This document shows, one piece after another, positions 1-64,000 of a DNA stretch of 64,000 nucleotides. The notes beneath the pieces were generated by a model. The model was given only the letters and a program-made list of their open reading frames with translations, did not search any database and was not told where the DNA came from. The DNA is from a virus (lineage: Duplodnaviria; Caudoviricetes). The DNA lies in the IMG/VR virus record IMGVR_UViG_3300028601_000027, positions 24,898-88,897 of that record; one strand, written 5' to 3'. How positions within the stretch are numbered: the stretch's first letter is position 1; each line of letters begins with the position of its first letter. Position numbers and translations under genes: made by a program.

Positions 1-22
1 ACTCGATTACTTTTTCCATTAG

Positions 23-1078
23 TTAGTTCTCCTGTTGGCTTAAAATTAAGTTACCACATGTTACTAGACTGTCTTCCTCATCAGTAGATGGAACAAATAC
101 TAGCACATTAAATCCAGCTTCCTTTAATTTTTCCTCTACTTCCTTGTAGGGCGTGTAATTGTTGTACCCTTCATTAGTCTGAATCCCATTTTGTCTACAA
201 GCAGTGTTATTATGTATAGGAGTAATCTTACACATAAAATGATCTGTGTCAAACAATTCACTTAACAATTTAGCATCTACTTCATAACCATCAGCTAAGG
301 CAAAGTTTAGGCAATACTTCCTACCTACTGGTTCTGGTAAAGTGCTACACATTATAGCTATATCTTCTAAAGAATGAACACCATCATTAAACATTTCATT
401 ACGTTGTTCGTCATTAGTAGAATTGATACTTAGTTGTAATCCAGCTTGACCATTGTACAAGTTATTCTTAATATCACACCATTCTTTTAAATATTTGTGT
501 GTGTTAATTCTATGAACAGCTTTAGGTAAACAAGTAGTAAACACTGGATGAATAGTTTCTACTCGTAATCCCCAACTTTTTTGGTAAGCTAGTTTATTTT
601 TCTGAATATCTTTTGCTAGGGAAAACACATTTTCGGTATTAAACATTGGTTCGCCACATCTAGCAAAGTGAATGTTTAGTCTATCAGTGTAACATAAATC
701 AGGATTAAATGTAGTATTAAGATCAATAGCACTTTGTATTTGTTGTGCCATATCTCCTATAGTAGCATTACCTCTAAACTTAATCTTAGGGCAATCGCAA
801 AAAGTGCAATTCATAATGCAACCATACTGAGTACTGATAGTGATTACCCATTTCTCACTAAGTGGTAAACACTCTCCATTCGGCACTCCATTGATTTCAT
901 TATAGAAACCAAGGAAGTCTGCTTTAATATTCTTAGCTTTACCATAATCACCAATAGTAAGAGTTTCTAGTAAACCCTTTTCATATGTGTCAGTAAATAG
1001 AAATCCAGTTGGTATTTTTTCTACATTCATATTAATCCTTATGCGAGTTATTGAAAAAATTAAACAAATCTGATGCAA
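23..1078 (-). CDS. Radical SAM protein, RlmN/Cfr-like RNA methyltransferase family
   Basis: STQYGCIMNCTFC (CxxxCxxC), ARCGEP at the MGMGEP position, LQLSINS, C-terminal TCGNL (ACGQL-like); real start probably ATG 1030 (MNVEK). Confidence 0.75.
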   Translation of the reverse strand: MHQICLIFSITRIRINMNVEKIPTGFLFTDTYEKGLLETLTIGDYGKAKNIKADFLGFYNEINGVPNGECLPLSEKWVITISTQYGCIMNCTFCDCPKIKFRGNATIGDMAQQIQSAIDLNTTFNPDLCYTDRLNIHFARCGEPMFNTENVFSLAKDIQKNKLAYQKSWGLRVETIHPVFTTCLPKAVHRINTHKYLKEWCDIKNNLYNGQAGLQLSINSTNDEQRNEMFNDGVHSLEDIAIMCSTLPEPVGRKYCLNFALADGYEVDAKLLSELFDTDHFMCKITPIHNNTACRQNGIQTNEGYNNYTPYKEVEEKLKEAGFNVLVFVPSTDEEDSLVTCGNLILSQQEN

Positions 1079-1126
1079 TAAAGAAGATAATGACCATTAC
1101 GAATCCGATAGCGTTTTCATCTACAA

Positions 1127-1492
1127 TTACTCGAATACAACAACTCCCTTCAATGCTTCTTCTATTGCTTCATTAAAAGAACAACCACCATTATAAAAAC
1201 TAACTACAAAATCATATGTGCCATCTTTGTTATCAATAGCCTTAAAAATGTCTTCAGTATCATAAAATTCATGGGTTAGTATTTCATATAATTCATCACT
1301 AATCATAACATATTTCTCGTAAAACTCTTCTAGAAAGAATTCCTCAATAGTTTCTGAATATTTGTTCTTCCTCTCCAGATATTCATTCCACATACTCTTT
1401 TCTTTAATTACAGCTTCCATAAATGACTCAAAAGTACCAATTCCAGTATCCACTTTCTTAATTTTACCAGTATACATTACTTGTTCGCTCAT
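1127..1492 (-). CDS. Hypothetical phage protein
   Basis: 121-aa ORF with GGAG RBS, co-oriented operon. Confidence 0.7.
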   Translation of the reverse strand: MSEQVMYTGKIKKVDTGIGTFESFMEAVIKEKSMWNEYLERKNKYSETIEEFFLEEFYEKYVMISDELYEILTHEFYDTEDIFKAIDNKDGTYDFVVSFYNGGCSFNEAIEEALKGVVVFE

Positions 1493-1509
1493 AGTTTCAT
1501 TTCTCCTTA

Positions 1510-1821
1510 TTATTTGTAAGCTACACCTGCATGGGTGTAAAAGTTCCAGAACAAATCTTTGATTAGTTGTTTACCATCGTCATCTAACTCTTCTGTTATT
1601 TTTTGTATTTGATAATTGTAACCATCAGTAGAATAACATATTTCATGTAGTTCTCGGTAAATATCACCTAACATTTTAACTTGATTGGAATTATTATCAT
1701 TAGCAAACTTCTCTACAACATCATCAGAAGTAATTTCTACTCTTATTGTTTTCTCAGTAATCATTTTAGTTCTCCTTATACTCATCGTATTCTTCTTTAT
1801 TTTGTAAATGTACAAAAACAT
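1510..1821 (-). CDS. Hypothetical protein (start probably internal, MITEK)
   Basis: ORF track, operon context. Confidence 0.6.
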   Translation of the reverse strand: MFLYIYKIKKNTMSIRRTKMITEKTIRVEITSDDVVEKFANDNNSNQVKMLGDIYRELHEICYSTDGYNYQIQKITEELDDDGKQLIKDLFWNFYTHAGVAYK

Positions 1822-1839
1822 TTGGCATTTCGTATAGTT

Positions 1840-2091
1840 TCATTCCCATTCTCCGTTTTCAAAAAATTGGTCAGCTTGTTCTTTATTAGTAGTACAAATC
1901 AAATATGACTTAGTACGCTTACCTTCACTATCTTGTACATACATAGTACCAACAATCCTACCCCTAAATGATTGCCACATTAGTTGTAGTTTTTCTTTTA
2001 GTGTAGTTGGAATAATAAATACGATAGTCTCTAGTGCATCATTTTCTAGTCTCATGTAATCTGCCATTGATTCTCTCCTTATCATATTCAT
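1840..2091 (-). CDS. Hypothetical protein
   Basis: ORF track; likely start MADYMRL after GGAGA RBS. Confidence 0.6.
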   Translation of the reverse strand: MNMIRRESMADYMRLENDALETIVFIIPTTLKEKLQLMWQSFRGRIVGTMYVQDSEGKRTKSYLICTTNKEQADQFFENGEWE

Positions 2092-2302
2092 CTATACACA
2101 CCTTATTATATGCATCTATACACACCTTATCATATTCATCTATACACACCATATTAAACTCCATTCCTAAAATCTTCTTAGGACAATCATCATAATAGAT
2201 TATTTCGTATCCTACTCCTTCTAGCATTTCAGTGATAGCACTCGAAACATTTCCTACAACGAGTACTTTATTCATAATGTTGCCCCAATGAAAACACATC
2301 AT
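2039..2302 (-). CDS. Hypothetical protein with triple 8-aa repeat
   Basis: VCIDEYDK/VCIDAYNK/VCIDEYDK in translation. Confidence 0.55.
   Translation of the reverse strand: MMCFHWGNIMNKVLVVGNVSSAITEMLEGVGYEIIYYDDCPKKILGMEFNMVCIDEYDKVCIDAYNKVCIDEYDKERINGRLHETRK
2077..2148. repeat. Tandem repeat, 3 x 24 bp
   Basis: ccttatcatattcatctatacaca units at 2077, 2101 (variant) and 2125. Confidence 0.95.
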
Positions 2303-2786
2303 CTAAGTTTACTATATCACCATTTAAGATTTTTGTAAACACTTGTTTTAAAAATAATGTTACCTCTTTCTCGAAGTCACCATTGTTCCTATTACCAGCT
2401 ACATTTAATACTTTGATATTATTAGCTTTTATCCATAATACTATAGGAGTTATAGCTAAGTTGGGATTATTGAAATCAATTATCAAATGGGGTTTACCTT
2501 GTTTCTTACATTCATTAAGGGTTAACTTAGTACCAGCAGAACTAAGATTATAGGCTACTATTAATGTACCGTCACTATCCTTTATGTTTTTCTTAGTTCT
2601 AGGAACATATCTATAACTAGAATCTTCCACTAATCCATACTCAGTTTTAAGTTCGTAGTTACTACCATTTTCTGTACGATAGTTTTTAGGTGCAGTACCA
2701 CCAGTAGTAATACCAACTTCTTTAGCGGCTATTAATCCTGCTATATCTGCACCAGTTTGACCACCAGATATTACTTTGGTTAACAT
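2268..2786 (-). CDS. SLOG-superfamily protein (putative molybdenum-carrier/YpsA-like)
   Basis: KVISGGQTGADIAGL, RTKKNIKDSDGTL, VLNVAGNR motifs. Confidence 0.8.
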   Translation of the reverse strand: MLTKVISGGQTGADIAGLIAAKEVGITTGGTAPKNYRTENGSNYELKTEYGLVEDSSYRYVPRTKKNIKDSDGTLIVAYNLSSAGTKLTLNECKKQGKPHLIIDFNNPNLAITPIVLWIKANNIKVLNVAGNRNNGDFEKEVTLFLKQVFTKILNGDIVNLDDVFSLGQHYE

Positions 2787-2790
2787 GTAA

Positions 2791-3177
2791 TTACCTTTCT
2801 AAGCTGGATTCTTCTAGTAATCCACGAAACGTTTTCTTGAACTCACTCATTCTTGTTTCTTTTTCTAAATGATATTCAATCGATTCTATTAGCTCATTGG
2901 CAAAATATAACTGTTCCGATATTGCTTCCAATCTTTTGTCTGTGTCTTCCATCTCTTTTTTTAGTTTAGCAGTATCTTCAATGCTTTCCTCATACGCAAT
3001 TTTAGCGTTTTCATCTTGACAGTAATGAGTAAAATATTCTTCAGGTGTGATTCCACTAATATCATCGTGGTTACAAATAGTAATCATTGAGTTCTCCTTT
3101 ATTATTTGTTGTTTATTTCCGTCACTTACAGTTACAATATACACGGTAACTATTATATTGTCAAACAAAAAAGCCAC
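2791..3177 (-). CDS. Hypothetical coiled-coil protein (real start likely MITICN downstream of promoter)
   Basis: ORF track; 5' end overlaps a promoter/terminator. Confidence 0.6.
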   Translation of the reverse strand: MAFLFDNIIVTVYIVTVSDGNKQQIIKENSMITICNHDDISGITPEEYFTHYCQDENAKIAYEESIEDTAKLKKEMEDTDKRLEAISEQLYFANELIESIEYHLEKETRMSEFKKTFRGLLEESSLER

Positions 3178-3198
3178 TCTAAATGATTAGAGTGGCTT
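3136..3198 (-). promoter_or_regulatory. Intrinsic terminator followed by sigma70-like promoter
   Basis: Stem aagccactctaa/ttagagtggctt (3171-3198) with U-run; TTGACA (3159-3164), 17 bp, TATATT (3136-3141). Confidence 0.8.
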
Positions 3199-3258
3199 AA
3201 TGTTAGTGTAGTTATTTTAAATATATTTCCAATAAACTATTTCATAATCTTTTGTCAT

Positions 3259-3519
3259 TTAACATTTTTTGTGGTAATCCATCTTTCGTAGATAATCAAT
3301 GAATTTTATATTATCCTCTTTTTGATCTTCTGGTGTTACATGAGTAAACCTAATTCCATTAGTAGCTAGCCTATTGATCAACTCAGCCACAGTTATGTTC
3401 TTAATTTTATCATAATAGAAACTAGATTCATCACCACCAGCTTTCTTAACAGAATCTAGTAGTGATTGATGCATCTCAATAAAACTTTCTCCTACAAATT
3501 GTCTTTGTTTATCATTCAT
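3259..3519 (-). CDS. Hypothetical protein
   Basis: ORF with GGAG RBS. Confidence 0.7.
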   Translation of the reverse strand: MNDKQRQFVGESFIEMHQSLLDSVKKAGGDESSFYYDKIKNITVAELINRLATNGIRFTHVTPEDQKEDNIKFIDYLRKMDYHKKC

Positions 3520-3889
3520 CTTTAAACTCCTATATGTGTAGCTTCACTAAAATGTAAATTGTAGTCTAACAATTCCTGCATTTGTTGTTCAATCAAATCT
3601 TCCCTACTAATCACTTCTATAATTCCCTCATTTACACCAAAACAATTAGTTCCGTCCAACATCGGTGGATTAAAGTTATGAAGAATCCCTTCTCTAAATG
3701 AACGATAAAAATGACCATCATGGTAAGCATTTGGACCTAAACTTTCATTTTCAAGTAATTGTATTAATGCTTCGTAACTATCTGCTGTAGCTACTGGTAT
3801 ATAACGTTCAGCGTTAGCTGTTACTGGATTTAAATATAGTGCAAACATAGGTTACTCCTTTTCTCCTACAAATTGTCTTTGTTTATCAT
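3486..3889. repeat. 30-bp identical direct repeats (3486-3515, 3860-3889) flanking gene 3522-3848
   Basis: tttctcctacaaattgtctttgtttatcat occurs at both positions. Confidence 0.9.
3522..3848 (-). CDS. Hypothetical protein
   Basis: ORF with AAGGAG RBS. Confidence 0.7.
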   Translation of the reverse strand: MFALYLNPVTANAERYIPVATADSYEALIQLLENESLGPNAYHDGHFYRSFREGILHNFNPPMLDGTNCFGVNEGIIEVISREDLIEQQMQELLDYNLHFSEATHIGV

Positions 3890-4030
3890 CCATTTTAAAG
3901 CCCCATTCGTTTTAGTCTACGCCGTTGTGGGTACAAATAAACCATAATGCATGTTGTCATTCAATAAAAGACTAGCTACATATCATTGATCATCATAATT
4001 GTGAGGATTACGTGCAATCATTCCCATATC

Positions 4031-4480
4031 TTATACAGGGTTATGGTTTTCATCAACCTTCACGTACTCGGTTTTAGGCGTGTACGGAAACTCAACATCT
4101 ACCACGCTATCTGATGACGAAAAGGCTACCCCATTAGGTTCTACAAACGCCTTTCCTCGTATGTCGTAAGTATGTCCTGTCTTCTTATCTTTGAATACAC
4201 GGGAGCAACGTTTGTTCTGGTACATATTTTCATCCACGTCCGTCCACTCGTCGTCTGTACCTTGTAGAGGGGTGAGGGGTTCCCACCGGGCTAATTTCTC
4301 AAACATACTAATACAAAAAGGTGCGCTAAAACCGCTGTGTCCTTGTTTTGCGAATACGTTTAATAGTTCTAGAACGTTTTCCTGTATCCATTTATTAGGA
4401 CCGTCTTCCTGCTCTTGATCCAAAGGAATATACCCTGCTGCTTTCAGTTCCTGTTTTGCGAAATCTATATATGCGCTCAT
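4031..4480 (-). CDS. Conserved phage hypothetical protein
   Basis: FAKQGHSGFSA...WEPLTPLQGTDDEW...YQNKRCSRVFKD pattern; GC richer than flanks. Confidence 0.7.
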   Translation of the reverse strand: MSAYIDFAKQELKAAGYIPLDQEQEDGPNKWIQENVLELLNVFAKQGHSGFSAPFCISMFEKLARWEPLTPLQGTDDEWTDVDENMYQNKRCSRVFKDKKTGHTYDIRGKAFVEPNGVAFSSSDSVVDVEFPYTPKTEYVKVDENHNPV

Positions 4481-4579
4481 ATTATTTTGTCTCCTTATTT
4501 ATTTACGTTTTTTAATGCTTCTAAAGCCTCAGTTACAATGTCGAGTATGTATTCTTGTACTCGTTTATACTCTGCAATA

Positions 4580-4759
4580 TCACTGGTTTCCATCTTCTAC
4601 TTGTGAATAATGATTGCGTCTATCTTTGCTACCTTGTTGTTCACACCCACAATTATGACAATAATAGTACCTATCTTCAACTGTTTTGTAATTAATAATG
4701 ATTTTTTGGTGTATTTCTTCAAAAAATCCACTACCACAAATAGGGCAATTTTGTCTCAT
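4580..4759 (-). CDS. Small zinc-ribbon protein (59 aa, below ORF-track cutoff)
   Basis: Manual translation MRQNCPICGSG...YYYCHNCGCEQ: two CxxC pairs. Confidence 0.6.
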   Translation of the reverse strand: MRQNCPICGSGFFEEIHQKIIINYKTVEDRYYYCHNCGCEQQGSKDRRNHYSQVEDGNQ

Positions 4760-4798
4760 ATTAGACCTCTAATTTTTATTTTGATTAGTTCCATTATT

Positions 4799-5173
4799 TT
4801 AATTCTCCCAACTAGTGCTATATTTTTCTGCTAGTTCTACTCTTTCTTCGTAGATTTCATCATTAATCACATTCTGTATCCATTCAGGTGCAACGCTAAA
4901 CGAATCATACACCTCAAACTTTTCCTCAGTATCATTTATGTCAGTGTAATTATATTCTATCTTACCAGTAGTGATTTTGTCAATTTCATAATCACCACCT
5001 ACCCCAAACACTTTTTCATCTCTAGCACTATAAGTATAATCTAAGTTTATTGCTAAGTTATCAATACTAATAGTGTAATCATCAGTCTCTACATCATAAC
5101 CACCGATGTTCAGTCTCATAATTTCCTCCATCTCAAAAGTTTTATTTCTCTTAACTACAAATACACTATACAC
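4799..5173 (-). CDS. Hypothetical acidic protein (likely start MRLNIG)
   Basis: ORF downstream of promoter 5165-5193. Confidence 0.6.
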   Translation of the reverse strand: MYSVFVVKRNKTFEMEEIMRLNIGGYDVETDDYTISIDNLAINLDYTYSARDEKVFGVGGDYEIDKITTGKIEYNYTDINDTEEKFEVYDSFSVAPEWIQNVINDEIYEERVELAEKYSTSWEN

Positions 5174-5193
5174 TGTTTAGACATACTTGTAAA
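5165..5193 (-). promoter_or_regulatory. Sigma70-like early promoter
   Basis: TTTACA-17 bp-TATAGT. Confidence 0.75.
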
Positions 5194-5229
5194 TAGAAAA
5201 AGCACTAAGAAATAAAATACTTGATAATA

Positions 5230-5493
5230 TCATCCATTACAAAACCTCTTAAGTTGTAATTTTATTGGCTGTCTTTTTGGATTACTAGCTTTAATTTCGT
5301 CTAGTAGTTTCAGTTCGTATTTACACAGTTTCTTATCTAGCCAAGGTTGTTGAGTGCGTTCGTACTTATAACAAACATCGCCATAGACGTATCTAGCACC
5401 ATAAGAATCAAATCCACATTTAGGACAATCAATACCATCTCTAAATATCCATTCACAACTAGCACAAACTCTTAGTTTAGCATGTTTGGACAT
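5230..5493 (-). CDS. Hypothetical Zn-ribbon protein
   Basis: CASC...CPKC motifs. Confidence 0.65.
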   Translation of the reverse strand: MSKHAKLRVCASCEWIFRDGIDCPKCGFDSYGARYVYGDVCYKYERTQQPWLDKKLCKYELKLLDEIKASNPKRQPIKLQLKRFCNG

Positions 5494-5887
5494 TACTTAC
5501 CTCTTATTTGTTGTATAGAATCCTTAACTCTTTTTTTGTTCCTTTTGATATTACACTATACATGATTTTCAAATGTCTTTTCCATCAGGTACACCGTAAA
5601 GAAAACTCTCATAGAAAAACTCGAATATTAACAGAATTACTAATACTACTATTGAAACTGGTAATAATAGCAAATATAATATCGGATGATCGTCAACCAA
5701 TCATGTTGTTTCACATCAAACCCCTAACTTATATATTTCATCTAAGTTTAGTTTAATGTTAAGTTCACTCAATTTTTTAGATATGTGTTCTGCTTGTGCA
5801 TTATCATTAGTCTATCAATTACTTCGTGATAGTGAAACTCATCTAATTCTACTTTAGGCATCTTGTCTTCGCTCATAATCTACTCCA

Positions 5888-6316
5888 CTAAGTATGTTTT
5901 CTATAACTAAACTCACCAAACACGTTTTCCAGTAAGTCAGTTATAGAGTTGTTTGGCTTAAAATAGTTTATATTAATACAGAATTCCTCTAGTGTTTTAT
6001 CTTCTCTAGCTAAAGTGTATTCGTTATATAACACTAATATTGTAACTTGAATCAAGTAGGGTTTAACTGGTTTTAATTCTACTCTGCAATCAGTTCTATA
6101 TTCATAGTAATGGTTCTTATGAAAGTCAATCATTTTATCTATCAAGTACTCAGGAACAGATAAACGTTGATAAGGTAATGGATATGGTACTTTGTAGCTA
6201 TAGTTAGTGATAGGCGATTCTACTTTTATAGTGTATTCTTCTAACCATTTGTTATTATTAGTACCATATAGGTTATCACGTTCTACTATACTCACCCATT
6301 CTTTCAGAGTTTTCAT
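5888..6316 (-). CDS. Hypothetical protein
   Basis: ORF, ATGA overlap with upstream gene. Confidence 0.7.
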   Translation of the reverse strand: MKTLKEWVSIVERDNLYGTNNNKWLEEYTIKVESPITNYSYKVPYPLPYQRLSVPEYLIDKMIDFHKNHYYEYRTDCRVELKPVKPYLIQVTILVLYNEYTLAREDKTLEEFCININYFKPNNSITDLLENVFGEFSYRKHT

Positions 6317-6693
6317 AACTCACTCCTATCATGATTAGGTGGCGCTGACCATTCATCAATGTTATCTAATTTCACTGTAATATGAATCTGATTAATAGGT
6401 TCTTTAGGGTAACAAGTCATTTCAACCTGCATTACTCCTTCATCGTCTACACATACTTTTTCACATTTCACTGTGCTAATGTCTATCTCTTCTAACCTAA
6501 ACTCTTCCCCACATCTAGTAGACAACAAATCATCCGCTTCATATTCCCCATATGTGTCCATAGCATAATCAAGACATTCAGGACAACAGTATTCCACTAG
6601 AGTGCTTTTTGCGTCTAGTAGATTCATAACAATTTTTTCCCAACTAGGTTCTGTTAATTTAGTTAAAAGGTACATTACTAACTCCTTAATCAA
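6313..6693 (-). CDS. Hypothetical protein
   Basis: ORF, overlapping start/stop coupling. Confidence 0.7.
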   Translation of the reverse strand: MIKELVMYLLTKLTEPSWEKIVMNLLDAKSTLVEYCCPECLDYAMDTYGEYEADDLLSTRCGEEFRLEEIDISTVKCEKVCVDDEGVMQVEMTCYPKEPINQIHITVKLDNIDEWSAPPNHDRSEL

Positions 6694-7478
6694 ATATTCT
6701 CAAACAATTTCCTCAGACCAGTAATCTCTTCGCTACTCAATTCAACATATATTTTACTATCATTTCTTTCTATTGTCAAGTCAAACCCTTCCCCATCCCA
6801 CCACTCATTTAACTGAAAATGTGTACTATGGTCATGAAGAATATCCTTTACTGTCAACACTTGTACACTACTTGTACTTTTATCATGGAAAGTAATATTT
6901 TCTGATTCTATATCATCTTCTAAGAAGTCACTTAGTTGTGGGGTTTGAGTTTCATAACGCGATTCACTAACATTTACTCTTAACCCATTATCATAAACTA
7001 CAGTCAAATCTTCATCTACAGCTTCTTCCCAATAGATATGATCTACATCACGAGTGTTCAACAACTCTACAGAATAGACATCGTTATTACTACCCAAATC
7101 AAACACCATTAGATAGTGTTTATCTCCTTTAACACTAATAGCAAACCTATGTTTATCTATCTCTACATTATCAGAAAGATGATCTATTTGATGATATGTT
7201 ATATCAATATCGTTGATAGATTCATAGTCTATATTAAAAGGTATAGATTGCTTCAATTCTAATTTAGATGTATCATATATGCCAATGTGATTTGTGTTAT
7301 CAGATTCATCTTCAAAAGCAAATATTACATCATAATTAAATACTCCTAGAAACACAATATCCTGAGCATGACAACAATCAGTTTCAATCTTATCTTCTAT
7401 TTGGTCTTCGTTGATTACAATGATCCCTTCATATAGTACTAACACTTCGGAACCATTACCTAGATTATATCTTTGCAT
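6690..7478 (-). CDS. Hypothetical acidic protein
   Basis: 262-aa ORF with AAGGAG RBS. Confidence 0.7.
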   Translation of the reverse strand: MQRYNLGNGSEVLVLYEGIIVINEDQIEDKIETDCCHAQDIVFLGVFNYDVIFAFEDESDNTNHIGIYDTSKLELKQSIPFNIDYESINDIDITYHQIDHLSDNVEIDKHRFAISVKGDKHYLMVFDLGSNNDVYSVELLNTRDVDHIYWEEAVDEDLTVVYDNGLRVNVSESRYETQTPQLSDFLEDDIESENITFHDKSTSSVQVLTVKDILHDHSTHFQLNEWWDGEGFDLTIERNDSKIYVELSSEEITGLRKLFENI

Positions 7479-7490
7479 GTTTATTCTCCT

Positions 7491-7679
7491 TTAAATCCAA
7501 ACATCAAGTATTAATAATATAGCGAACACTGTTATCCATATACCAACAGCGATTTGGCAGATTATCTCATGTATTTTATTCTGTCGTGTTATGGTATAAA
7601 ACGAGTAAAACCAAAAAGGTAATAATAATAGCCAAGTACATATTAGTTTAGTCAAAATGTTGTCATTAACTAATTCCAT
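7491..7679 (-). CDS. Small membrane protein (2 TM)
   Basis: Two hydrophobic stretches; RBS present. Confidence 0.65.
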   Translation of the reverse strand: MELVNDNILTKLICTWLLLLPFWFYSFYTITRQNKIHEIICQIAVGIWITVFAILLILDVWI

Positions 7680-7715
7680 TATGCTTCTCCCTCATAAACA
7701 TTACCAACTATGTGT

Positions 7716-7744
7716 AATATAACATATTCAAAACTGCTTGTAAA
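7716..7744 (-). promoter_or_regulatory. Sigma70-like early promoter
   Basis: TTTACA-17 bp-TATATT. Confidence 0.75.
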
Positions 7745-7776
7745 CAAAAAACACTGAGAATAAATCTTCCTGCTAT

Positions 7777-8070
7777 TTAAATAAATTCTTCAATAGGAAT
7801 ACTAATCCATATATCCATTCTATCATAATCAGAATAGAAAATGATTTCTGTTATCTTTATGGTGTTATAGTCATCTTCGATGTAACCAATATCCCAATCA
7901 CAAGGGTAACAACCTAATACCATATCGTATCTTTTCAAGTACAATTCATACACTCTCCACACATGATCGTTTAAACTGTTTCTTAAACTTACCACGGCAT
8001 AATCATATACAGCTAATTTATTCAGTTCTTCTAACACATCGCTCATGTTATCCTCTGTATTGTAGTTCAT
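7777..8070 (-). CDS. Hypothetical protein
   Basis: ORF track. Confidence 0.6.
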   Translation of the reverse strand: MNYNTEDNMSDVLEELNKLAVYDYAVVSLRNSLNDHVWRVYELYLKRYDMVLGCYPCDWDIGYIEDDYNTIKITEIIFYSDYDRMDIWISIPIEEFI

Positions 8071-8269
8071 GATGTTTCTGCATTATCAAATCATCTAACT
8101 CAGATTGTAATTCCCACATATCATTTTGACTATAAATGTGATTTTTATTCATTAACGGAATTGCTATATTTACATATTTCCTAGCCGTAGATAACTGTTT
8201 CATATTCTCACATGACTTTATAACACGAATAGTTTTATTTAGCAACCTTTTTTTCTGTTTCTTATCCAT
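8048..8269 (-). CDS. Hypothetical protein
   Basis: ORF coupled to upstream gene. Confidence 0.6.
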   Translation of the reverse strand: MDKKQKKRLLNKTIRVIKSCENMKQLSTARKYVNIAIPLMNKNHIYSQNDMWELQSELDDLIMQKHHELQYRG

Positions 8270-9036
8270 TATATCACCTTTACTGGTTTATAGTTATAAT
8301 GACATTGATACTTAATACCATCTTTCTCAGTTACAAAGTAATCAATGTGCCAGTGTCCAAAATGCCATTCTTTAGGCTTCAGATCAAATTCGTCAACTAA
8401 TACTTGCATAGCCCTAGCTACCTGACATTCACACTTACTTTCATAATACTCTTTATAAGTACCAGCACTAGTAGCACCAACATACCTCAGAATTTCATAA
8501 CCTATGCTATCAGGACAAGTATGTGCGAACACATATTCTATATCAGGATTAGCTTGTACTTGATCAATAATATATTCTGTTTCGGTATGATTCCAATTTT
8601 CTTGATCCCACCAGCTAACATCAGGTATGCGCCATTGCTTATCTTGACTCTCAGCACCACCTAGCGCCATACATTCATAACCATTGAAGTTATATACTTC
8701 ACCTCTAAGTAATTGGTATAATGGTTTATTATTAGTAGGAATAACTCTTACTTTGCCATCAAATCTTTCTTCAATAGGAAATTGTTCTAGTTCATTGAAG
8801 TTACAATGATTACCTTCAACAAAACAAAAAGTATATGGTTTCTCACCTAACCAATTTCGCCAGTAGCTATTTTGTTTATCGTTTTTACAACCTATCTTAT
8901 CCCAAATTAATCCGAAATCACCTAATTGGATTAGGAAATCATCTTCAGTTAGTTTCCTACCTTCAGACCAATTTTTACCACTAATCTTCCTAATGTCCAT
9001 AGAGCCATGAAAATCACCTGTTACATATATTGACAT
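8269..9036 (-). CDS. Calcineurin-like metallophosphoesterase
   Basis: TGDFHG, LGDFG, EGNH, AHTCP, HFGHWH motifs. Confidence 0.9.
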   Translation of the reverse strand: MSIYVTGDFHGSMDIRKISGKNWSEGRKLTEDDFLIQLGDFGLIWDKIGCKNDKQNSYWRNWLGEKPYTFCFVEGNHCNFNELEQFPIEERFDGKVRVIPTNNKPLYQLLRGEVYNFNGYECMALGGAESQDKQWRIPDVSWWDQENWNHTETEYIIDQVQANPDIEYVFAHTCPDSIGYEILRYVGATSAGTYKEYYESKCECQVARAMQVLVDEFDLKPKEWHFGHWHIDYFVTEKDGIKYQCHYNYKPVKVI

Positions 9037-9039
9037 AAG

Positions 9040-9546
9040 TTATCCTTCTAATTTTTCTAATTCCCTTTTCAATTCATCTATTCTGAGTTTGTTCCTATAA
9101 TCTTTAATGTTACTAAGAGCATTATTATACCATTCCACTAGTCTATCTAGCAAAGGGATTATCTGTTCATCAGTAGCATAAAAAGTAGAATTATCTTTAT
9201 CTAAGAAAAACACATCAGTGTCATTGACGATATCATATAGACCAAATTTCACGTGCTCACCATATAGTGTAAGAGTGTTAATGTAAACTTTCCATAGATA
9301 AACATTATATGATTTGGGGTAGTTGAAGATTACTCTATTCGAATCACTACTAAAATGACTACGATTAATGCCCCAAGGAAAAGGCATACCTTTATATGTT
9401 TGAGTAAACTGAATCCATTCATCATACATAGTGTATTTGTTTGAAAGAATGATGTCAGCAAATTCAGGAACTTTTTCAGCAAACGCTTCTGCTTGATACA
9501 TTCTTTCACGTAGTTCTTTTAATTCTTTTTCGTATTTTTCAATCAT
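9040..9546 (-). CDS. Hypothetical protein
   Basis: ORF with GGAG RBS. Confidence 0.7.
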   Translation of the reverse strand: MIEKYEKELKELRERMYQAEAFAEKVPEFADIILSNKYTMYDEWIQFTQTYKGMPFPWGINRSHFSSDSNRVIFNYPKSYNVYLWKVYINTLTLYGEHVKFGLYDIVNDTDVFFLDKDNSTFYATDEQIIPLLDRLVEWYNNALSNIKDYRNKLRIDELKRELEKLEG

Positions 9547-9556
9547 AATTTACTCC

Positions 9557-9814
9557 TCACACATTCTTAGATTTAATGTAATGAATAGTAATAGTACCTT
9601 CATTATGTGGTTGATAATGTAAACTATTATAAGTATAATCAGAAAACTTTTGGGCAATTCTAGTTATCTTAACTTCCTTTAATCGCTCAAATAGAATACT
9701 CTTAATTCCTTCTTGTAGACTATACCCATCATTAGGACAATACTCGACTGAACTACTATAAGTATTACCACATTTTTCACATGTCCATGTTGCAAAAGTA
9801 TCTGTTGTTTCCAT
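9557..9814 (-). CDS. Zn-ribbon hypothetical protein
   Basis: WTCEKCG...YCPND. Confidence 0.6.
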   Translation of the reverse strand: METTDTFATWTCEKCGNTYSSSVEYCPNDGYSLQEGIKSILFERLKEVKITRIAQKFSDYTYNSLHYQPHNEGTITIHYIKSKNV

Positions 9815-9826
9815 GTTTAATTCTCC

Positions 9827-10027
9827 TTAATTGTATTTAGGCTCATCAATCCATTCCCAAATTAATTCATTATCCTCATTTTCAACTTTATGAACTAATA
9901 CCTTATCATTAGCGTAATCTATTTGCCCTTGTTGATAACCTCGATTCATAATATTATCAAGAGATACCATGATCAACATAACCCCTATCAATAATCCTAT
10001 TAATACACCAACACCACATTCTCTCAT
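9827..10027 (-). CDS. Small membrane protein
   Basis: N-terminal TM, GYQQGQIDY; an unannotated paralog lies at about 19350-19530. Confidence 0.65.
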   Translation of the reverse strand: MRECGVGVLIGLLIGVMLIMVSLDNIMNRGYQQGQIDYANDKVLVHKVENEDNELIWEWIDEPKYN

Positions 10028-10029
10028 AA

Positions 10030-11226
10030 TTAATTCTCCTTATACTTAGAATATACACTATCAAATACTAGTTTGTCAACCTTTTTCTCAACCTCTTTAT
10101 TATCCAGCATCAAAAACATAAACCCCTTATATACACTAGGAACATTTTCGTTTACATATTGAGCAAATTCTTTCCTAGTACCAATATCTTTACATTGATT
10201 AAAGTAATATTTAATGTCATTCATTACATTAGTCTTAGTATGATTCACTTCATCCCTAAGTTGTTCTATTTCCTTTTGTCTATCCTTAAATCCTAACTGA
10301 CTAACAACTCCAATCATATCATCTACAGTGTTTTCTAATGTAGCTTGAATAACACTCTTAGGATTAAAGTCTGACACTAGTTTATGGTGTTCTAAGTATT
10401 CCTTGGTCTTAGCTTTCACTAGTTTACCACAACCAGTTTGAATTACAAACCCCTCAATCCCCTTCATATCAAACACTTCTTCATAAGTAACATTGTGTAC
10501 TTTGTGTTGTTCATTAGCAAAATACTCTCCACTACAATTATCCCTAAATCCTAAGTAAATGAATTGTTCTTCAGGATATTCTAATACTATACGATTATGA
10601 GGGGCTACATATTCAAAAATAGGTGTGAAATTATGGTGAGAACTTTTTAATAAACTTTTCCAATCAAACTCACCTTCATTGTTAATAGCTTTAAACCTAT
10701 CATAGAACGCTTGCGCTTTTTGTGCTACATCGCTATAGAAACTCTTCTTAGTTTTCCAGAATACTTTACCGTTGATAACCACTGGAACTACCATTGATCC
10801 ATCATGTTTAGTATAGTATCCAGCAAAACTCATATCTAGATTATCAATTTGTGTTTCTTCTGTTTCTCCTATATTAAAAAACTTAGTCAATGGTCTAGAA
10901 ATTAGTTCCTTTGTATCTAGTCTAAAAGTAGTACCACGAAACTCCTTAGCTAATTCTGAATCAAAGGTATCAGTATATTGTACCATATAACTAAAGATAA
11001 CTACAGGAACACCATCTACTATTTCTTCCTTAGCCCTTAGTTCTTCTTTCTGTTCACATAGTTCTATCATATCATCAAAGTGTAGTTCCATGTCATTCTC
11101 CAGTTTCAGGATCAACTTGTTTTGATTGTCTTTATCTAATAACATTATTAGATTAGGTATAGTAGTAAAATGGTATATTGTACCTACTTGTTTAGCTTCT
11201 TCTAATATACCCTTAAAGGTTATCAA
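10030..11226 (-). CDS. rnlA: RNA ligase 1 (T4 Rnl1-like) with 45-aa N-terminal extension
   Basis: FRGTTF, RPLTKFFNIGE, TKHDGS (motif I), FEYVAPHNRIV, EGFVI, LVKAKT; MELHFDDMIELC at 11091 resembles the T4 Rnl1 N-terminus. Confidence 0.85.
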   Translation of the reverse strand: MITFKGILEEAKQVGTIYHFTTIPNLIMLLDKDNQNKLILKLENDMELHFDDMIELCEQKEELRAKEEIVDGVPVVIFSYMVQYTDTFDSELAKEFRGTTFRLDTKELISRPLTKFFNIGETEETQIDNLDMSFAGYYTKHDGSMVVPVVINGKVFWKTKKSFYSDVAQKAQAFYDRFKAINNEGEFDWKSLLKSSHHNFTPIFEYVAPHNRIVLEYPEEQFIYLGFRDNCSGEYFANEQHKVHNVTYEEVFDMKGIEGFVIQTGCGKLVKAKTKEYLEHHKLVSDFNPKSVIQATLENTVDDMIGVVSQLGFKDRQKEIEQLRDEVNHTKTNVMNDIKYYFNQCKDIGTRKEFAQYVNENVPSVYKGFMFLMLDNKEVEKKVDKLVFDSVYSKYKEN

Positions 11227-11237
11227 TTATGTTCTCC

Positions 11238-12347
11238 CTATAGTAAATACTCTATCTCGTCAAATTCATCATCATACGGCATTGTAAAGCTCTTCATCAT
11301 ATTTAAGATAACATTATATGGTATAAACTTGTTTTCTCTTAGCGTGTTTCTATTATATATGGTAGATAACTTAGGTAGAAACACCTTATACTTAATCTGA
11401 TAACCCTTTTGTCTAAGTTGGTTTACAAACTTCATCCTACCCTTATAAGTAAGATTAGTCCTATCAATTACCATATCATATTCATTTTTTAAAAGATACT
11501 GGAATGATTCTCTAAATTCCTTGTCTACTTCTTTCTGATCTACTCGTTTCCACGCATCATCATAGTTATCAGTTCCAGCTAAATCTAATACCATTTGATC
11601 CCTAGATAGAATGTTATTGTAACCTTCCTTAAGGGCATAAGTAGTCTTACCAGAATTAGGCAGACCAATTAGAAACGTAGCAGTAGCATAATCCTTCTTA
11701 GGTGGAGGGCAAGGGTATTTACTGTGTTCAGATATATGATCCAACAATTCAATAATAAAACACCATGAATCAGCAAAAGGATATTTCTTTGAAATATTAC
11801 CATAACAATCTGCTTTTCTCAATGAATACAAATCAATAAGAAAATTTTTACTTTTCTTCCACTTAACCCAATGTTTAGGTTTTGCGTCAAACAAATCACC
11901 ATGATAATTAATTAGCCTTAGTATGTATACTATCTGATCATCAGTTAAAGTTGGGTCTAGTTTCTTAATATCACTGATAGCTTTAAATGTGCTAACTCCA
12001 GCGTGATTCTTAAACATGATGCGATGTTTATCTTCTATCCATTCTCTACAATAAGGTTTACCAATATCATGTAGCAATGAAGCTATGATTAGTTCTTTCC
12101 ATGTATTAGGGAAAAAATCATCTTCTATAAAGTTACGCATTACGTGAGAATAAACCATCATAGTGTGAGTTAGCACACTACCTTCAGCATGATATTGTGA
12201 TTTAAAGTTTAGTCCAGCTTCATTATGATCTGATTGGTTTAATGCGTAACAAACAGCCATATCATGTAATTTATGAACTAAGTTCCACCCATATTCATGT
12301 ACATCATTAAAATCAGTCACTATAAAATTCCTTTGCTGTGTTATCAA
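11238..12347 (-). CDS. HD-domain phosphohydrolase fused to polynucleotide-kinase-like P-loop
   Basis: YHAEGSVLTHT, LLHDIGKP, then GLPNSGKTT and IDRTNL. Confidence 0.85.
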   Translation of the reverse strand: MITQQRNFIVTDFNDVHEYGWNLVHKLHDMAVCYALNQSDHNEAGLNFKSQYHAEGSVLTHTMMVYSHVMRNFIEDDFFPNTWKELIIASLLHDIGKPYCREWIEDKHRIMFKNHAGVSTFKAISDIKKLDPTLTDDQIVYILRLINYHGDLFDAKPKHWVKWKKSKNFLIDLYSLRKADCYGNISKKYPFADSWCFIIELLDHISEHSKYPCPPPKKDYATATFLIGLPNSGKTTYALKEGYNNILSRDQMVLDLAGTDNYDDAWKRVDQKEVDKEFRESFQYLLKNEYDMVIDRTNLTYKGRMKFVNQLRQKGYQIKYKVFLPKLSTIYNRNTLRENKFIPYNVILNMMKSFTMPYDDEFDEIEYLL

Positions 12348-12666
12348 TTCTTTTTACCCACTCTATACTGCGAGGTGACAGATTTTTGAGTAGTTCTTTT
12401 TCATTTTCGTATCTGTGACCGTATACTATTGGGCGATCATTACCATCAAATAAAACATTCCAATAATACTTAGTAACTGTTTTTTTGTACTCTTCCCATG
12501 AATCCAAATCATAAGAATCAAAATAGTTGATATCACAAACATAACCATCTTCTTCTTTAAATTTCCCATCCTCAAAATCGTAATAAATATATTCGTCTTT
12601 GGGCCAAGCCATATGTCGAACTCGTTTTCCTTTAAGTGCTAGTTCAAGTGCTCCTACTTTAGTCAT
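12313..12666 (-). CDS. Hypothetical phage protein
   Basis: ALKGKRVRHMAW pattern; RBS present. Confidence 0.65.
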   Translation of the reverse strand: MTKVGALELALKGKRVRHMAWPKDEYIYYDFEDGKFKEEDGYVCDINYFDSYDLDSWEEYKKTVTKYYWNVLFDGNDRPIVYGHRYENEKELLKNLSPRSIEWVKRIDNTAKEFYSD

Positions 12667-12678
12667 TTTTAATCTCCT

Positions 12679-13167
12679 TTAAATAAATTCTTCAATACTA
12701 ACTGGTCTATAGTTCCAAACATCCACACCTACATTGTAACGAGTTCCTTCACAATTGTCAACAATATTATCGTGTATGTGTCCATGTAAATGTAAAAACC
12801 TATGATGCTTACCATTCCAAGATTCAATAGGATAATGAAACAATATAAACTTTAACCCATTATACTTTAATTCCTTATAGTAATCAACACTTTCCCAACC
12901 TAGTTTCTTAACTCTATTATCGTCATGGTTGCCTAAAATTAAGTGTTTCTTACCGTTTAGTCTATTGAATATGTGTTGCATGTGTTCTCTACTACAAAAA
13001 CCAAAATCACCTAAGTGGTAAATGGTATCATTTGATTTAACAACTTCATTCCAATTAGTGATTAGTTGTTCGTCCATTTCTGTTGTGTCTGAAAATGGTC
13101 TATTACAATACTTGATTACATTATTGTGTCCGAAGTGAGTGTCAGCGGTAAAATAGATCATTACCAT
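12679..13167 (-). CDS. Metallophosphoesterase
   Basis: TADTHFGH, YHLGDF, GNHD, FHYP, HGHIH. Confidence 0.9.
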   Translation of the reverse strand: MVMIYFTADTHFGHNNVIKYCNRPFSDTTEMDEQLITNWNEVVKSNDTIYHLGDFGFCSREHMQHIFNRLNGKKHLILGNHDDNRVKKLGWESVDYYKELKYNGLKFILFHYPIESWNGKHHRFLHLHGHIHDNIVDNCEGTRYNVGVDVWNYRPVSIEEFI

Positions 13168-14123
13168 TCTCCATAATAATTTTCAAGAACATTAAATGTG
13201 ATTCCATTAACATAATTAGATTTAACACTATCAGGATATTTTGATTGTTCAGCTAGTTTCTCTACTCGTTCAATCCCTTCCTCAAGAGTAGGCAACACTG
13301 AGCCTTTAAAATCTAGTTTCCCTTGTTTCACTAGCTTTAGATATTCAGCATGCTTCAGAGGAAACTTTAAATCGCCAGTAGTGTAAATTTCCTCTAGTTG
13401 AAGAGCAGCCCTAATTGCATGTGACATCGCTTTCCAATCCACATCTTCATTTTTAGCCGCTTTTCTAGCTCTATCTCCATACTTGTCTAAAAAAGATTGA
13501 ATCATATCTTTAGCATAACTTACTTTAACAGTATTTTGTAATTGCTTGCCACAGAAAATAAACTTTCTAATGGTAGAGCCACCAATAAGATATGACATAT
13601 TTTTATCTACAGGTAGTTCATTCCAAAAACTAGATAACCTTTGATTGTCATCCTTAGTATTAAGAAAATCTAATAGCTTCTGTGCAGAGTTAATTCTACT
13701 CCCTTTCATCCCATACTTTGCCGCCTGCTTTTTACAGTAGCCCATGAACGCCTTCATGTTTTTAGCATAAAAGAACCTGCGCCTATCATAAATATAATCC
13801 CAATGAATAGTTTTATGGATCACTTGTTCAGTAGAGTGAATCATATCTAAAGCACATGTTTCACCTTTTCTTAACAACTCTAGGAAGTAGTGTAGTGAAT
13901 ATAATTGGCAATCAATATCATCTTTACTATTTTTTTCGTTACTAGTATTACTATCAAATGATACTTGCTTAGGGATATTACCTAACATAATTTGTTCTTT
14001 TGTGGGAATAAACACACCCTTGTAATCAACATCTGATTCTGGAGTATTAGTGCCGTAAAGGTGTGAACCAAATTTAGTCAGAAAGATTACATTATAATTA
14101 TCATATATTTCCTTAAAGTTCAT
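13161..14123 (-). CDS. Pol-beta-superfamily nucleotidyltransferase (T4 nrdC.11-like)
   Basis: FGSHLYGTNTPESDVDYKGVF; WKAMSHAIR. Confidence 0.85.
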   Translation of the reverse strand: MNFKEIYDNYNVIFLTKFGSHLYGTNTPESDVDYKGVFIPTKEQIMLGNIPKQVSFDSNTSNEKNSKDDIDCQLYSLHYFLELLRKGETCALDMIHSTEQVIHKTIHWDYIYDRRRFFYAKNMKAFMGYCKKQAAKYGMKGSRINSAQKLLDFLNTKDDNQRLSSFWNELPVDKNMSYLIGGSTIRKFIFCGKQLQNTVKVSYAKDMIQSFLDKYGDRARKAAKNEDVDWKAMSHAIRAALQLEEIYTTGDLKFPLKHAEYLKLVKQGKLDFKGSVLPTLEEGIERVEKLAEQSKYPDSVKSNYVNGITFNVLENYYGEW

Positions 14124-14497
14124 TATAAATCTTCTCCCATCTCTTCAGTAATGAATTTGTTTTCTAATACTAGAATTTCGGTAGGTGTAAAAATAGTACA
14201 CCTGAATTGTTCCATTGCTTGCATAAGGTGTTGTGCAAAATCAAAAGACATGTCAAACACCACAAAATCGTAAACAGGAAATCTAGGATAATTGATAAGC
14301 CCTACAATATATCCCGGTTCATTACCATTTGGATATACGAAATTAGTTCTAGTTACAGTGACACCAACACAATTCGTATCACAAAACATTTGACAATATT
14401 TGAGGACTTGTTCTTCTGAAATTGTAGTATCAGTATACCCAACCTTTGCGCCAATATGGATTTGCACATCAAATCTCGGTAGTTTTTTGAAGTCCAT
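14123..14497 (-). CDS. Hypothetical protein
   Basis: ORF; GNEPGYIVGLINYPRFP pattern. Confidence 0.7.
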   Translation of the reverse strand: MDFKKLPRFDVQIHIGAKVGYTDTTISEEQVLKYCQMFCDTNCVGVTVTRTNFVYPNGNEPGYIVGLINYPRFPVYDFVVFDMSFDFAQHLMQAMEQFRCTIFTPTEILVLENKFITEEMGEDL

Positions 14498-14919
14498 TAT
14501 CCTACTCCATTATCTCTTAGAAGGGAAACAAAATTCTCAAAGAAAATAGTACGATAGATCTTATTTCTGAACAACTCGGAATACTCAGGTTTATTAGCTA
14601 ATGTAAGCATTAACTCGTTTGCAGTTTTCACTTTATTAAAACTTATCTCATCATGATAAGATAACACGTTTACGGGCAAATCATTACCAAAGAATATCTT
14701 AACACTCTCGATATTGAGTAGTTTGTTTTCGTAACCTTCATTGTCATTAAATGTGTGATTAATTTTGTGTTTGATTATGTTTTTCATCATAATATTAAAC
14801 ACATCACCCATAACAATAAAATCAATATCATTAGGTTTAGCATCAGTCCATACAGAAGAACCAATTTGTACTGCACCTCTTTTCAATAACCAATCAATTA
14901 GTGTTTGCTGTTTTGACAT
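14497..14919 (-). CDS. Possible minimal nucleotidyltransferase-like protein
   Basis: IGSSVW...NDIDFIV resembles the GS-x-DxD motif. Confidence 0.45.
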   Translation of the reverse strand: MSKQQTLIDWLLKRGAVQIGSSVWTDAKPNDIDFIVMGDVFNIMMKNIIKHKINHTFNDNEGYENKLLNIESVKIFFGNDLPVNVLSYHDEISFNKVKTANELMLTLANKPEYSELFRNKIYRTIFFENFVSLLRDNGVG

Positions 14920-14922
14920 CTT

Positions 14923-15222
14923 TTAATCTCCTGTGTATACAATTTCAGTTTCAACATCCTGAACTTTTAGTGACACTCCAAATTCTTTTAGAAATCCATA
15001 ACCCTCAATAAAAGCATCAGGATAGCATTCTGTAATAGAGTGTTTCGATGCTAAGTGCTTAATATGATCATCAATAGTATTAAACGGATACATGTAATCT
15101 TTAAATTCTTTCATCCATTCATTAGTAAACTTAGTTTCATCATATTCCACTTCTACAAGATACGTAACTTCAACTAGTTTCTTTTTCATAGTATCCTCCA
15201 CATTTAAATTTGTTCCTTTCAT
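14923..15222 (-). CDS. Hypothetical protein
   Basis: ORF downstream of promoter. Confidence 0.65.
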   Translation of the reverse strand: MKGTNLNVEDTMKKKLVEVTYLVEVEYDETKFTNEWMKEFKDYMYPFNTIDDHIKHLASKHSITECYPDAFIEGYGFLKEFGVSLKVQDVETEIVYTGD

Positions 15223-15229
15223 TTACTAA

Positions 15230-15258
15230 ACTATACACTATTTGTCACTATTTGTAAA
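15230..15258 (-). promoter_or_regulatory. Sigma70-like early promoter after terminator
   Basis: TTTACA-17 bp-TATAGT; upstream gcac...gtgc stem with U-run. Confidence 0.75.
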
Positions 15259-15319
15259 CAAAAAAAGCACACTAAGACTAAAATAAACCCTTGTGTGCTA
15301 AAAACCTCATTCTTACTGT

Positions 15320-15649
15320 TTATCTTCTACCAATTTTCCAATTCATATTCATTACGTCAGGACAATCCTCAATGATGTGCATCTTACCAGCACTGTTTTC
15401 AACAATATTACTTAATGCACTCATGGAAAAACTATTTTTAATACCATACGTTTCTTTATGACATTTATAGATAGACCTAGAATAACCGTAAAAGTAATAG
15501 TATTCACTATCTTCTTCTGCACTAAGGATACCCGAATTTAGTCTCCATCTATCTCCATCCAGATACCCCCCACACCACGAAGCAAATACTCTATAGTGTG
15601 GATCAGTGCCAGTGATTTCTACTAATATCCAATTATGAGGAGTATGCAT
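15320..15649 (-). CDS. Conserved phage hypothetical protein
   Basis: GGYLDGDRWRLNSGI...YGYSRSIYKC. Confidence 0.75.
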   Translation of the reverse strand: MHTPHNWILVEITGTDPHYRVFASWCGGYLDGDRWRLNSGILSAEEDSEYYYFYGYSRSIYKCHKETYGIKNSFSMSALSNIVENSAGKMHIIEDCPDVMNMNWKIGRR

Positions 15650-16077
15650 TACTTTTTCCTAATCTCTAGTGTGATATTGTCCATGTATTCAGATAACCAC
15701 CATTCGCTACCATCTGCAATGTGTTCATTAATAATGTCTAGCATTTCCTCTTTACGAGTGATTTCATTGCAACTTGAGTTAGGGCATTGTTCTACATTTT
15801 TATCATACCCATTACCACAAATATGACATACCCAAACATCACTATCACATCCGTTACAATCACAACAACATGATTCAGGTCCTATTTCGTCATACATCCA
15901 ATCATGAAATAGGTAGTCGCCATTAGTGTTATCATCACCTAGTTTAATTATCTGACCCATAAATGGTTTCATATCTTCTAAGAACGCTTCACGGGCTTTC
16001 ATGCCATATTCCCACCCATAACGATCATACATGTTTTGTAGCAAATCTTCCATTTGTTTTACTTTAACAATTTTCAT
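15649..16077 (-). CDS. Hypothetical Cys-rich protein
   Basis: CCCDCNGC, CHICG, CPNSSC. Confidence 0.65.
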   Translation of the reverse strand: MKIVKVKQMEDLLQNMYDRYGWEYGMKAREAFLEDMKPFMGQIIKLGDDNTNGDYLFHDWMYDEIGPESCCCDCNGCDSDVWVCHICGNGYDKNVEQCPNSSCNEITRKEEMLDIINEHIADGSEWWLSEYMDNITLEIRKK

Positions 16078-16212
16078 AATTAGCTCCTATTTGATTTAAA
16101 AGATAGCCCGATTCCTATAGCGTACTATAGGCGATACCGTTTATACTCGGACACAAAGTGAGCTTCACTACATAGTAGGATAGTCTTGTTGGGGCATGTT
16201 TAACTTAAGTAC

Positions 16213-16241
16213 AATATACATTATCTCAATCACCTCGTCAA
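16213..16241 (-). promoter_or_regulatory. Sigma70-like promoter giving a ~130-nt leader
   Basis: TTGACG-17 bp-TATATT. Confidence 0.7.
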
Positions 16242-16245
16242 TGTG

Positions 16246-16470
16246 TTATTTCATAAAATCACAATTACCGTCAGATTGATAATCACTTAGTCCGATAAAA
16301 TCATCTTCATGTGTGTTATCTATAACAACACTACTATCTCTAGCAAACGAATAAACACAACCACAATTATTACATTTTATTATTAATTCGTGGAATGAGT
16401 TAGAATCTAATTGTGAGATTACCTTAGTGTCTAAAGTGTTGCATTGTGGACACCTATCTTTACTGATCAT
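16246..16470 (-). CDS. Small Zn-ribbon protein
   Basis: CPQC...CNNCG. Confidence 0.6.
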   Translation of the reverse strand: MISKDRCPQCNTLDTKVISQLDSNSFHELIIKCNNCGCVYSFARDSSVVIDNTHEDDFIGLSDYQSDGNCDFMK

Positions 16471-17029
16471 GTTCTTTTAGTCCTTTCATAAACTCTATTG
16501 TTTGTTGTACCTGTTCTTCTGTTAAGTATGCTTCGAATGTTTCTGTTCCATTTTTATAGTGTGTGACTAATGTTGATTTGTAGTGTACAGGGTATTCCTT
16601 AATTTCATCAAAGAAGTAAACATTCAAGTTGTCCTTACAAACATACCTACCATCATACTCAGCAATAAACACTACTGGTTCCCATTCATGTTTAAACTTA
16701 GCGAGTACTGTTTCGCCCTTCTTAGGAATCCACTCATCAAACATATCTAATGCTTCTTGAATAGTGATAATATGAAATTCACATGTTTCGTAGTAACTAA
16801 TGCGATCCCAATTTAATGATGGCAGATTTGATAAATTTATACCTATGTGATTATCTTTGACTCCTAATCTCCTCCTATACAACTCATAAATGATAAATTT
16901 ATCATTCCAACCGTTGGTTTCAGCTAACCATTTGAATTTCTCAATGCTTTCTTCACTGTCAATACGTACTACAATTTTGTCACTCATTTTTAATCTCCTA
17001 AGTCCAAAGACATCCATAGTATTTACCAA
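16460..17029 (-). CDS. Hypothetical protein
   Basis: ORF; probable start MSDKIV. Confidence 0.65.
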   Translation of the reverse strand: MVNTMDVFGLRRLKMSDKIVVRIDSEESIEKFKWLAETNGWNDKFIIYELYRRRLGVKDNHIGINLSNLPSLNWDRISYYETCEFHIITIQEALDMFDEWIPKKGETVLAKFKHEWEPVVFIAEYDGRYVCKDNLNVYFFDEIKEYPVHYKSTLVTHYKNGTETFEAYLTEEQVQQTIEFMKGLKEHDQ

Positions 17030-17696
17030 ATAGTCTTAGCCCGTTTTGTATTCTAGCTCCATGTGCTCGATAACCATCTACATCAAATTCACTAGTATCG
17101 TTTTCTCCACGTTCCATTCTAAACAATGTAGCGTCCACATGTGACACTTCATTGCCATCTTTATCTACTGGTATAAATTTAAAATCGATTTTACCATTAT
17201 GATATTGATCTTCCCAATCTATATTGTATTGTTCAAAAGCCCAAATAATTTCATCTAACACATAATCAAAACGGTCAAACCAATAATCATCAGTCTCATC
17301 TAATGTATCATTTTCGATTACAGGTCTTTCCAATTCTTTAGGTACATCTTCATTATCGACTAAGGGTGCTCCTTGTTTGTTTTTTTTGAATTCTTTGAGT
17401 AGTGGCAGGATGATATAAGCTAATGTGGAATCAGCAGAATAAGTATCCCAATCATCAATCTTAACTTTCACTTTTTGTATTGGTTGTTTATCATAGTACC
17501 ACTTGTTGATAGTGTTGTTTAGTACAATCTGCCAAGCATCACATACCTTTTCGATAAACTTATCTAATTGGGTATATTCAGATTCTTTAATTTCAAAGTG
17601 ATACTTACCATGCAGTTTAGATAAGCACCAGTTTTCAAAAGGACATGTAACCCATCTACTATTAAAATTTCCTATTTTCACTTTCATAGTATTCAC
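16998..17696 (-). CDS. Conserved T4-like hypothetical protein
   Basis: KVKIDDWDTYSAD, WDYVLDEIIWAF-like segment, IQNGLRLFGKYY. Confidence 0.7.
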   Translation of the reverse strand: MNTMKVKIGNFNSRWVTCPFENWCLSKLHGKYHFEIKESEYTQLDKFIEKVCDAWQIVLNNTINKWYYDKQPIQKVKVKIDDWDTYSADSTLAYIILPLLKEFKKNKQGAPLVDNEDVPKELERPVIENDTLDETDDYWFDRFDYVLDEIIWAFEQYNIDWEDQYHNGKIDFKFIPVDKDGNEVSHVDATLFRMERGENDTSEFDVDGYRAHGARIQNGLRLFGKYYGCLWT

Positions 17697-17698
17697 CT

Positions 17699-18517
17699 TT
17701 AAAATAAATTATCTAAATTGTTGTTAGCTTCCTCTATTCTTTTCTTAGCTATTTGAAAATAATCTTTATCTAGTTCAACACCAATAAATTTCCTATTAAG
17801 ATTAGCACAAGCTACTCCAGTTGTTCCACTACCCATCGTAAAATCCAAAACTGTTTCACCTTCGTTGGTGTAAGTTTTAATCAGGTATTCCATTAAGGCA
17901 ACTGGTTTTTGGGTGGGGTGTACAGTCTTACCCTCACTGGCGAAGTCTAGGACTTGTCTGGGATAGTTTGTCAAGGTCTGTTTGTATGGCTTAAGTTCAA
18001 TTCCTCCAGTCACCACACTTGTGGCATCAGTTCCCTTCCCTCGCAAAGAGTGACTCTTTGAGTTGTGCTGCATAATATCCACTTCGATAACCCCTTGAGG
18101 GTTGTACACTGGCTGTTTTCGGTAGAAAACCAACACATCCTCAATATCCTTCATGGGCATCTTTTGAGCGTTTAGGTGTCCAGTAGCCCTTGTCTTTCGC
18201 CAATACCACTGATACTTCAATATCTTGAGGTTTGAAGCACCAAGTACACTTGTAAACGGTTGGCTAGCCGTCATAACAATAGCTCCGTTAGGTTTGATAA
18301 CTCGTTTCAACTGCTCCCACATACGTTCTAGGTCAATCACAGTATCCCATTTACAGGCAGTGGTGCCAAGTCAGCCGTAGGGTGGATCGCATAACACTAG
18401 GTCTATAGAGCCGTCTGGGATATATTTCATAACCTCAAGACAATCTCCATGAACCAACGTGTTAGGCAATACGCACCCTACGGGCTGTACCTCCTTCTCG
18501 TTAGTGATAGTAAACAT
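17699..18517 (-). pseudogene. DNA N6-A/N4-C methyltransferase interrupted by an in-frame TGA
   Basis: From ATG 18517: ...HGDCLEVMKYIPDGSIDLVLCDPPYG*LGTTACKWD...HPTQKP...DFTMGSGTTG; TGA at 18371-18373. Confidence 0.85.
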
Positions 18518-19140
18518 TAAACAAAATACTCCTGTATGTTTAGCTTTAAATTATTCCACTCGGATTGACTCATGTTATTTTTACACCTGTTCTCGAACCA
18601 TGTTAAAAACTGCAAGTTATCAAGCGAATTATCCCCACCTTTTGATTTTGGTATTATATGGTCTATTGAAGGCTTTTTATATTTCAATTTTCCACTACTC
18701 AACCATGCTAAGTATATTTTGCTAAACTGCTCGTCATAATAAAACCTGCTTATATAGCTTTTGTACCATTCGGTTGATACGTCCCACCTTCCTGACCTAT
18801 TGGTTATAGCATCATTGAGTAGTTTCAACTTGTCGAAATCATTGAACTGCATTAACCAATCTGTTGACACATCAAACCTCAAGTGTGTTGCCATGTTGTT
18901 ATAATTGCGCTCAATATCACAATTAAATTTTTTAACGCCTCTTAGGTTTTTTGGCTCCCTAGTTTTTATTCCATTCTTCTTTAGCACTCTTGATATTAGT
19001 TTGTGATTAGTGCCTAGCTTATCCGCTATAGAGCGCATTGAATCGCCCTTTTTGTACAATTCAACTATTACCATGTCAACACTACCATCCGATATTTTTT
19101 TCATTTCTTCTAAACAATCACCATTATATAAATCTATCAT
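18517..19140 (-). CDS. HNH endonuclease fused to the first ~25 aa of a DNA methyltransferase
   Basis: MIDLYNGDCLEEMKKISDGSVDMV, an HTH-like segment, then SIDHIIPKSKGG...NLQFLTWFENRCKN. Confidence 0.85.
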   Translation of the reverse strand: MIDLYNGDCLEEMKKISDGSVDMVIVELYKKGDSMRSIADKLGTNHKLISRVLKKNGIKTREPKNLRGVKKFNCDIERNYNNMATHLRFDVSTDWLMQFNDFDKLKLLNDAITNRSGRWDVSTEWYKSYISRFYYDEQFSKIYLAWLSSGKLKYKKPSIDHIIPKSKGGDNSLDNLQFLTWFENRCKNNMSQSEWNNLKLNIQEYFV

Positions 19141-19361
19141 AGTCGCTTTCCTTTTTGTTTAAAGGTAGGACAATCATTATATTCATTAAGGTCTTGCGGT
19201 TTATTAAAGGTTTCATCTTTTGCACCATACCAATTATAAATAGTTATTATATTAGATGGGTGTTTACAAGCATAACCCTTAGGTTGGTATCCGCCCGGTG
19301 GATTTTTTGACTCATATAGAAACTCACAATCCTTACAATACACTTTTACTTCATCTGCCAT
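19137..19361 (-). CDS. Small Cys-containing hypothetical protein
   Basis: YCKDC...CKHP...CPTF. Confidence 0.6.
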   Translation of the reverse strand: MADEVKVYCKDCEFLYESKNPPGGYQPKGYACKHPSNIITIYNWYGAKDETFNKPQDLNEYNDCPTFKQKGKRL

Positions 19362-19536
19362 ACTAATTCCCCTCTCTCATTTTCTACTTTTTCGACTATA
19401 ATTTTATTACCAGATAAGGCATCAATTTGTCCATCTGCATAAGTGTAATTTATAGTATTTAAAATAGCACCCATTATGCACACTCCAAGAGCACATCCAA
19501 CTAGCATACCTAACCAAAATCCACCACTAAAAATTT

Positions 19537-19884
19537 CTAATCTCCACTAGTCAAAAGGTTATACAAATCTTCTATACTCTCTAGAGGTATTTCACTACCA
19601 TCTTCATCATGTACTGTTAATGCTCTATCATCATATTTCTCTTTGTTGTTACGCTCACCAAAATCTAATTCCCATAACCAATAATTAATCCACTTAGTAT
19701 CTTGGTCATCGAATATGTATTCTAGCAGTTCAATGTTTTGTTGTAAGAGTTGCTCACCAAAATTAATAATACCATCACAACTAATGACATCTTCTAGTCT
19801 TCTAGTGTCTTTGATGTACTTCTCAATAGTCTTAATCTTACTCTCAAATTCAGTGTAGTTCATGTTAATCCTCTTCGTTAGCAT
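19537..19884 (-). CDS. Hypothetical phage protein
   Basis: WINYWLWELDFG pattern. Confidence 0.7.
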   Translation of the reverse strand: MLTKRINMNYTEFESKIKTIEKYIKDTRRLEDVISCDGIINFGEQLLQQNIELLEYIFDDQDTKWINYWLWELDFGERNNKEKYDDRALTVHDEDGSEIPLESIEDLYNLLTSGD

Positions 19885-20395
19885 AAGACAATATAGTGTT
19901 TAATTGTTGAGATACTTCTTTCTTACCTAGTTTAATACCTTCACTAAATATGCGTTTGCACATATATTCAATAAACTTGTTTTCGTCTATAGCAGAGAAA
20001 TCAATTACAATCTCTGGAATAGGGAGTGAATTATTAGTATAAAAGAACTCTTCAGGAATAACGAATGTCTGTAAACCAACCCGCTCTAGTCCTAGTTCTT
20101 CTAACTTACCAAGTTTACATCCCCGTCTATTCCTTTTAGGATTTGCTTCTTCCTCAGAAAACACTTGCTCATACATCCAATGTTCAAAAATCCATCCCTC
20201 AAAAATCCATCCCTCTTCGTGTTTTGTATCATCATATTCACCATAAACTAATTCAATAACTTTCCCACATAGATATTTCATGCTTGGACAAAAAAAATAA
20301 CTTACGTCATCGCCTTTATAAACTAAATGACCATATCTTTCTTCGACCTTATCATTTTCTAGCATTTCTTCCCACGTTTTAACTCTAACTTTCAT
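19865..20395 (-). CDS. Hypothetical protein
   Basis: KVRVKTWEEM...MKYLCGK pattern. Confidence 0.7.
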   Translation of the reverse strand: MKVRVKTWEEMLENDKVEERYGHLVYKGDDVSYFFCPSMKYLCGKVIELVYGEYDDTKHEEGWIFEGWIFEHWMYEQVFSEEEANPKRNRRGCKLGKLEELGLERVGLQTFVIPEEFFYTNNSLPIPEIVIDFSAIDENKFIEYMCKRIFSEGIKLGKKEVSQQLNTILSYANEED

Positions 20396-20464
20396 TCCAA
20401 CCTCCCTCTCAATGGTTGTTTAATTTAAACACAACATAACACAACCAAAGCTAAATGTAAACTA

Positions 20465-21151
20465 TTATTTTCCAATCAATTCATTTACGCCATCTTCTAG
20501 CCAGTTAAATTCTCCAGTATCTAGCATCTCATTCCACATCAACCAAGCAACTAACCTGATCTCTAGGTGAGCACTCTTATCTAATCGCAGTCTAAAGAAA
20601 TTTAATAGCGACCTTAAGTTAACAGTCCATACAAAATCGACTCTAAAATTCTCTGGTAACAAGTATTTTAAAACATCATTATCCTTTTTCTTACTATAGA
20701 AATCCAGATAATTATAATACAACTCTTCAATTTCTAGTAAGTTGCGTCTTACTAATGATTGCATAAAGTATTTTTGTTTATTCTCACTCCAACCAGTTTC
20801 AGATAGATCAGGAATAACTAAGTAATCACTGGGTTCTATATTGTCTAACCCTACTCGTTTAATTTCCATAAATAGTTTATCTAATACATAGCGAGTGGAT
20901 TCTACTGTAGGACTAGCTATTCTATGTCTAGCATGTTCTTGTAGTTCTAGTCTACTACTACCACTAATATCAAAGGTAAGATTAATATGTTCTAGTACGG
21001 AACCGTGACGTTCATTTAGCTTATCATTTAGACAAACCTTCTTTAGTAGTTCTTTATTACACTTGCCATAATTAGCATATGGTTTTTCTAATGCCTTCAC
21101 TGCTACCCAAATAGGTGTATGATGTAGTAACTTCACTTTAATTTTTTTCAT
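20465..21151 (-). CDS. thyX: Flavin-dependent thymidylate synthase
   Basis: HGSVLEH, EHARHRIASPTVESTRY (RHRx7SxR), NLRSLLNFFRLR, AHLEIR. Confidence 0.9.
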   Translation of the reverse strand: MKKIKVKLLHHTPIWVAVKALEKPYANYGKCNKELLKKVCLNDKLNERHGSVLEHINLTFDISGSSRLELQEHARHRIASPTVESTRYVLDKLFMEIKRVGLDNIEPSDYLVIPDLSETGWSENKQKYFMQSLVRRNLLEIEELYYNYLDFYSKKKDNDVLKYLLPENFRVDFVWTVNLRSLLNFFRLRLDKSAHLEIRLVAWLMWNEMLDTGEFNWLEDGVNELIGK

Positions 21152-21153
21152 AA

Positions 21154-21555
21154 CTATCTCCCAAATTTATCACTATGTAAGAACATTCTTTTGCCGTCTT
21201 CTCTACCTGCTTCCCATATAGATTTAATCTCATCTATAGTAAGTCTATCCTTAATATTACCACGAATACCAAACATAAGAAACCTATCAAATTCATAGTC
21301 AGACCAACTATCACATTTTCTACACTGGTGTTTACTAGTTAGTTCTACTACGTTTCTTGGAAACCCTTCATAACAATAACTCTTATCGTTTTCTTTATGT
21401 AGATAAACACAAGTTGGACAATTATAATATTCGTTTACTTTACCGTCCATAGTTACCCCACAGTTTACATTTAGCGCCTTGTCCGAAAATACCAATGAAC
21501 ATTTCTCCATCATTGTAATATTGATAGTTAGCAGAAGAAAAATGAACACAATCAT
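21154..21555 (-). CDS. Hypothetical Cys-rich protein (real start likely ATG 21450)
   Basis: ORF overlaps upstream gene; CPTC, CRKC. Confidence 0.5.
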   Translation of the reverse strand: MIVFIFLLLTINITMMEKCSLVFSDKALNVNCGVTMDGKVNEYYNCPTCVYLHKENDKSYCYEGFPRNVVELTSKHQCRKCDSWSDYEFDRFLMFGIRGNIKDRLTIDEIKSIWEAGREDGKRMFLHSDKFGR

Positions 21556-21724
21556 GACCTATACAATGACGATCTATGATAGGACAACACTTCGACATCA
21601 TTTCATTGTCACTCTTTTGGTTGCGTTGTTCTGCTTCTTCTTGTTCAGCTATGACACATAAATCTTGTTCGATTTGTTTTTGTGATTGTCGTTGTTTAAT
21701 TTTGTAAATCATCTTTTTTAACAT
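21440..21724 (-). CDS. Hypothetical protein
   Basis: ORF downstream of TTGACA-17 bp-TATTAT promoter. Confidence 0.65.
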   Translation of the reverse strand: MLKKMIYKIKQRQSQKQIEQDLCVIAEQEEAEQRNQKSDNEMMSKCCPIIDRHCIGHDCVHFSSANYQYYNDGEMFIGIFGQGAKCKLWGNYGR

Positions 21725-21843
21725 AGTCTCTCCCTAATAATATAGTGATACCCAATAATACACTTATTTTCACTCATTGTCAATAAAAAAAGCGCATAAC
21801 AACTAAAAAGTCATTATGCGCTACAATTACATTACATTAATAG

Positions 21844-22086
21844 TTACTCTGGGGAATCTTGTTGTACTTGTTGACTACCTTGTGTGTAGATTTTCTGGAT
21901 TAGACCATTTACATCCTTAAACGATGCTTCACCCAAAATCTTAAGAGCTTGATTAACTTCTTCTACTGATAGAGTTAGTGTTACCATTACGGGTTCTTTT
22001 TCCTCTACTTCTTGCTCAGGTACTTCTACGTTTTCTTCAGCCATGTCATACTCCTTTACTTGGTTAAAATTGTAATTCACACTCAT
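21844..22086 (-). CDS. Small acidic phage protein
   Basis: ORF followed by terminator 21785-21822. Confidence 0.6.
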   Translation of the reverse strand: MSVNYNFNQVKEYDMAEENVEVPEQEVEEKEPVMVTLTLSVEEVNQALKILGEASFKDVNGLIQKIYTQGSQQVQQDSPE

Positions 22087-22109
22087 TGTAAATTACTGCG
22101 GGTTAATAA

Positions 22110-22730
22110 TTAGGATAGATCAAGTGTAACCCTCTTTAGCCATCCCCTTGCGAAATGTTCTTGTGTAGGATCATATTTCATTATTTCTAGGTAATATGAC
22201 CCTTGTAGTATATTGATTACCTTAACCAACATCTCTTCATCACCATCTATATCTAAGTATCTATTAATAGCACCTTCTGTCATACTACCATAAATACCAT
22301 CTACAATCAAGTCACTATATAATAATCCATTTCTATTTAGTACGTTTAGTGACCTCTGTAAATGTTTGACAGCCCTATTTTTACCTAAGTTAACAGCATT
22401 ATCAAACAACTCAATAGCTAGTTGTTTTGGTAAGTTGTCACCATTAAATACATCAAAGTAGTTTTTCTTATAGAACTCTTTTATTCTATATTGTAATAAT
22501 TGGTTTTCCTCTAACCTACTTACAAACTCATTTTCAAATTCTACAGAATCTTGATCGTATTCTTTAGCTACTGACCTCTTAGTATCATCTATGATTTGCC
22601 AACCACCCCAAGTAGGATGATGATTACGTGAAACCCCCCTATAAGTTTCTCCACCTCTATCTAGTCGGTGATTAGAATATGTGCCCTCATGCCCCATTAT
22701 CTTATTATAAGCTATAGTGAATTTACTCAT
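22110..22730 (-). CDS. Endolysin, glycosyl hydrolase family 108 with peptidoglycan-binding domain
   Basis: HEGTYSNHRLDRGGETYRGVS, LFDNAVNLG, LIVDGIYG, FARGWLKR. Confidence 0.9.
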   Translation of the reverse strand: MSKFTIAYNKIMGHEGTYSNHRLDRGGETYRGVSRNHHPTWGGWQIIDDTKRSVAKEYDQDSVEFENEFVSRLEENQLLQYRIKEFYKKNYFDVFNGDNLPKQLAIELFDNAVNLGKNRAVKHLQRSLNVLNRNGLLYSDLIVDGIYGSMTEGAINRYLDIDGDEEMLVKVINILQGSYYLEIMKYDPTQEHFARGWLKRVTLDLS

Positions 22731-22921
22731 TTTTTACCTATCTTTTTGGATTTACCAACCATTAATGCTAAGAACTCTACAATCTTATAGACTTTGCCTA
22801 ATTTAGTATCAGGGTTAGGAGTTTTAGTTCCTACTACAATCAAACTACATAGCACTACTATAGAACCTAACACTGATACTATTTGATCAAAATTTTCAAT
22901 TATGTTGTTTACGATTTCCAT
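22727..22921 (-). CDS. Putative holin-like small membrane protein
   Basis: TM segment; immediately upstream of endolysin with ATGA overlap. Confidence 0.5.
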   Translation of the reverse strand: MEIVNNIIENFDQIVSVLGSIVVLCSLIVVGTKTPNPDTKLGKVYKIVEFLALMVGKSKKIGKK

Positions 22922-22961
22922 AAGTCATTCTCCTGTTTGACATTGAAATACTATTAATATG

Positions 22962-22969
22962 TATTTATC
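22962..22969 (-). promoter_or_regulatory. Putative late promoter GATAAATA (one of about 10 copies)
   Basis: Same octamer at 30290, 37185, 40184, 40256, 40472, 45041, 45518, 47232, 52271, intergenic or just upstream of likely starts. Confidence 0.65.
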
Positions 22970-23115
22970 AAATAGGAGAATGAAATCACTTACCAATCAA
23001 CAACACAAATCTCCAACAGTAAATGTTAACCGAACCATTAGGAAACTTAATCTTACTAGGCTTATACCCTTTATCCAACACTAGAAAATAAATCTCTCTC
23101 CCAAACAATTTCATC

Positions 23116-23682
23116 TTAATCCTCCATCTTCAATACGATTTCTTTTCTCCAATGTAACACTTTTTCTACATAGTCATTAACATCTACCCCATTACTATTA
23201 GCACCACGATTATAAGCTAAGATAGCTTTACGCCAGTTATTATCACTTAACTCTAACATCTTAATGAAGTACCATGAACCCACTCTCACATTAAACTTGT
23301 AATCAGATAGTAAACAGTAAATTAACTCTATATCACTAGGATTAGTTCTACCAAATTTCTCAATAAACACATGAGGATACCAACGTTGCACATCTCTGGC
23401 GGCTGGTAGTTGTACTTGCATCACTCCTAGTGATTTATTACCATTAGTACTATTTCTATCTCCTACTATAACACCATACTTCTGATACTTATGATATCCA
23501 GCTTTAGTTTCCTGAAATACTATTGACGCTATTGTTTCTCCCCACCCTTGTCCTAAGTAGTTAATACTGTTCCCGTAGTTTAAGGCATAACGTAATACCT
23601 TAGTTTGAGTGTGATCTACTTGTACCGCATATCCATTAATAGCTACTAAGCAAAACACAATTAGACTAATTATTACTCTCAT
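23116..23682 (-). CDS. Lytic transglycosylase/lysozyme-like protein
   Basis: Signal-like N-terminus; VFQET, SLGVMQV, AILAYNRG, YVEKV. Confidence 0.8.
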   Translation of the reverse strand: MRVIISLIVFCLVAINGYAVQVDHTQTKVLRYALNYGNSINYLGQGWGETIASIVFQETKAGYHKYQKYGVIVGDRNSTNGNKSLGVMQVQLPAARDVQRWYPHVFIEKFGRTNPSDIELIYCLLSDYKFNVRVGSWYFIKMLELSDNNWRKAILAYNRGANSNGVDVNDYVEKVLHWRKEIVLKMED

Positions 23683-24284
23683 TTGTTTTTCAACTCCTGT
23701 TTAGTGATTGATTTCCAGTCATGTTTATCTAGCGTAGGATAAAAGATTTTGGTCAGTTTGTCAAGATATAATTTCCTACGTTTCACTAATTTCGATTCTA
23801 AGAGGTTATCACTAGCAAGGTTAAGGGTTATGTCGAATAAAGAATTAAGTATGACTACAGTAGGCATTTTGAGCCTCAGACTAAACAATTTATTGCTATG
23901 TAGTACTTCTTTCAGTTTTACCTTATGTTCTACACAATAAACCTTTAACTTATACAAATCAGTCTTATATGTTTCTACTGGAAACTTGAAATCATGCGAC
24001 ACTGATTGCCACACCTCAAAGTTATCATTTAACAATTTACTAGGGTGTGGATGTTCTTGATAGTGATAATAATATATAGCAAACATCTTTAGTAACTGAC
24101 TAGGTTTATATTTATCGGCTAACACTTGGAACAATTTACCATCAGTGTCAAAACGTTTCTCATTCCAAGCGTCAGCCAATTTGTTTCTAGAAATTAAACT
24201 AGTAGTTACATCGAACTTCTTATTGGTAAAATGAGCAATGACTGAACAATATATCCTGTAACAATAAAAACCGTCATTTGCCAT
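23679..24284 (-). CDS. T4 gp59-like helicase loader
   Basis: GFYCYRIYCSVIAHFTNKKFDV N-terminus and size; replication context. Confidence 0.6.
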   Translation of the reverse strand: MANDGFYCYRIYCSVIAHFTNKKFDVTTSLISRNKLADAWNEKRFDTDGKLFQVLADKYKPSQLLKMFAIYYYHYQEHPHPSKLLNDNFEVWQSVSHDFKFPVETYKTDLYKLKVYCVEHKVKLKEVLHSNKLFSLRLKMPTVVILNSLFDITLNLASDNLLESKLVKRRKLYLDKLTKIFYPTLDKHDWKSITKQELKNK

Positions 24285-24308
24285 TTAGTTTCACCTATCA
24301 TTGAAGTT

Positions 24309-26024
24309 CTACTCCTGAAAGAATTGTTCATAAGATTTAATCTCTACTCCTAGTGACTTTGCTTTCTTAGTCTTACTTGTACCAGAATCAGGGTTATCTG
24401 TCAACAATAAGTTTGTATCCTTATTTACACTAGACTGAATCTTCCAACCTTGTTCTTCTAGGTGTTGAGTAAGTTGTTTGCGATTATACTTATCACACTT
24501 ACCAGTAAACACTATATTACCCTTAGTTTGATTAGTTTTATCTACTGTCTTAATAGTGCAGAAGTAGGATAGTGTTTCAAACATAGCCTTAAACCTATTT
24601 CTATTTGTAACTATATTAGTAATAGATTTTTCAGCAAATCCCTCTAGTGGGGCTAAACTAGTTTCTAAATCCTCACATGCTAGGAAGTTTTCAATAGAAC
24701 CAAAATGGTCAATAAGTTTTTGACATTGTTTATTTCCCATACCTTTAATCATAGCACATTCTAATATTTGTGCTTCAGTTAGTTCTACAGTGTTTAACAT
24801 GTAGAAAATATATTCAGCAGTCTTTTTACCAAAACCATCAATAATTTCGATGTCCTCTACTTCAGCTTCAAAGTAATCATCTATTAACTTAAATCCATTT
24901 ACATATAGTTTTTCAATAGTCGAATCACTAATGTAATCAAGATCAAATACTTTAAAAATGTGTTTGAGTAGAGTTAAGTCATTGTGTACACAATTCTTAC
25001 ACACTAAGTGTACACCGTTTTCGTCTACTTCAGAGATAGACTTACAGTTAGGACAAAACACAGGCGGTAAAATGTAACTTTGTTCTACTACAGTGTGAAC
25101 GAATGGTATTATATCCCCACTTTTTATTACCTTAACTTGAGCACCAATCCCTAATCCAGCAGTCTTAACTATTCCATAGTTAGAAGCAGATACACGACTA
25201 ACGGTAGTACCATCAATATCCACAGGCTCATCCAAAATAATAACAGGATACAAGATTCCATGTTTACCTAAACTCCATTCAATGTTGCCTACTGTAGCTA
25301 ATTCACCTTCTTTATTGAACTTTAGGGCAATGATGTTATCTGGTAATAGTTCATTATCATTACTGTAATCCCCATTACCTTCTACTACTAATCCATCAAT
25401 TTCATATTCGTGATTATTTTTGTAGTACCTAAAGTTACTCTCTAGTTCAAGATAATCAGGAGTGCTATAATAGACTACCTTAGCTAAGGTTTCAAATGGT
25501 ACTACATGAATTTTAGCTAGTTCATTTGGTATAGCTTCTTTCCTATTAATCAAACCTGACACTACATTGCGAACATTTTTCTCATAGTCTGCTTGACACA
25601 CTTTAGGCATGATAGCTTCACATTTGACACTATTAATATCGCTGGTTAGTTCTAAGAAACCCAATGCACTAGTATCACAATGCTTAATGTTATCAGTAAC
25701 ATCATTACCCTCATAACCATTCCCTCTAGTTATTGCCTGAATAATATTACCATTTTTGTTTAGAATGACTTCAATACTATTTCCATCTAGCTTAGGAGTA
25801 ACAGAAAATACAGTATTACTCTTAGCCCACTTATAGAAATCATCTTCAGTTTTAACCTTTTTTAAACTACCCATTGGGGAATGATGATTTGCCTTATTCC
25901 TGAAATTACGAGTGTCTAATCCATGATCTGAGATTAGGTTAAACTCTTCATCAGTTAGGATAGGACTATCACCATTATAATATTGTTCGTTTGCTATTTG
26001 TTTTAAGTTAGCCACTATTCTCAC
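24309..26024 (-). CDS. ligA: NAD-dependent DNA ligase
   Basis: SLKKV, PKLDG, ITRGNG, IDGLVV, SGDIIP, Cys4 finger, HhH repeats, C-terminal BRCT (IVFTG...SVNKDTNLL). Confidence 0.9.
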   Translation of the reverse strand: MRIVANLKQIANEQYYNGDSPILTDEEFNLISDHGLDTRNFRNKANHHSPMGSLKKVKTEDDFYKWAKSNTVFSVTPKLDGNSIEVILNKNGNIIQAITRGNGYEGNDVTDNIKHCDTSALGFLELTSDINSVKCEAIMPKVCQADYEKNVRNVVSGLINRKEAIPNELAKIHVVPFETLAKVVYYSTPDYLELESNFRYYKNNHEYEIDGLVVEGNGDYSNDNELLPDNIIALKFNKEGELATVGNIEWSLGKHGILYPVIILDEPVDIDGTTVSRVSASNYGIVKTAGLGIGAQVKVIKSGDIIPFVHTVVEQSYILPPVFCPNCKSISEVDENGVHLVCKNCVHNDLTLLKHIFKVFDLDYISDSTIEKLYVNGFKLIDDYFEAEVEDIEIIDGFGKKTAEYIFYMLNTVELTEAQILECAMIKGMGNKQCQKLIDHFGSIENFLACEDLETSLAPLEGFAEKSITNIVTNRNRFKAMFETLSYFCTIKTVDKTNQTKGNIVFTGKCDKYNRKQLTQHLEEQGWKIQSSVNKDTNLLLTDNPDSGTSKTKKAKSLGVEIKSYEQFFQE

Positions 26025-26045
26025 TCCTTCGCTGCGCGGACAGCG

Positions 26046-26243
26046 TTATATGTTCGCTTCTTTACATTCCTGCTCCGTAACTCCAAGCGCACCCAGCACA
26101 TCATAAAGTGAGGGCCAAGTGTCACTGGCTTCATCGTACAACCCCATGTCGTCCATCATGTCTACCCACCAGTCATCGAACCCCCCATCTCGGTCTGTCA
26201 ATCTGGCGACGATCTGTATTGCTTGCTTTTGTGTAATCCTCAT
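26046..26243 (-). CDS. Hypothetical protein in GC-richer island
   Basis: ORF; stop lies in an ATATAAC box. Confidence 0.65.
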   Translation of the reverse strand: MRITQKQAIQIVARLTDRDGGFDDWWVDMMDDMGLYDEASDTWPSLYDVLGALGVTEQECKEANI

Positions 26244-26486
26244 CCCTTTATCCTTTCCTCTGCTTGTAACGACAAAGTATTTCCTTTTGGAGGTTAGCTA
26301 GAAAAGAGCGCGAGTCTGCGCCATCATATTTTATAAGGTGCTCGAAACCCCATTGGGTAACATCTTCAGCACACCGCAGCACTTCTTCATTTTTAGCCAA
26401 CTGTTCACGGAGTTCGTTTATCTCTGACTTTGATACTCTAACTTCTGGTATTTTAATTCTCCCTATAACGAGCTATGAAGGTCAAT

Positions 26487-26546
26487 ACATAACCAGCGGG
26501 TCAAGCGGACGCGAAACCCCGCGCCGCTTACCCTTATGCGTTAGAA
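26487..26546 (+). repeat. Complete attC-like (59-base-element) site
   Basis: ACATAAC-CAGC-GGGTCAAGCGGACGCG-AAACCC-CGCGCCGCTTACCC-TTATGC-GTTAGAA; 60 bp with two unpaired bases at canonical positions. Confidence 0.8.
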
Positions 26547-26843
26547 AACATCCCGGCGAACGGCGGCAATCATCTGTGCCTTGCCGTCTGCAATGGTCAC
26601 TTTGCCAATGCAGTGCGAAAGCCGCTCGGTCAGGCCGCTTGCCATCGGCATGGTCAGCATTACAACCCGGCCCAATAGGTCGGCCAGCGTCACCTGGAAG
26701 CCGTCTCCAAGGTCCACGGTTGCTGATTCGCAAACTTCTTGTGAAAGATCAAAGTATTGGTCTTCGTCGCTCTGGATGTGCTCCGGGTAGATCAGCGCCA
26801 GAAGCTCGTGCATTTCAAGATCGTCAAGTGGTTGTGTTTTCAT
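26541..26843 (-). CDS. Hypothetical cassette-like protein (MKTQPLDD...)
   Basis: Track ORF 26541-26945, but a start at 26843 avoids overlap; TAA lies inside the attC end box. Confidence 0.65.
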   Translation of the reverse strand: MKTQPLDDLEMHELLALIYPEHIQSDEDQYFDLSQEVCESATVDLGDGFQVTLADLLGRVVMLTMPMASGLTERLSHCIGKVTIADGKAQMIAAVRRDVF

Positions 26844-26865
26844 CTTCGTCCCCTTAGCTTCGGTG

Positions 26866-27216
26866 TTAGCCTTCCATCGCCAGCTTAATTGCTCGGCGCA
26901 CTGGTACAAGTGCTTCCTTATAAAATCTAACCCAATCATCTTCACCGGGCTGTGTGAAATAGTTGTCTACACAGCGCAGCGCCTCCAGCATTTCAGGCGC
27001 GGCGGCAATCAGTTTGGCGTTGGCCTCGTGTTCTTCTTTTGTAATCTCGTATTCTTGATTTTTTGCTATGTTTACCATTGCCACATGCTTTCTTGGGCTG
27101 TTCGCTGCGGCTTTTGAGTTTATTGCTGTCCGGCAATGTGTCGCGTCTGCTTCCCATGGCCCATTTGTGTGAACCGGGTAATCTTTCCCGCTGTAGGCTG
27201 TTTTGTTGTCGTTCAT
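26866..27216 (-). CDS. Phage protein with HTxGPW...ANAxLIAAAPEML motif
   Basis: HTNGPW and EANAKLIAAAPEMLEAL; AAGGAGG RBS. Confidence 0.8.
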   Translation of the reverse strand: MNDNKTAYSGKDYPVHTNGPWEADATHCRTAINSKAAANSPRKHVAMVNIAKNQEYEITKEEHEANAKLIAAAPEMLEALRCVDNYFTQPGEDDWVRFYKEALVPVRRAIKLAMEG

Positions 27217-27378
27217 CTTACCTCCTTCGCTACACGGACAGCGTTGTCTTTCATTTTACAGCAAACTCTCTTCGCTTATAACTTCACCGTCGAGCAACAA
27301 CTGAATATTAATGCAGTCTGAGTACATAGACCCGCTATCATCAAGCCCTCCGGTGTAACTGCTGTTGACCTCTTTGTT

Positions 27379-27621
27379 TTATCTGTTTAAAGAGTTCCAC
27401 TTTATTTCTGCTGACATCATTGCACGTGAAAACTGGCTCTTTTCGATATCGTGCCCGTTTCCTTTATCTAGGTCTCGGTCATTATATGTCTCAACAGACA
27501 CACTAACTCCACACTGACAAAAAATGCTAGCAGTGCTTGTGTGGTAAAAACTACCATCAGACTCATATTTGTTTTTTGTTGGTCTAGACCCGCAACTTTT
27601 ACAATTTGTTAATTCCCACAT
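27379..27621 (-). CDS. Lar-like Zn-ribbon hypothetical protein
   Basis: LTNCKSCG...IFCQCG...AEIKWN. Confidence 0.55.
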   Translation of the reverse strand: MWELTNCKSCGSRPTKNKYESDGSFYHTSTASIFCQCGVSVSVETYNDRDLDKGNGHDIEKSQFSRAMMSAEIKWNSLNR

Positions 27622-27630
27622 ATCGGCCTC

Positions 27631-27681
27631 CAGCTAATCAACCGGACTGCCAACGCAGCCGGTTATCGTTGATCGTTATTT
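27631..27681 (+). repeat. attC-like element, one end box degenerate
   Basis: ATCAACCGGACTGC-CAAC-GCAGCCGGTTAT...GTTATTT stem with the same unpaired C and A. Confidence 0.65.
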
Positions 27682-27732
27682 CCACAGCTTGCCGCAACTC
27701 AACTTACCCTCTGGACATGCTTAAATCTCCTT

Positions 27733-28308
27733 TCACATCACAAACCACTTAACGAAATCCTTAGCTGTAGTGCTAAGTTCTTCTAATCCATCATAATTAT
27801 GAATAACTAAATCCGCAATCTCAAATACGTTTTTAGTTTCATCGTCACTAGCATTACCATATACTTTATCATTATCATTGTCAACATAAATAATTGCTAG
27901 TTCTGGATAGCGTTCTTTTAGTTTAAGTATTTCGCTCTTTTCCCTAACATGTAGAAACAATAGATCATCCCAACCTTTATTTTCAATCACACTAGCGCAT
28001 TGCTCAAAAGGGAAGTCATTATAATCAGTAAGTAGTTGTTTAAACCCACTCAGAAACCGCCTATACTTCTCATTCTTATCATTACAATCTAGGTTAAAGA
28101 ACTTCTCTGAAACCCATCTAATATAATCTACACTAGAGAAATTAATTGTTTGTGGATAATAAGTCTTCACAAAATTAACAAATGTATCTTTGCCTGCTTG
28201 AGGACTGCCTGTAATAGCAAACACTCGTGTTTTTTTGTTTACAGTTAAAATATCTGAATCTACATCTACAATAATGTTGTAGTTTAGTACGCCTTGTTCG
28301 TTGTTCAT
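27733..28308 (-). CDS. Deoxynucleoside monophosphate kinase-like P-loop protein
   Basis: ITGSPQAGKDT, YRRFL, LHVREKSEI, IHNY. Confidence 0.7.
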   Translation of the reverse strand: MNNEQGVLNYNIIVDVDSDILTVNKKTRVFAITGSPQAGKDTFVNFVKTYYPQTINFSSVDYIRWVSEKFFNLDCNDKNEKYRRFLSGFKQLLTDYNDFPFEQCASVIENKGWDDLLFLHVREKSEILKLKERYPELAIIYVDNDNDKVYGNASDDETKNVFEIADLVIHNYDGLEELSTTAKDFVKWFVM

Positions 28309-28311
28309 AGT

Positions 28312-29250
28312 TTAATCCTCCAAATCTTTCATTAGTAAGTCACGAATAATACTACCTTGTTTGTAAATAACTTTCAAGTCTTTTTTGTCAAAATCTGATT
28401 CGTCAAATTCCTCTTCAGCTAAAAACGTTTCCTTAGCATCTTCTAATACTAGTTTAATGTACTTGCCAATATCATCATAAGATTCAATCTTACCGTATTT
28501 AGAATATACGCTCTGTAAACGTTCGGGGTGGATGTACTGACAAAAAACGTCCATCCAATACTTAACATCATCACTTAGTTCTACTTTAGGTTTATTTTTC
28601 TTTTGCTTCTCCTTAAAGTTCTCATTTTTCTTTTTAATAATGAAGTGTTTCCCTTGGTTACTAGTAATGTTTCTATAGTAAGGTCTAATAACTACACCTT
28701 CACATAGATTTTCCTTATCGTAACCTTTAGGAGTAAGTTTAGAATTAAACTCAGTGTTATATTCTAATCCTTCTGACAACGAACAATTCCCTAAAATTGG
28801 AACAATAGGTACATCGTAATCCTCAAAGACCGAATAGGTTATTTCTGGCGGTCTAAATTCTACTATTCCGTTTTCCACTACAGCTAAATCAAAAAATGCT
28901 AGGTTTTTCTCATTGCCATAATATACACCTGACTGAACATTACCACCATATAATTCACCAAATAGAATTACATCTATCTTGTGTCTCATTGAGTAACCAA
29001 CTAGTTCAGTATGCTCATTCTCAAAGTGCTTAAATGTTGCTTCAGCATTATAGAAATTAGCGCCAGTGATTTTATTGTTCCTACTATACCAATCTACACT
29101 ACCATTTTTATTAAACCTAATACTTACATTTGCCCCATGAAGTTTCTCAGTTACAACGAAAGTTTCTTCATCGCTAACACAAAACCTATCCAATTCTTTC
29201 TCACGATAATGATTAATCAAACTCGGATACTTTACCATACTCATACACAA
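28312..29250 (-). CDS. rnlB: RNA ligase, Rnl2 family
   Basis: YPSL, TEKLHGAN, FGELYG, FFDL, EGVVIRP, IIKKKNENFKE. Confidence 0.9.
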   Translation of the reverse strand: MCMSMVKYPSLINHYREKELDRFCVSDEETFVVTEKLHGANVSIRFNKNGSVDWYSRNNKITGANFYNAEATFKHFENEHTELVGYSMRHKIDVILFGELYGGNVQSGVYYGNEKNLAFFDLAVVENGIVEFRPPEITYSVFEDYDVPIVPILGNCSLSEGLEYNTEFNSKLTPKGYDKENLCEGVVIRPYYRNITSNQGKHFIIKKKNENFKEKQKKNKPKVELSDDVKYWMDVFCQYIHPERLQSVYSKYGKIESYDDIGKYIKLVLEDAKETFLAEEEFDESDFDKKDLKVIYKQGSIIRDLLMKDLED

Positions 29251-29257
29251 TTCTCCT

Positions 29258-29624
29258 GTGAACTACACACTACCCTAAAGGGTAGGTGTTTCTTGGGTAA
29301 TTAATGCTTTTAATAGCCACTAAAATTTACCAAGCTAACTGGGTCATCCCAACCCTTTTTATGTTTATACTTGCATTATAATCTCTGTCTATTTCTAAAC
29401 TACATTGCTCACAACTATATACTCTCTCTGCTAATAACTGATTATACATAAACCTTGCTGAACCTATTGTCTTATTAATTAGTATTTCTTGTTCCTTATT
29501 TGGATATAACCTAAACTTATATGCTTTATTTAACTTAATCATATACTATCTCACCACCTTTCTTTATATTTTGTATTTCGCAATTCATCCACTACCCTAA
29601 AGGGTTAGTGGTTTTATTGTGAAG
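29258..29624 (-). mobile_element. Internally deleted IS200/IS605-family element (non-autonomous tnpB remnant)
   Basis: Near-identical subterminal hairpins cactaccctaaagggtaggtg (29268-29289) and cactaccctaaagggttagtg (29590-29610); right end ...GTAGTTCAC; TTTAAT before left end. Confidence 0.85.
29327..29542 (-). pseudogene. tnpB: TnpB remnant: N-terminal HTH fused in frame to C-terminal Zn-ribbon end; RuvC deleted
   Basis: [13 protein letters not shown]...[12 protein letters not shown] joined to [20 protein letters not shown]. Confidence 0.85.
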
Positions 29625-29633
29625 ATTAAATAT

Positions 29634-29686
29634 AAAAAGCCCCTACAAGTAATAAAGATTATACTACTTATAGGGGCTATTGTCAA
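29634..29686 (-). terminator. Terminator whose stem-loop contains a consensus promoter
   Basis: Stem agccccta/taggggct (29638-29678); TTGACA 29681-29686, 17 bp, TATAAT 29658-29663. Confidence 0.75.
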
Positions 29687-29865
29687 GCAATTTGTTTTGT
29701 GATTAGAGTAAAACTTCCAATCCTTCCTTAGTTATTACCTTGTTCTCATTTTGTACTTCAAACTCAGTCTTACAGATTTCACACTTTTTCTTATTACTCG
29801 AATGTGTAATGTTCTCAATCTGTTGACTACCACAATTAGGACATGTAAGCATAACGTGTACTCCT

Positions 29866-30243
29866 TTACTTCTTAACTCCAATTTTGTACTTATGCACTA
29901 TTTCATATTTCTCTTTATCTTCGTGAGTAAGTACGTTTAGATATGGGGATTCTTTATCTTGCACTAAGTTAGTCTCATCAATAATCTCTACTAGCCCCCA
30001 TTTCTCCATCAGTTTTGCAATAGCAGTTTGCCTAAGATCATCCGTTTCATCAAAGTTGCTAGGTTTACCATCCAACTCAAACAGTTTCTTGAAATGGATA
30101 ATGTAGTATTCGCCACGCTTATGAAGCAAATAACAACTAGGATAAAACGTATTAGTCTTAGTGTTAACAAAACCAACACGCTCTAGTGTTTCTCGTACCA
30201 CATTAAAATGGGTACATAGTTCCACCTTGATTCCACCTACCAT
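29866..30243 (-). CDS. regA: Translational repressor RegA
   Basis: VRETLERVG, LYPSC-like FYPSCYLLHKRGEYYIIHFKKLFELDG, IAKLMEKWGL. Confidence 0.9.
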   Translation of the reverse strand: MVGGIKVELCTHFNVVRETLERVGFVNTKTNTFYPSCYLLHKRGEYYIIHFKKLFELDGKPSNFDETDDLRQTAIAKLMEKWGLVEIIDETNLVQDKESPYLNVLTHEDKEKYEIVHKYKIGVKK

Positions 30244-30295
30244 AATCTTTCTCCTTTAATTCAAAATAAGTTTAATTACAATTCACAAGTATTTA

Positions 30296-30784
30296 TCATT
30301 TACCATAGTCATAGGTTTTGCTAATGTTTTTAACTTGTTCCTTAGTTAGTAACTCAGCAATAATAGTAGCTTCATCTATTGACACATTATAATAATGAGA
30401 AAGCAACTTAATATCATCTAGGTTTTCGTTTTTCTTTTTAGGATACTTGAAGAACCTAAATTTCTTTTCTATGATGTTATGCCAAAATAGATAATGAGTT
30501 TTATCATCTACGTTTAAGTTGTTAGCTACTTCTGCTAAGTATATCAAGTCTGGCGCACAAGCTAAAATCCTATTTAGCATATATTGATTATACTGACCCC
30601 TAAATTCAGGGTCAGTATCAAATCTAGAACTATGGTCAGTTTTATCCTTGCTAATAATGTTAGCTATATCAAACACAGTCATCATAGAGTATATCCCATC
30701 ATGTAATAGATAGTGTAACCGAAAATAAATATAAACCAGTATATGAGATATATGAGTTGGACTAGATAACCTGTCTTCCAACAA
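30296..30784 (-). CDS. Clamp-loader small subunit, gp62-like (real start likely MMTVFD, about 30688)
   Basis: YNQYMLNR, AEVAN, KKFRFFKYPKK, HYYNVS. Confidence 0.8.
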   Translation of the reverse strand: MLEDRLSSPTHISHILVYIYFRLHYLLHDGIYSMMTVFDIANIISKDKTDHSSRFDTDPEFRGQYNQYMLNRILACAPDLIYLAEVANNLNVDDKTHYLFWHNIIEKKFRFFKYPKKKNENLDDIKLLSHYYNVSIDEATIIAELLTKEQVKNISKTYDYGK

Positions 30785-31044
30785 GCTAAGGCACTAACTA
30801 TAGTTAATGTCAAGTTTCCAGCTTTAGCATATTTAATTGCACTCATTCCAGCTAACGCTTTTATCACACCAATTGATATGACAGATAATATTATAGCTAT
30901 AATAGTGACTTTGTGTATAACAGTGGCATCACCATAAATATACCAGCTAGACCAAACATCGTAAGCTGTACGCTCAAAGATACCATTAAACGTAGTGTTA
31001 AAAATCTCATATTGTTCTACATGCAAAAAATCTAAATTCATCAT
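30682..31044 (-). CDS. Membrane protein
   Basis: Several hydrophobic segments. Confidence 0.6.
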   Translation of the reverse strand: MMNLDFLHVEQYEIFNTTFNGIFERTAYDVWSSWYIYGDATVIHKVTIIAIILSVISIGVIKALAGMSAIKYAKAGNLTLTIVSALACWKTGYLVQLIYLIYWFIFIFGYTIYYMMGYTL

Positions 31045-31064
31045 AAACTCCTTTCGCTATTAAC

Positions 31065-31229
31065 TTACCCACTAATCATTTTATCATACACCTCTTTAAC
31101 AGCATTTCTAATTTCTTCATCAGTTACTTCGCCACCACCGTTTAGTTTCTTAGGTAATTGCTTCTCAAACCAATCTTTATACTCTTGCTCATACTCTTCA
31201 ATAGTTGGGATGTATTCTCGTTCTGTCAT
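31065..31229 (-). CDS. Small hypothetical protein (54 aa, below track cutoff)
   Basis: Manual translation MTEREYIPTIEE...MISG with GGAG RBS. Confidence 0.55.
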   Translation of the reverse strand: MTEREYIPTIEEYEQEYKDWFEKQLPKKLNGGGEVTDEEIRNAVKEVYDKMISG

Positions 31230-31242
31230 AATAATTCACTCC

Positions 31243-31968
31243 TTATTTCAGTTTCACATTATTCATTAGTTCACAACTATATGCCATTAGTGGAATTCTC
31301 TGATCCTTAATAGTGTTAGTCTTGAAGTTGTAATCTGAAGTTAATACTATTGTAGCAGATACATCTTCATTGTCAATATATTTCGGAATAGCATCATACA
31401 CTTTAGTGTAAAATACTTGTGCATCTGTAATGTTAGCACAAAACTCCCTAATCTTACCAAAGTCTCTTTCACCAATAATCTTAAAGTATGTATCTAAATC
31501 AGTATTACCCTTATCTACTACTGACGGATCAGTAAGTCTATCACTAAATTTCTGTAGTTCGTTTAGCGTTTTCCTCATATCAGGAAAATGAGAATTGATA
31601 AAATAGCTTAGGATTTTCTTATTGTATTCTACATCTTCCTTATCAAGTATACCTAGAACAATCTTAGCAAAATGTTTTTTCATTTCCACTAATTCTTTTT
31701 TGTTATAAGTAAACTCAAACGTCTGTAGTCGTGATTTTAGTGGTTCGATAATCCTATGAATGTTATTAGTTAGGAATATGAATGTTACATTTTTGGAATA
31801 TTCTTCAACAAAAGACTTGAGTGAGTCCATTGCGTGAGGACTCATCCTATCACAATTATGAGTTAAAATACCATTTTTAGTTAGAAAGTTGTGATTATTA
31901 GTAACAGTCAAATTCCTAACATTCTTAGTGCCAACACTACGAATGTGTTTTATTTTCACTCGTTTCAT
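31243..31968 (-). CDS. Clamp-loader large subunit gp44, C-terminal half, led by a 38-aa C-intein
   Basis: MKRVKIKHI...NHNFLTKNGILTHN|CDRMS...FIFLTNN..IIEPLKSR..FPDMRKTLNELQ. Confidence 0.9.
   Translation of the reverse strand: MKRVKIKHIRSVGTKNVRNLTVTNNHNFLTKNGILTHNCDRMSPHAMDSLKSFVEEYSKNVTFIFLTNNIHRIIEPLKSRLQTFEFTYNKKELVEMKKHFAKIVLGILDKEDVEYNKKILSYFINSHFPDMRKTLNELQKFSDRLTDPSVVDKGNTDLDTYFKIIGERDFGKIREFCANITDAQVFYTKVYDAIPKYIDNEDVSATIVLTSDYNFKTNTIKDQRIPLMAYSCELMNNVKLK
31855..31968 (-). mobile_element. Split intein C-fragment (IntC, 38 aa)
   Basis: Block F/G: VRNLTV..NHNF...THN followed by Cys+1. Confidence 0.9.
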
Positions 31969-33181
31969 TTTTACTATTCTCCTTCATAAAATTAGCCACA
32001 CTGTTCACCAGTTTAGGACAAGCATTAACTAGTTCATTGTTAACATAAAAATCCAAATCGTCAAGAAAATAATCCTCAGTTACAACTTCAAACCTATAAT
32101 CGTTTTCTCTACACCAATCAACCAAGCTACTTGTTTTATCCTTTACGTTTTGGTTATCAAGGTTTGATTTGGGTTTCACTTCATACACGACATTGTTTAA
32201 GTTATCTACAAAATCTACCAGATATACTCTTCTTTTCTCTAACTGTGAATCATAATAAGGAATTCTAAGACATTCATATTCTAGTTCTTGATTTTTTATC
32301 CAGAATAAGGCTTCCCATGTAGACCTAAACTTATACTCTGTTCCATCAACCGTAACTTTTGTTCTAGAGTTTGCCCATGAATTAGTCACACACGGAGTAA
32401 ATTCGTTGTTCATTATCTTTCTTTTCATCGTTTCACTTTGTTTCTTATTTGATTCTTCAGAAAAATAACACTCTGAATGAGTAGACTTGTGTTCATAATA
32501 ATGTTCGTGACAACAAAACCTTTTTTCTGTTCCATTTATTTCTAGATTGAATTTAATCTTAAATGGTTTATCACATAACTTACAACGAATTAAATAATCG
32601 GGTAAATGTTTTTCAAAGTATTCCCACTCGTCAAATCCACATTTACGTAAATGGTTTTTAAGTGCGTTACCTTTACCACCATTTATGTAAATCGTCTTAT
32701 TAGTTTCAGGACAAACAAACACTTTAGAATCTGGTTTAGCTATCCCTTCACTTTTAGACTTATGTTCTAAATATTCATTATACTCTTCTATATTGTTGTA
32801 TTTTTTATGTCTTCCATTACAACTAGCGGAACAAAACCTAGCATTATCTCTTTGTTTTGGTTTGAAGGGTTTACCGCAAAAAACACAATCTCTGTATTCA
32901 AACCTATCACTCACCTTTACGTAGTTTTTATACATTTCTGTGCTTCTTTTTGTAGCCGCATCAGAATAGTTTTTGTTTACACATTCAGAAGAATCACAAT
33001 AAGGTTTGTATCCTTTGCTTATAGACAAAAATCTAGTAGGTTTGCCACAAAATTTACAAACACCTTTCCCATGTTCTAATTCATACACATGTTCTGTAGA
33101 ACACTTATGAATCCTCAATATGTGGTTTACCAGTCCTCTATTGTTATTGAATTTCTTTTTACACAAAAAACAAGTTACCAA
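31937..33181 (-). CDS. Free-standing putative homing endonuclease (multiple Zn fingers + PD-(D/E)xK, TnsA-like)
   Basis: C2H2/CxxC repeats; FRSTWEA...YLVDF...VYEVKPK; TTG start directly after the upstream TAA, with AAGGAGG RBS. Confidence 0.8.
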   Translation of the reverse strand: MVTCFLCKKKFNNNRGLVNHILRIHKCSTEHVYELEHGKGVCKFCGKPTRFLSISKGYKPYCDSSECVNKNYSDAATKRSTEMYKNYVKVSDRFEYRDCVFCGKPFKPKQRDNARFCSASCNGRHKKYNNIEEYNEYLEHKSKSEGIAKPDSKVFVCPETNKTIYINGGKGNALKNHLRKCGFDEWEYFEKHLPDYLIRCKLCDKPFKIKFNLEINGTEKRFCCHEHYYEHKSTHSECYFSEESNKKQSETMKRKIMNNEFTPCVTNSWANSRTKVTVDGTEYKFRSTWEALFWIKNQELEYECLRIPYYDSQLEKRRVYLVDFVDNLNNVVYEVKPKSNLDNQNVKDKTSSLVDWCRENDYRFEVVTEDYFLDDLDFYVNNELVNACPKLVNSVANFMKENSKNETSENKTHS

Positions 33182-33874
33182 TTAAACCTCCTTAATGTTA
33201 TTTTCCTCAGAAGGTTTACCCGATTCCAATCTATTTTCTTCAAGTGTAACTATCTCATCTCCTTCTTGTAAATCCTTCAGTTTGACTTCTATTATTTCTC
33301 CGTTTCTGTCAACAAAAAACGGGTGATCCATGTTAGCTTTTATGGTTCTGCCATCTTCCAATTCTACCTCAAAAACTTCATCTTGTTTTTCTGAAATGAT
33401 CTCTGCTGTATCATTTTCTAATTGATTAGTATCCAAATTATAAGACAACACATCGTATTGCTTGCCTAATTCAAAATCTTTCAGTTTAGTGTATGTTGGG
33501 TTATCTATAGTGCCTGTCGCAATTATTTCATTTTCTTCTAAACACTCATCCAACAAAACCATCTTCTTACCACCATCAAAACTAACAGTAGTAACAAATT
33601 GAGTTATCTTACCCCTAAGCACATCAATACTAGTCTCAATAGAACCATTAATGTATAGAGTATCACATCCTAATGTGTCTGCTAAGATAGTAGCAATAGT
33701 AGTTTTACCAATTCCCTGTTGTCCATAGAACAACATGTTAGGGATTTTGCCAGAAGACAACATTTTATTAAAGTTATCTTGAACGGTTTTAGGTAGAACT
33801 ACATCGTTGATACTAGTAGGTCTATATTTTAAAGCCCATACATAATCATCATAGAACTTTTTGTTTAAACTCAT
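33182..33874 (-). CDS. Clamp-loader large subunit gp44, N-terminal half, ending in a 120-aa N-intein
   Basis: WALKYRP, GQQGIGKTT (Walker A), VLLDE|CLEENE...GRTIKANMDHPFF. Confidence 0.9.
   Translation of the reverse strand: MSLNKKFYDDYVWALKYRPTSINDVVLPKTVQDNFNKMLSSGKIPNMLFYGQQGIGKTTIATILADTLGCDTLYINGSIETSIDVLRGKITQFVTTVSFDGGKKMVLLDECLEENEIIATGTIDNPTYTKLKDFELGKQYDVLSYNLDTNQLENDTAEIISEKQDEVFEVELEDGRTIKANMDHPFFVDRNGEIIEVKLKDLQEGDEIVTLEENRLESGKPSEENNIKEV
33185..33544 (-). mobile_element. Split intein N-fragment (IntN, 120 aa)
   Basis: Starts with Cys right after Walker B DE; block B AxxDHPF; acidic tail. Confidence 0.9.
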
Positions 33875-33884
33875 GATTCACCTC

Positions 33885-34538
33885 TTATAGAGATTTGTTT
33901 AGTAGGATATAACAAATATCGCCCTTAACAAACTTTACATACTTAGGAAACACAAATACATCATAGTCACCCCTAATGAAATTAAATAGTGAAGTGTCTA
34001 GATTTACGTCACAGCTACCGTTTCCTTCAATCTCTACTCGATACTGATTAGCCGCTGAATTATCTTCATCAAATAATGAAATCTCAGACTTATCTTCATC
34101 TACACCAATGTTAAGTGTTTTGAGTGACATTACCTTACTAGCCTTAAGGATACCATTCATTTGTTCTTCAGGTAATTCAAAACTAGCTAGATAGTCACCA
34201 TTAGCCATATACTTTTCGTACTCATTACACTTGTTGTAAATGTGGTCTGGATTACAGAAACGATAGTTGACCTTAGTGTTACCTTGATTAATAATTACTT
34301 CATCTGAGGTAAAAGTAAAGTTTAGTTCCTTGTTAGTATCAAACATCTTGATTACCTGACAAAACTCAGTCAAATCAAAAATAGAAAAGTTAGGGAACTT
34401 CTCTTCAATTTTAGCTAGACCGATTAGGTTCTTAGCTTCACTAATGTTTTTCAGATAGCCCTCTTCATTGATACAGATCGACTTGTTGATAAGACTAAAA
34501 TTTTCTAGGATTGCTAGGGTGCGTTGGGAAATTTCCAT
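33885..34538 (-). CDS. Sliding clamp, gp45-like
   Basis: MEISQRTLAILENFSLINKSI, FSIFDLTEF; upstream of gp44. Confidence 0.9.
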   Translation of the reverse strand: MEISQRTLAILENFSLINKSICINEEGYLKNISEAKNLIGLAKIEEKFPNFSIFDLTEFCQVIKMFDTNKELNFTFTSDEVIINQGNTKVNYRFCNPDHIYNKCNEYEKYMANGDYLASFELPEEQMNGILKASKVMSLKTLNIGVDEDKSEISLFDEDNSAANQYRVEIEGNGSCDVNLDTSLFNFIRGDYDVFVFPKYVKFVKGDICYILLNKSL

Positions 34539-34551
34539 GTTGTTTCACTCC

Positions 34552-34809
34552 TTAGTTAATGTTAATTTTTACACAGTTGTCATTGTCTTTACTGCATGTC
34601 TCTAGTGGTCTAAAACAGCTAGGACATACAGCAATACCATTTTCCAATTCAATTTCTAATGCTTTTACCATTCTCACATAAATATCTCTCCTTAGTTTAA
34701 ATGATTCCTCGTTACCATAACACAAATTGTTGTCGATACAAAATTGTTCATGTTCAACACATTTCTTCCAACCAATAATAGCTTCTTCCAATTCTCTAGT
34801 AGTAGCCAT
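34552..34809 (-). CDS. Hypothetical protein
   Basis: ORF downstream of promoter 34842-34870. Confidence 0.6.
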   Translation of the reverse strand: MATTRELEEAIIGWKKCVEHEQFCIDNNLCYGNEESFKLRRDIYVRMVKALEIELENGIAVCPSCFRPLETCSKDNDNCVKININ

Positions 34810-34903
34810 CTCAAATCTCCTTTAGTCATGTTGTTTATCACATAGTACTATATATCATTAGGATTGTCAATGAAATTCTCAAAACCCAATCCCAAAAAAC
34901 CAT

Positions 34904-35004
34904 TAATAACTAAGTAGTATTATGTAGTACTAAGTTTTTCTTTTTGAAGTGTAGTTATAATTTGTAGTACTAAGTAGTATTAACTTAATAACTAAGTAGT
35001 ATTA
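34904..35004. repeat. AT-rich iteron-like repeats (ACTAAGT x4)
   Basis: Core at 34909, 34929, 34969, 34991; taataactaagtagtatta at 34904 and 34986. Confidence 0.85.
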
Positions 35005-35052
35005 AGGGCTTGTTAGAACCATTATAACCATTTTGTGATTTAGTGTCAAGAT

Positions 35053-35091
35053 AAAAAACACCCTCTAGCATTATTTTTTACTAGAGGGTGT
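35053..35091 (-). terminator. Intrinsic terminator after tail-fibre gene
   Basis: acaccctctag/ctagagggtgt stem plus U-run; promoter TTGACA-17 bp-TATAAT at 35021-35049 follows. Confidence 0.85.
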
Positions 35092-35113
35092 CATTACTGA
35101 TATGTTACTTAGT

Positions 35114-37144
35114 TTATTGTAGCTTTTGTATCAGTAGTTCTACAACGTTTTCTAATTCTGTTACTCTCTTATTTAACTCCTTGTTTCCTTCAATCAGATA
35201 ACCAACCAAACCATTGTAATTAACAGATTTAATACCATCATCATTAGTTGATACTAGGTGAGGTAATATTTGTTCTAGTTCTTGAGCAATAACACCAGCA
35301 GATTTATGATTGTTTCCAATCCAATTAAACTCTACACCTTCTAATTGGTCAATAGTAGAATTAGCATCGTCTATCCTTAGAATGTTTGTTTTGTAGTTCT
35401 CATCAGATAGAGAATTAAATTCAGTGGAGTTGAGTGTACCAGTGCTAGGATTGAAATATAATTTAGTACTAGCTGTATATGCTTCTGTCCATGCACCAGT
35501 TGTAGCTCTAGCCATTCCTAAATACTGAGTAGTATCAGTAGAGGCATCGTCAGTAAGTGTAGCACCTGAAGTGATACCTGTCAAGTTAGAACCATCGCCA
35601 TAAAAATTAGTAGCATGGAAATTACCATCGTAATTTAATCTAGTGGTATTAGTAGGATCAGTAGTACCGCCATCAAATTGACCCGCTGCCTTAGTAGTAC
35701 CATTATAGTAAACCGCACCAGTAGTAGTATCACCAGCAGTAATACTAGATAACGAAAAAGTAGTACCATTTAAACTAATACCATCACCAGCAGTGTAAGT
35801 TTCACCAGTACTAATGCCAGTTAGATTAGAACCATCACCATAAAAAGCAGTAGCATGGAAATTACCATCGTAATTTAATCTAGTAGTACTAACAGGATCA
35901 GTAGTGCCACCATATAATTTACCGCTTGACCGTAAAACTCCATTATAACTTAATGCGCCTACATCAGCATCACCAGCAGTATTGTTTATTAAGCTAAACT
36001 CAGCACCACTTAGTGTTAATCCTTCACCAGCAGTATAACTAGAACCAGCAGAATTAATAGTAATACTATCTGTAGTGTCATCAGTAGTAATAGTGATATT
36101 TGTTCCTGCTACTAACGTTAAGCTATCAGAAATGGTATCAGCTACTACATCATTTTGTCCACTAACTGATATTGTATTAAATGTATTTAATGATTGATTT
36201 TCCCATCTTTCATTAGTGCCATTGTAAACAATAAAATCTTTATCGGATAAAGTATCAAACTCTACATTACTGTCAGTATCCCCTAAAACTGAACCTGTAC
36301 TCATTCTAACATAAATCCAACCATTGTTAGTTCCACCTCTAAGAACTAATCCAATAGCGGCTTTAATAGCAGGGGCTTCAGGTTTAACATTAGTCCAACC
36401 ACCATCTACTAATGGGTTATGATACAAAATAGTTCCAACAGTCCATCCATTAGTGTCTACGTTTCTAACTATACCATGAGTTACAATTTTGCCTGTATCA
36501 GAATTAATAGGAATATCAGCAGTAGCTACACCTAACATGGTATTGGGTGGCACAGTTCCATCAGAAACAGCCTTAGCTATCTCCATTTTGTCACCCTGAA
36601 CACCAGTCATCATTACTAGAGAACCATTTTCAATCAATTCGCCACTTTTATTAATTGTGGGAGGTAAGAAAAACTCTTGTCCTACTTGTTGAACAGAACC
36701 ATCAGCATGACTAATATTTAACGTATCGTCTTCTACATTATACCACACTCTACCCTGTAGTGGTGTTACAGCATCACCTAATAAATTAAAATCAATATAG
36801 TCTAATGTTGGGGTATCACTTAAACTAATATCTAATGTTTTACTAACACCATCTGTAGTAATATCTAAGTTGTTATTGGTTGAATATCCGTTAACTTCTA
36901 TGTTTAAGGTATCGGTAGATGAAGTAGCAGTAAGAGTTAATTCACCAGTTGAATTAATATACTTGAAGCTATCGCTTATTGTTCCCTCTATCGCATCAAG
37001 AGCAGAAGTCACCCACTTTTCAGTAGTGCCATCATATTTTAAAATATACCCATCTTGTAAAGTACTATCGTCAACATCAGTCATTAATCCTAACTGAGAA
37101 GCCCCACCACCCGTTCCATATCTAGTAGAAATATAATCTATCAT
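35114..37144 (-). CDS. Tail fibre protein with C-terminal intramolecular chaperone (peptidase S74-like)
   Basis: G/T/D-rich repeats (YTAGDGISL); SLSDENYK...SAGVIAQELE...SVNYNGLVGYLIE + coiled coil. Confidence 0.85.
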   Translation of the reverse strand: MIDYISTRYGTGGGASQLGLMTDVDDSTLQDGYILKYDGTTEKWVTSALDAIEGTISDSFKYINSTGELTLTATSSTDTLNIEVNGYSTNNNLDITTDGVSKTLDISLSDTPTLDYIDFNLLGDAVTPLQGRVWYNVEDDTLNISHADGSVQQVGQEFFLPPTINKSGELIENGSLVMMTGVQGDKMEIAKAVSDGTVPPNTMLGVATADIPINSDTGKIVTHGIVRNVDTNGWTVGTILYHNPLVDGGWTNVKPEAPAIKAAIGLVLRGGTNNGWIYVRMSTGSVLGDTDSNVEFDTLSDKDFIVYNGTNERWENQSLNTFNTISVSGQNDVVADTISDSLTLVAGTNITITTDDTTDSITINSAGSSYTAGEGLTLSGAEFSLINNTAGDADVGALSYNGVLRSSGKLYGGTTDPVSTTRLNYDGNFHATAFYGDGSNLTGISTGETYTAGDGISLNGTTFSLSSITAGDTTTGAVYYNGTTKAAGQFDGGTTDPTNTTRLNYDGNFHATNFYGDGSNLTGITSGATLTDDASTDTTQYLGMARATTGAWTEAYTASTKLYFNPSTGTLNSTEFNSLSDENYKTNILRIDDANSTIDQLEGVEFNWIGNNHKSAGVIAQELEQILPHLVSTNDDGIKSVNYNGLVGYLIEGNKELNKRVTELENVVELLIQKLQ

Positions 37145-37264
37145 TGTTTTCTCCTTAATGTGTGTAGATAAACCCTTTTACTATTATTTATCTTGACTAA
37201 CAAAAAACCCCCTGATAACTAATATAGCTACCAAGGGGTTTAATGTTTGTTATAGGGTTAATGT

Positions 37265-39643
37265 TTATTTATTTTCTAGTTGTTCTACCTTAGCACTAAG
37301 TTCTTTTACTGATTCAATTAAGTAACCAATAATACCATCGTAGTTAACAGATTTAACACCATCATCATTAGTTGATACTAAGTGTGGTAATATTTCTTCT
37401 AGCTGTTGTGCGATAACACCAGCAGATTTAATTCCATTGTCTTTCCAATTAAATTCTACACCTTCGATTTGATTAATAGTATCAGTAGCTTCAGTAATCT
37501 GAATCACATCAGTTTTAAAGTTAATATCAGATAGAGAATTAAACTCAGTAGAATTGAGTGTACCAGTACTAGGATTAAAGTAAAGTTTAGTACTAGAGGT
37601 ATATGCTTCTGTCCATGCACCAGTAGTAGCTCTAGCCATTCCTAAATACTGAGTAGTATCAGTATCAGTATCATCAGTAAGAGTAGCACCACCACTTACA
37701 CCAGTTAGATTAGACCCATCGCCAAAAAAGGCAGTGGCATGGAAATTACCATCGTAATTTAATCTGGCAGTGTTAGTTGGGTCAGTAGTTCCACCATCAA
37801 ACTGACCAGCTACCTTAGTAGTACCATTATAACCTACTGCCCCTACTGTAGTATCACCAGCAGTAATATCGGTTAAGGTAAACTCAGTACCAGTTAGAGT
37901 TAGTCCATCACCAGCAGTGTAAGTAGTGTCACTATCAGCAGGTAGAGTTAGTGCTACTGAACCTACACTAGAAATATGACCTTCAGAATCATAAGTAACA
38001 CTAGGAACATTAAAACTACCACCATAAGATAGCGTTCTGGTAACTCCACCTTCTTCAGCACTTCCAGCTACAATAGAATTAGTGTGGTTAAATGTAGTAC
38101 CATCTAGGGTTAAACCAGTGCCAGCAGTATAAGGTTCACCAGTACTAATACCAGTTAGATTAGACCCATCGCCATAAAAGGCAGTGGCATGGAAATTACC
38201 ATCGTAGTTTAATCTAGTTACATTAGTTGGATCAGTAGTGCCACCATCAAATTGACCAGCTACCTTAGTAGTACCATTATAGTAAACCGCACCAGTAGTA
38301 GTATCACCAGCAGTAATACTAGTTAGTGAGAAAGTAGTACCAGCTAAACTAATACCATCGCCAGCACTATAAGTAGTGTCATTGTCAGTTGGTAACGTTA
38401 GGGAGATAGTTCCAGTACTAGAAATATGACCTTCAGAATCATAAGTAACACTAGGAACATTAAAACTATCACCGAAGGATAATGTTCTAGTAGTTCCACC
38501 TTCTTCAGCAGTTCCCGCTACAATAGTATTAGTATGATTAAATGTAGTACCATCTAGGGTTAAACCAGTACCAGCAGTATAAGTGATACTTTCTCCCGGT
38601 TCCGCACCAGTAATAGTAATCTCGCCAGTAGTAGCATTAGTAGTTAATGTAATGTTAGCGCCACCTACTAGAGTTAGTGTATCATTATTAGAACCAGCAG
38701 TTAAGGTAGGTTGTCCACTAACAGCTACGTTTTTGTAGATGTTTTGTGTAGAACCCTTATCAGTATTAGTTAATGATATTGTTTCAATAGTTCCCTGATT
38801 AGTAGTAAACGCACCAGTTCCACCTAAACCATCAGTTCCACTAATAGTAATTTCTGTGTCGTTTACTGTGGGGATAGTTGGAACATTAGTGAAATTAGTA
38901 TAATCAAGATAATAACTAGGTAGTTCTCCACCTAATGTGTCTGCATCTCCACCACTAATAACAATGTCACCAGAACCTAACACTGATTCACCATTAATAG
39001 TTTTAATGTTAGTACCAGAAACTAATTGTTCTTGGTAAGTACCAAAATCACTAATCTGAGATTCTGTAATACTAATACCAGTAGACTTATCCCATGCTGT
39101 GAAAATTGGGTCAGATTCTTCAGTTACAATAGTCTCAAAGGTAAAAGTACCAACACCATCAGTAGTTAACACTTGTCCATTAGTACCATCTACTATTCCT
39201 AAATCAGTTAGGTCAGTAGGTACATCAATATCTAAATCACCAGCACCTAATACACTAGTACCATTGATAGTTTTAATGTTAGTACCAGAAACTAATTGTT
39301 CTTGATAATCACCGAAATCACTAATCTGAGATTCGGTAATACTAATACCAGTAGATTTATCCCATGCAGTAAACACAGGATCAGATTCAGCATAGTCAGT
39401 AAAGGTAAAAGTACCAGCACCGTCAGTAGTTAACATTTGACCAGCTACACCATCAGTAACCCCTAACTCTGTAATAGTACTAGGGATTTCTGTTTTCTTA
39501 GCTAATCTATACCCACCACTAGTAGTTCCATCATGTAAAATTAAATCTTTTCCTTCAGTGTCAACGAAAAGTTCTGCTTCTGCACCAGTAAAGGCATCAC
39601 TGGTAACTGTATCGCCTCTTCTAAATTGTAATGTTCTTGCCAT
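37265..39643 (-). CDS. Tail fibre protein (gp36-like N-terminus, internal repeats, S74-like chaperone)
   Basis: LQFRRG..FTGAEAELFVDT..HDGTTSGG; QEQLVSGTNIKTING repeats; SLSDINFK...SVNYDGIIGYLIE. Confidence 0.85.
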   Translation of the reverse strand: MARTLQFRRGDTVTSDAFTGAEAELFVDTEGKDLILHDGTTSGGYRLAKKTEIPSTITELGVTDGVAGQMLTTDGAGTFTFTDYAESDPVFTAWDKSTGISITESQISDFGDYQEQLVSGTNIKTINGTSVLGAGDLDIDVPTDLTDLGIVDGTNGQVLTTDGVGTFTFETIVTEESDPIFTAWDKSTGISITESQISDFGTYQEQLVSGTNIKTINGESVLGSGDIVISGGDADTLGGELPSYYLDYTNFTNVPTIPTVNDTEITISGTDGLGGTGAFTTNQGTIETISLTNTDKGSTQNIYKNVAVSGQPTLTAGSNNDTLTLVGGANITLTTNATTGEITITGAEPGESITYTAGTGLTLDGTTFNHTNTIVAGTAEEGGTTRTLSFGDSFNVPSVTYDSEGHISSTGTISLTLPTDNDTTYSAGDGISLAGTTFSLTSITAGDTTTGAVYYNGTTKVAGQFDGGTTDPTNVTRLNYDGNFHATAFYGDGSNLTGISTGEPYTAGTGLTLDGTTFNHTNSIVAGSAEEGGVTRTLSYGGSFNVPSVTYDSEGHISSVGSVALTLPADSDTTYTAGDGLTLTGTEFTLTDITAGDTTVGAVGYNGTTKVAGQFDGGTTDPTNTARLNYDGNFHATAFFGDGSNLTGVSGGATLTDDTDTDTTQYLGMARATTGAWTEAYTSSTKLYFNPSTGTLNSTEFNSLSDINFKTDVIQITEATDTINQIEGVEFNWKDNGIKSAGVIAQQLEEILPHLVSTNDDGVKSVNYDGIIGYLIESVKELSAKVEQLENK

Positions 39644-39665
39644 TGTTTATACTCCTTATTGGTAA

Positions 39666-40211
39666 TTATATTGTCATCAAGTCAACATCTGTTCCATCAT
39701 CATTTTCTAAATCTATAGTATAGTCCATTAACATTAAGTCACCGGGAAATGGTACATAATGACTGCCACTATTAGATAACGTATTCTTCTTAAAATTTAT
39801 ATATGTTTCGGGGAAAATAACATCACACGACAAAACAATGTTACCATCCACTATTTCCGCTAGAAAAGTTCCTACTGGTTGATCTACTAAAGTATCACCT
39901 AATTGAGTAACATACACTGAAAAATCATCATGAATTAAATTTAATTGTGCAAATTGATATCCACCTTCAGAAGCTAATTGGATATCGTATGCAATACTTC
40001 TTGCTTCTAAGATAGGAACAGTATCAATAACATTAACACCAGATTGTTCAGTTATTACGGTATATTCTGGTATTTCGCCACTAGCACCCGGTGGACCGGG
40101 TGCGCCTATTCTGCATATTTCTACTGTTCTACCCCCTACCGAAGTGACAAACGTTGACATATATTTCTCCTTGTTTTTATTAGTATTTATCTTAATAGGG
40201 GGCATCCCCAT
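39666..40211 (-). CDS. Putative virion structural protein (real start likely ATG 40160)
   Basis: Late motif at 40184; short GPPG collagen-like stretch. Confidence 0.55.
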   Translation of the reverse strand: MGMPPIKINTNKNKEKYMSTFVTSVGGRTVEICRIGAPGPPGASGEIPEYTVITEQSGVNVIDTVPILEARSIAYDIQLASEGGYQFAQLNLIHDDFSVYVTQLGDTLVDQPVGTFLAEIVDGNIVLSCDVIFPETYINFKKNTLSNSGSHYVPFPGDLMLMDYTIDLENDDGTDVDLMTI

Positions 40212-40275
40212 TTTTGTTCTTAATGGTAGTTAGGGATTATGTGTTGCCTTGTAGTTATTTATCCCAACTGAAATT

Positions 40276-40436
40276 TTAATCTAATAAATCACTGACCTTT
40301 TCATCATCCCAAAACCTACAACTCCAATAACTAGGTTCCCATTTATTAGGCTTATCAGTGTCACATTTATGCCTAGCCCTAAACGCTTTTCTCCCTGATA
40401 TTCAAATTCCAACATGTATTCCTTAAACGATTTTAT
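40276..40436 (-). pseudogene. Decayed internal-head-type protein gene (ATA start, frameshift)
   Basis: IKSFKEYMLEFEYQGEKR, then shifted frame FRARHKCDT...YWSCRFW; GAGGAG RBS; late motif at 40472. Confidence 0.55.
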
Positions 40437-40543
40437 ATTCTCCTCTATAGTTATAAGTTTACACTTTTAGTTATTTATCCCAATACAAAAAAGCCCCAAC
40501 CTCAAGAAGAGATTAGGGCTAAATTGCTATTATTTAGTTTTTG

Positions 40544-41884
40544 TTATCCGAATAATTCTTTCTGTACCTTACAATAAACATCATCCCAATCCTTATGTTT
40601 AGTTTGTCGGTATACACTAAGATTATCATCGTACCATTTACTATCACCTAACCATACATAATAACTAGCGATAGGTGGACAAACAATACCATCAACACCC
40701 ATACTTCCTACCATGTGTGCAATACTAGTACAACTAGTAACTACCTTGTCACACAACCATATAATAGCTAATGTATCCTCTAGATTTTCAATTTTATCCC
40801 CACAATTAAATAACCATTCCTGATTAAATTCTTCTTCTAGTTGTAGGTTTATCTTAGTTCCTTTAAACTCTAAGTTTTCAATGAAACTTAGGGGTAAACT
40901 CCTATGTAGGTCTTGGTCGTATGCAGGATTACCAGACCACTTAACTCCTAGCTTCCTACCTTCTGGTAAAATCTTAGACCACTTATCAATGAATTCCTGA
41001 CTAGGTTTAATGTAAGCACCATCCCATAATTCGTTTTTATCTAGGTCTAATACTATTGGTAAGAACATAGCCATTACCTGAAATGTATTTTCTCGTTCTT
41101 CTATATCATTAATATTAGTAACTGTCTTATAACCATTACGGTTAAATGGTTCTACTAATTGAGAATGACCAGTTACCCAAATAGGCTCCATCCCCATTTT
41201 CTTAATATTGTTCATAAAGCGTACATTAATGATTTCATCACCTATGCCACCTTCACCTAATACTATTACTTGTTTACCTTCTACTTGTTCACCATTCCAC
41301 CATTCTACTCCTTCAATTTCCTTATGTGTCCAAATATTAATCTTATGTCCTACCTCAATAAAACCTTTCATACCTTCCTTAAACTTACCAGCTTCTAAAT
41401 CATAACTACCTAAGTTGTATTGAATCCTACCCTTAATATTATCTGGTATATCATCAATAGTAATTAATTCTCGCATCATCTTTTCCGAAGTAGTATACTC
41501 CCCTTTCAGATAATGACTAAACGCAATCTCCATCTGAGTGTTAAAGTCAATCTGATTATCCTCTAACATTTCTACATTTGCATTAGATTGGATTAGGGAA
41601 TTATCAGGATCATTTAGGTGATTATAAATCTTAGCCATATTAGCCCTAATGGAGTACATTTGTTCTGGAGATGTAGCTACACTTAGACACTTCTTTAGAT
41701 TTTTAACTGAACCTTCATAGTCCTTAATTTCGTTTTGTAGATAAGCAATTTCATCTAGGTCAGCCACATCATAAGAGTACTTACCAACTATATCTAATAG
41801 TGTTTTAGCACTCTCTAAATCTCCACTAGTCTTACATGCAAACACTGTTTTCATGATTACAGATTTGTTAATGTCAAAATTCAT
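40544..41884 (-). CDS. TPR-domain glycosyltransferase (GT9-like)
   Basis: TPR-like N-half; GEGGIGDEI..RF, VKWSGNP..DLHRS, LEDTLAII..CDKVVTSCTSIAHMVG. Confidence 0.8.
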   Translation of the reverse strand: MNFDINKSVIMKTVFACKTSGDLESAKTLLDIVGKYSYDVADLDEIAYLQNEIKDYEGSVKNLKKCLSVATSPEQMYSIRANMAKIYNHLNDPDNSLIQSNANVEMLEDNQIDFNTQMEIAFSHYLKGEYTTSEKMMRELITIDDIPDNIKGRIQYNLGSYDLEAGKFKEGMKGFIEVGHKINIWTHKEIEGVEWWNGEQVEGKQVIVLGEGGIGDEIINVRFMNNIKKMGMEPIWVTGHSQLVEPFNRNGYKTVTNINDIEERENTFQVMAMFLPIVLDLDKNELWDGAYIKPSQEFIDKWSKILPEGRKLGVKWSGNPAYDQDLHRSLPLSFIENLEFKGTKINLQLEEEFNQEWLFNCGDKIENLEDTLAIIWLCDKVVTSCTSIAHMVGSMGVDGIVCPPIASYYVWLGDSKWYDDNLSVYRQTKHKDWDDVYCKVQKELFG

Positions 41885-41885
41885 C

Positions 41886-42437
41886 CTATTCTCTTTCTTT
41901 GTTTACCATTAGTTTAACGTGAATTTCCATAGTAGTATTTAATGCTTCTCGGAATAACCTTTCTAGTTCTGACTTATCTAGGGTTTTCTTTAGTTCGTCA
42001 TAGTAGGGATCATGGATAAAGTTAAACCCAACTATTTCAAAATCTACATTGTATCGTAGTCCTAGTGTAGAGGATGAACCATTTCTAGCAATTTCCATTT
42101 GGTTATAGGTTTTTGAGAATAACCTTAGTCCTTCTACTGTTACTGGACGTTTATGAGTAGGGTCATTTAGGAAAATCTCATGGTTAGGATGAGGAACCCT
42201 AATATCAATAATAGCCCCGTTTTTACATACTCGATATAGTTCTTGTAGTAAGTGGAAATAACCTTCTCCTAAATGTTCTAGGATATGGTGTGCAATTACA
42301 TATTCAACAGTGTTATCCTCAAACGGTAAGTTTTCTGTTTCTAGGTTTACTTGATAATCTGGATTAGTATTAGAATCTTGATCCACGTTTACAAAATCTG
42401 GATACCTTTTGTATCCTGCCCCAATGTTAATTTTCAC
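41886..42437 (-). CDS. Class I SAM-dependent methyltransferase (Methyltransf_11-like)
   Basis: INIGAG, FVNVD, LPFEDNTV, HHILEHL, ELYRVCK, DPTHKR. Confidence 0.8.
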   Translation of the reverse strand: MKINIGAGYKRYPDFVNVDQDSNTNPDYQVNLETENLPFEDNTVEYVIAHHILEHLGEGYFHLLQELYRVCKNGAIIDIRVPHPNHEIFLNDPTHKRPVTVEGLRLFSKTYNQMEIARNGSSSTLGLRYNVDFEIVGFNFIHDPYYDELKKTLDKSELERLFREALNTTMEIHVKLMVNKERE

Positions 42438-42465
42438 TTTACTTATCCTTTAGTTAGTAGAAAAT

Positions 42466-42519
42466 AAAAAGACTACCTGATAATAACATTATAGTAATGC
42501 GTTGTCAAGTAGTCTTTTT
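42466..42519. terminator. Bidirectional-type terminator with a whole promoter inside its loop
   Basis: aaaaagactac/gtagtcttttt inverted repeat; minus-strand TTGACA 42503-42508, 17 bp, TATTAT 42480-42485. Confidence 0.7.
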
Positions 42520-42543
42520 TTGGCTTTTAACTAGTTGTTAATA

Positions 42544-43206
42544 CTAAACTGGTTCTTCAGGTGTTTCTACTAAGTCAGGATGAATAGTATCAATTAACTT
42601 GAGTGCGTCTAATGTATCCTCAGCCGCATCTAGTTCTGCATGTTTAGTAGCTTCCCATTCGAAAGCGGATTGTACATGTGATACTACAGTGTTTACGATG
42701 TTTTGTAAATCAGTTTTATCTACTGTGACGAATTTTTCACCCTTAAACTTAAATGTAACTGTAGTTCCATCAGGAACAGTTAACAGTGCATCTAGGTAAG
42801 CATTACGGTCTTCTCTATTAGTGTACAACTCTACTTCTGTACCATCAGCAAAAGTAAAATTAGCCCCACCAGTTTCTACTTTGTAACGATCACTTGTTAC
42901 TTGTTGTTTTAGTTTACTTCTAGCACCAGAAACACTATTAGGATTTACTAGATATTCTGATTCTACACGATCATCAAAGATAGTCCTATAAGGACCAGAT
43001 AGTTGCTCAAATACGGGGTCGTATGTTGGGTAAATTGTGTTAACTGGTAATAGTTTATAAGTGTCTGTTACTAATGGTTCTTTTGGTGCGTACTTAGGGA
43101 AATCGCTATAATCTAAGTCATTGTTTACGAAATACCTAACGAACATTGAATATTTCCAAGCACGAGGACCAAATACAATTTTGTTGTCTACTATTAGTGC
43201 GTACAT
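42544..43206 (-). CDS. Tail-fibre assembly-type protein (DUF4376-like C-terminus)
   Basis: KQQVTSDRYKVETGG...TFKFK..FVTVD..L..IV..V..HVQSAFEWEA. Confidence 0.7.
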   Translation of the reverse strand: MYALIVDNKIVFGPRAWKYSMFVRYFVNNDLDYSDFPKYAPKEPLVTDTYKLLPVNTIYPTYDPVFEQLSGPYRTIFDDRVESEYLVNPNSVSGARSKLKQQVTSDRYKVETGGANFTFADGTEVELYTNREDRNAYLDALLTVPDGTTVTFKFKGEKFVTVDKTDLQNIVNTVVSHVQSAFEWEATKHAELDAAEDTLDALKLIDTIHPDLVETPEEPV

Positions 43207-43308
43207 AAGTTTTTACTCCTTTGTTTTATTTGTTTATGATTATTTTAGTTTAATCGTTCTATTGCTTCCGCCTTCGCTACAGCCACTAAGAGTGTAGAGT
43301 TTAGATAC

Positions 43309-43327
43309 GTACAGTATCCTACTGTAC
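43309..43327 (-). promoter_or_regulatory. DGR target-recognition hairpin (8-bp stem, GGA loop)
   Basis: GTACAGTA-GGA-TACTGTAC overlapping the stop codon, just 3' of VR1. Confidence 0.85.
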
Positions 43328-44203
43328 AACTTCAAGAACAGGACGCCACCCAAAAGAAGGATACGTAGTGTTAGCATAAGTAGTAGCGAAGTCAGCTATA
43401 CCATTACGGCCACGAATGACACGGCGAGTAGTATCTAATCCTCGCTCCTGACACAATGTATAAGCACCATCTCCAGTATCTTTATAAAAAAGATATAATT
43501 CTGCATTTGTGAAATTAGCCCAATTTGCTCCATCTTGTGGTCCACCATGTCTAGTAGTTTCATAACCACCATCCATACCAATAGTAGGATCAGTACAATT
43601 AGGTACTGCGGTATGTACTCTATACAATAAATCATTCCATTCGCTACCACCACCTGCATCATCTGTACACTGGTGATTATCAACTCCTTCTACAGCAGGA
43701 TCAGTAGCAGAACCAGTCATTAATCTTACTTTATAAGTAACTCCACCATACATAACTTCTGCATTTTGTGGTGTTGATCCTGTAGGACCATTATCACCAG
43801 TACCGTATACAGCACCCGCTAAGTAAATATCATTCCATGATAAGTTATATCTTAGAGTTTTCTTAGCAATAAATATTATTTTAGCAACACCATCTTTATT
43901 GCAGTCTGCATTTGGTCCAACATAGAACTTTAGCCATCCAGCATCGGAATTAAATGCGGTTCCCGCAGTCAATCCGATATCAGCGGCAAGGGTAACACCA
44001 TCTACTAATTCAGTAGAAGTAACTAATCCCATATAACCAGTATCGGTAGTTTCATCGTAATTACCAGCGGCAACCATATCATCGTAGTTACCACCCGGAG
44101 AAATATAAGTACCACCCGGACCCAAATCAACTTCCCACCATTGCACATATTTTTCCTCAAACAACTTTCCTTCTTCACCAGAATTATATTTATAATCTGC
44201 CAT
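43319..44203 (-). CDS. DGR remote target protein (putative C-type-lectin-fold receptor-binding protein)
   Basis: C-terminus carries VR1; NSDAGWLKF, AKKTLRYNLSW, SEWNDL, GWRPVL; lies in tail cluster. Confidence 0.85.
   Translation of the reverse strand: MADYKYNSGEEGKLFEEKYVQWWEVDLGPGGTYISPGGNYDDMVAAGNYDETTDTGYMGLVTSTELVDGVTLAADIGLTAGTAFNSDAGWLKFYVGPNADCNKDGVAKIIFIAKKTLRYNLSWNDIYLAGAVYGTGDNGPTGSTPQNAEVMYGGVTYKVRLMTGSATDPAVEGVDNHQCTDDAGGGSEWNDLLYRVHTAVPNCTDPTIGMDGGYETTRHGGPQDGANWANFTNAELYLFYKDTGDGAYTLCQERGLDTTRRVIRGRNGIADFATTYANTTYPSFGWRPVLEVVQ
43339..43426 (-). repeat. DGR variable repeat VR1
   Basis: 88 bp; 14 mismatches to TR, all at TR adenines; no indels. Confidence 0.97.
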
Positions 44204-44216
44204 CTAATTTTCTCCT

Positions 44217-44633
44217 TTAGTTTATCTCTGTATCTACTAACAGATATAATAAGTTTTCATTTATATCCCTATTTAGTGTTTCAATAGTGCCATCATAAAA
44301 TTCTAATTCAAATTCAACCCTAAATGGACCACCAGCCCTCAAATCGCCTTCCTGAAAATCAGTCCACACTATTCCGTTTTGCTCATCAACCACTTCACAA
44401 TTAACAGTTACTATTTCCTCAGCAGTCACTACTTCATCATCAACTACATTCTCTACTATATATTTAATGTGCATCTCAGCTTTAGCTAAAGTTCCATTAC
44501 TCAAGTCTTGGTCTAAATTTAATTGTAAGTTAGTGGTATCATTTTCCACTAATCTAAATTGTGGTTCTATTTCTGGTTCTCTTAGGGCTTCAGCTTCCCT
44601 AGCCAACATATCCTGAAAACAAGTTGTAGCCAT
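44217..44633 (-). CDS. BppU-like baseplate upper-protein domain
   Basis: GIVWTDFQEGDL..GGPFRVEFELEFYDGTIETL. Confidence 0.6.
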   Translation of the reverse strand: MATTCFQDMLAREAEALREPEIEPQFRLVENDTTNLQLNLDQDLSNGTLAKAEMHIKYIVENVVDDEVVTAEEIVTVNCEVVDEQNGIVWTDFQEGDLRAGGPFRVEFELEFYDGTIETLNRDINENLLYLLVDTEIN

Positions 44634-44645
44634 GATAGCACCTCC

Positions 44646-45005
44646 TTAATGATAAGCGCCATCAATAGAAAATTCCACATTAATGTCACCATCTACTAAT
44701 CCAGTAAATTCTAATATTACACTTTCTTCATTGAAACTAATAGGAATAGGGAAACGATACTTAGCGCCACCATCGAAAGTGTATTCACTAACTTTTAACA
44801 ATCCACCTTCATTAGTGACATTATAGTAATAATCTTCCCCTACCTTTTCCTCATTATATTTAACCTTCATTGCTACAGTATCAGAACCACCAGCAACATA
44901 ATCAATATATGCTACTACCCCAATACCCTTAGCGGTTCCTTGGTTTAAGTATTCGTAAACAATAGTATCACCTACTACTGTTCCAGTTTCGCTAGTTAAT
45001 GCCAT
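44646..45005 (-). CDS. Putative virion protein
   Basis: Beta-rich ORF downstream of late motif 45041. Confidence 0.55.
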   Translation of the reverse strand: MALTSETGTVVGDTIVYEYLNQGTAKGIGVVAYIDYVAGGSDTVAMKVKYNEEKVGEDYYYNVTNEGGLLKVSEYTFDGGAKYRFPIPISFNEESVILEFTGLVDGDINVEFSIDGAYH

Positions 45006-45112
45006 ATTATCCCCCTACGTTTAAGTTGTTGTTTTATTATTATTTATCCTAAACAAAACCCCTACCTAAAAACTAAGTAGGGGCTAAGTTGATTACAATT
45101 CATACTTACAGA

Positions 45113-45391
45113 TTATTGTAATTTCTTAAGGTTTTGTACTGCAATCTCAATAGCCGCATTGATTAGACTAGCCTTAGCTTCTACACCTTTTTGTTTAAGG
45201 TCTTTCTCAATCCTATCAAATGCTACTTCTCGTTTCTCACTAGAAGTTAAATCAGCATTAACCAAATCTCTTACAGTATCCATAGCAATATCTAATACTA
45301 TCTTACCAGTAGCACCAAGAAAGCTAACCACTAGTGGTTTAATGTAGCCCCAAATTCCACCCATAAACAGTTTAATTGCATCAAACATCAT
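45113..45391 (-). CDS. Holin-like protein (LL-H-like)
   Basis: Amphipathic N-half; EKREVAF...INAAIEIAV. Confidence 0.5.
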   Translation of the reverse strand: MMFDAIKLFMGGIWGYIKPLVVSFLGATGKIVLDIAMDTVRDLVNADLTSSEKREVAFDRIEKDLKQKGVEAKASLINAAIEIAVQNLKKLQ

Positions 45392-45501
45392 TTCCTCCTA
45401 AATAGTTTTTTGAAAAAGTTAATAACAACATACTCCCAATCTACACGCCATTTCTTATTGTAGCTGAAATCAGGAATCTTAATTTTATCTTTTAGACTCA
45501 T
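45388..45501 (-). CDS. Small protein (37 aa, below track cutoff)
   Basis: MSLKDKIKIP...FRRK; AGGAGG RBS; late motif 45518; ATGA overlap. Confidence 0.5.
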   Translation of the reverse strand: MSLKDKIKIPDFSYNKKWRVDWEYVVINFFKKLFRRK

Positions 45502-45607
45502 TTGTTCCTCCTAATACTATTTATCCCTAAACACAAAAAGGATACTCAACTAAGAGTACCCTTTTTATATGTATACATATCATATACAACAATATAAAAT
45601 TAATATA

Positions 45608-45835
45608 CTATTTCTCCTTGAAACTAGGGGTTACACTAGTAGTTTCCTTGAAGGAATTGAAAATACCTAGCATCATTAATACTGAAGGTAATAGTTGTGC
45701 TACTACTATTAATGCACAGAACCCTAGAAACATCCACACTAGAAGTCCTGAATGGTCTACTCTGCCTACTGTAGAGGCGATTGCGGGGGTTACACTAACT
45801 AGACTTAAAATAATTGCTAACATTAGTTTTTTCAT
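45608..45835 (-). CDS. Small membrane protein resembling a Desulfuromonadales/Geobacter family
   Basis: Signal peptide then HSGLLVWMFLGFCALIVVAQLLP. Confidence 0.6.
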   Translation of the reverse strand: MKKLMLAIILSLVSVTPAIASTVGRVDHSGLLVWMFLGFCALIVVAQLLPSVLMMLGIFNSFKETTSVTPSFKEK

Positions 45836-46029
45836 TTTCTTACTCCTTTTATATTAAGATAATTATTATTTACCCTAATACCATTGCAGTAACTATGCCA
45901 ATATTGGAGTGAAGGGGCTAACTTACATCTAAGTAAGAACTCATTGCTACAGGGATAACAGTTAAACCATGTAACTTATTGGTTTGATTAGTATTTTCGT
46001 AATCAAAATTTAAGCAACCACAATAATCT

Positions 46030-46398
46030 TCAAACATCATTCTCTCCTTCATCCCTAGATAAACCTAGTAATTCCCTAGTGTATTCATAAGTTACTATTC
46101 CATGTTCCATTCGTACATTCTTAAATGTACCATCAGAAATACTATGATGTATAGCGCAATTATCACAATCACCAGTAACATTTAAATAACTACTATTAAT
46201 AGTCATGTTAGTTAAGTTGATAGGTTTATCTGTCATGTTCACAATTATACTATTAACTAGTACTACATCAGTTAAAACGAAATCCCCATCTACTACGCAA
46301 TCATCAATTACACAAAGACCGTGTTCTTCTACGTTCCCATTAATGTAATTTTCCTCTACATTTACCTCAACATATACTACACTGTATTCTACTTTCAT
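46030..46398 (-). CDS. Beta-helix-like hypothetical protein
   Basis: V/I-x-N/D-S/C repeats; paralog of 46408-46647. Confidence 0.55.
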   Translation of the reverse strand: MKVEYSVVYVEVNVEENYINGNVEEHGLCVIDDCVVDGDFVLTDVVLVNSIIVNMTDKPINLTNMTINSSYLNVTGDCDNCAIHHSISDGTFKNVRMEHGIVTYEYTRELLGLSRDEGENDV

Positions 46399-46407
46399 CT
46401 TAATCCC

Positions 46408-46647
46408 CTATTCAATAAACCTAAGTAGCTTACCATTTTCAATCTTCACATTACGATAACTATCATTAGATTTAGTGTCTATTATAGTAGAGTTAACACA
46501 ATCCTTACTAATGTTCAACTCACTATTGATAATCATGCAATTATTCAAAAACAAAACATGATCAGTTTCATTAGTGATAACAGAATCGACTATTGTGCAA
46601 TTTTCCTCAACTATCTTACCAACAAATTTAGAATCATATAATGGCAT
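46408..46647 (-). CDS. Beta-helix-like hypothetical protein
   Basis: NCTIVDSVI..NCMIINSEL aligns with upstream paralog. Confidence 0.55.
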   Translation of the reverse strand: MPLYDSKFVGKIVEENCTIVDSVITNETDHVLFLNNCMIINSELNISKDCVNSTIIDTKSNDSYRNVKIENGKLLRFIE

Positions 46648-46662
46648 CTCAAATCTCCTTGT

Positions 46663-47199
46663 TTAAATCATACATAATATATTATATGCTTTTTGGCTTT
46701 CTGTCAACATAATTTTGTGTCCACTATCTACATTTACAAACACTTCCTTATCACTAGCAGAATCCTTAGCCTTAGAATTTAATACCGTAATAATAGCAAA
46801 GGAATCGTTTTTGTTTGTACCTTCGGTGCGTCTTAGGGATATAATCATCCCACGAGTTTTATCCTTAGATAAGATAGCCCATTCATCCTTATACTTTAAC
46901 TCTTCCCTATCCATAGAGTTTAGTTTTTCTAATCCCTTATCGACAAACTTAGTAAACTCGGTATCTTTATAACTATCCCACCACGCTCTATGTTCTCTAT
47001 CTTGTTGAACATGACCAGTTACTATTACTTGTTGTTTGGTTTTAGGATTAGTGTACACTACTTTAGGGCTAGGTGGAGGCGATTTTTGTTTTGGCTCAGA
47101 AACATAAGTTTCTCTCGGTGCGCTCTGTTTCTTCTTAGCTTCAGCCCTAGCCATGATCTGAGCTATGTTTTCTCCCAAATATTCCTTATAAGATAACAT
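46663..47199 (-). CDS. Putative internal head protein
   Basis: MLSYKEYLGE resembles the T4 capsid-targeting sequence; late motif 47232. Confidence 0.5.
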   Translation of the reverse strand: MLSYKEYLGENIAQIMARAEAKKKQSAPRETYVSEPKQKSPPPSPKVVYTNPKTKQQVIVTGHVQQDREHRAWWDSYKDTEFTKFVDKGLEKLNSMDREELKYKDEWAILSKDKTRGMIISLRRTEGTNKNDSFAIITVLNSKAKDSASDKEVFVNVDSGHKIMLTESQKAYNILCMI

Positions 47200-47285
47200 A
47201 TTGTAACTCCTTGATAATTATAGGTTACTAATATTTATCTTACAAAAAAAGCCCCTAATGTTAGTTAGGGGCTAGGTAGAAGTTA

Positions 47286-47561
47286 CTATGAAATGAAAAC
47301 GTGACCGTCTTTATAACTTATGTTACCACACTTAAACTCTTTTACTGATTCAGGATAGAAACAACGATATTGTTTCTTCTGCACATCAAACACTGTGATT
47401 ACTGTATTAGGTGTAGTCTTAGTTCCACCCTTGAGATACTTAGTAACCTTAGTGCGTCCTACCAAATGGCGAATAGTACCATCACGCTTAGTAAAAACTA
47501 CTTTGAAGAATTTACCATTAGTGTCATTTACCAGAGTCCTTACATTCATAATTACCTCCAT
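47286..47561 (-). CDS. SH3/WYL-like small phage protein
   Basis: FKVVFTKRDGTIRHL...VFDVQKKQYRCF. Confidence 0.7.
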   Translation of the reverse strand: MEVIMNVRTLVNDTNGKFFKVVFTKRDGTIRHLVGRTKVTKYLKGGTKTTPNTVITVFDVQKKQYRCFYPESVKEFKCGNISYKDGHVFIS

Positions 47562-47626
47562 TTTAAAAGTGTCTTACCTCAAATTGTGATTACAGTGTAC
47601 ACTAACTGGTTTTATTTGTCAAGTGA

Positions 47627-47839
47627 TTAATATTGTTTTGCGGTAAAATATCCTAGTACGTAAGAGATCACCATAGGTCCAAAGACTGTTAGGGCTAATG
47701 TCCAACCATCTTGAAATCCTAGTGTCATCTTTCCAGCAGTAACAATAACCAGAAACCAATAAACGTAGTTCACAATTTTGACCATATTTCCCTCCATGTT
47801 AAAATTAGTGTTTCGTTCAACTTGACTATACCTTAACAC
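47627..47839 (-). CDS. Small membrane protein (likely start MVKIV)
   Basis: Two TM segments. Confidence 0.55.
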   Translation of the reverse strand: MLRYSQVERNTNFNMEGNMVKIVNYVYWFLVIVTAGKMTLGFQDGWTLALTVFGPMVISYVLGYFTAKQY

Positions 47840-47909
47840 TATTGGTTATTATTGTCAAGAAAAAAAACCCCTTAGCTACAAAATAATAACTAAGGGGTTT
47901 AGAGTTAAT

Positions 47910-50900
47910 CTAACTACCGCATTTACTCCAGAAACAAGCAGGACAAGTTTTGCATCCTTCTATCATTTGTAATTCTGTCTCACATTCTGGACATTTAATA
48001 CCAGTACTTTTGTCTACCATGTAGTTAGCCAAAAACACTTTCAATCTATATACTAGAGAATTAATAGGAATATCCAAATCATCTAAAGCGTTAACCACTT
48101 TCTCTATCTTCACATTATGCCTAAGTAGCATACCAATAGCACGAGTAATTTTCACCACATTAGATTGGTTGTTGCTTTTCTTAGTGTTCTCTTCAATGAT
48201 TTCTTTTTCGATTCCTTCTTCCCTAGCTAGTTCTTCTAAGGCGGCTATAGTATTATGTGCGTTAATTTGTTTCTCTGAATGATTAGTGTGAACAAAAATA
48301 GCAAAAGGTCTAGTCTTAGCCTTATCCTTAAATGCCACATGAACATACCATTTTCTACCTTCTGAAGTAATCTTAAATCCACGCATAGGATATTCAGCAG
48401 GTAGAGAAACACTTTCCTTAATAACATCTCCCTTAATATGTTCTTTCCAAACATCAAAGAACTCGTGTTGTTCTTCTTTAACTTCCGTGGACAATACCGA
48501 ACCACGAATCTCATTAGGAATATAAGTAGTAGTTCCCTTTAGTTTGTTTTGCCATGCTTCAAAATACAAATCCTTAAAATCATCAAACGGGTAATTCTCA
48601 GGCAAATTAATAGTCTTTGAAACACTAGCATCTATATACTGTTGAACAATAGTCTGAATCTCTAAATGATCCTTAGCTTTTAAGTCATCAATAGTTTCAA
48701 AATAGTCTGGTAATTCTGCGTCTTCTCCAAACTCTTTTTCATATAGCCACACAGCATAATCAGTGACAGGTTCTTGTTTTTCTGTTCCGTCATCTTGTTT
48801 TACCTTACGATAATACTTAGTGCAGAAAATAGGCTCAATACCAGAACTACAATTATTCATTATCAAACTAGTAGTGCCAGTAGGGGCGATAGTTAAAAGT
48901 CTGCTATTATAAATGCCGTATTGTTTAATGCTATCTCTAATCTTATTTGGCAATCTCTTAGCAAAATCAGACTCTAACAATCTATCATCATACCCATCAA
49001 AGGTTTTACCTAACCCCTTAGCGATTTCACATGAAGTGGCATAAGAGATATCCCTTAGATTTTGAGATAGTAACCTTGTTAGTTCTTTCCCCTCTTTACT
49101 ATATTTTAGTTTCATCATACAAAGACAATCAGCTAAACCAGTAAAACCTAATCCTATGGGTCTTTTCTTTTGCGCTACCTCTTTCTGTTCTTCTAGTGGA
49201 TAATAATTAATATCAATGATTTTGTTTAGGAAAACAATCATCAACTTAATAGATTTCTCTAATGTATCAAAATCAAATTCTGGTTGTTTAAATGCGTCCT
49301 TAACCATAGTTGAAAAATTAATAGAGCCTAAATTACAACTAGAATATGGTGGAAGTGGTTCTTCACCACAGTTAGACACATTGCAACCTTGAGTCCAATA
49401 AGTATGTGATTTGTTATCTACTGTGATATCAAAAACCTCTTCTTCTGAAACAAAACTAACACACTTAATATCGTAATTAGTTTTACCTTTCTTGTGACTT
49501 GTTGTTCTGATTTTCTCGTTTTTGTATTCTTGAAGGAAACCAATCATAGAAGCAAATTTATCTCTATCAGTAGAAACATTCAGGTCATAACTTTCTTTAC
49601 ATAAATACTCACCATTACTAAATTTAGTCATTGTTGGTTTATTAGTGGTATAATAACTCTTAATACCTAATGCGTTCAACATTGTTTGTACATCTTCTAT
49701 TATTTGTTTAGAAGTAGTTTTAAGTGTAATTCTATTATTAACCACAGAACCATTAGCACTAAACAATCCACGGAGAAATCCCGCCATTTTATCGAAGGAT
49801 TTCATATATCTCTCAGGAACAGCACGATTATAAGTATAAGGTAGTTCCTCTGCTTGGATTGTTGTGTTAACCTCATAAGCAGTTTCTACTATTCCACTTC
49901 TGTTTCTAGTAATTAATGGCGCAATTTCAGAACCAAAATAATCAGAATCGTTTTCTCCAATGTGTAACAAAACAAGATTATTAGACGCTTTATGTACTGA
50001 ACCATCACCTAAAACTAATCCATCCATAACGTCTTGTGGATTTAACGTAATGTTCCCAACAGGACCAGAAATTATATCTATAGATTCCGCTTCTTTAGCT
50101 TCTATTTTTTCTCCATCACTCACTACTTTGTGGTTTTCAGTACCATAAAAAACACCAGCATTTGTTTCGTATTTATAAACCTTCTTTACACCAGTTCCCC
50201 ATTTATTAATAATAGTTGTCCAACCATCTTTTGACCAAATCTGATCACCAATAGAAACATCGCCGAAAGTTTTTATTCCTTCCTTCGTCAACAACTTAGC
50301 CCAAGATGGTTGACATGGATTAGTTACAGCAATGTATTCATCATACCAAAGGTTATTCTCATTATTAATAGTGTCTAAGAATAACACTCCCGGTTCACTG
50401 TACTTATAAGTAGCCTTCATTATTTTCTCGTAAAGGTCTTTAGCCTTTACTGTTTCATATACTTTTACGGGATAACCTTTTTCTTTCCATTCTTTAATGT
50501 TACCATACCATTCTTCATTATACGATTCGTGATTAGTATCAGGAAAAACTAAATCCCAATCACTATCATTTTCTACAGCTTTCATAAAATCATCAGAAAC
50601 GCCTACACTAATATTAAAATTAGTTAACACTCCTTTAGTTTGTTTCACTTCGATAAACTCTTCAATGTCTGGATGCCATACATCTAATACTCCCATTTGA
50701 GCACCACGTCTATTGTTCCCACCCTTAATACTATCACAAGTAGAATCAAATACTTTCATAAAGGAAATAGGACCTGTAGACTCACCACCACTAGTAGAAA
50801 TGTTAGCGTTTTTGGGTCTAAGTACAGAAAAAGAATACCCATTACCACCACCTGATTTCATAGTCATAGCCGCTTCTTTAACAGCATCCATGATACTACT

Positions 50901-51206
50901 CATGCTATCTTTCTTGATTGGCAAGACATAACAGTTTGAGTAAGTTTGGTTTTTTCTATCAGTGCCTAGAGCATAGATAGGTCTTCCAGCTAACATACAA
51001 TTATGGTTAGAAATCAACTCGTAAGCTAGTTTCTTAAATGCTTCTACAGCGCTAACTTCCATTATATCACAAAACACTTTTAGTTCCTTGTCAGTACAAC
51101 TATCCACTAAAGCGTTTACTATTCTATGATAAAACTGTTCTTCAGATTCACCACTGTAACGATATTTCATATTCCATATTTCATTAGATATTTGTTGTCG
51201 AATCAT
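47910..51206 (-). CDS. nrdJ: Class II (B12-dependent) ribonucleotide reductase with intein
   Basis: SNCYV, GGNGYSFS, RRGAQMG, TNP|C..|CGEE..CNLGSIN, TIAPTGT, C-terminal Zn ribbon. Confidence 0.9.
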   Translation of the reverse strand: MIRQQISNEIWNMKYRYSGESEEQFYHRIVNALVDSCTDKELKVFCDIMEVSAVEAFKKLAYELISNHNCMLAGRPIYALGTDRKNQTYSNCYVLPIKKDSMSSIMDAVKEAAMTMKSGGGNGYSFSVLRPKNANISTSGGESTGPISFMKVFDSTCDSIKGGNNRRGAQMGVLDVWHPDIEEFIEVKQTKGVLTNFNISVGVSDDFMKAVENDSDWDLVFPDTNHESYNEEWYGNIKEWKEKGYPVKVYETVKAKDLYEKIMKATYKYSEPGVLFLDTINNENNLWYDEYIAVTNPCQPSWAKLLTKEGIKTFGDVSIGDQIWSKDGWTTIINKWGTGVKKVYKYETNAGVFYGTENHKVVSDGEKIEAKEAESIDIISGPVGNITLNPQDVMDGLVLGDGSVHKASNNLVLLHIGENDSDYFGSEIAPLITRNRSGIVETAYEVNTTIQAEELPYTYNRAVPERYMKSFDKMAGFLRGLFSANGSVVNNRITLKTTSKQIIEDVQTMLNALGIKSYYTTNKPTMTKFSNGEYLCKESYDLNVSTDRDKFASMIGFLQEYKNEKIRTTSHKKGKTNYDIKCVSFVSEEEVFDITVDNKSHTYWTQGCNVSNCGEEPLPPYSSCNLGSINFSTMVKDAFKQPEFDFDTLEKSIKLMIVFLNKIIDINYYPLEEQKEVAQKKRPIGLGFTGLADCLCMMKLKYSKEGKELTRLLSQNLRDISYATSCEIAKGLGKTFDGYDDRLLESDFAKRLPNKIRDSIKQYGIYNSRLLTIAPTGTTSLIMNNCSSGIEPIFCTKYYRKVKQDDGTEKQEPVTDYAVWLYEKEFGEDAELPDYFETIDDLKAKDHLEIQTIVQQYIDASVSKTINLPENYPFDDFKDLYFEAWQNKLKGTTTYIPNEIRGSVLSTEVKEEQHEFFDVWKEHIKGDVIKESVSLPAEYPMRGFKITSEGRKWYVHVAFKDKAKTRPFAIFVHTNHSEKQINAHNTIAALEELAREEGIEKEIIEENTKKSNNQSNVVKITRAIGMLLRHNVKIEKVVNALDDLDIPINSLVYRLKVFLANYMVDKSTGIKCPECETELQMIEGCKTCPACFWSKCGS
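49371..50315 (-). mobile_element. Intein with LAGLIDADG endonuclease in nrdJ (315 aa)
   Basis: CQPSW...TENHK...DGLVLGDGS...GFLRGLFSANG...VFDITV...VSN|C; inserted at the NPCGE catalytic Cys. Confidence 0.92.
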
Positions 51207-51224
51207 TAAGGACTCCCGTTTTTA

Positions 51225-51446
51225 TTAGTCTTTATAATCTGTCTTATACCATCCATCACCTTTTAGGATAAAATGGCTAGAGGATAGCGTTTTACTCATT
51301 TTAGCGCCACAATTTTCACACACCATAGAACCATATACTTTATTGTTACGTTCTATCCTTTCCCTAAGTTCATCACACTTATCACACTTATATTCAATTA
51401 TCGGCATTTTTGTATCAACTCCTTTCTTAGAGGGAAAAATAGCCAC
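51225..51446 (-). CDS. FmdB-family Zn-ribbon protein
   Basis: MPIIEYKCDKC...CENCG...FILKGDGWYKTDY. Confidence 0.85.
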   Translation of the reverse strand: MAIFPSKKGVDTKMPIIEYKCDKCDELRERIERNNKVYGSMVCENCGAKMSKTLSSSHFILKGDGWYKTDYKD

Positions 51447-51477
51447 TATACTTTTTATAATATAGTGGCTATATAAT

Positions 51478-51564
51478 TGGTAGGGGCGAAGGGATTTGAA
51501 CCATTAAGTCCTAGTGGACATCAGATTTTGAGTCTGACGTGTTTGTCAGTTTCACCACACCCCC
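51478..51564 (-). tRNA. trnL: tRNA-Leu(CAA), 87 nt, encoded CCA
   Basis: GGGGGTG/CGCCCCT acceptor, TCAGA-CTCAAAA-TCTGA anticodon arm, GTCC/GGAC variable arm, TTCAAAT loop. Confidence 0.85.
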
Positions 51565-51575
51565 AAAACTAGTTA

Positions 51576-51944
51576 TTAATTATACTTATAAAATTCTATG
51601 TTCACATCGCTGAGATATTGCAATCCCATAATCATACATAACCCTAAGAACCCCATGTGAGGATATATAACCATCACAAGATAAACTATACATAAGTTTA
51701 CAACAAACCAACCCTTTATCATTACTATGTTTTTAACTACTTGGTGTTTATTGTATTCTTCAGGCGCATTATCACCATTATAATCAGTCCATAACTTCAA
51801 TGCTTCAAATAGCGCACATAACAATAGTACACCAGATATCAAAACATTAGTCTTATAGTAATTAACAGCAACACCAAATACACTTAATGTGCAAAGTAGT
51901 TGAGTAACATAATAAACAATAATCGGCTTCATTGTAACCTCCAT
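51576..51944 (-). CDS. Membrane protein
   Basis: Four hydrophobic segments. Confidence 0.6.
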   Translation of the reverse strand: MEVTMKPIIVYYVTQLLCTLSVFGVAVNYYKTNVLISGVLLLCALFEALKLWTDYNGDNAPEEYNKHQVVKNIVMIKGWFVVNLCIVYLVMVIYPHMGFLGLCMIMGLQYLSDVNIEFYKYN

Positions 51945-51984
51945 GTAGAATTAACTTTCATTTGATTGTATTCTACCACGATGA

Positions 51985-52227
51985 TTACGCAAAGTCAAGT
52001 GTTTCTTTCTTGAATTTCTCGTAATCCTTACCGATAGTAGCGTTTTTCCAGTAAGGATTATTCTTTAGTTTCTGTTCCTCTTTTTCCATTTCAGACTTAA
52101 TTTTCTGTTTCTCAGTTTCACTAGGTGTTTTTTTGTACTTATCCATTAGGTTTTTAATGGCATACATAGCGCCACTACTCTCATCTAATGATTCTTCTTC
52201 TACTAGGATTTGTCTGAAGTCTTTCAT
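51985..52227 (-). CDS. Putative internal head protein
   Basis: MKDFRQILVEE..LDE capsid-targeting-like N-terminus; late motif 52271. Confidence 0.5.
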   Translation of the reverse strand: MKDFRQILVEEESLDESSGAMYAIKNLMDKYKKTPSETEKQKIKSEMEKEEQKLKNNPYWKNATIGKDYEKFKKETLDFA

Positions 52228-52278
52228 TATTCTTACTCCTTATATTATTGGTAGTTGTTTCCAGTAATAGTATTTATC

Positions 52279-53187
52279 TTAGTATTTACCAATGATAATC
52301 ATTTTATTTGTCACTCTACCAGTAGGAACTTTCTTTTTCTTATCCTTATACTCAGTATTGTATACACCATCAATCTTAACTTTACCCTTAATGTTAAGGT
52401 GTTCTTTGTTTTCTAGTTTGTATTCACCACTTTGTTCCTCATTAAAATCTGTAATTATGCTACGATGGATACCTAACTTATCCCCAAAATAAAACGTGAT
52501 AGTTTTCTTCTGAGTGTGGTAGACTACAGCACACTTACCGCCTAGTACGTCTTCTGCCTTATACCCCTTAACGCCATCATATTCTTCTAGACATTTAAAT
52601 AGTTTACAGATTTCTTCTGGTGTTTTAGTTTTCTTCTTACGTGGTTTACTCTTAGGTTTATTTTTCTCTAGGTGTTTTTTTAGTTGTTCCTTAACCTCTT
52701 TCTTCTCAATTTTCTTAGCTAGTTTAGTGATATGAGTATCACTAATACCTAGTTGTTGTACCACTGAAACAATATCAAGATTAGGATCGTCTAAACGTGG
52801 TTCTAGTGATTCGTAAATTTCATCTACTTGGTCTTGTACTATTTGCATTGGAGAAGGATTGTTCTTTTGTTCTTCCTTAATCTCCTTAGTCTTATTCACC
52901 ATATCTAGGATAGCTTTACGTAGTTTTTGTACATTGGAATCTTTATGGACTAATCCCTTAGTGTACATTCTACCCACATAAGCCCAAGTATCAATTAGCC
53001 AATTATCAGGCAAATCAACAATGATTTCTGATTCGTATACGTTTAGTTTATTACCAGCGTCTACTATCCATTGTTTTAGAATTGTAGAACTAATTTCTTG
53101 TCTACGATATTCTCCAATTCGCCTAGCTACATCTAGTGCATTGTTCTCATCCAATCGTTCTGGTTCTACTAGTTTCTTCTTAGCCAT
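52279..53187 (-). CDS. Conserved T4-like hypothetical protein
   Basis: 302-aa ORF; C-terminus KKVPTGRVTNKMII. Confidence 0.65.
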   Translation of the reverse strand: MAKKKLVEPERLDENNALDVARRIGEYRRQEISSTILKQWIVDAGNKLNVYESEIIVDLPDNWLIDTWAYVGRMYTKGLVHKDSNVQKLRKAILDMVNKTKEIKEEQKNNPSPMQIVQDQVDEIYESLEPRLDDPNLDIVSVVQQLGISDTHITKLAKKIEKKEVKEQLKKHLEKNKPKSKPRKKKTKTPEEICKLFKCLEEYDGVKGYKAEDVLGGKCAVVYHTQKKTITFYFGDKLGIHRSIITDFNEEQSGEYKLENKEHLNIKGKVKIDGVYNTEYKDKKKKVPTGRVTNKMIIIGKY

Positions 53188-53255
53188 ATTTTTTCACCTT
53201 TCATGAAAATAGATGGGGCTACACTTAGTAACCCCATCACCCTTAGTTAATCGTT

Positions 53256-53954
53256 TTATGTTAGTGCATAAGTTCCATTATTACTATTTACTCCCCTACG
53301 CATTCTAATGTTTTCGCTATCCTTTTTTCCTTCTTGGAAAGCACCATCAGCTACTATCTTGCTACTACGGGAACTAACCCTGTTATCACTCTTATAGAAG
53401 TCACCAGCTTTCTTATAATCACTTTTATTCTTATTTACTGCTACTAGACCGCTTTCTTGTTTGTACTTAAACACGTTATCGTTAATCTTATCTAGATTGT
53501 ATTGTACACCCATTACCAATCCGTACATGTAACGATTCTTAATTTTAGCTGTTACGTTAGGATTGATTTTGTTTTTCTTATACCAATATTCAGTCATGTC
53601 TACAACCTGATTCCAAACTACATCAAACATGTACTGACTAGCTTCAATGTCTTCTTCTTTACCACAAAGGATGTAATCTGTACCACTGACCACCATGTAA
53701 ACCCCACAATACTCAGTAATAATAGTCATCATTGTAGCATGACGCATGTTCTTACGTTTCTTACCTGTAGGGATAATTGTTTGGATTATTTCTTTCTTTT
53801 CAGTTTCTTCCTGCTTAATTTCATAGTTAGTCATCAACTTAGCGGCGAGTTTACGTGCTGATTCAGCTTCAGCTTCAAACGTAGTAGAATCAGCTTTAGC
53901 AAGAAGGTTAGCAATCTTGTTGATAATGTTTACGCGCTCTTGAGAAATAGTCAT
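53256..53954 (-). CDS. DUF2786-domain protein
   Basis: KIANLLAKA..TTFEAEAESARKLAAKLMTNYEI. Confidence 0.8.
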   Translation of the reverse strand: MTISQERVNIINKIANLLAKADSTTFEAEAESARKLAAKLMTNYEIKQEETEKKEIIQTIIPTGKKRKNMRHATMMTIITEYCGVYMVVSGTDYILCGKEEDIEASQYMFDVVWNQVVDMTEYWYKKNKINPNVTAKIKNRYMYGLVMGVQYNLDKINDNVFKYKQESGLVAVNKNKSDYKKAGDFYKSDNRVSSRSSKIVADGAFQEGKKDSENIRMRRGVNSNNGTYALT

Positions 53955-54029
53955 GTCTTACCTCCATCTTAAATAGTAGTGTTTCGTTCAATGTGATTAC
54001 AATATAACAGGATACTCTTTATTTGTCAA

Positions 54030-54731
54030 CTAAAAAATCCCTTCTAAGTTATTATCTGATTGTTTTAATCTTTCTTGGGCTATGTTATACCATTTCTCTT
54101 TCCATTCTATTCCTATAAATTTGCGTTTATTATTAATAGCCGCTACACCAGTAGAACCAGTTCCCATAAAGAAATCAGCTACAACATCACCTTCATCACT
54201 ATGGTTCTTAATGTACTTATTAAGTAATCCTAATGGTTTAATAGTGGGATGTCCATATCTTTCTTTATCTTTCCTATTAGTAGCTGATTTATACACTAAA
54301 CTCTTAGTTTGATAAGTACCACCTATTCTCTTGTTCTTGTTAATGTATACACAAAATTCTATATCTTTCAGATAATTATTGTTACATAGTGGTGCAGGAT
54401 CACTCTTATGCCAAATAGTAATACCGTAATTATAACCGTTTGCTTCAGCATAAGCAATATAATCTTTTAGTTGTCTCATTGAGCAAAAGGTGACTAAGTT
54501 ATAAGTTCCAGTTTTGAATTTTGGTTTAATTAAATCAAGAAAACCAGATACATCATAACCATCTAATATCTTCATGTCTCTCATTTCATTTACATATTCT
54601 CTTTCACGCATAAACCCACCACCACCTGTATGATTAATCTCATAAGGTGGATCAGTTAGTACTAAATCTATACTGCCATCCTCTATCTCTTTCATAACTT
54701 CAAAACAGTCATTGTTATATAATGTATACAT
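54030..54731 (-). CDS. DNA N6-A/N4-C methyltransferase (beta class)
   Basis: TDPPY, HPTIKP, DFFMGTGSTG. Confidence 0.9.
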   Translation of the reverse strand: MYTLYNNDCFEVMKEIEDGSIDLVLTDPPYEINHTGGGGFMREREYVNEMRDMKILDGYDVSGFLDLIKPKFKTGTYNLVTFCSMRQLKDYIAYAEANGYNYGITIWHKSDPAPLCNNNYLKDIEFCVYINKNKRIGGTYQTKSLVYKSATNRKDKERYGHPTIKPLGLLNKYIKNHSDEGDVVADFFMGTGSTGVAAINNKRKFIGIEWKEKWYNIAQERLKQSDNNLEGIF

Positions 54732-54881
54732 TACAATCCCCTAAAAAACATAAACCCCAATTAATATCCCTATCACCACAAATATAAGATAATCTAACAT
54801 AGTTAATAGTATTACTTTTTTGATTGTGGATTTCTTCATCTCTCGTTTCCATTCTAAACTAGAGTGTTGATTAATTGTGGT

Positions 54882-55100
54882 TCAGTCTGCCATAGCTTTG
54901 TTTACTAGGTCCTGTAACTCCTTAACATCAGTCACTTCACTAATGTCTATTGGAATCATCTCATAATCTACTACCCTGAATATCTTGTATTCCTTCTTAT
55001 CTCTACTCCACATGTAATTACCAACTAGAGCTACATCTAAGTACCTTGTTCCACTAGGGTCAATTAAATCTACAATCAATACTCGATTCTTATTGTTCAT
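54882..55100 (-). CDS. Hypothetical protein
   Basis: ORF coupled to upstream gene. Confidence 0.6.
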   Translation of the reverse strand: MNNKNRVLIVDLIDPSGTRYLDVALVGNYMWSRDKKEYKIFRVVDYEMIPIDISEVTDVKELQDLVNKAMAD

Positions 55101-55414
55101 TACTCTCTCCCGTTCATTAGTTCATTTCTTAAATCGTGTTCATTATCATATAAGAAATACTCTATACACATATCAAACACATCTTCATCGACTACACTAA
55201 ACAAAACTTCGTTTCCGTCTTCGTCTATTCTTTCACCATACTCAAAACTTATAGTGAGCAAATCTAATCCAATATCATAATCATCATTTTCGATTAGGTA
55301 ATTATATACTCCTATTTCTTCTGCTACATCAGATTCACTATAAGGTATAATCACCAAATCATAGAAGTAAAAGGTGTAATCGTCTGTGTTTATTGTGTAA
55401 CTTTCGTATTTCAT
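55100..55414 (-). CDS. Hypothetical acidic protein
   Basis: ORF with RBS. Confidence 0.6.
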   Translation of the reverse strand: MKYESYTINTDDYTFYFYDLVIIPYSESDVAEEIGVYNYLIENDDYDIGLDLLTISFEYGERIDEDGNEVLFSVVDEDVFDMCIEYFLYDNEHDLRNELMNGRE

Positions 55415-55426
55415 TAGCTTTTCCTA

Positions 55427-55642
55427 TCATCCGAAATGTGAGTTAATGTCGTTCTTGTAATAGAAACATCGTTCTGTCTCTTTATAAGATTTTTGATATC
55501 TAAATTCTACATAATCCTTAAACTCTTCAAGCTCTCTGTCTAGTTTATTTATTTTCCTTAAAGCTAGGATTCCCATAATCCCACCCATAAACATAACTGT
55601 AATCACAGTTCCTACACATATTAGTGTGGCATACTCTTCCAT
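55427..55642 (-). CDS. Small membrane protein
   Basis: N-terminal TM. Confidence 0.6.
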   Translation of the reverse strand: MEEYATLICVGTVITVMFMGGIMGILALRKINKLDRELEEFKDYVEFRYQKSYKETERCFYYKNDINSHFG

Positions 55643-55657
55643 AATAAATCTCCCTTT

Positions 55658-58147
55658 TTAAAAAATATCCTCTAGTGATTCTTTATCTTTCTCTAAATCA
55701 AAATGCACCCTATCTGCCATCAACTTGATAACATTGTAATACACCTTATCATACTGAGTTTTATAGTCAACATATTTTTCTAAACTAGGTTCAGGTAAAT
55801 CCCTAATGAAACCTAATACGTGTTGATTAAATACTGGATTAGGTTTAGTTAGATAGAGAAACTTAATCTTATCTCCTTCTACTATCTTATTCTTATCTAT
55901 ATTATGTGTCTCGATATAACGATTATAATTATGTGCCGCCCTAACTCCAATAGGAGTACCACTAACAAAACTACCATTAGCCTTAACCCACTTAGCCAAA
56001 TTGTTAGCACTACGAGGGAAAGCTATTTGTTTAGGTGTTAAACTATAGAATATCTTCTTGACCTCATCTATGTACTCTAACACATTTTCATTCTTCATCA
56101 TCTTGATTAGTGTTGTCTTAAGATAAGGTTTAATTATACTAGGAGTACTAGACCTAACTATTTCTAATCCCGTTACATCTAACTTAGGTTCAGAATATCT
56201 TACTCCTTCCTTATCAGTGATTAGGCAAGCGTATTTAGCTGGTGCTGTAATCAAGTAATGACTACATATCTTCTCACGTTTAAGTATTAGTAAGTTCCTA
56301 TCAGCATTAAGATAATCACATAATTTCTGATACCCATTTGCTATTAGTTGTTCTAAGTGTTCCTTATAAAATGTATCTATCTCTTCTGTACCTTCAGCAA
56401 TTCCATCTAAATCTATGAAACAGGAATCGGTATGGGTGAACCTGAGTCTACTACTCTTACCATAATTTTCATCAAGATAATCAGTGACTACCTTAGAAGC
56501 ATACTTAATAGCTAATTGACCACTAATTGTGATACTAGATGCTAATTCAGGGGAGTAGTACCTACAAAATTTTGACGCAAGGATGCCGTAACCACTATTC
56601 ATTAGTAGTTTAACAGCTTGTTCAAATGTATGTAAGTTACTGTATTTATTAACTAGTTCTTCTTTTTCTTCTTCACTTCCCTCAAAGGTTTGGATTAATT
56701 TATCAGTTTCTAGTTTTTCCTTCTTACTAACATCACGTTCATCCATTAGTAATTGATAGATAGCAGGATAAAACCCAACTTTATCTTTTCTAAACTTATA
56801 ACCACTACCAGCCAGAATAGTGTTATCGTTATGCTCGATTTCCATGTTTACTAGTCTTTCATCAATACCATTAGATTTAACTTCTAATCTATCTTCTGGT
56901 ATCAACGTATCAGGACTAATGTTTAGAGTAATACTAAGTGAAGGATATAGCGCCTTTAGGTCAAGACTGATTACGTTTTTGAATATACCTGCTTCTATAT
57001 CTTTCTTAATATAACCACCACTAATCTTTTTCTCCATTCTAGTAGTGTATGGTGGAATAGAAATATCCCTTTTGTTTAAGTAGCTGTAAATAAGACAATC
57101 CCATTGTTTAATGCTACCCATTACATCATCAAAGTTACACTTACAGAAATAAGCAACAGTAGCCACTAGATTGAATAGCTTACGCTTATTATCTATCATA
57201 GCTAATAATTCAACGTCTTTAATGTTGTATTCTACATATTTCTGAGGATTGTTAACCCTAAGTTCTTCTAGGTTGTCGTATTCTTCGTATCCAACCTTAT
57301 CCTCACCTAGTTCTACTCCAGCCACAAAACTAAGTGTATTTGATTCATACTTGCCAACATTTTTCTGATAGAGTAACATGTAATCAACTAGTGCTACTCC
57401 ATCAATCTTGTTATCATATCTATCCTTATTGTTTTCATCTACTCGGTGTTTAGATTGTACTCTACCCCTAACTGGTGATAACATTCTCGATTTCTTCTTA
57501 CCGATTACCTTTATACATCTATTAATAGTGTAAGGGTCATCATAACCTTCACTGTTATATCCAGATAGAATATCAGGTTTTAGTTTATCAATCAACTTAA
57601 CAAAATAGGTTAGCAATTCTTTTTCTGAGTAACAGAACTTATAATGGAGTTTACCACTAACAGTAATTTCCATTTGTTCTTTATAAAACTTTTCGGTACT
57701 AAGACAATATACTGTACCCCTAAATACATCCTTAACGGTAATAGCTGTGATAGCCCCGTTTGCTTCATGTGGTGGACTAAACTTGCCAGTATCAGGGTCT
57801 TTCTTATTCTCAATATCATATAACAACACAGTTAGCTTATTGACATCATAATTAATAGCTTCTGGATACTTGTCATTTATAAATTGATAACATGGTTCTA
57901 TATCATCATATAGTTTTAGTATTTCGCCATAACTCTTCTTATAATCATACCATTCAGATACACCATTAAACACTTTCTTAGTAGTCAATTCGTCATGATA
58001 GGTTTTCTTATGTGCTTCTGATTCGTCAGTAGTCTTAGTACTAAGGTATGGTTTATAATCTTCCACACGGATAAACTTATCCCCATTATCATCATAGCCA
58101 ATATGGAATAGTTCTTTTCTGTTATTGAACACATAACTATAAAACAT
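55658..58147 (-). CDS. Family B DNA polymerase (gp43-like)
   Basis: YDIE (ExoI), GYNSEGYDDPY, YNIKDV, DLKALYPS, KLLMNSGYG, HTDS, GLEIVRSSTP. Confidence 0.93.
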   Translation of the reverse strand: MFYSYVFNNRKELFHIGYDDNGDKFIRVEDYKPYLSTKTTDESEAHKKTYHDELTTKKVFNGVSEWYDYKKSYGEILKLYDDIEPCYQFINDKYPEAINYDVNKLTVLLYDIENKKDPDTGKFSPPHEANGAITAITVKDVFRGTVYCLSTEKFYKEQMEITVSGKLHYKFCYSEKELLTYFVKLIDKLKPDILSGYNSEGYDDPYTINRCIKVIGKKKSRMLSPVRGRVQSKHRVDENNKDRYDNKIDGVALVDYMLLYQKNVGKYESNTLSFVAGVELGEDKVGYEEYDNLEELRVNNPQKYVEYNIKDVELLAMIDNKRKLFNLVATVAYFCKCNFDDVMGSIKQWDCLIYSYLNKRDISIPPYTTRMEKKISGGYIKKDIEAGIFKNVISLDLKALYPSLSITLNISPDTLIPEDRLEVKSNGIDERLVNMEIEHNDNTILAGSGYKFRKDKVGFYPAIYQLLMDERDVSKKEKLETDKLIQTFEGSEEEKEELVNKYSNLHTFEQAVKLLMNSGYGILASKFCRYYSPELASSITISGQLAIKYASKVVTDYLDENYGKSSRLRFTHTDSCFIDLDGIAEGTEEIDTFYKEHLEQLIANGYQKLCDYLNADRNLLILKREKICSHYLITAPAKYACLITDKEGVRYSEPKLDVTGLEIVRSSTPSIIKPYLKTTLIKMMKNENVLEYIDEVKKIFYSLTPKQIAFPRSANNLAKWVKANGSFVSGTPIGVRAAHNYNRYIETHNIDKNKIVEGDKIKFLYLTKPNPVFNQHVLGFIRDLPEPSLEKYVDYKTQYDKVYYNVIKLMADRVHFDLEKDKESLEDIF

Positions 58148-58389
58148 TATAATTCTCCAAACACATCATCTAGATTACCAGATAGGTCTTTCTTTAGTAA
58201 GTTGTTTTGTAAGCACTCATTTTTATATATCATGTATAAGTTATGGTCTTCTTTGATTAATTCTGCTATAACTTCTGGTTCTTCGCCATTATCTAACATA
58301 TCAGTTAGAATGTTAATTAGAGAATCCTTATTCTCATTATAAGCGTCATAGATTTGTTTCTTGATAGTCATTTCCTCATCCCTTCTCAA
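58147..58389 (-). CDS. Hypothetical protein
   Basis: ORF after promoter TTTACA-17 bp-TATAGT. Confidence 0.6.
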   Translation of the reverse strand: MRRDEEMTIKKQIYDAYNENKDSLINILTDMLDNGEEPEVIAELIKEDHNLYMIYKNECLQNNLLKKDLSGNLDDVFGEL

Positions 58390-58487
58390 TGGTTATAAAT
58401 TACAATATCATTTACTATAACACTATATATTAGATTTGTAAAGTGAAAAGCTAGGGGTTAATCTAAACCCCTAGCTCTATTTGTGGT

Positions 58488-60884
58488 CTATAAGATTTTA
58501 CTAGATATTTCAGCTAGTTCACTGCGTTCACACTTACTTAGTGAAATGTGTGCCGCTATTGATTGGTCTTTAAATTTTTCTACTGCATACACGAGTCCAT
58601 TATTATCCGCAGATAGAAACGGGTTATCAATCTGATTGTAATCACCAGACATTACTATCTTAGAATTAGCACCAGCCCTAGTTAGTACTGTTAAAATTTC
58701 TTGCTTTGTTAAATTTTGGCAATTATGGACTACATAACCAGTATTCATATCTGTAGTAGTTCCACCGTTCACAGTAGCAACAAAATTATGATTATCTTCA
58801 ACCTCCATATCAAACACATGTTGAGATTCTTCTAATTCATTAACAGCAGTAACAGTAGTCACAGCATAATTAGCAAATTTGTTATTCCATTCATAATTAC
58901 CAATAGGCAAATTACTTTTATAAGCACAACTTTCATCTAAATAAGGACTAACTATAGAAAGCAATCTCTTTGTTCCTTCCACTGTGACGTATATGTAATT
59001 ATATGTCTTGTTTCTATCTTTTTTGTGATAACTTTTTAGGTTATTCTGTATTCCAAATTTATCCTTTAACATGTCAGATATCTTTTGGCTACTTTCGTCA
59101 TTGAAACTGTTTATGTGGAACACCACTGTATTAGAGTCAGAACTATAACTTCCATCATCCATAAAGAATATAGCTAACCCCTTTTCGTTGATTATTTCTA
59201 ACATCCAATCATCAATGTGTTCACCTCTAGGGTGTTTTATTTTTTCTGGCAACACAAAAGAATTTGTTGTAAAATCATATAAGGTTCCTTTAGAATAACC
59301 ATTATTTTCTATCTGTCTAACTTTATCTTGTCTGTTAAAAATAGTGGCTTTTTTTCTAAGGTATTGCTCTTGTTTTACGCCATGATTCACTGTCATTCTA
59401 TATGTGTTTTGTGACACTTCTCGAATAGAACCATCACCTAACCTAGACCCAATAACTACTTGTAATTGATCGCCATTCAAATAGTGACAATTTTGGCGAT
59501 TTTTCCCCCCACTCATAATTAACGGATCACCTATTTCTAATTCTCCTGCTTTCACCCAACCCTTATTAGCAACTAAGAAGGGATGGTTACTTGTGCATTT
59601 TATCCTCTTCGCTCCACTCACAATTTGAATTAATGGCTTTATCCCCTTATGGCTAACCGATATTATGTTTTTATATTCGAATTCATTAGTTGATTCGTTA
59701 AAAGTTCTAACTTTTGGTAATTCGTTTCCTCTTATATAAGAATGAAAAAGTGACCCTATTTGTATATTCCCCTTTTCGGTTGCTACTTTCTGTTTATACG
59801 GGAAACATTCATCCACGAGTATAAATTGATAAGGGATACTCCTACCCCTAATAAATGTTAATGGTAGCATTTCAATTTTACCAGCTTCCTCTAATTCTTC
59901 AAATGGGGTTCGTTTAGCCACTTTCTTACTCTTAGGTTGATCATCACTAAAACAAAATAGAAATTCTAAGTTATCCATAATAGGACCAAACCAAGGAATT
60001 AACTTTGTCTTAAGGTCCCCTTTTAAGTAACCAATATCTTTCTGAAAAGGCATAATAGGTCTAGCTACAGTTAATTTCCTATACATAGATTGTTCTAAAA
60101 CTGCTTCTAAGGCACTCGCAATAGCTATTAGACTCTTACCACTACCAGCCGCACCAGTTAGCGTCACAAGGCTAATTTCAGGGTCTAAGAGGAAGTTTGC
60201 CGCTATCTGTTGTTCTAAGTTTGCACACTCTAAACCAAATGGCGCTAACTTATTATCCATTAGTATTAACCTACCACCTTTTTGACTAGTAATAGCCCTC
60301 ACTTTAGGATCACTATTGTTAACTAGTACTACTGCTTCATTAGGATAAAACTCTTCGTCTACTCCTACTACACTCTTATCTACATAGCCATTTTCATATA
60401 CACTCTGAATTACATCATGGGAAACATATTCTTCTCTCATACCAGTGTAAAGGTTAGATACGTTTACCTTATCATCTAAGTAGTCTTCAGTTTCTATTTC
60501 TAGTACTCTAGCCTTTACTCTTAGGTTTACATCCTTTGTGATTAAGATTGGATTTTCATCACGTTCCTTTAACATTAGACAAGTGTTTAATAATTTGTCA
60601 TCAGCTACATCTTCTCCCTCAGCATGCGATAAATCTACACTATTAGGTAATTCGCTATTAGTTACCATTATCACGTTTTCATTTTTATCAATTATTTCTT
60701 GTTCGATTAGCTTAGTTACATGTCTAGCATTTACACCAACTTGGTCTGTCCTCTTTTTCTGTTTATCCAATTCCCATAATATAACAAATGGTATGTAGAT
60801 TTTATTACCATTTAGTATTTTAGTGAACGAGTTATAATCATGTATTAGTACGTTGGTGTCTAGGACATAGGATTTAGGATTCAT
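58488..60884 (-). CDS. phoH: PIN-domain PhoH ATPase (PhoH2/YlaK-like) with intein
   Basis: VLDTNVL, ELDKQK, ADDK, ITKDVNLRVKA; GAAGSGKS, IRGRS, LVDE|..|CQNL, GDYNQID. Confidence 0.9.
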   Translation of the reverse strand: MNPKSYVLDTNVLIHDYNSFTKILNGNKIYIPFVILWELDKQKKRTDQVGVNARHVTKLIEQEIIDKNENVIMVTNSELPNSVDLSHAEGEDVADDKLLNTCLMLKERDENPILITKDVNLRVKARVLEIETEDYLDDKVNVSNLYTGMREEYVSHDVIQSVYENGYVDKSVVGVDEEFYPNEAVVLVNNSDPKVRAITSQKGGRLILMDNKLAPFGLECANLEQQIAANFLLDPEISLVTLTGAAGSGKSLIAIASALEAVLEQSMYRKLTVARPIMPFQKDIGYLKGDLKTKLIPWFGPIMDNLEFLFCFSDDQPKSKKVAKRTPFEELEEAGKIEMLPLTFIRGRSIPYQFILVDECFPYKQKVATEKGNIQIGSLFHSYIRGNELPKVRTFNESTNEFEYKNIISVSHKGIKPLIQIVSGAKRIKCTSNHPFLVANKGWVKAGELEIGDPLIMSGGKNRQNCHYLNGDQLQVVIGSRLGDGSIREVSQNTYRMTVNHGVKQEQYLRKKATIFNRQDKVRQIENNGYSKGTLYDFTTNSFVLPEKIKHPRGEHIDDWMLEIINEKGLAIFFMDDGSYSSDSNTVVFHINSFNDESSQKISDMLKDKFGIQNNLKSYHKKDRNKTYNYIYVTVEGTKRLLSIVSPYLDESCAYKSNLPIGNYEWNNKFANYAVTTVTAVNELEESQHVFDMEVEDNHNFVATVNGGTTTDMNTGYVVHNCQNLTKQEILTVLTRAGANSKIVMSGDYNQIDNPFLSADNNGLVYAVEKFKDQSIAAHISLSKCERSELAEISSKIL
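58722..59807 (-). mobile_element. Intein with LAGLIDADG endonuclease in phoH (362 aa)
   Basis: CFPYKQ...CTSNHPF...GSRLGDGS...AIFFMDDGS...VFDMEVEDNHNF...VHN|C. Confidence 0.92.
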
Positions 60885-60903
60885 GTAATACCTTTCTTAT
60901 GGG

Positions 60904-61932
60904 TTATGATTTTCTCCAACTAGCCAACTTAGCTAAACCTGACAAACCAAACACTGTGTTATTATCTATTAGTTTCATTAAGTTTTCGTTATTCATTCCA
61001 TTCACTACCATCTGGTTAATGTCTTTTTCCTTTATGTTAGTGGGGAATAAGACTACACTATATCCTTTCTCTAGGTTTTTCTTCATGAAGTCACAAGTGT
61101 ATTTGTTTCTCCTTTCGTTATCTGTTACTAATACTACCTTCTTCTTATCTAGGAGATTACAGTAATCGCAGACTGCATCTAGTCCACCTAATGCACCAAC
61201 TACTCCTATACAATTATCAATAAACAAGCTATCAATTTGTCCTTCTGTGACGTACACTTTCTTATGTATGTTTAGTTTATCATAACCATACACTTTAGGT
61301 ATGTCTTCGACAAACTTAATAGTTAAGTATTTGGGTGATTTATTGTCAATACTTCTACCTGATGCACCAAATATGTTTCCGTCTCTATCCCTAAAGGGGA
61401 ATACTATTCTTCTATCTCTATAGTATTCATTTTGGAAATTATCTGGTTGTTGTTCCTTACACCAGTTATAGAAATTATCTGTATAGTAACAATACTCTAA
61501 TACTTTATCTAGTGGTAGTTTTCTGTCGAAAGTGTATTGAATAGCATCATGACTAGATGGTAAATCTCCTAATCTATTTAGGTCTAGTGTTTCTAACTTA
61601 TTCTGAAACGGATTATCACATGATATGTTTGGTCGTTGTTTGTATTTATTCTCAAATGAGTTTAAATAAGATTCTTTAATGTAATCATCATAAACATAGG
61701 GATAAAATGTTTTGAGGAAGTTGTGAAAATTATTAGAATATCCACAGTTAAAACAGTGCATTGTCAATTGGTCACTAGAAGTATAGAACCATGCGCGTTT
61801 TTTGGTAGATGATATTTGACTATCATTGCAAATAGGGCAACGGAAATTGGCAAAGTAGTTAGCGTGATTCTTACGTTCAAATTTATCTAGTGGTAAGGAT
61901 AGTGCGTATTTTTGGTCTATTAGTAGTGACAT
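60904..61932 (-). CDS. DNA primase (gp61-like)
   Basis: FRCPICNDS...CFNC, RIVFP, EGQIDSLF, DNERRN, KDIN; start moved from track 61965 to ATG 61932. Confidence 0.9.
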   Translation of the reverse strand: MSLLIDQKYALSLPLDKFERKNHANYFANFRCPICNDSQISSTKKRAWFYTSSDQLTMHCFNCGYSNNFHNFLKTFYPYVYDDYIKESYLNSFENKYKQRPNISCDNPFQNKLETLDLNRLGDLPSSHDAIQYTFDRKLPLDKVLEYCYYTDNFYNWCKEQQPDNFQNEYYRDRRIVFPFRDRDGNIFGASGRSIDNKSPKYLTIKFVEDIPKVYGYDKLNIHKKVYVTEGQIDSLFIDNCIGVVGALGGLDAVCDYCNLLDKKKVVLVTDNERRNKYTCDFMKKNLEKGYSVVLFPTNIKEKDINQMVVNGMNNENLMKLIDNNTVFGLSGLAKLASWRKS

Positions 61933-61955
61933 ATTGAAACTCCTTTCTAGGGAGT

Positions 61956-61996
61956 AGTATAACACAAAAAAAGGGGCTAGTCAACGACTAACCCCT
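61956..61996 (-). terminator. Terminator after DGR RT overlapping the primase promoter
   Basis: aggggctagtc/gactaacccct stem + T7; TTGACT 61979-61984, 17 bp, TATACT 61956-61961. Confidence 0.75.
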
Positions 61997-62027
61997 AAGT
62001 TGATTAAAATGGTAGTTGTTTGTGATA

Positions 62028-63038
62028 CTACCAATTTTCTCCTATTTCTAGCGAACACACAAAATTATGAGTATCACCATGTTTAGCATGTCCAATCCAA
62101 CTTCTATACATTTGTATCATTTTATGTTTATCTATATTACCAGATTGATATGATCGTATTTTACTTTTAATTTTCCTTTTTGAATCGTTTCTAAGTAATC
62201 TGTGCGTAGCGTAATGTTTGAATCCTATAGCGTTAACTCCTTGTTTTATTGGGAATATCTTACTTTTGTCTTCATTCAATCGCAATTTCAGCTTGTTATG
62301 TAAAAATTGTTCACTCTTTTCTAATACACCCTTAGCTTCTTTTTTAGATGAAACAATTATAACCACATCATCAGCATATCTAACATAATATTTCAGTTTC
62401 ATGTTCCTTTTCATGTATTGATCAAATTCATTCAAATATATGTTAGCAAATATCTGACTAGTCAGATTGCCTAACGGTAATCCTATTTCGCCGGGAGATG
62501 AATCTATAACAACATCCAATAACTTCAACGCAGAACGATCAGTTATCTTTTTCCTCAATAACTGCTTTAATACATCTCTGTCAATATTGTAGAAGAATTT
62601 TTTGATATCCAATTTCACAATATAAGCACTTTCACCGTATTCCCATTTGGATTTTCTTAGGAAATGTCCAATGCGATCATTGCAAGCATGAGTTCCTTTA
62701 TTTTCGATACACGCATAACTATCGTATATGAAACAAGGGAAATATATTTCTTTAATCACATTGTGTATCATGTGTTGCACAATCTTATCACGGAATCTTG
62801 GAGCATATATTTCTCGCTCCTTTGGTTCGTATACCTTAAATTTAGTATATTCTCCTACTTCGTATGTCTGATTACTTAGCTCGTAAACTAAATAGTTAAG
62901 GTTTACTGTTTCGTTATTCACAAAATGTATAGCAGGTAATTTGTATTTCTCCTTACCTAATCTAGTTTTATGTAAAGCATAGTATACATTTTCTATGTTT
63001 ATTATATCCGGGTATATGTTTTTATAACTCTTCGACAT
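62028..63038 (-). CDS. brt: DGR reverse transcriptase
   Basis: KEREIYAPRFRDKIVQH, DSYAC..KGTH, LDIKKFF, GLPLGNLTSQ, YVRYADD. Confidence 0.95.
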   Translation of the reverse strand: MSKSYKNIYPDIINIENVYYALHKTRLGKEKYKLPAIHFVNNETVNLNYLVYELSNQTYEVGEYTKFKVYEPKEREIYAPRFRDKIVQHMIHNVIKEIYFPCFIYDSYACIENKGTHACNDRIGHFLRKSKWEYGESAYIVKLDIKKFFYNIDRDVLKQLLRKKITDRSALKLLDVVIDSSPGEIGLPLGNLTSQIFANIYLNEFDQYMKRNMKLKYYVRYADDVVIIVSSKKEAKGVLEKSEQFLHNKLKLRLNEDKSKIFPIKQGVNAIGFKHYATHRLLRNDSKRKIKSKIRSYQSGNIDKHKMIQMYRSWIGHAKHGDTHNFVCSLEIGENW

Positions 63039-63187
63039 ATAGGGTTTCCCTCTCTCCAGTACTCAGCTACATGACATTGTTAATGTGTTTACAATCTATG
63101 ATTGAAGGAATAACACTCCCTTGAATAAAACAAGTCTTGTATATGTAACCTTGATCACACATATCTGATTAATTATTACATTCAGGG

Positions 63188-63275
63188 CAGGACGCCACCC
63201 ATTATTAGTATTCGTATTGTTAGCATTATTAGTATTGAAGTCAGCTATACCATTATTGCCACGATTGACACGGCG
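63188..63275 (-). repeat. DGR template repeat (TR)
   Basis: 88 bp, 28 adenines, ten AAT triplets; ends in GGGTGGCGTCCTG shared with both VRs. Confidence 0.97.
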
Positions 63276-63304
63276 GTTACAGTGTTATCCCTTAGACTTA
63301 CAAC

Positions 63305-63646
63305 TTACCTATTTGCAGATTTACGTATATACCCGGATAATAATTTGTTTATTTCTGTTAAACTCTCGTCTATTACCACAAAATGCCCGTTGCTTATGTA
63401 TTTTCTCTCCCTAGATAGTTTCATCAACACCTTCAACAACTGTAAATGTCCATCAGCCTCCTGTAAATACACTTTCCGTTTACTCTTTACTGCATTGCCT
63501 AGTTGTATGTATTTTATTACATCGAAAAACGACTCCTTTATTCTGCTACACAAACAAAACTTCTCCGACTTCGGAAAGTTTATTAACCGAGGATATATTC
63601 GATACAATAATTCCTCAACCTTCTGTTTTACTATCAATTCTTCCAT
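63305..63646 (-). CDS. avd: Accessory variability determinant (Avd)
   Basis: 113-aa four-helix type: FPKSEKFCLCSRIK, YLQEAD..L..LK.L, EINKLLSGY; immediately upstream of TR. Confidence 0.92.
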   Translation of the reverse strand: MEELIVKQKVEELLYRIYPRLINFPKSEKFCLCSRIKESFFDVIKYIQLGNAVKSKRKVYLQEADGHLQLLKVLMKLSRERKYISNGHFVVIDESLTEINKLLSGYIRKSANR

Positions 63647-63726
63647 AGTGAATTCCTATTTGCTAATCGTTCTAATGCTTTCACCTTCGCTACAGCCACT
63701 AGAACCATAGTGTAGAGGTCAGATAC

Positions 63727-63745
63727 GTACAGTGTCCTACTGTAC
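63727..63745 (-). promoter_or_regulatory. DGR hairpin of adjacent target (7-bp stem, AGGAC loop)
   Basis: GTACAGT-AGGAC-ACTGTAC; closing pair mismatched relative to VR1 hairpin. Confidence 0.8.
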
Positions 63746-64000
63746 AACTTCAAGGACAGGACGCCACCCAAGATAAGTAGCATACGTAGTGCCAGCAGGA
63801 TAAGTATGGAAAGAAGCTATACCATAATGGCCACGTTGGACACGGCGAGTAGTATCTAATCCTCGCTCCTGACACCAACTAAGAGCACCACTTCCACCAT
63901 AAACTTGTAATTCTGCATTCGTAAAATTAGCCCAGTTATTGCCATCTTGTGGTCCACCATGTCTAGTAGTTTCATAACCACCATCCATACCAATAGTAGG
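63737..64000 (-). CDS. DGR-adjacent target protein, 3' end only (truncated by window edge)
   Basis: Near-identical to C-terminus of 43319-44203 (DGGYETTRHGGPQDG...CQERGLDTT...GWRPVLEVVQ). Confidence 0.9.
   Translation of the reverse strand, partial: PTIGMDGGYETTRHGGPQDGNNWANFTNAELQVYGGSGALSWCQERGLDTTRRVQRGHYGIASFHTYPAGTTYATYLGWRPVLEVVQ
63757..63847 (-). repeat. DGR variable repeat VR2
   Basis: 91 bp; vs TR: 15 changes at A, 3 at non-A, one extra codon. Confidence 0.9.

Follow-up and report, generated by a model that had tools for sequence, protein, structure and literature searches.

A clamp-loader ATPase encoded in two genes

The window analysed here is a stretch of 64,000 nt from the genome of a T4-like phage from landfill (positions 24,898 to 88,897 of the IMG/VR record IMGVR_UViG_3300028601_000027), for which GenBank phages gave no match of near-identical DNA. 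On its minus strand the clamp-loader ATPase, gp44 in T4, is encoded in two genes, an N-half and a C-half, separated by an endonuclease gene (Table 1). Judged from sequence, the products of the two genes are most likely joined by a naturally split intein.

Table 1 Features of the fractured clamp-loader locus and its neighbours, in window coordinates.
Feature	Position	Strand	Evidence
Sliding clamp, gp45 homolog, immediately upstream	33885..34538	-	phrog_223 E 5.3e-42
N-half ORF, 230 aa	33874..33182	-	
N-extein, residues 1–110	33545..33874	-	phrog_168 E 2e-35, profile positions 7–109
IntN, 120 aa, from Cys 'CLEENE'	33185..33544	-	Pfam Intein_splicing E 9.8e-13, alignments
Free-standing endonuclease, 414 aa	31937..33181	-	phrog_15427 E 7.6e-24; Pfam Tn7_TnsA-like_N PF08722 30.8 bits vs cut-off 26.5
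Endonuclease, zinc-finger N-terminal part	32510..33181	-	weak Pfam zinc-finger matches, Cys patterns common to homologs
Endonuclease, PD-(D/E)xK nuclease domain, motifs 'RSxWE', 'VDF', 'YEVKP'	31940..32509	-	invariant S, W, D, E-x-K-P in 18 homologs
Deletion in X4, 473 bp	31993..32465		joint in 6474-bp contig, depth 17
C-half ORF, 241 aa	31968..31243	-	
IntC, 38 aa, ending 'GILTHN'	31855..31968	-	TIGR01443 intein_Cterm 33.6 bits vs cut-off 15.6
C-extein, 203 aa, from +1 Cys 'CDRMS'	31243..31854	-	phrog_168 positions 108–312, E 3.2e-37
Small clamp-loader subunit, gp62 homolog, downstream	30296..30784	-	phrog_225 E 7.3e-24, residues 34–157

The N-extein contains Walker A ('GQQGIGKT') and Walker B ('VLLDE') and, besides phrog_168, matches Pfam AAA and the RFC small-subunit family NF001679. 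The C-extein contains sensor 1, the 'SRL' arginine-finger region and the lid domain, and matches the T4 gp44 structures 3u5z/8uk9 (E 2e-12); the Gp44_lid profile scores 26.3 bits, slightly below its cut-off of 27. Because the matches to phrog_168 end at profile position 109 and begin at 108, the two exteins abut exactly. Joined, they comprise 313 aa against the 314 positions of the profile, with Walker A, Walker B, the arginine-finger region and the lid all present, giving a gp44/RFC-type AAA+ ATPase.

The surroundings follow the T4-type gene order gp45-gp44-gp62-regA, with homologs of gp45, gp62 and regA flanking the clamp loader; the gp62 homolog probably starts at an ATG near 30685. The fractured gene is the sole clamp-loader gene in the 88.9-kb record, a statement that covers the ~50% of the genome held in that record (CheckV). 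An earlier note on this DNA had described a separate ribosome-binding site (RBS) for each half and an endonuclease gene between them, and both can be read directly from the sequence: the N-half is preceded by AAGAGGTG at 33886–33879 and the C-half, which opens with IntC, by GAAGGAG at 31985–31979. Between 30900 and 34700, a scan for sigma-70 promoters yielded no more candidates than shuffled sequences, and a terminator scan found none. The sequencing runs listed for the stretch included no RNA run. The clamp-loader genes would be co-transcribed with those of gp45 upstream and gp62 downstream, and the fractured gene would yield three proteins, each from its own RBS.

A split intein inside the Walker B motif

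The N-half continues beyond its extein into IntN, which starts at Cys111 (codon 33544–33542), directly after '...LLDE', and runs to a TAA stop at 33184–33182. IntN matches Pfam Intein_splicing (PF14890) with 48.6 bits (cut-off 35.8), carries the block B His in 'DHPF' and finds its best matches among solved structures in the PolII, CDC21 and DnaE inteins. Its net charge is −20, with an acidic tail ~17 aa longer than that of its relatives. The acidic 120-aa IntN that the earlier note had proposed to begin at DE|C is thus borne out, with the catalytic Cys at residue 111 rather than 112. The basic 38-aa IntC ending in THN|C is likewise as that note described it: it has a net charge of +8, covers positions 121–155 of Pfam Intein_splicing and can be aligned to cis inteins.

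The intein lies inside the Walker B motif, or DEAD box (DE|xD). Uninterrupted homologs read IDE-A-D at the splice site and T4 gp44 reads DEFD; the +1 Cys occupies the A/F position. IntN and IntC align exactly, and end to end, with contiguous mini-inteins found at the same site in other phages, lacking only a linker of 6–12 aa; this alignment places the split point in the loop, lying between blocks B and F, that is the canonical site of endonuclease insertion. The fold was modelled on a contiguous sister intein, L002. The L002 model adopts a HINT fold (pLDDT 91.7) that Foldseek matches with probability 1.0 and a TM score of up to 0.80 to inteins including DnaB, PolII and gp41-1. By structure-based alignment, L002 is at most ~27% identical to any solved intein.

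The residues expected to carry out splicing are strongly conserved. Cys1 is invariant in alignments of 16 and of 23 relatives, and more than 20 relatives show little or no variation at Cys1, the block B His, the terminal Asn or the +1 Cys. The C-terminal THN|C is conserved, with some SN or GN variants. In the block B TxxH motif the His is invariant ('HPF'), while the Thr position is occupied by Asn in the landfill phage and several relatives, including the contiguous inteins L005 and L045; the block F Asp is also Asn in the landfill phage, as it is in contiguous homologs.

These two substitutions bear on an alternative in which the intein halves no longer splice and only keep the clamp-loader fragments together by docking non-covalently. 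A precedent has been reported for a fragmented phage ribonucleotide reductase (PMC3045599), and the Asn found at the block B Thr and block F Asp positions in the landfill phage would fit such a loss of activity. The near-invariance of the four key residues among the relatives argues against it, as does the occurrence of the same Asn variants in contiguous members, which need splicing for a working ATPase because 140–160 aa would otherwise interrupt Walker B. We regard docking alone as improbable, and the locus as a genuine fractured gene, which, on its sequence, probably undergoes trans-splicing.

A TnsA-like endonuclease with zinc ribbons between the halves

The endonuclease gene starts with a TTG codon at 33181, right behind the TAA of the N-half and in the same frame, and its RBS (AAGGAGG at 33193–33187) lies within the 3′ end of the N-half. 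At the other end, its last 32 nt overlap the start of IntC in a different frame. The N-terminal part of the protein has a C2H2-like finger and, behind it, several CxxC...CxxxC zinc-ribbon modules, which we presume to form a DNA-binding array. In an alignment of the C-terminal nuclease domain, D99, E110 and K112 are invariant. Searches of the PDB by sequence, with the protein alone and as a profile, gave nothing meaningful, and NCBIfam yielded no family; among the PDB searches, only the one by fold pointed to TnsA. An AF2 model of the nuclease domain (pLDDT 86.5) found TnsA (1t0f/1f1z) as the best PDB fold, with probability 1.0, E 3.6e-3 and a TM score of ~0.45, while Vsr appeared at rank 40. 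We class the endonuclease as a PD-(D/E)xK enzyme of the TnsA-like type that also carries a zinc-ribbon array. Homologs of it sit at this position in L003, L004, L006, L009, L011 and other loci.

Assignment to the EDxHD (I-Bth0305I) family was considered and rejected: the invariant residues of the endonuclease are S, W, D and E-x-K-P, and a sequence comparison with the PDB returned no match to 3r3p even at E 10. The enzyme is neither GIY-YIG nor EDxHD/Vsr-like, the two families reported in fractured genes. I-Bth0305I-type enzymes carry an EDxHD motif and a NUMOD N-terminal region (Taylor et al. 2011, PMC3239194). In common with them, the phage endonuclease is free-standing, lies between split-intein halves and combines an N-terminal DNA-binding region with a C-terminal restriction-enzyme-like fold; it differs in having E...D...E-x-K instead of EDxHD, and zinc ribbons instead of NUMOD/HTH. 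With TnsA of Tn7 (1f1z, 1t0f) it shares the PD-(D/E)xK fold and a PF08722 match above the cut-off. Unlike TnsA, it occurs in a homing-endonuclease context and has no TnsB/C transposon partners, and the fold similarity reaches only the modest TM score given above.

Related loci and a natural deletion variant

We took the locus contexts of relatives from IMG/VR. The arrangement is conserved among dozens of uncultured phages. The three-gene layout of half, endonuclease and half occurs in ~13 distinct groups of uncultured phages, which share only 40–60% identity and differ in the relative frames of their ORFs. At the same site, seven groups carry a contiguous mini-intein as a single ORF, and two loci (L008 and L027) are split without an endonuclease gene. 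In the intein tree, contiguous, split-with-endonuclease and split-without forms are interleaved. Every split member has an acidic IntN (−2 to −20) and a basic IntC (+1 to +10), and the Met that starts IntC always falls in one alignment column. The domain matches, the recurrence of this layout, the exact alignment of IntN plus IntC with contiguous mini-inteins and the independent assemblies described below uphold the earlier reading of the locus as a fractured clamp loader with a split intein at Walker B and an endonuclease between the halves. Matches in Vibrio and Chryseobacterium phages (~30% identity, coverage to residue ~180) were considered as further inteins and rejected as uninterrupted clamp loaders, because a search with IntN only missed them.

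The split is reproduced in other assemblies. An independent assembly, P0001, is 98% identical and has the same split, with an N-half likewise of 230 aa, and contigs of the runs X2–X5 agree; in some runs, parts of the stretch lacked contig cover. X4, a phage ~97% identical from an independent wastewater run, carries a deletion that removes endonuclease residues 239–397, the entire nuclease domain, and leaves both clamp-loader halves and the IntC RBS intact. Among the 40 of 65 substitutions in X4 that were listed, which make the counts a sample, 19 are synonymous and 2 non-synonymous in the C-extein, and 9 and 3, respectively, in IntN; the endonuclease remnant has 1 synonymous and 3 non-synonymous.

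These observations weigh on a second alternative, that the locus is either a pseudogene in decay or a product of misassembly, in which a stop and a frameshift interrupt an endonuclease-bearing intein that was once contiguous. The position of the endonuclease ORF in the N-half frame, with one TAA between them, and the decay of the endonuclease in X4 are what such a history might leave. Against this, independent assemblies made in other studies show the same stop and separate starts, as do the diverged groups with their differing frames, the Met of IntC is fixed in position, most of the substitutions listed for X4 in the exteins and IntN are synonymous, and the gene is the only clamp loader in the record and sits in conserved gp45-gp44-gp62 synteny. 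We consider this explanation very unlikely.

Least credible of all is recoding, by which TAA read-through and a frameshift would yield one long precursor, that is, a conventional bifunctional intein with an embedded endonuclease: the endonuclease start in frame behind the TAA and the 32-nt overlap of its end with IntC would permit this, but frame relations vary among homologs, the start codons of the endonuclease and of IntC each have a strong Shine-Dalgarno site in front of them, the split loci L008 and L027 lack an endonuclease gene altogether, and the X4 deletion would wreck such a precursor and yet the halves are kept.

Placement among fractured genes and proposed origin

In 2009, Dassa et al. 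(PMC2677866) described fractured genes in which a free-standing homing endonuclease accompanies a split intein; gp41-1, gp41-8, NrdJ-1 and IMPDH-1 are among the examples. A fractured gene of this type is, with high confidence, the best explanation of the clamp-loader locus, which is a new example of the 2009 class and not a new kind. In common with that set, the phage has an acidic IntN (~100 aa in such inteins), a basic IntC (~35–40 aa) and a split at the canonical endonuclease-insertion loop. The host protein differs: of the eight host enzyme types reported in 2009, seven are gp41, IMPDH, DnaE, NrdA, NrdJ, ligase and terminase, and the clamp loader is not among these seven; the words 'clamp', 'gp44' and 'RFC' are absent from the paper. 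The endonuclease differs as well, being of neither type found there, and is a third type of nuclease in fractured genes; a GIY-YIG or Vsr-like enzyme is a feature of the 2009 set and does not define the arrangement. By structure-based alignment, gp41-1 and NrdJ-1 are at most ~26% and ~20% identical, respectively, to the closest contiguous relative, L002. The earlier note knew of no characterised split intein in a phage clamp loader, and our literature search agrees: it found none for clamp loader, gp44 or RFC, in a search that most subscription journals and InBase lay outside.

We propose that a mini-intein first settled inside Walker B (DE|xD) of a gp44-type clamp-loader ATPase, and that the intein was later invaded, at its canonical endonuclease-insertion loop, by the gene of a free-standing homing endonuclease. 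The acidic IntN and basic IntC would pair electrostatically and fold as one HINT domain, as their charges and the contiguous homologs suggest. Splicing is predicted to follow the class-1 pathway, with an N-S acyl shift at Cys1, trans-thioesterification to the +1 Cys, Asn cyclisation and an S-N shift. Joining '...VLLDE' to 'CDRMS...' would then give a clamp-loader subunit of 313 aa with its Walker B restored. The endonuclease would act as the selfish driver, presumably cutting intein-less clamp-loader alleles of co-infecting phages and so spreading the cassette. Once the cassette had spread, the enzyme would be dispensable and decay, and such decay is seen in the X4 deletion variant.

A broader reading, which we put forward tentatively and hold to be slightly less than probable, is that the Walker-B intein and the zinc-ribbon/TnsA-like endonuclease form one mobile lineage. 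This lineage would have moved between the Walker B boxes of different phage P-loop ATPases (the clamp loader, a CobS-like AAA_5 ATPase and perhaps PhoH) and switched at least four times among the contiguous, split-with-endonuclease and split-without states. If so, these phages offer a natural series for studying how split inteins arise, decay and possibly revert, and the endonuclease represents a further, so far undescribed homing-endonuclease family. The 2009 model of endonuclease entry into inteins (PMC2677866) predicted pairs of close relatives that differ in having an endonuclease or in being split; few such pairs were to hand, and the present family supplies them.

If the halves splice, they belong to a new natural split-intein family with strongly complementary charges (−20 and +8 in the landfill phage) and more than 20 natural variants. 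The contiguous sister inteins could act as controls, and orthogonal protein-ligation tools can be developed from sets of this kind. Protein trans-splicing would also control an essential replication ATPase, at its catalytic Walker B box.

Other inteins in clamp-loader ATPases

Inteins are also known from cellular clamp loaders. In archaeal RFC small subunits they occupy four sites, mostly in the P-loop, and according to Novikova et al. (2016, PMC4760082) none of these overlaps the DnaX site at Walker B; they share with the phage locus the clamp-loader AAA+ module but are contiguous, archaeal and at other sites. Closer in position are the inteins of cyanobacterial DnaX (Pol III gamma/tau), which lie directly after Walker B of the orthologous clamp-loader ATPase (PMC4760082). 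They resemble the phage intein in interrupting a clamp-loader ATPase at Walker B, a placement that follows the paper's description rather than a junction alignment. Unlike the phage locus, these inteins, such as the Spirulina DnaX mini-intein (7cfv), are contiguous and cellular. The Spirulina intein is only ~20% identical to the contiguous relative L002, at rank 49, and independent acquisition is therefore likely.

Anatomy of the fractured clamp-loader locus

The gp44-type clamp-loader gene of the window is divided between two ORFs, the N-half and the C-half, each encoding part of the ATPase (extein) and one half of an intein. Residues 9–111 of the N-half match positions 7–109 of the PHROG 168 profile (E = 2e-35) and contain both Walker motifs, A as GQQGIGKT and B as VLLDE; from Cys111 on, its intein N-terminal region (IntN) matches Pfam Intein_splicing (E = 9.8e-13; 48.6 bits, cut-off 35.8). 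The C-half opens with a 38-residue IntC, which is recognised by TIGR01443, the model for intein C-terminal regions (33.6 bits, cut-off 15.6), and ends in THN, followed by Cys; the remainder corresponds to PHROG 168 positions 108–312 (E = 3.2e-37) and matches solved T4 gp44 structures (E = 2e-12). The two exteins abut exactly, summing to 313 aa.

These matches substantiate an earlier note that had read here, from sequence alone, a clamp-loader gene in two ORFs with a split intein. Its further claims also held: an acidic IntN from DE|C and a basic IntC ending THN|C (net charge −20 and +8), and a ribosome-binding site for each half, a Shine–Dalgarno sequence being read before each of the three ORFs. 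The endonuclease gene that it placed between the halves starts with TTG directly after the N-half TAA, and its final 32 nt overlap the C-half start; the C-terminal 190 aa of its product match Pfam Tn7_TnsA-like_N above cut-off.

Features of the window, with all parts of the fractured locus on the minus strand
Feature	Position	Strand	Description
N-half	33874..33182	-	230 aa; begins as clamp loader
Endonuclease ORF	33181..31937	-	414 aa, between N-half and C-half
C-half	31968..31243	-	241 aa; intein C-terminal region, then clamp loader
Deleted segment	31993-32465		473 bp, absent from a wastewater-run contig
PIN-PhoH ATPase gene	58488-60884	-	contiguous intein
Small ORF	29327-29542	-	71 aa

A gp45 sliding-clamp homologue lies upstream, and homologues of the gp62 small clamp-loader subunit and the RegA translational repressor lie downstream, in T4 gene order. 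No second clamp-loader gene was found in the 88.9-kb viral record, which is ~50% complete, and the clamp-loader subunit is probably essential. The stretch is present in sequencing runs from landfill, wastewater and related metagenomes.

Uninterrupted clamp-loader relatives read IDE-A-D at the intein position, which agrees with the insertion at Walker B given in the earlier note; T4 gp44 reads DEFD there. The intein thus sits within the Walker B/DEAD box, its +1 Cys replacing Ala or Phe. Unless the intein is removed, the ATPase site is interrupted.

Properties of the intein halves

Aligned with contiguous forms (inteins within one ORF), the window IntN and IntC together cover their full length except for a 6–12-aa linker. 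The split therefore falls in the block B–F loop, the usual endonuclease position in inteins. In every split member, IntC starts with its own Met at one common alignment column, IntN is negatively charged (−2 to −20, the window being the extreme) and IntC is positively charged (+1 to +10). The contiguous intein of locus L002, sister to that of the window, is predicted as a HINT domain (pLDDT 91.7), and the model matches DnaB, PolII, RadA, gp41-1, DnaE and NrdJ-1 inteins (probability 1.0, TM up to 0.80, identity ≤27%). Canonical inteins have Thr in block B and Asp in block F; the window intein has Asn in place of both, in common with contiguous members. Since contiguous members carrying these variants must splice for a working ATPase, we did not count them against activity; the block B variant may still affect catalysis.

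Conservation, independent assemblies and selection

The split arrangement is conserved and independently assembled, neither a one-off nor an artefact. Searching a large protein collection with the junction plus IntN returned 14 N-half clusters of 199–230 aa (one 280 aa), all ending at the same place; one, from another assembly, is 98% identical. Across the cluster alignment, little or no variation occurs in the DE|CLEENE junction, ELEDG and HPF. The three genes also occur in this order in an uncultured 462-kb phage (GenBank LR756500.1), at ~44% identity.

An IMG/VR scan yielded 80 loci, sorted by tblastn and ORF checks. At the exact site in clamp-loader genes, the intein is split and its halves flank a homologous endonuclease gene in ~13 distinct groups (L001/L006, L003, L004, L009, L011, L016, L017, L018-20, L023, L025/26, L029, L031, L032/33 and L039); it is split without this gene in L008 and L027, whose two ORFs share a few bases, and is a contiguous mini-intein of 141–160 aa in one uninterrupted ORF in 7 distinct groups (L002, L005, L007, L010, L013-15, L034 and L045).

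The fractured arrangement reappears in contigs that come from four further runs in different studies. A 6474-bp wastewater-run contig, ~97% identical, carries a clean deletion that takes out endonuclease residues 239–397, the whole nuclease domain, leaving an endonuclease stump of 238 aa; neither the two halves nor the IntC ribosome-binding site are affected. The nuclease domain is thus dispensable. Among the 40 of its 65 substitutions that were listed, synonymous and non-synonymous changes number 19 and 2 in the C-extein, 9 and 3 in IntN, 1 and 1 in IntC, and 1 and 3 in the remaining endonuclease. These counts suggest purifying selection on exteins and intein and decay of the endonuclease, which is what the homing cycle predicts after fixation of an element.

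In L027:4611-5612 and L034:4626-6239, the clamp-loader gene is interrupted twice, at Walker B and by an additional intein in the P-loop (...HHN|TS). The IntN ORFs of L011 and L027 (~150 aa) share an extra C-terminal segment of ~50 aa (...LEHLLR.FL...) after the splicing domain. The intein of the L012 clamp loader (4953-6577) is a different one and sits a few residues downstream (DEADGF|CLTGETE ... THN|TADAQ); the N-part ORF of this clamp loader extends into a Cys-rich segment.

Proposed mechanism

Building on the observed anatomy, conservation, complementarity and selection pattern, we propose that three separate proteins would be produced from the locus. The acidic IntN and basic IntC would associate and fold together, class-1 splicing would link ...VLLDE to CDRMS..., and the ligated 313-aa subunit would join gp62 in a clamp-loading complex. 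The endonuclease would carry the cassette into intein-less alleles, its likely cleavage target, and be otherwise dispensable.

Docking of the halves without splicing, which would hold the clamp-loader fragments together non-covalently, is an unlikely alternative with a precedent in a fragmented phage RNR (PMC3045599); all catalytic residues are strictly kept, which speaks against it. A pseudogene or assembly error is at odds with the independent assemblies, conservation at 40–60% identity and the bias towards synonymous change. Recoding into one precursor is countered by non-conserved frame relations, strong internal ribosome-binding sites, split members lacking the endonuclease and the deletion variant.

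A TnsA-like endonuclease

Invariant S, W, D and E-x-K-P residues in 18 homologues (RSSWE, xDF and YEIKP) constitute a canonical PD-(D/E)xK set. The best PDB fold for the AlphaFold model (pLDDT 86.5) is TnsA (probability 1.0, E = 3.6e-3, TM ~0.45), with Vsr only at rank 40. EDxHD and NUMOD motifs together define the EDxHD family (Taylor et al. 2011, PMC3239194), and no sequence match to its prototype, I-Bth0305I, was found. The enzyme thus differs from both endonuclease families reported in fractured genes, GIY-YIG and EDxHD/Vsr-like. The N-terminal 220 aa form a series of Cys-rich zinc-ribbon-like modules, which may recognise DNA.

In cultured T4-like phages and Lak megaphages, homologues of the nuclease domain adjoin or interrupt genes for terminase, helicase and PhoH, a placement that fits a homing endonuclease. 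Among GenBank records, many T4-like coliphages and phages of Yersinia, Salmonella and Pseudomonas have such a homologue within or adjacent to the terminase large-subunit gene, several being annotated as part of terminase; one adjoins the helicase gene of Proteus phage PM2, and Lak megaphages also have homologues. In Campylobacter phage CP21 (L083, NC_019507.1; 1436-4300), the PhoH gene ends VIVDE|CLHEDQK... and is followed by frameshifted TnsA-like endonuclease pieces (CP21_060/059, of which one bears the annotation 'head closure') and then an IntC-like ORF that is degenerate. The locus resembles a fractured PhoH gene in decay, with an endonuclease of the family seen in the window.

Relation to known systems

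In architecture the locus matches the fractured genes described by Dassa et al. 2009 (PMC2677866). That paper counts eight host enzyme types, gp41, IMPDH, DnaE, NrdA, NrdJ, ligase and terminase among them, and lacks the words 'clamp', 'gp44' and 'RFC'. Known clamp-loader inteins are all contiguous; those of cyanobacterial DnaX lie immediately past Walker B, those of archaeal RFC elsewhere in the protein (Novikova et al. 2016, PMC4760082). A literature search of incomplete coverage found no paper on a split or phage clamp-loader intein, in line with the earlier note, to which no characterised phage example was known. The family sequences are already public, though unannotated (LR756500.1, IMG/VR). 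We therefore place this gene within the known class and not as a new one. What it adds to known fractured genes is its family context: a series of cis and split forms, another host protein and an endonuclease of a new type.

Evolution and other host proteins

A maximum-likelihood tree of 23 inteins at the clamp-loader Walker B site has two deep clades (100/100 support), each with split and contiguous members. The window pairs with L003 (split; 98/90), with L002 (contiguous) sister to the pair (96/88), and a further sister pair is formed by L034 (contiguous) and L016 (split, endonuclease present; 100/100). Such well-supported branches force at least 4–5 state changes, whose direction the tree, being unrooted, does not give.

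The same intein interrupts Walker B of a CobS-like AAA_5 ATPase (phrog_249; LLLDE|C...THN|CDLAS), with IntN ~50% identical. It is contiguous in L028 (3081-4628) and fractured in L021, L022, L024 and L030, and the fractured loci carry the endonuclease family of the window. An intact, intein-less clamp loader lies 1.6–2.5 kb from the CobS-like gene in L028, L021, L024 and L030; no clamp-loader match was seen in L022.

Elsewhere in the window, the intein of the PIN-PhoH ATPase gene bears a LAGLIDADG endonuclease domain and is also inserted at Walker B (FILVDE|CFPYK ... VVHN|CQNLT). With both this gene and the clamp loader interrupted, DE|C Walker B sites of the phage are occupied by inteins twice. 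The small ORF resembles, by eye, a collapsed TnpB, with an N-terminal YKFRLYPN motif fused directly to a C-terminal zinc-ribbon end.

Follow-up and report, generated by a model that had tools for sequence, protein, structure and literature searches.

In the diversity-generating retroelement (DGR) of Bordetella phage BPP-1, the target gene mtd is followed by avd, a template repeat (TR), and the reverse transcriptase (RT) gene brt (PMC3240598, PMC5758913). The avd-TR-brt portion works in trans, and an IMH together with a hairpin suffices to target a foreign gene (PMC3240598). Many phage DGRs have non-adjacent targets at distances of up to 50 kb, and two have a sole target located 20 kb away; multi-target DGRs have also been described in which one target carries non-adenine changes and 3-nt indels and another is clean (Wu et al. 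2018, NAR, PMC5758913). Non-adjacent targets of phage DGRs, including targets at 20 kb, are therefore already known. Here, we describe a DGR with the same order of target, avd, TR, and RT as in BPP-1, located in a 64,000-nt stretch of viral DNA (the window; IMGVR_UViG_3300028601_000027:24898-88897). Coordinates are those of the window unless contig positions are specified.

All genes of the DGR locus lie on the minus strand. DGR-clade RTs are marked by an (I/L)GxxxSQ motif and a YxDD box, and the 336-aa RT encoded at 62028-63038 (Pfam RVT_1, 2.8e-24) shows both, as GLPLGNLTSQ (motif LGNLTSQ) and YADD. Its best phage relatives are DGR RTs from Vibrio phage VP585, crAss-like phages, and others, at 36 to 40% identity; identity to the BPP-1 RT is below 40%, and when IMG/VR was scanned for relatives of the RT, none exceeded 40%. 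The identical RT protein is present on six contigs from other samples. The 113-aa accessory protein Avd (63305-63646, minus strand) matches Pfam bAvd (5.6e-19) and 23S_rRNA_IVP (1.7e-9). The TR is positioned between avd and the RT gene, and a 91-nt variable repeat (VR), VR2 (63757-63847, minus strand), is located directly upstream of Avd, giving the cassette order target, Avd, TR, RT.

The TR (63188-63275, minus strand) is 88 nt long, encodes RRVNRGNNGIADFNTNNANNTNTNNGWRP, and contains 28 adenines; AAT makes up 11 of its codons, in contrast to the AAC codons of BPP-1. The non-adjacent variable repeat, VR1 (43339-43426, minus strand), is 19,849 nt from the TR. The two align over 88 bases with no gaps and 14 mismatches, each of which changes a TR adenine (to T in six cases, to C in six, and to G in two), a result with a chance probability of 6.2e-9 (hypergeometric). 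Within the 294-aa open reading frame at 43319-44203, the mismatches affect first or second codon positions only, as in the adenine-specific mutagenesis of BPP-1. Homology between TR and VR1 is bounded, with divergence upstream of CGCCGTG and downstream of GGGTGGCGTCCTG, the GC-rich IMH-like end common to the TR and the VRs. The TR itself is invariant across four contigs, being identical in L010, L011, and L012. These data reproduce in full the adenine-only pattern described in the earlier sequence-only reading of this DNA (14 mismatches in 88 positions, no indels, 28 adenines available). Together with the RVT_1 and bAvd matches, the alignment also bears out its claim of a DGR with RT and Avd whose target is 20 kb away.

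Used as the query against the entire 88.9-kb record, the TR gave only three VR-like matches. The cassette-adjacent VR2 is carried by an open reading frame at 63737-64000, whose 5′ end is open because it is cut by the contig end. In the window, VR2 differs from the TR by 15 mismatches at adenines, 3 at other bases, and a 3-nt insertion; at the same locus in L011, all 16 mismatches are at adenines and there is no indel. A second TR that would explain VR2 was sought in the 88.9-kb record, which covers about half a genome, and none was found. The third match, VR3, occupies contig positions 1-31, outside the window at the start of the 88.9-kb contig, and its 31 visible nucleotides differ from the TR at adenines only. 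VR3 and the TR are separated by ∼88 kb along the contig, although the genome is incomplete and both contig ends lie in VR repeats. The first proposal of a DGR acting at a distance is therefore to be amended: the canonical cassette has an adjacent target, VR2, in addition to two non-adjacent paralogous ones, VR1 and VR3. VR2 and VR3 were not part of that first observation. BPP-1 has one target, whereas three dispersed targets are present here. We estimate a probability of about 0.9 that the element is a canonical DGR cassette in which one TR serves three paralogous target genes.

The termination of both contig ends in VR-bearing repeats raises the question of whether the 20-kb spacing is an assembly artifact, that is, a repeat-induced chimera of two strains or genomes. 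The record stops directly after 59 nt that match the VR1 gene exactly, and the last bases of another contig, L015, are VR3-like, both of which would fit such an event. VR1, however, lies within the contig between stretches of unique sequence, and both of its flanks are confirmed by L007 and L016. An independent assembly, ENA contig k141_804000 (21,064 nt), links the VR2 gene with the VR1 gene on a single sequence, by way of RT, primase, PhoH, DNA polymerase, and RNR. A chimeric origin of the spacing is therefore exceedingly unlikely.

The three VR loci share a module at and beyond the VR end. At VR1, the IMH-like end is followed by the flank TTCTTGAAGTT and a hairpin (together 43309-43338, minus strand), an arrangement conserved at all three loci. 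The VR1 hairpin, GTACAGTA-GGA-TACTGTAC (43309-43327), begins 11 nt past the VR, agrees with the perfect GGA hairpin noted previously, and contains the TAG stop codon of the VR1 gene (43321-43319). The hairpin downstream of VR2 (63727-63745, minus strand) has a 7-bp stem and the loop AGGAC. A GC-rich IMH end with a stop codon-bearing hairpin just downstream is also found in BPP-1; the hairpin of the BPP-1 type has a GC-rich stem and a GRNA tetraloop, whereas at VR1 the 8-bp stem is AT-rich and the loop is the trinucleotide GGA. The TR is followed by a different, IMH*-like flank, CCCTGAATGTAATA, without a hairpin, and the BPP-1 TR similarly has a divergent IMH* and no hairpin. The locus therefore has the arrangement expected of a DGR: the VR ends in an IMH with an inverted repeat downstream of it, whereas the TR carries a divergent IMH* and lacks the inverted repeat. 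No further record in IMG/VR matched the IMH-plus-hairpin module in an exact-pattern scan. Beyond the hairpin, the three loci share an element of ∼60 nt (43251-43308 at VR1, minus strand; repeat families D9 and D19) with 91 to 92% identity. Within this element, a second inverted repeat, longer than the first, is intact at the VR2 and VR3 loci and degraded at that of VR1. When the ∼100-nt downstream elements were folded, only that of VR3 gave a significant z-score (-2.8).

To assess activity, assemblies from different samples, rather than reads, were compared. Source metagenomes are JGI 3300044603 and 3300014206 and ENA ERZ27247324 and ERZ27247361. L007, a 3,726-nt contig from another JGI sample, corresponds to window positions 41782-45507 and matches them throughout, save for 19 differences confined to VR1 (43353-43408), of which 15 are at TR adenine sites. 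Outside the VR, there are no differences in 3,638 nt, and the clustering of the differences in VR1 is highly significant (Fisher P = 1.6e-32). The alleles of VR2 (L011 versus the window) and of VR3 (L009 versus the contig start) also differ mainly at adenine sites. The ENA assembly is broken at VR1, with two alleles on two contigs, which implies heterogeneity of VR1 within that sample. From these sequence comparisons, the DGR appears to be active, including at the remote VR1, as the sequence-only reading had anticipated. A metagenome scan yielded two loci, L008 and L009.

A single comparison of TR and VR gives no date, as the sequence-only reading also recognized, and VR1 could in principle have been written earlier and no longer be a substrate, with only the adjacent VR2 still being served; the degraded second inverted repeat downstream of VR1 would be in keeping with such a history. 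The confinement of all 19 differences between L007 and the window to VR1, with none in the flanking 3,638 nt, argues against it, as do the intact reading frames of RT and Avd. One codon of the TR provides further evidence: it is AAT in a relative and GAC here, and the GAC codon of the present TR is found in the VR1 of the window and is absent from its VR2. Because VR1, not VR2, has this TR-specific codon, VR1 is, if anything, the more recently written copy. We consider it very unlikely that VR1 is only a relic of past diversification.

Not all differences conform to the adenine pattern. Non-adenine differences or a one-codon insertion occur in VR2 of the window, in VR1 of L007 and L015, and in VR3 of L009, and such changes need an altered version of the TR, slippage of the RT, or recombination between paralogs. 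The L015 allele, which carries one inserted codon and runs into a flank of the VR3 type where the contig ends, was not counted as clean because assembly may have combined VR1 with VR3 in it. Recombination or gene conversion among the three paralogs and related phages, rather than mutagenic retrohoming, could also be invoked as the main source of VR differences in general, given that the 3′ regions of the three loci are 80 to 92% identical, that the codon-12 variants TAT and TCT are common to alleles of different loci, and that L015 carries clustered multi-base patches outside the VR in addition to its VR3-type end. This explanation does not account for the distribution of variation across the five gap-free VR alleles, which vary at 26/28 of the TR adenines compared to 7/60 of the other positions, or for the coincidence of 14/14 VR1 mismatches with TR adenines. 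Moreover, the alleles are for the most part unique rather than mosaics of one another. Gene conversion as the principal cause is thus highly improbable, and mutagenic retrohoming from the TR remains the preferred explanation.

The product of target gene 1 (43319-44203, minus strand; 294 aa) is predicted from AlphaFold and PHROG data to belong to a family of virion proteins with a C-type-lectin (CLec) fold. Its AlphaFold model has a pLDDT of 89 and a pTM of 0.88. The fold assignment is based on VIA-align, in which all 50 matches listed have the CLec/FGE fold and TvpA (Z 7.3, the best), Mtd (Z 6.1), and TaqVP (Z 5.9) are within the top 11. The alignments extend to target residue 292-294, and the VR is accordingly predicted to form the C-terminal part of the fold. 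Z scores of 6 to 7 are middling and support a common fold, not close kinship. A Foldseek search of the PDB gave nothing at E ≤ 0.001, the top match being TvpA (E = 0.018). The structural model agrees with the C-type-lectin fold suggested at the outset. By sequence, the target had no hit in the PDB and matched no Pfam family at E ≤ 0.01, including FGE-sulfatase; it belongs to PHROG 1062 and 16120 (“virion structural protein”), a family of its own outside Pfam FGE-sulfatase. Homologs from large phages carry the annotation virion structural protein, and some homologs are fused to Mtd_N or phage-fiber domains, from which we infer that the target is likely a virion or tail-fiber-associated protein. 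As in BPP-1, the VR is at the 3′ end of a gene for a CLec-fold protein, and by analogy the present protein would have the receptor-binding role established there, with VR variation probably altering the binding of host receptors.

The genes surrounding target 1 are consistent with this assignment. Directly downstream is a DUF4376/tail-fiber-like gene (42544-43206, minus strand; Pfam DUF4376, 1.9e-10; PHROG 10508, tail fiber protein). Two neighboring tail-fiber genes (35114-39643, minus strand), assigned to PHROG tail-fiber families, encode proteins of 676 and 792 aa, each of which has an S74 chaperone domain at its C terminus (Pfam Peptidase_S74); the larger also has a sub-threshold match to Mtd_N. 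The target had been placed in a tail cluster, which is too strong a term for the small tail-fiber island to which it belongs, an island set among replication genes.

The contig record of 88,897 nt has an estimated completeness of 50%, corresponding to a genome of ∼180 kb, and the designation “jumbo” (>200 kb) given in the sequence-only reading is unsupported. The description of the phage as T4-like, in the sense of Straboviridae/Kyanoviridae-type myoviruses, is tenable at a distance only. A T4-type replication module is present (gp45-like clamp, gp44-like clamp loader, RnlA/gp63-like ligase, primase, and RNR), and the family B DNA polymerase is only ∼33% identical to gp43 of T4-like cyanophages. 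TerL is present. A Gp23 profile search of the record, about half a genome, returned no match and was likewise silent on control genomes. No integrase was found in the same half genome; a lytic lifestyle is suggested by this absence only. The host phage is probably a distantly T4-like, virulent phage.

By analogy with BPP-1, we infer the following mechanism. The RT-Avd complex would copy TR RNA with misincorporation opposite adenines, and the cDNA would, in trans, replace any VR bearing the module formed by the IMH-like end, a short flank, and a GGA-loop hairpin. The sites of replacement would be VR2 beside the cassette, VR1 at 20 kb, and, at the opposite end of the 88.9-kb contig, VR3. The variable residues, at the C-terminal end of the CLec-fold domain, would then lead to variation in host-receptor binding. 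In its broadest form, the proposal is that one DGR in a virulent T4-like phage rewrites three lectin-type virion paralogs distributed over most of a ∼180-kb genome, with VR3 ∼88 kb (>50 kb) from the template, and that the sites are rewritten asynchronously, as judged by the TR codon, so that the remote copy is newer than the adjacent one. This proposal is tentative, and we place its chances slightly below even.

The locus leaves the understanding of how DGRs work unchanged. It offers a clean and thoroughly documented example of one DGR serving several dispersed, putative receptor-binding paralogs in a phage that is large, T4-like, and apparently virulent; our literature search, which was incomplete in coverage, found no explicit report of a DGR in a T4-like or jumbo phage. 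Remote targets such as these are missed by metagenome surveys limited to the surroundings of the RT (Roux et al. 2021, PMC8144416). The codon change in the template can be dated, which makes it possible to compare, in natural populations, how often and in what order homing reaches the different sites.

Among the known systems, BPP-1 is a 42-kb temperate podovirus, whereas the present phage is large, T4-like, and apparently non-temperate. The locus resembles the cases of Wu et al. (2018) in having one TR, additional VRs elsewhere in the phage genome, and A-to-N differences only, and also in that a target with non-adenine changes and a 3-nt indel occurs alongside a clean one; most of those cases are bacterial prophages, whereas this one is a fragment of a T4-like virion genome, in which VR3 is ∼88 kb from the TR along a contig that covers about half the genome, compared to the 50 kb typical of the phage cases. 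The DGR of Treponema denticola also combines one TR with several remote CLec-fold paralogs, including TvpA, the best structural match to target 1, but it is a cellular, non-phage system whose lipoprotein targets are scattered over the bacterial chromosome. DGRs in phages without lysogeny genes are known from virulent gut phages (crAss-like and Bacteroides uniformis phages), and the gut phages nd4 and nd12 similarly have several CLec targets (two each) for one TR (PMC10743442). All of these phages are of a different lineage from the one described here, and in nd4 and nd12 the cassette itself contains both targets, which differ in architecture, whereas the three targets of the present DGR are dispersed paralogs of one family.

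On the minus strand, which carries all of the relevant genes, the window ends in a diversity-generating retroelement (DGR) cassette of canonical architecture. A target gene cut off by the contig end (63737-64000) contains a variable repeat, VR2 (63757-63847), and is followed by avd (63305-63646; Pfam bAvd, 5.6e-19), the template repeat (TR; 63188-63275), and the reverse transcriptase (RT) gene (62028-63038; RVT_1, 2.8e-24), whose product possesses the motifs GLPLGNLTSQ and YADD. The closest phage RTs, at 36-40% identity, are the DGR RTs of Vibrio phage VP585, Pseudoalteromonas and Aeromonas phages, and crAss-like phages. The presence of RT, Avd, TR, and VR2 in the canonical order bears out the DGR proposed in an earlier, sequence-only reading, and we place the probability that the locus is a DGR at about 90%.

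Another variable repeat, VR1 (43339-43426, minus strand), is located 19,849 nt from the TR within a 294-amino-acid open reading frame (43319-44203; target 1). The gap-free 88-nt alignment of the TR and VR1 contains 14 mismatches, all 14 at TR adenines (changed to T in six cases, C in six, and G in two), and for 14 random mismatches such an outcome has a probability of 6e-9 (hypergeometric). The TR contains 28 adenines and 11 AAT codons; in target 1, every mismatch falls at codon position 1 or 2. Similarity stops abruptly at both edges, and 11 nt past VR1 lies a perfect inverted repeat, GTACAGTA-GGA-TACTGTAC (43309-43327), which includes the target 1 stop codon, TAG. The adenine-only mismatches (14/88), the lack of indels, and the GGA hairpin had been described previously and were accurate in every detail on recheck.

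The window makes up the final 64 kb of an IMG/VR record (88,897 nt; estimated completeness, 50%). The whole record was searched with the TR, which recovered the TR itself, VR1, VR2, and a short plus-strand match at contig positions 9-31. Of a third variable repeat, VR3, the record retains only the final 31 nt, within contig positions 1-130, 24,897 nt ahead of the window; they are on the strand opposite to VR1 and VR2 and differ from the TR only at adenines. Next come the GGGTGGCGTCCTG end, hairpin, and ∼60-nt downstream sequence also seen at the other VRs, so that a common recognition module is present at all three loci. The TR is instead flanked by CCCTGAATGTAATA and lacks the hairpin, the same distinction as that between the VR-end recognition sequence (IMH) and its diverged TR counterpart (IMH*) in Bordetella phage BPP-1 (PMC5758913). 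With a metagenome contig (L009:1-560) that is 98.6% identical over its overlap with the contig start and reaches 394 nt beyond it, one complete VR3 allele becomes visible, as does a third paralogous target gene in its 3′ half. The DGR serves three targets, not one: the proposed action at a distance holds for VR1, but an adjacent target, VR2, also exists, in addition to VR3. The record breaks off just past 59 nt that match the VR1 gene exactly; both contig ends therefore lie within VR-bearing repeats, the probable cause of the assembly breaks. Another, longer inverted repeat (GTTCTAGTGG...CACTAGAAC) was observed ∼30 nt past the first hairpin (43251-43290, 63664-63705, and record positions 58-96), complete at VR2 and VR3, degraded at VR1, and without a subsequent T-run; compared to shuffled sequences, only the VR3 copy folds better (z = -2.8).

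Population variation, the check suggested for current activity, was approximated using assemblies of other samples. A JGI contig (L007; 3,726 nt, sample 3300044603) spans window positions 41782-45507 and differs from the window at 19 positions, all of which are inside VR1 (43353-43408; Fisher P = 1.6e-32) and 15 of which are TR-adenine sites, with identical flanks. The TR is unchanged in three more contigs (L010, L011, and L012), each encoding an RT identical to that of the window, and L011 carries another VR2 allele, which departs from the TR at 16 positions, all of them adenines, without an indel. The VR3 copies of L009 and the contig start likewise differ at adenine sites. When five gap-free VR alleles were pooled, 26/28 TR adenines were variable, versus 7/60 other positions. 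In ENA sample ERZ27247324, the assembly breaks at VR1: the VR1 gene carries the window's allele at the start of one contig (L016) and a different allele at the end of another (L015), which suggests heterogeneity within the sample, although the final bases of L015 are VR3-like and this contig may be a mosaic. The 20-kb spacing could in principle reflect a chimeric assembly, but that same ENA contig, k141_804000 (21,064 nt), independently connects the VR2 and VR1 genes by way of RT, primase, PhoH, DNA polymerase, and RNR, which argues against a chimera and confirms the spacing.

The alleles also carry a possible record of the order of homing. Codon 12 of the TR is GAC, as in the window VR1 and the L011 VR2, whereas the window VR2 has TCT, the L007 VR1 TAT, the L009 VR3 ACT, and a relative (L008) TAT. 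Each of these non-GAC triplets is derivable from AAT through adenine mutagenesis, and AAT occupies this codon in a related element (L014; RT 83% identical). On the simplest reading, a change of this TR codon from AAT to GAC has been followed by the rewriting of some VR copies but not of others. If so, the remote VR1 of the window strain would have been written more recently and the adjacent VR2 would be stale. Such a template timestamp lets homing events be put in order. Over its whole length, the window VR2 differs from the TR by 15 adenine mismatches, three non-adenine mismatches, and one additional codon. Among the unusual alleles (window 63757-63847, L007:2082-2169, L009:338-425, and L008, minus strand), several have T-to-A third-position changes in various AAT codons (CAA, TTA, AAA), and two gain a codon in the 3′ part, which is rich in AAT. 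These features would fit RT slippage or noncanonical mutagenesis as in Wu et al. 2018; multitarget DGRs in which one target has non-adenine changes and 3-nt indels are documented (PMC5758913).

Target 1 had no match among Pfam families or PDB sequences. It was assigned to PHROGs annotated as virion structural protein, as are its homologs in large phages (Erwinia Ea35-70-like, PhiPA3, and Salicola SCTP-2), and some metagenomic homologs are fused to Mtd_N or phage-fiber domains. A confident AlphaFold model (66 aligned homologs; pLDDT 89, pTM 0.88) was compared to known structures independently of Foldseek. All 50 matches listed have a C-type-lectin/FGE-type fold, including TvpA (Z 7.3), Mtd (6.1), TaqVP (5.9), FGE, EgtB, PvdO, and many true C-type lectins. 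The model thus supports the anticipated C-type-lectin-type fold, with no close kinship implied because the Z-scores are middling. The VR encodes residues 263-284, close to the C terminus, a placement shared with established DGR variable proteins. The target 1 family is multicopy in jumbo phages (Ea35-70-like Erwinia phages, PhiPA3, SCTP-2, and Ralstonia phages), where its members would share the predicted fold; a jumbo-phage survey reported no such domain (PMC7824862).

Target 1 neighbors several tail-related genes: two tail fiber genes with S74 chaperone domains (35114-39643), a DUF4376 tail-fiber-like gene (42544-43206), a methyltransferase-like gene, and a holin gene. The "tail cluster" described earlier is a tail fiber island set between replication genes (clamp, clamp loader, RNR, DNA polymerase, and primase) rather than the main cluster. 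The 792-amino-acid tail fiber protein (37265-39643) has an S74 intramolecular chaperone at its C terminus; its N terminus matches Mtd_N, with which BPP-1 Mtd begins, at a score just under the Pfam cutoff (25.2 versus 26.3 bits). In a related phage fragment (L008; Ga0265295_1009207, 10,651 nt), an S74 tail fiber gene lies between two target-like genes, one at each end, with RT absent within 10 kb; dispersed C-type-lectin targets near tail fiber genes therefore recur in the lineage. The T4-like label fits the replication module but denotes a distant relationship (DNA polymerase ∼33% identical to those of T4-like cyanophages), and nothing favors a jumbo genome of >200 kb. TerL is present in the record, and no integrase was found in its 88.9 kb. 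Three replication-related genes contain inteins and homing endonucleases (58488-60884, 47910-51206, and 31243-33874): the PIN-PhoH protein has a LAGLIDADG intein, the RNR large subunit a LAGLIDADG insert, and the clamp-loader gene is split around an ORF for an endonuclease, each half bearing intein fragments. A recurrent intergenic motif, TTACAATATA...TTGTCAA followed by an A-run (3132-3189, 47801-47870, and 53972-54054), occurs upstream or downstream of minus-strand genes and may act as a promoter or terminator common to them.

The finding is real and well supported, and nonadjacent DGR targets are already known. The avd-TR-brt unit functions in trans, and an IMH plus hairpin is enough to target a foreign gene (Guo et al. 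2011; PMC3240598). Nonadjacent targets were reported for 45/372 DGRs, many of the phage-associated ones ≤50 kb away, and two phage-associated DGRs had a sole target 20 kb away (Wu et al. 2018; PMC5758913). myDGR has a dedicated mode for remote targets (PMC6602519), and DGRs in lytic phages are on record (PMC7981956), a context to which the crAss-like phages among the RT matches are relevant. Given these precedents, the arrangement is not new in kind. Mildly new are the host lineage, a large T4-like phage, for which no explicit report of a DGR was found in the incompletely covered literature searched; the location of VR3 ∼88 kb from the TR along the contig, although the distance in the complete genome may differ; and the template timestamp for ordering homing events.
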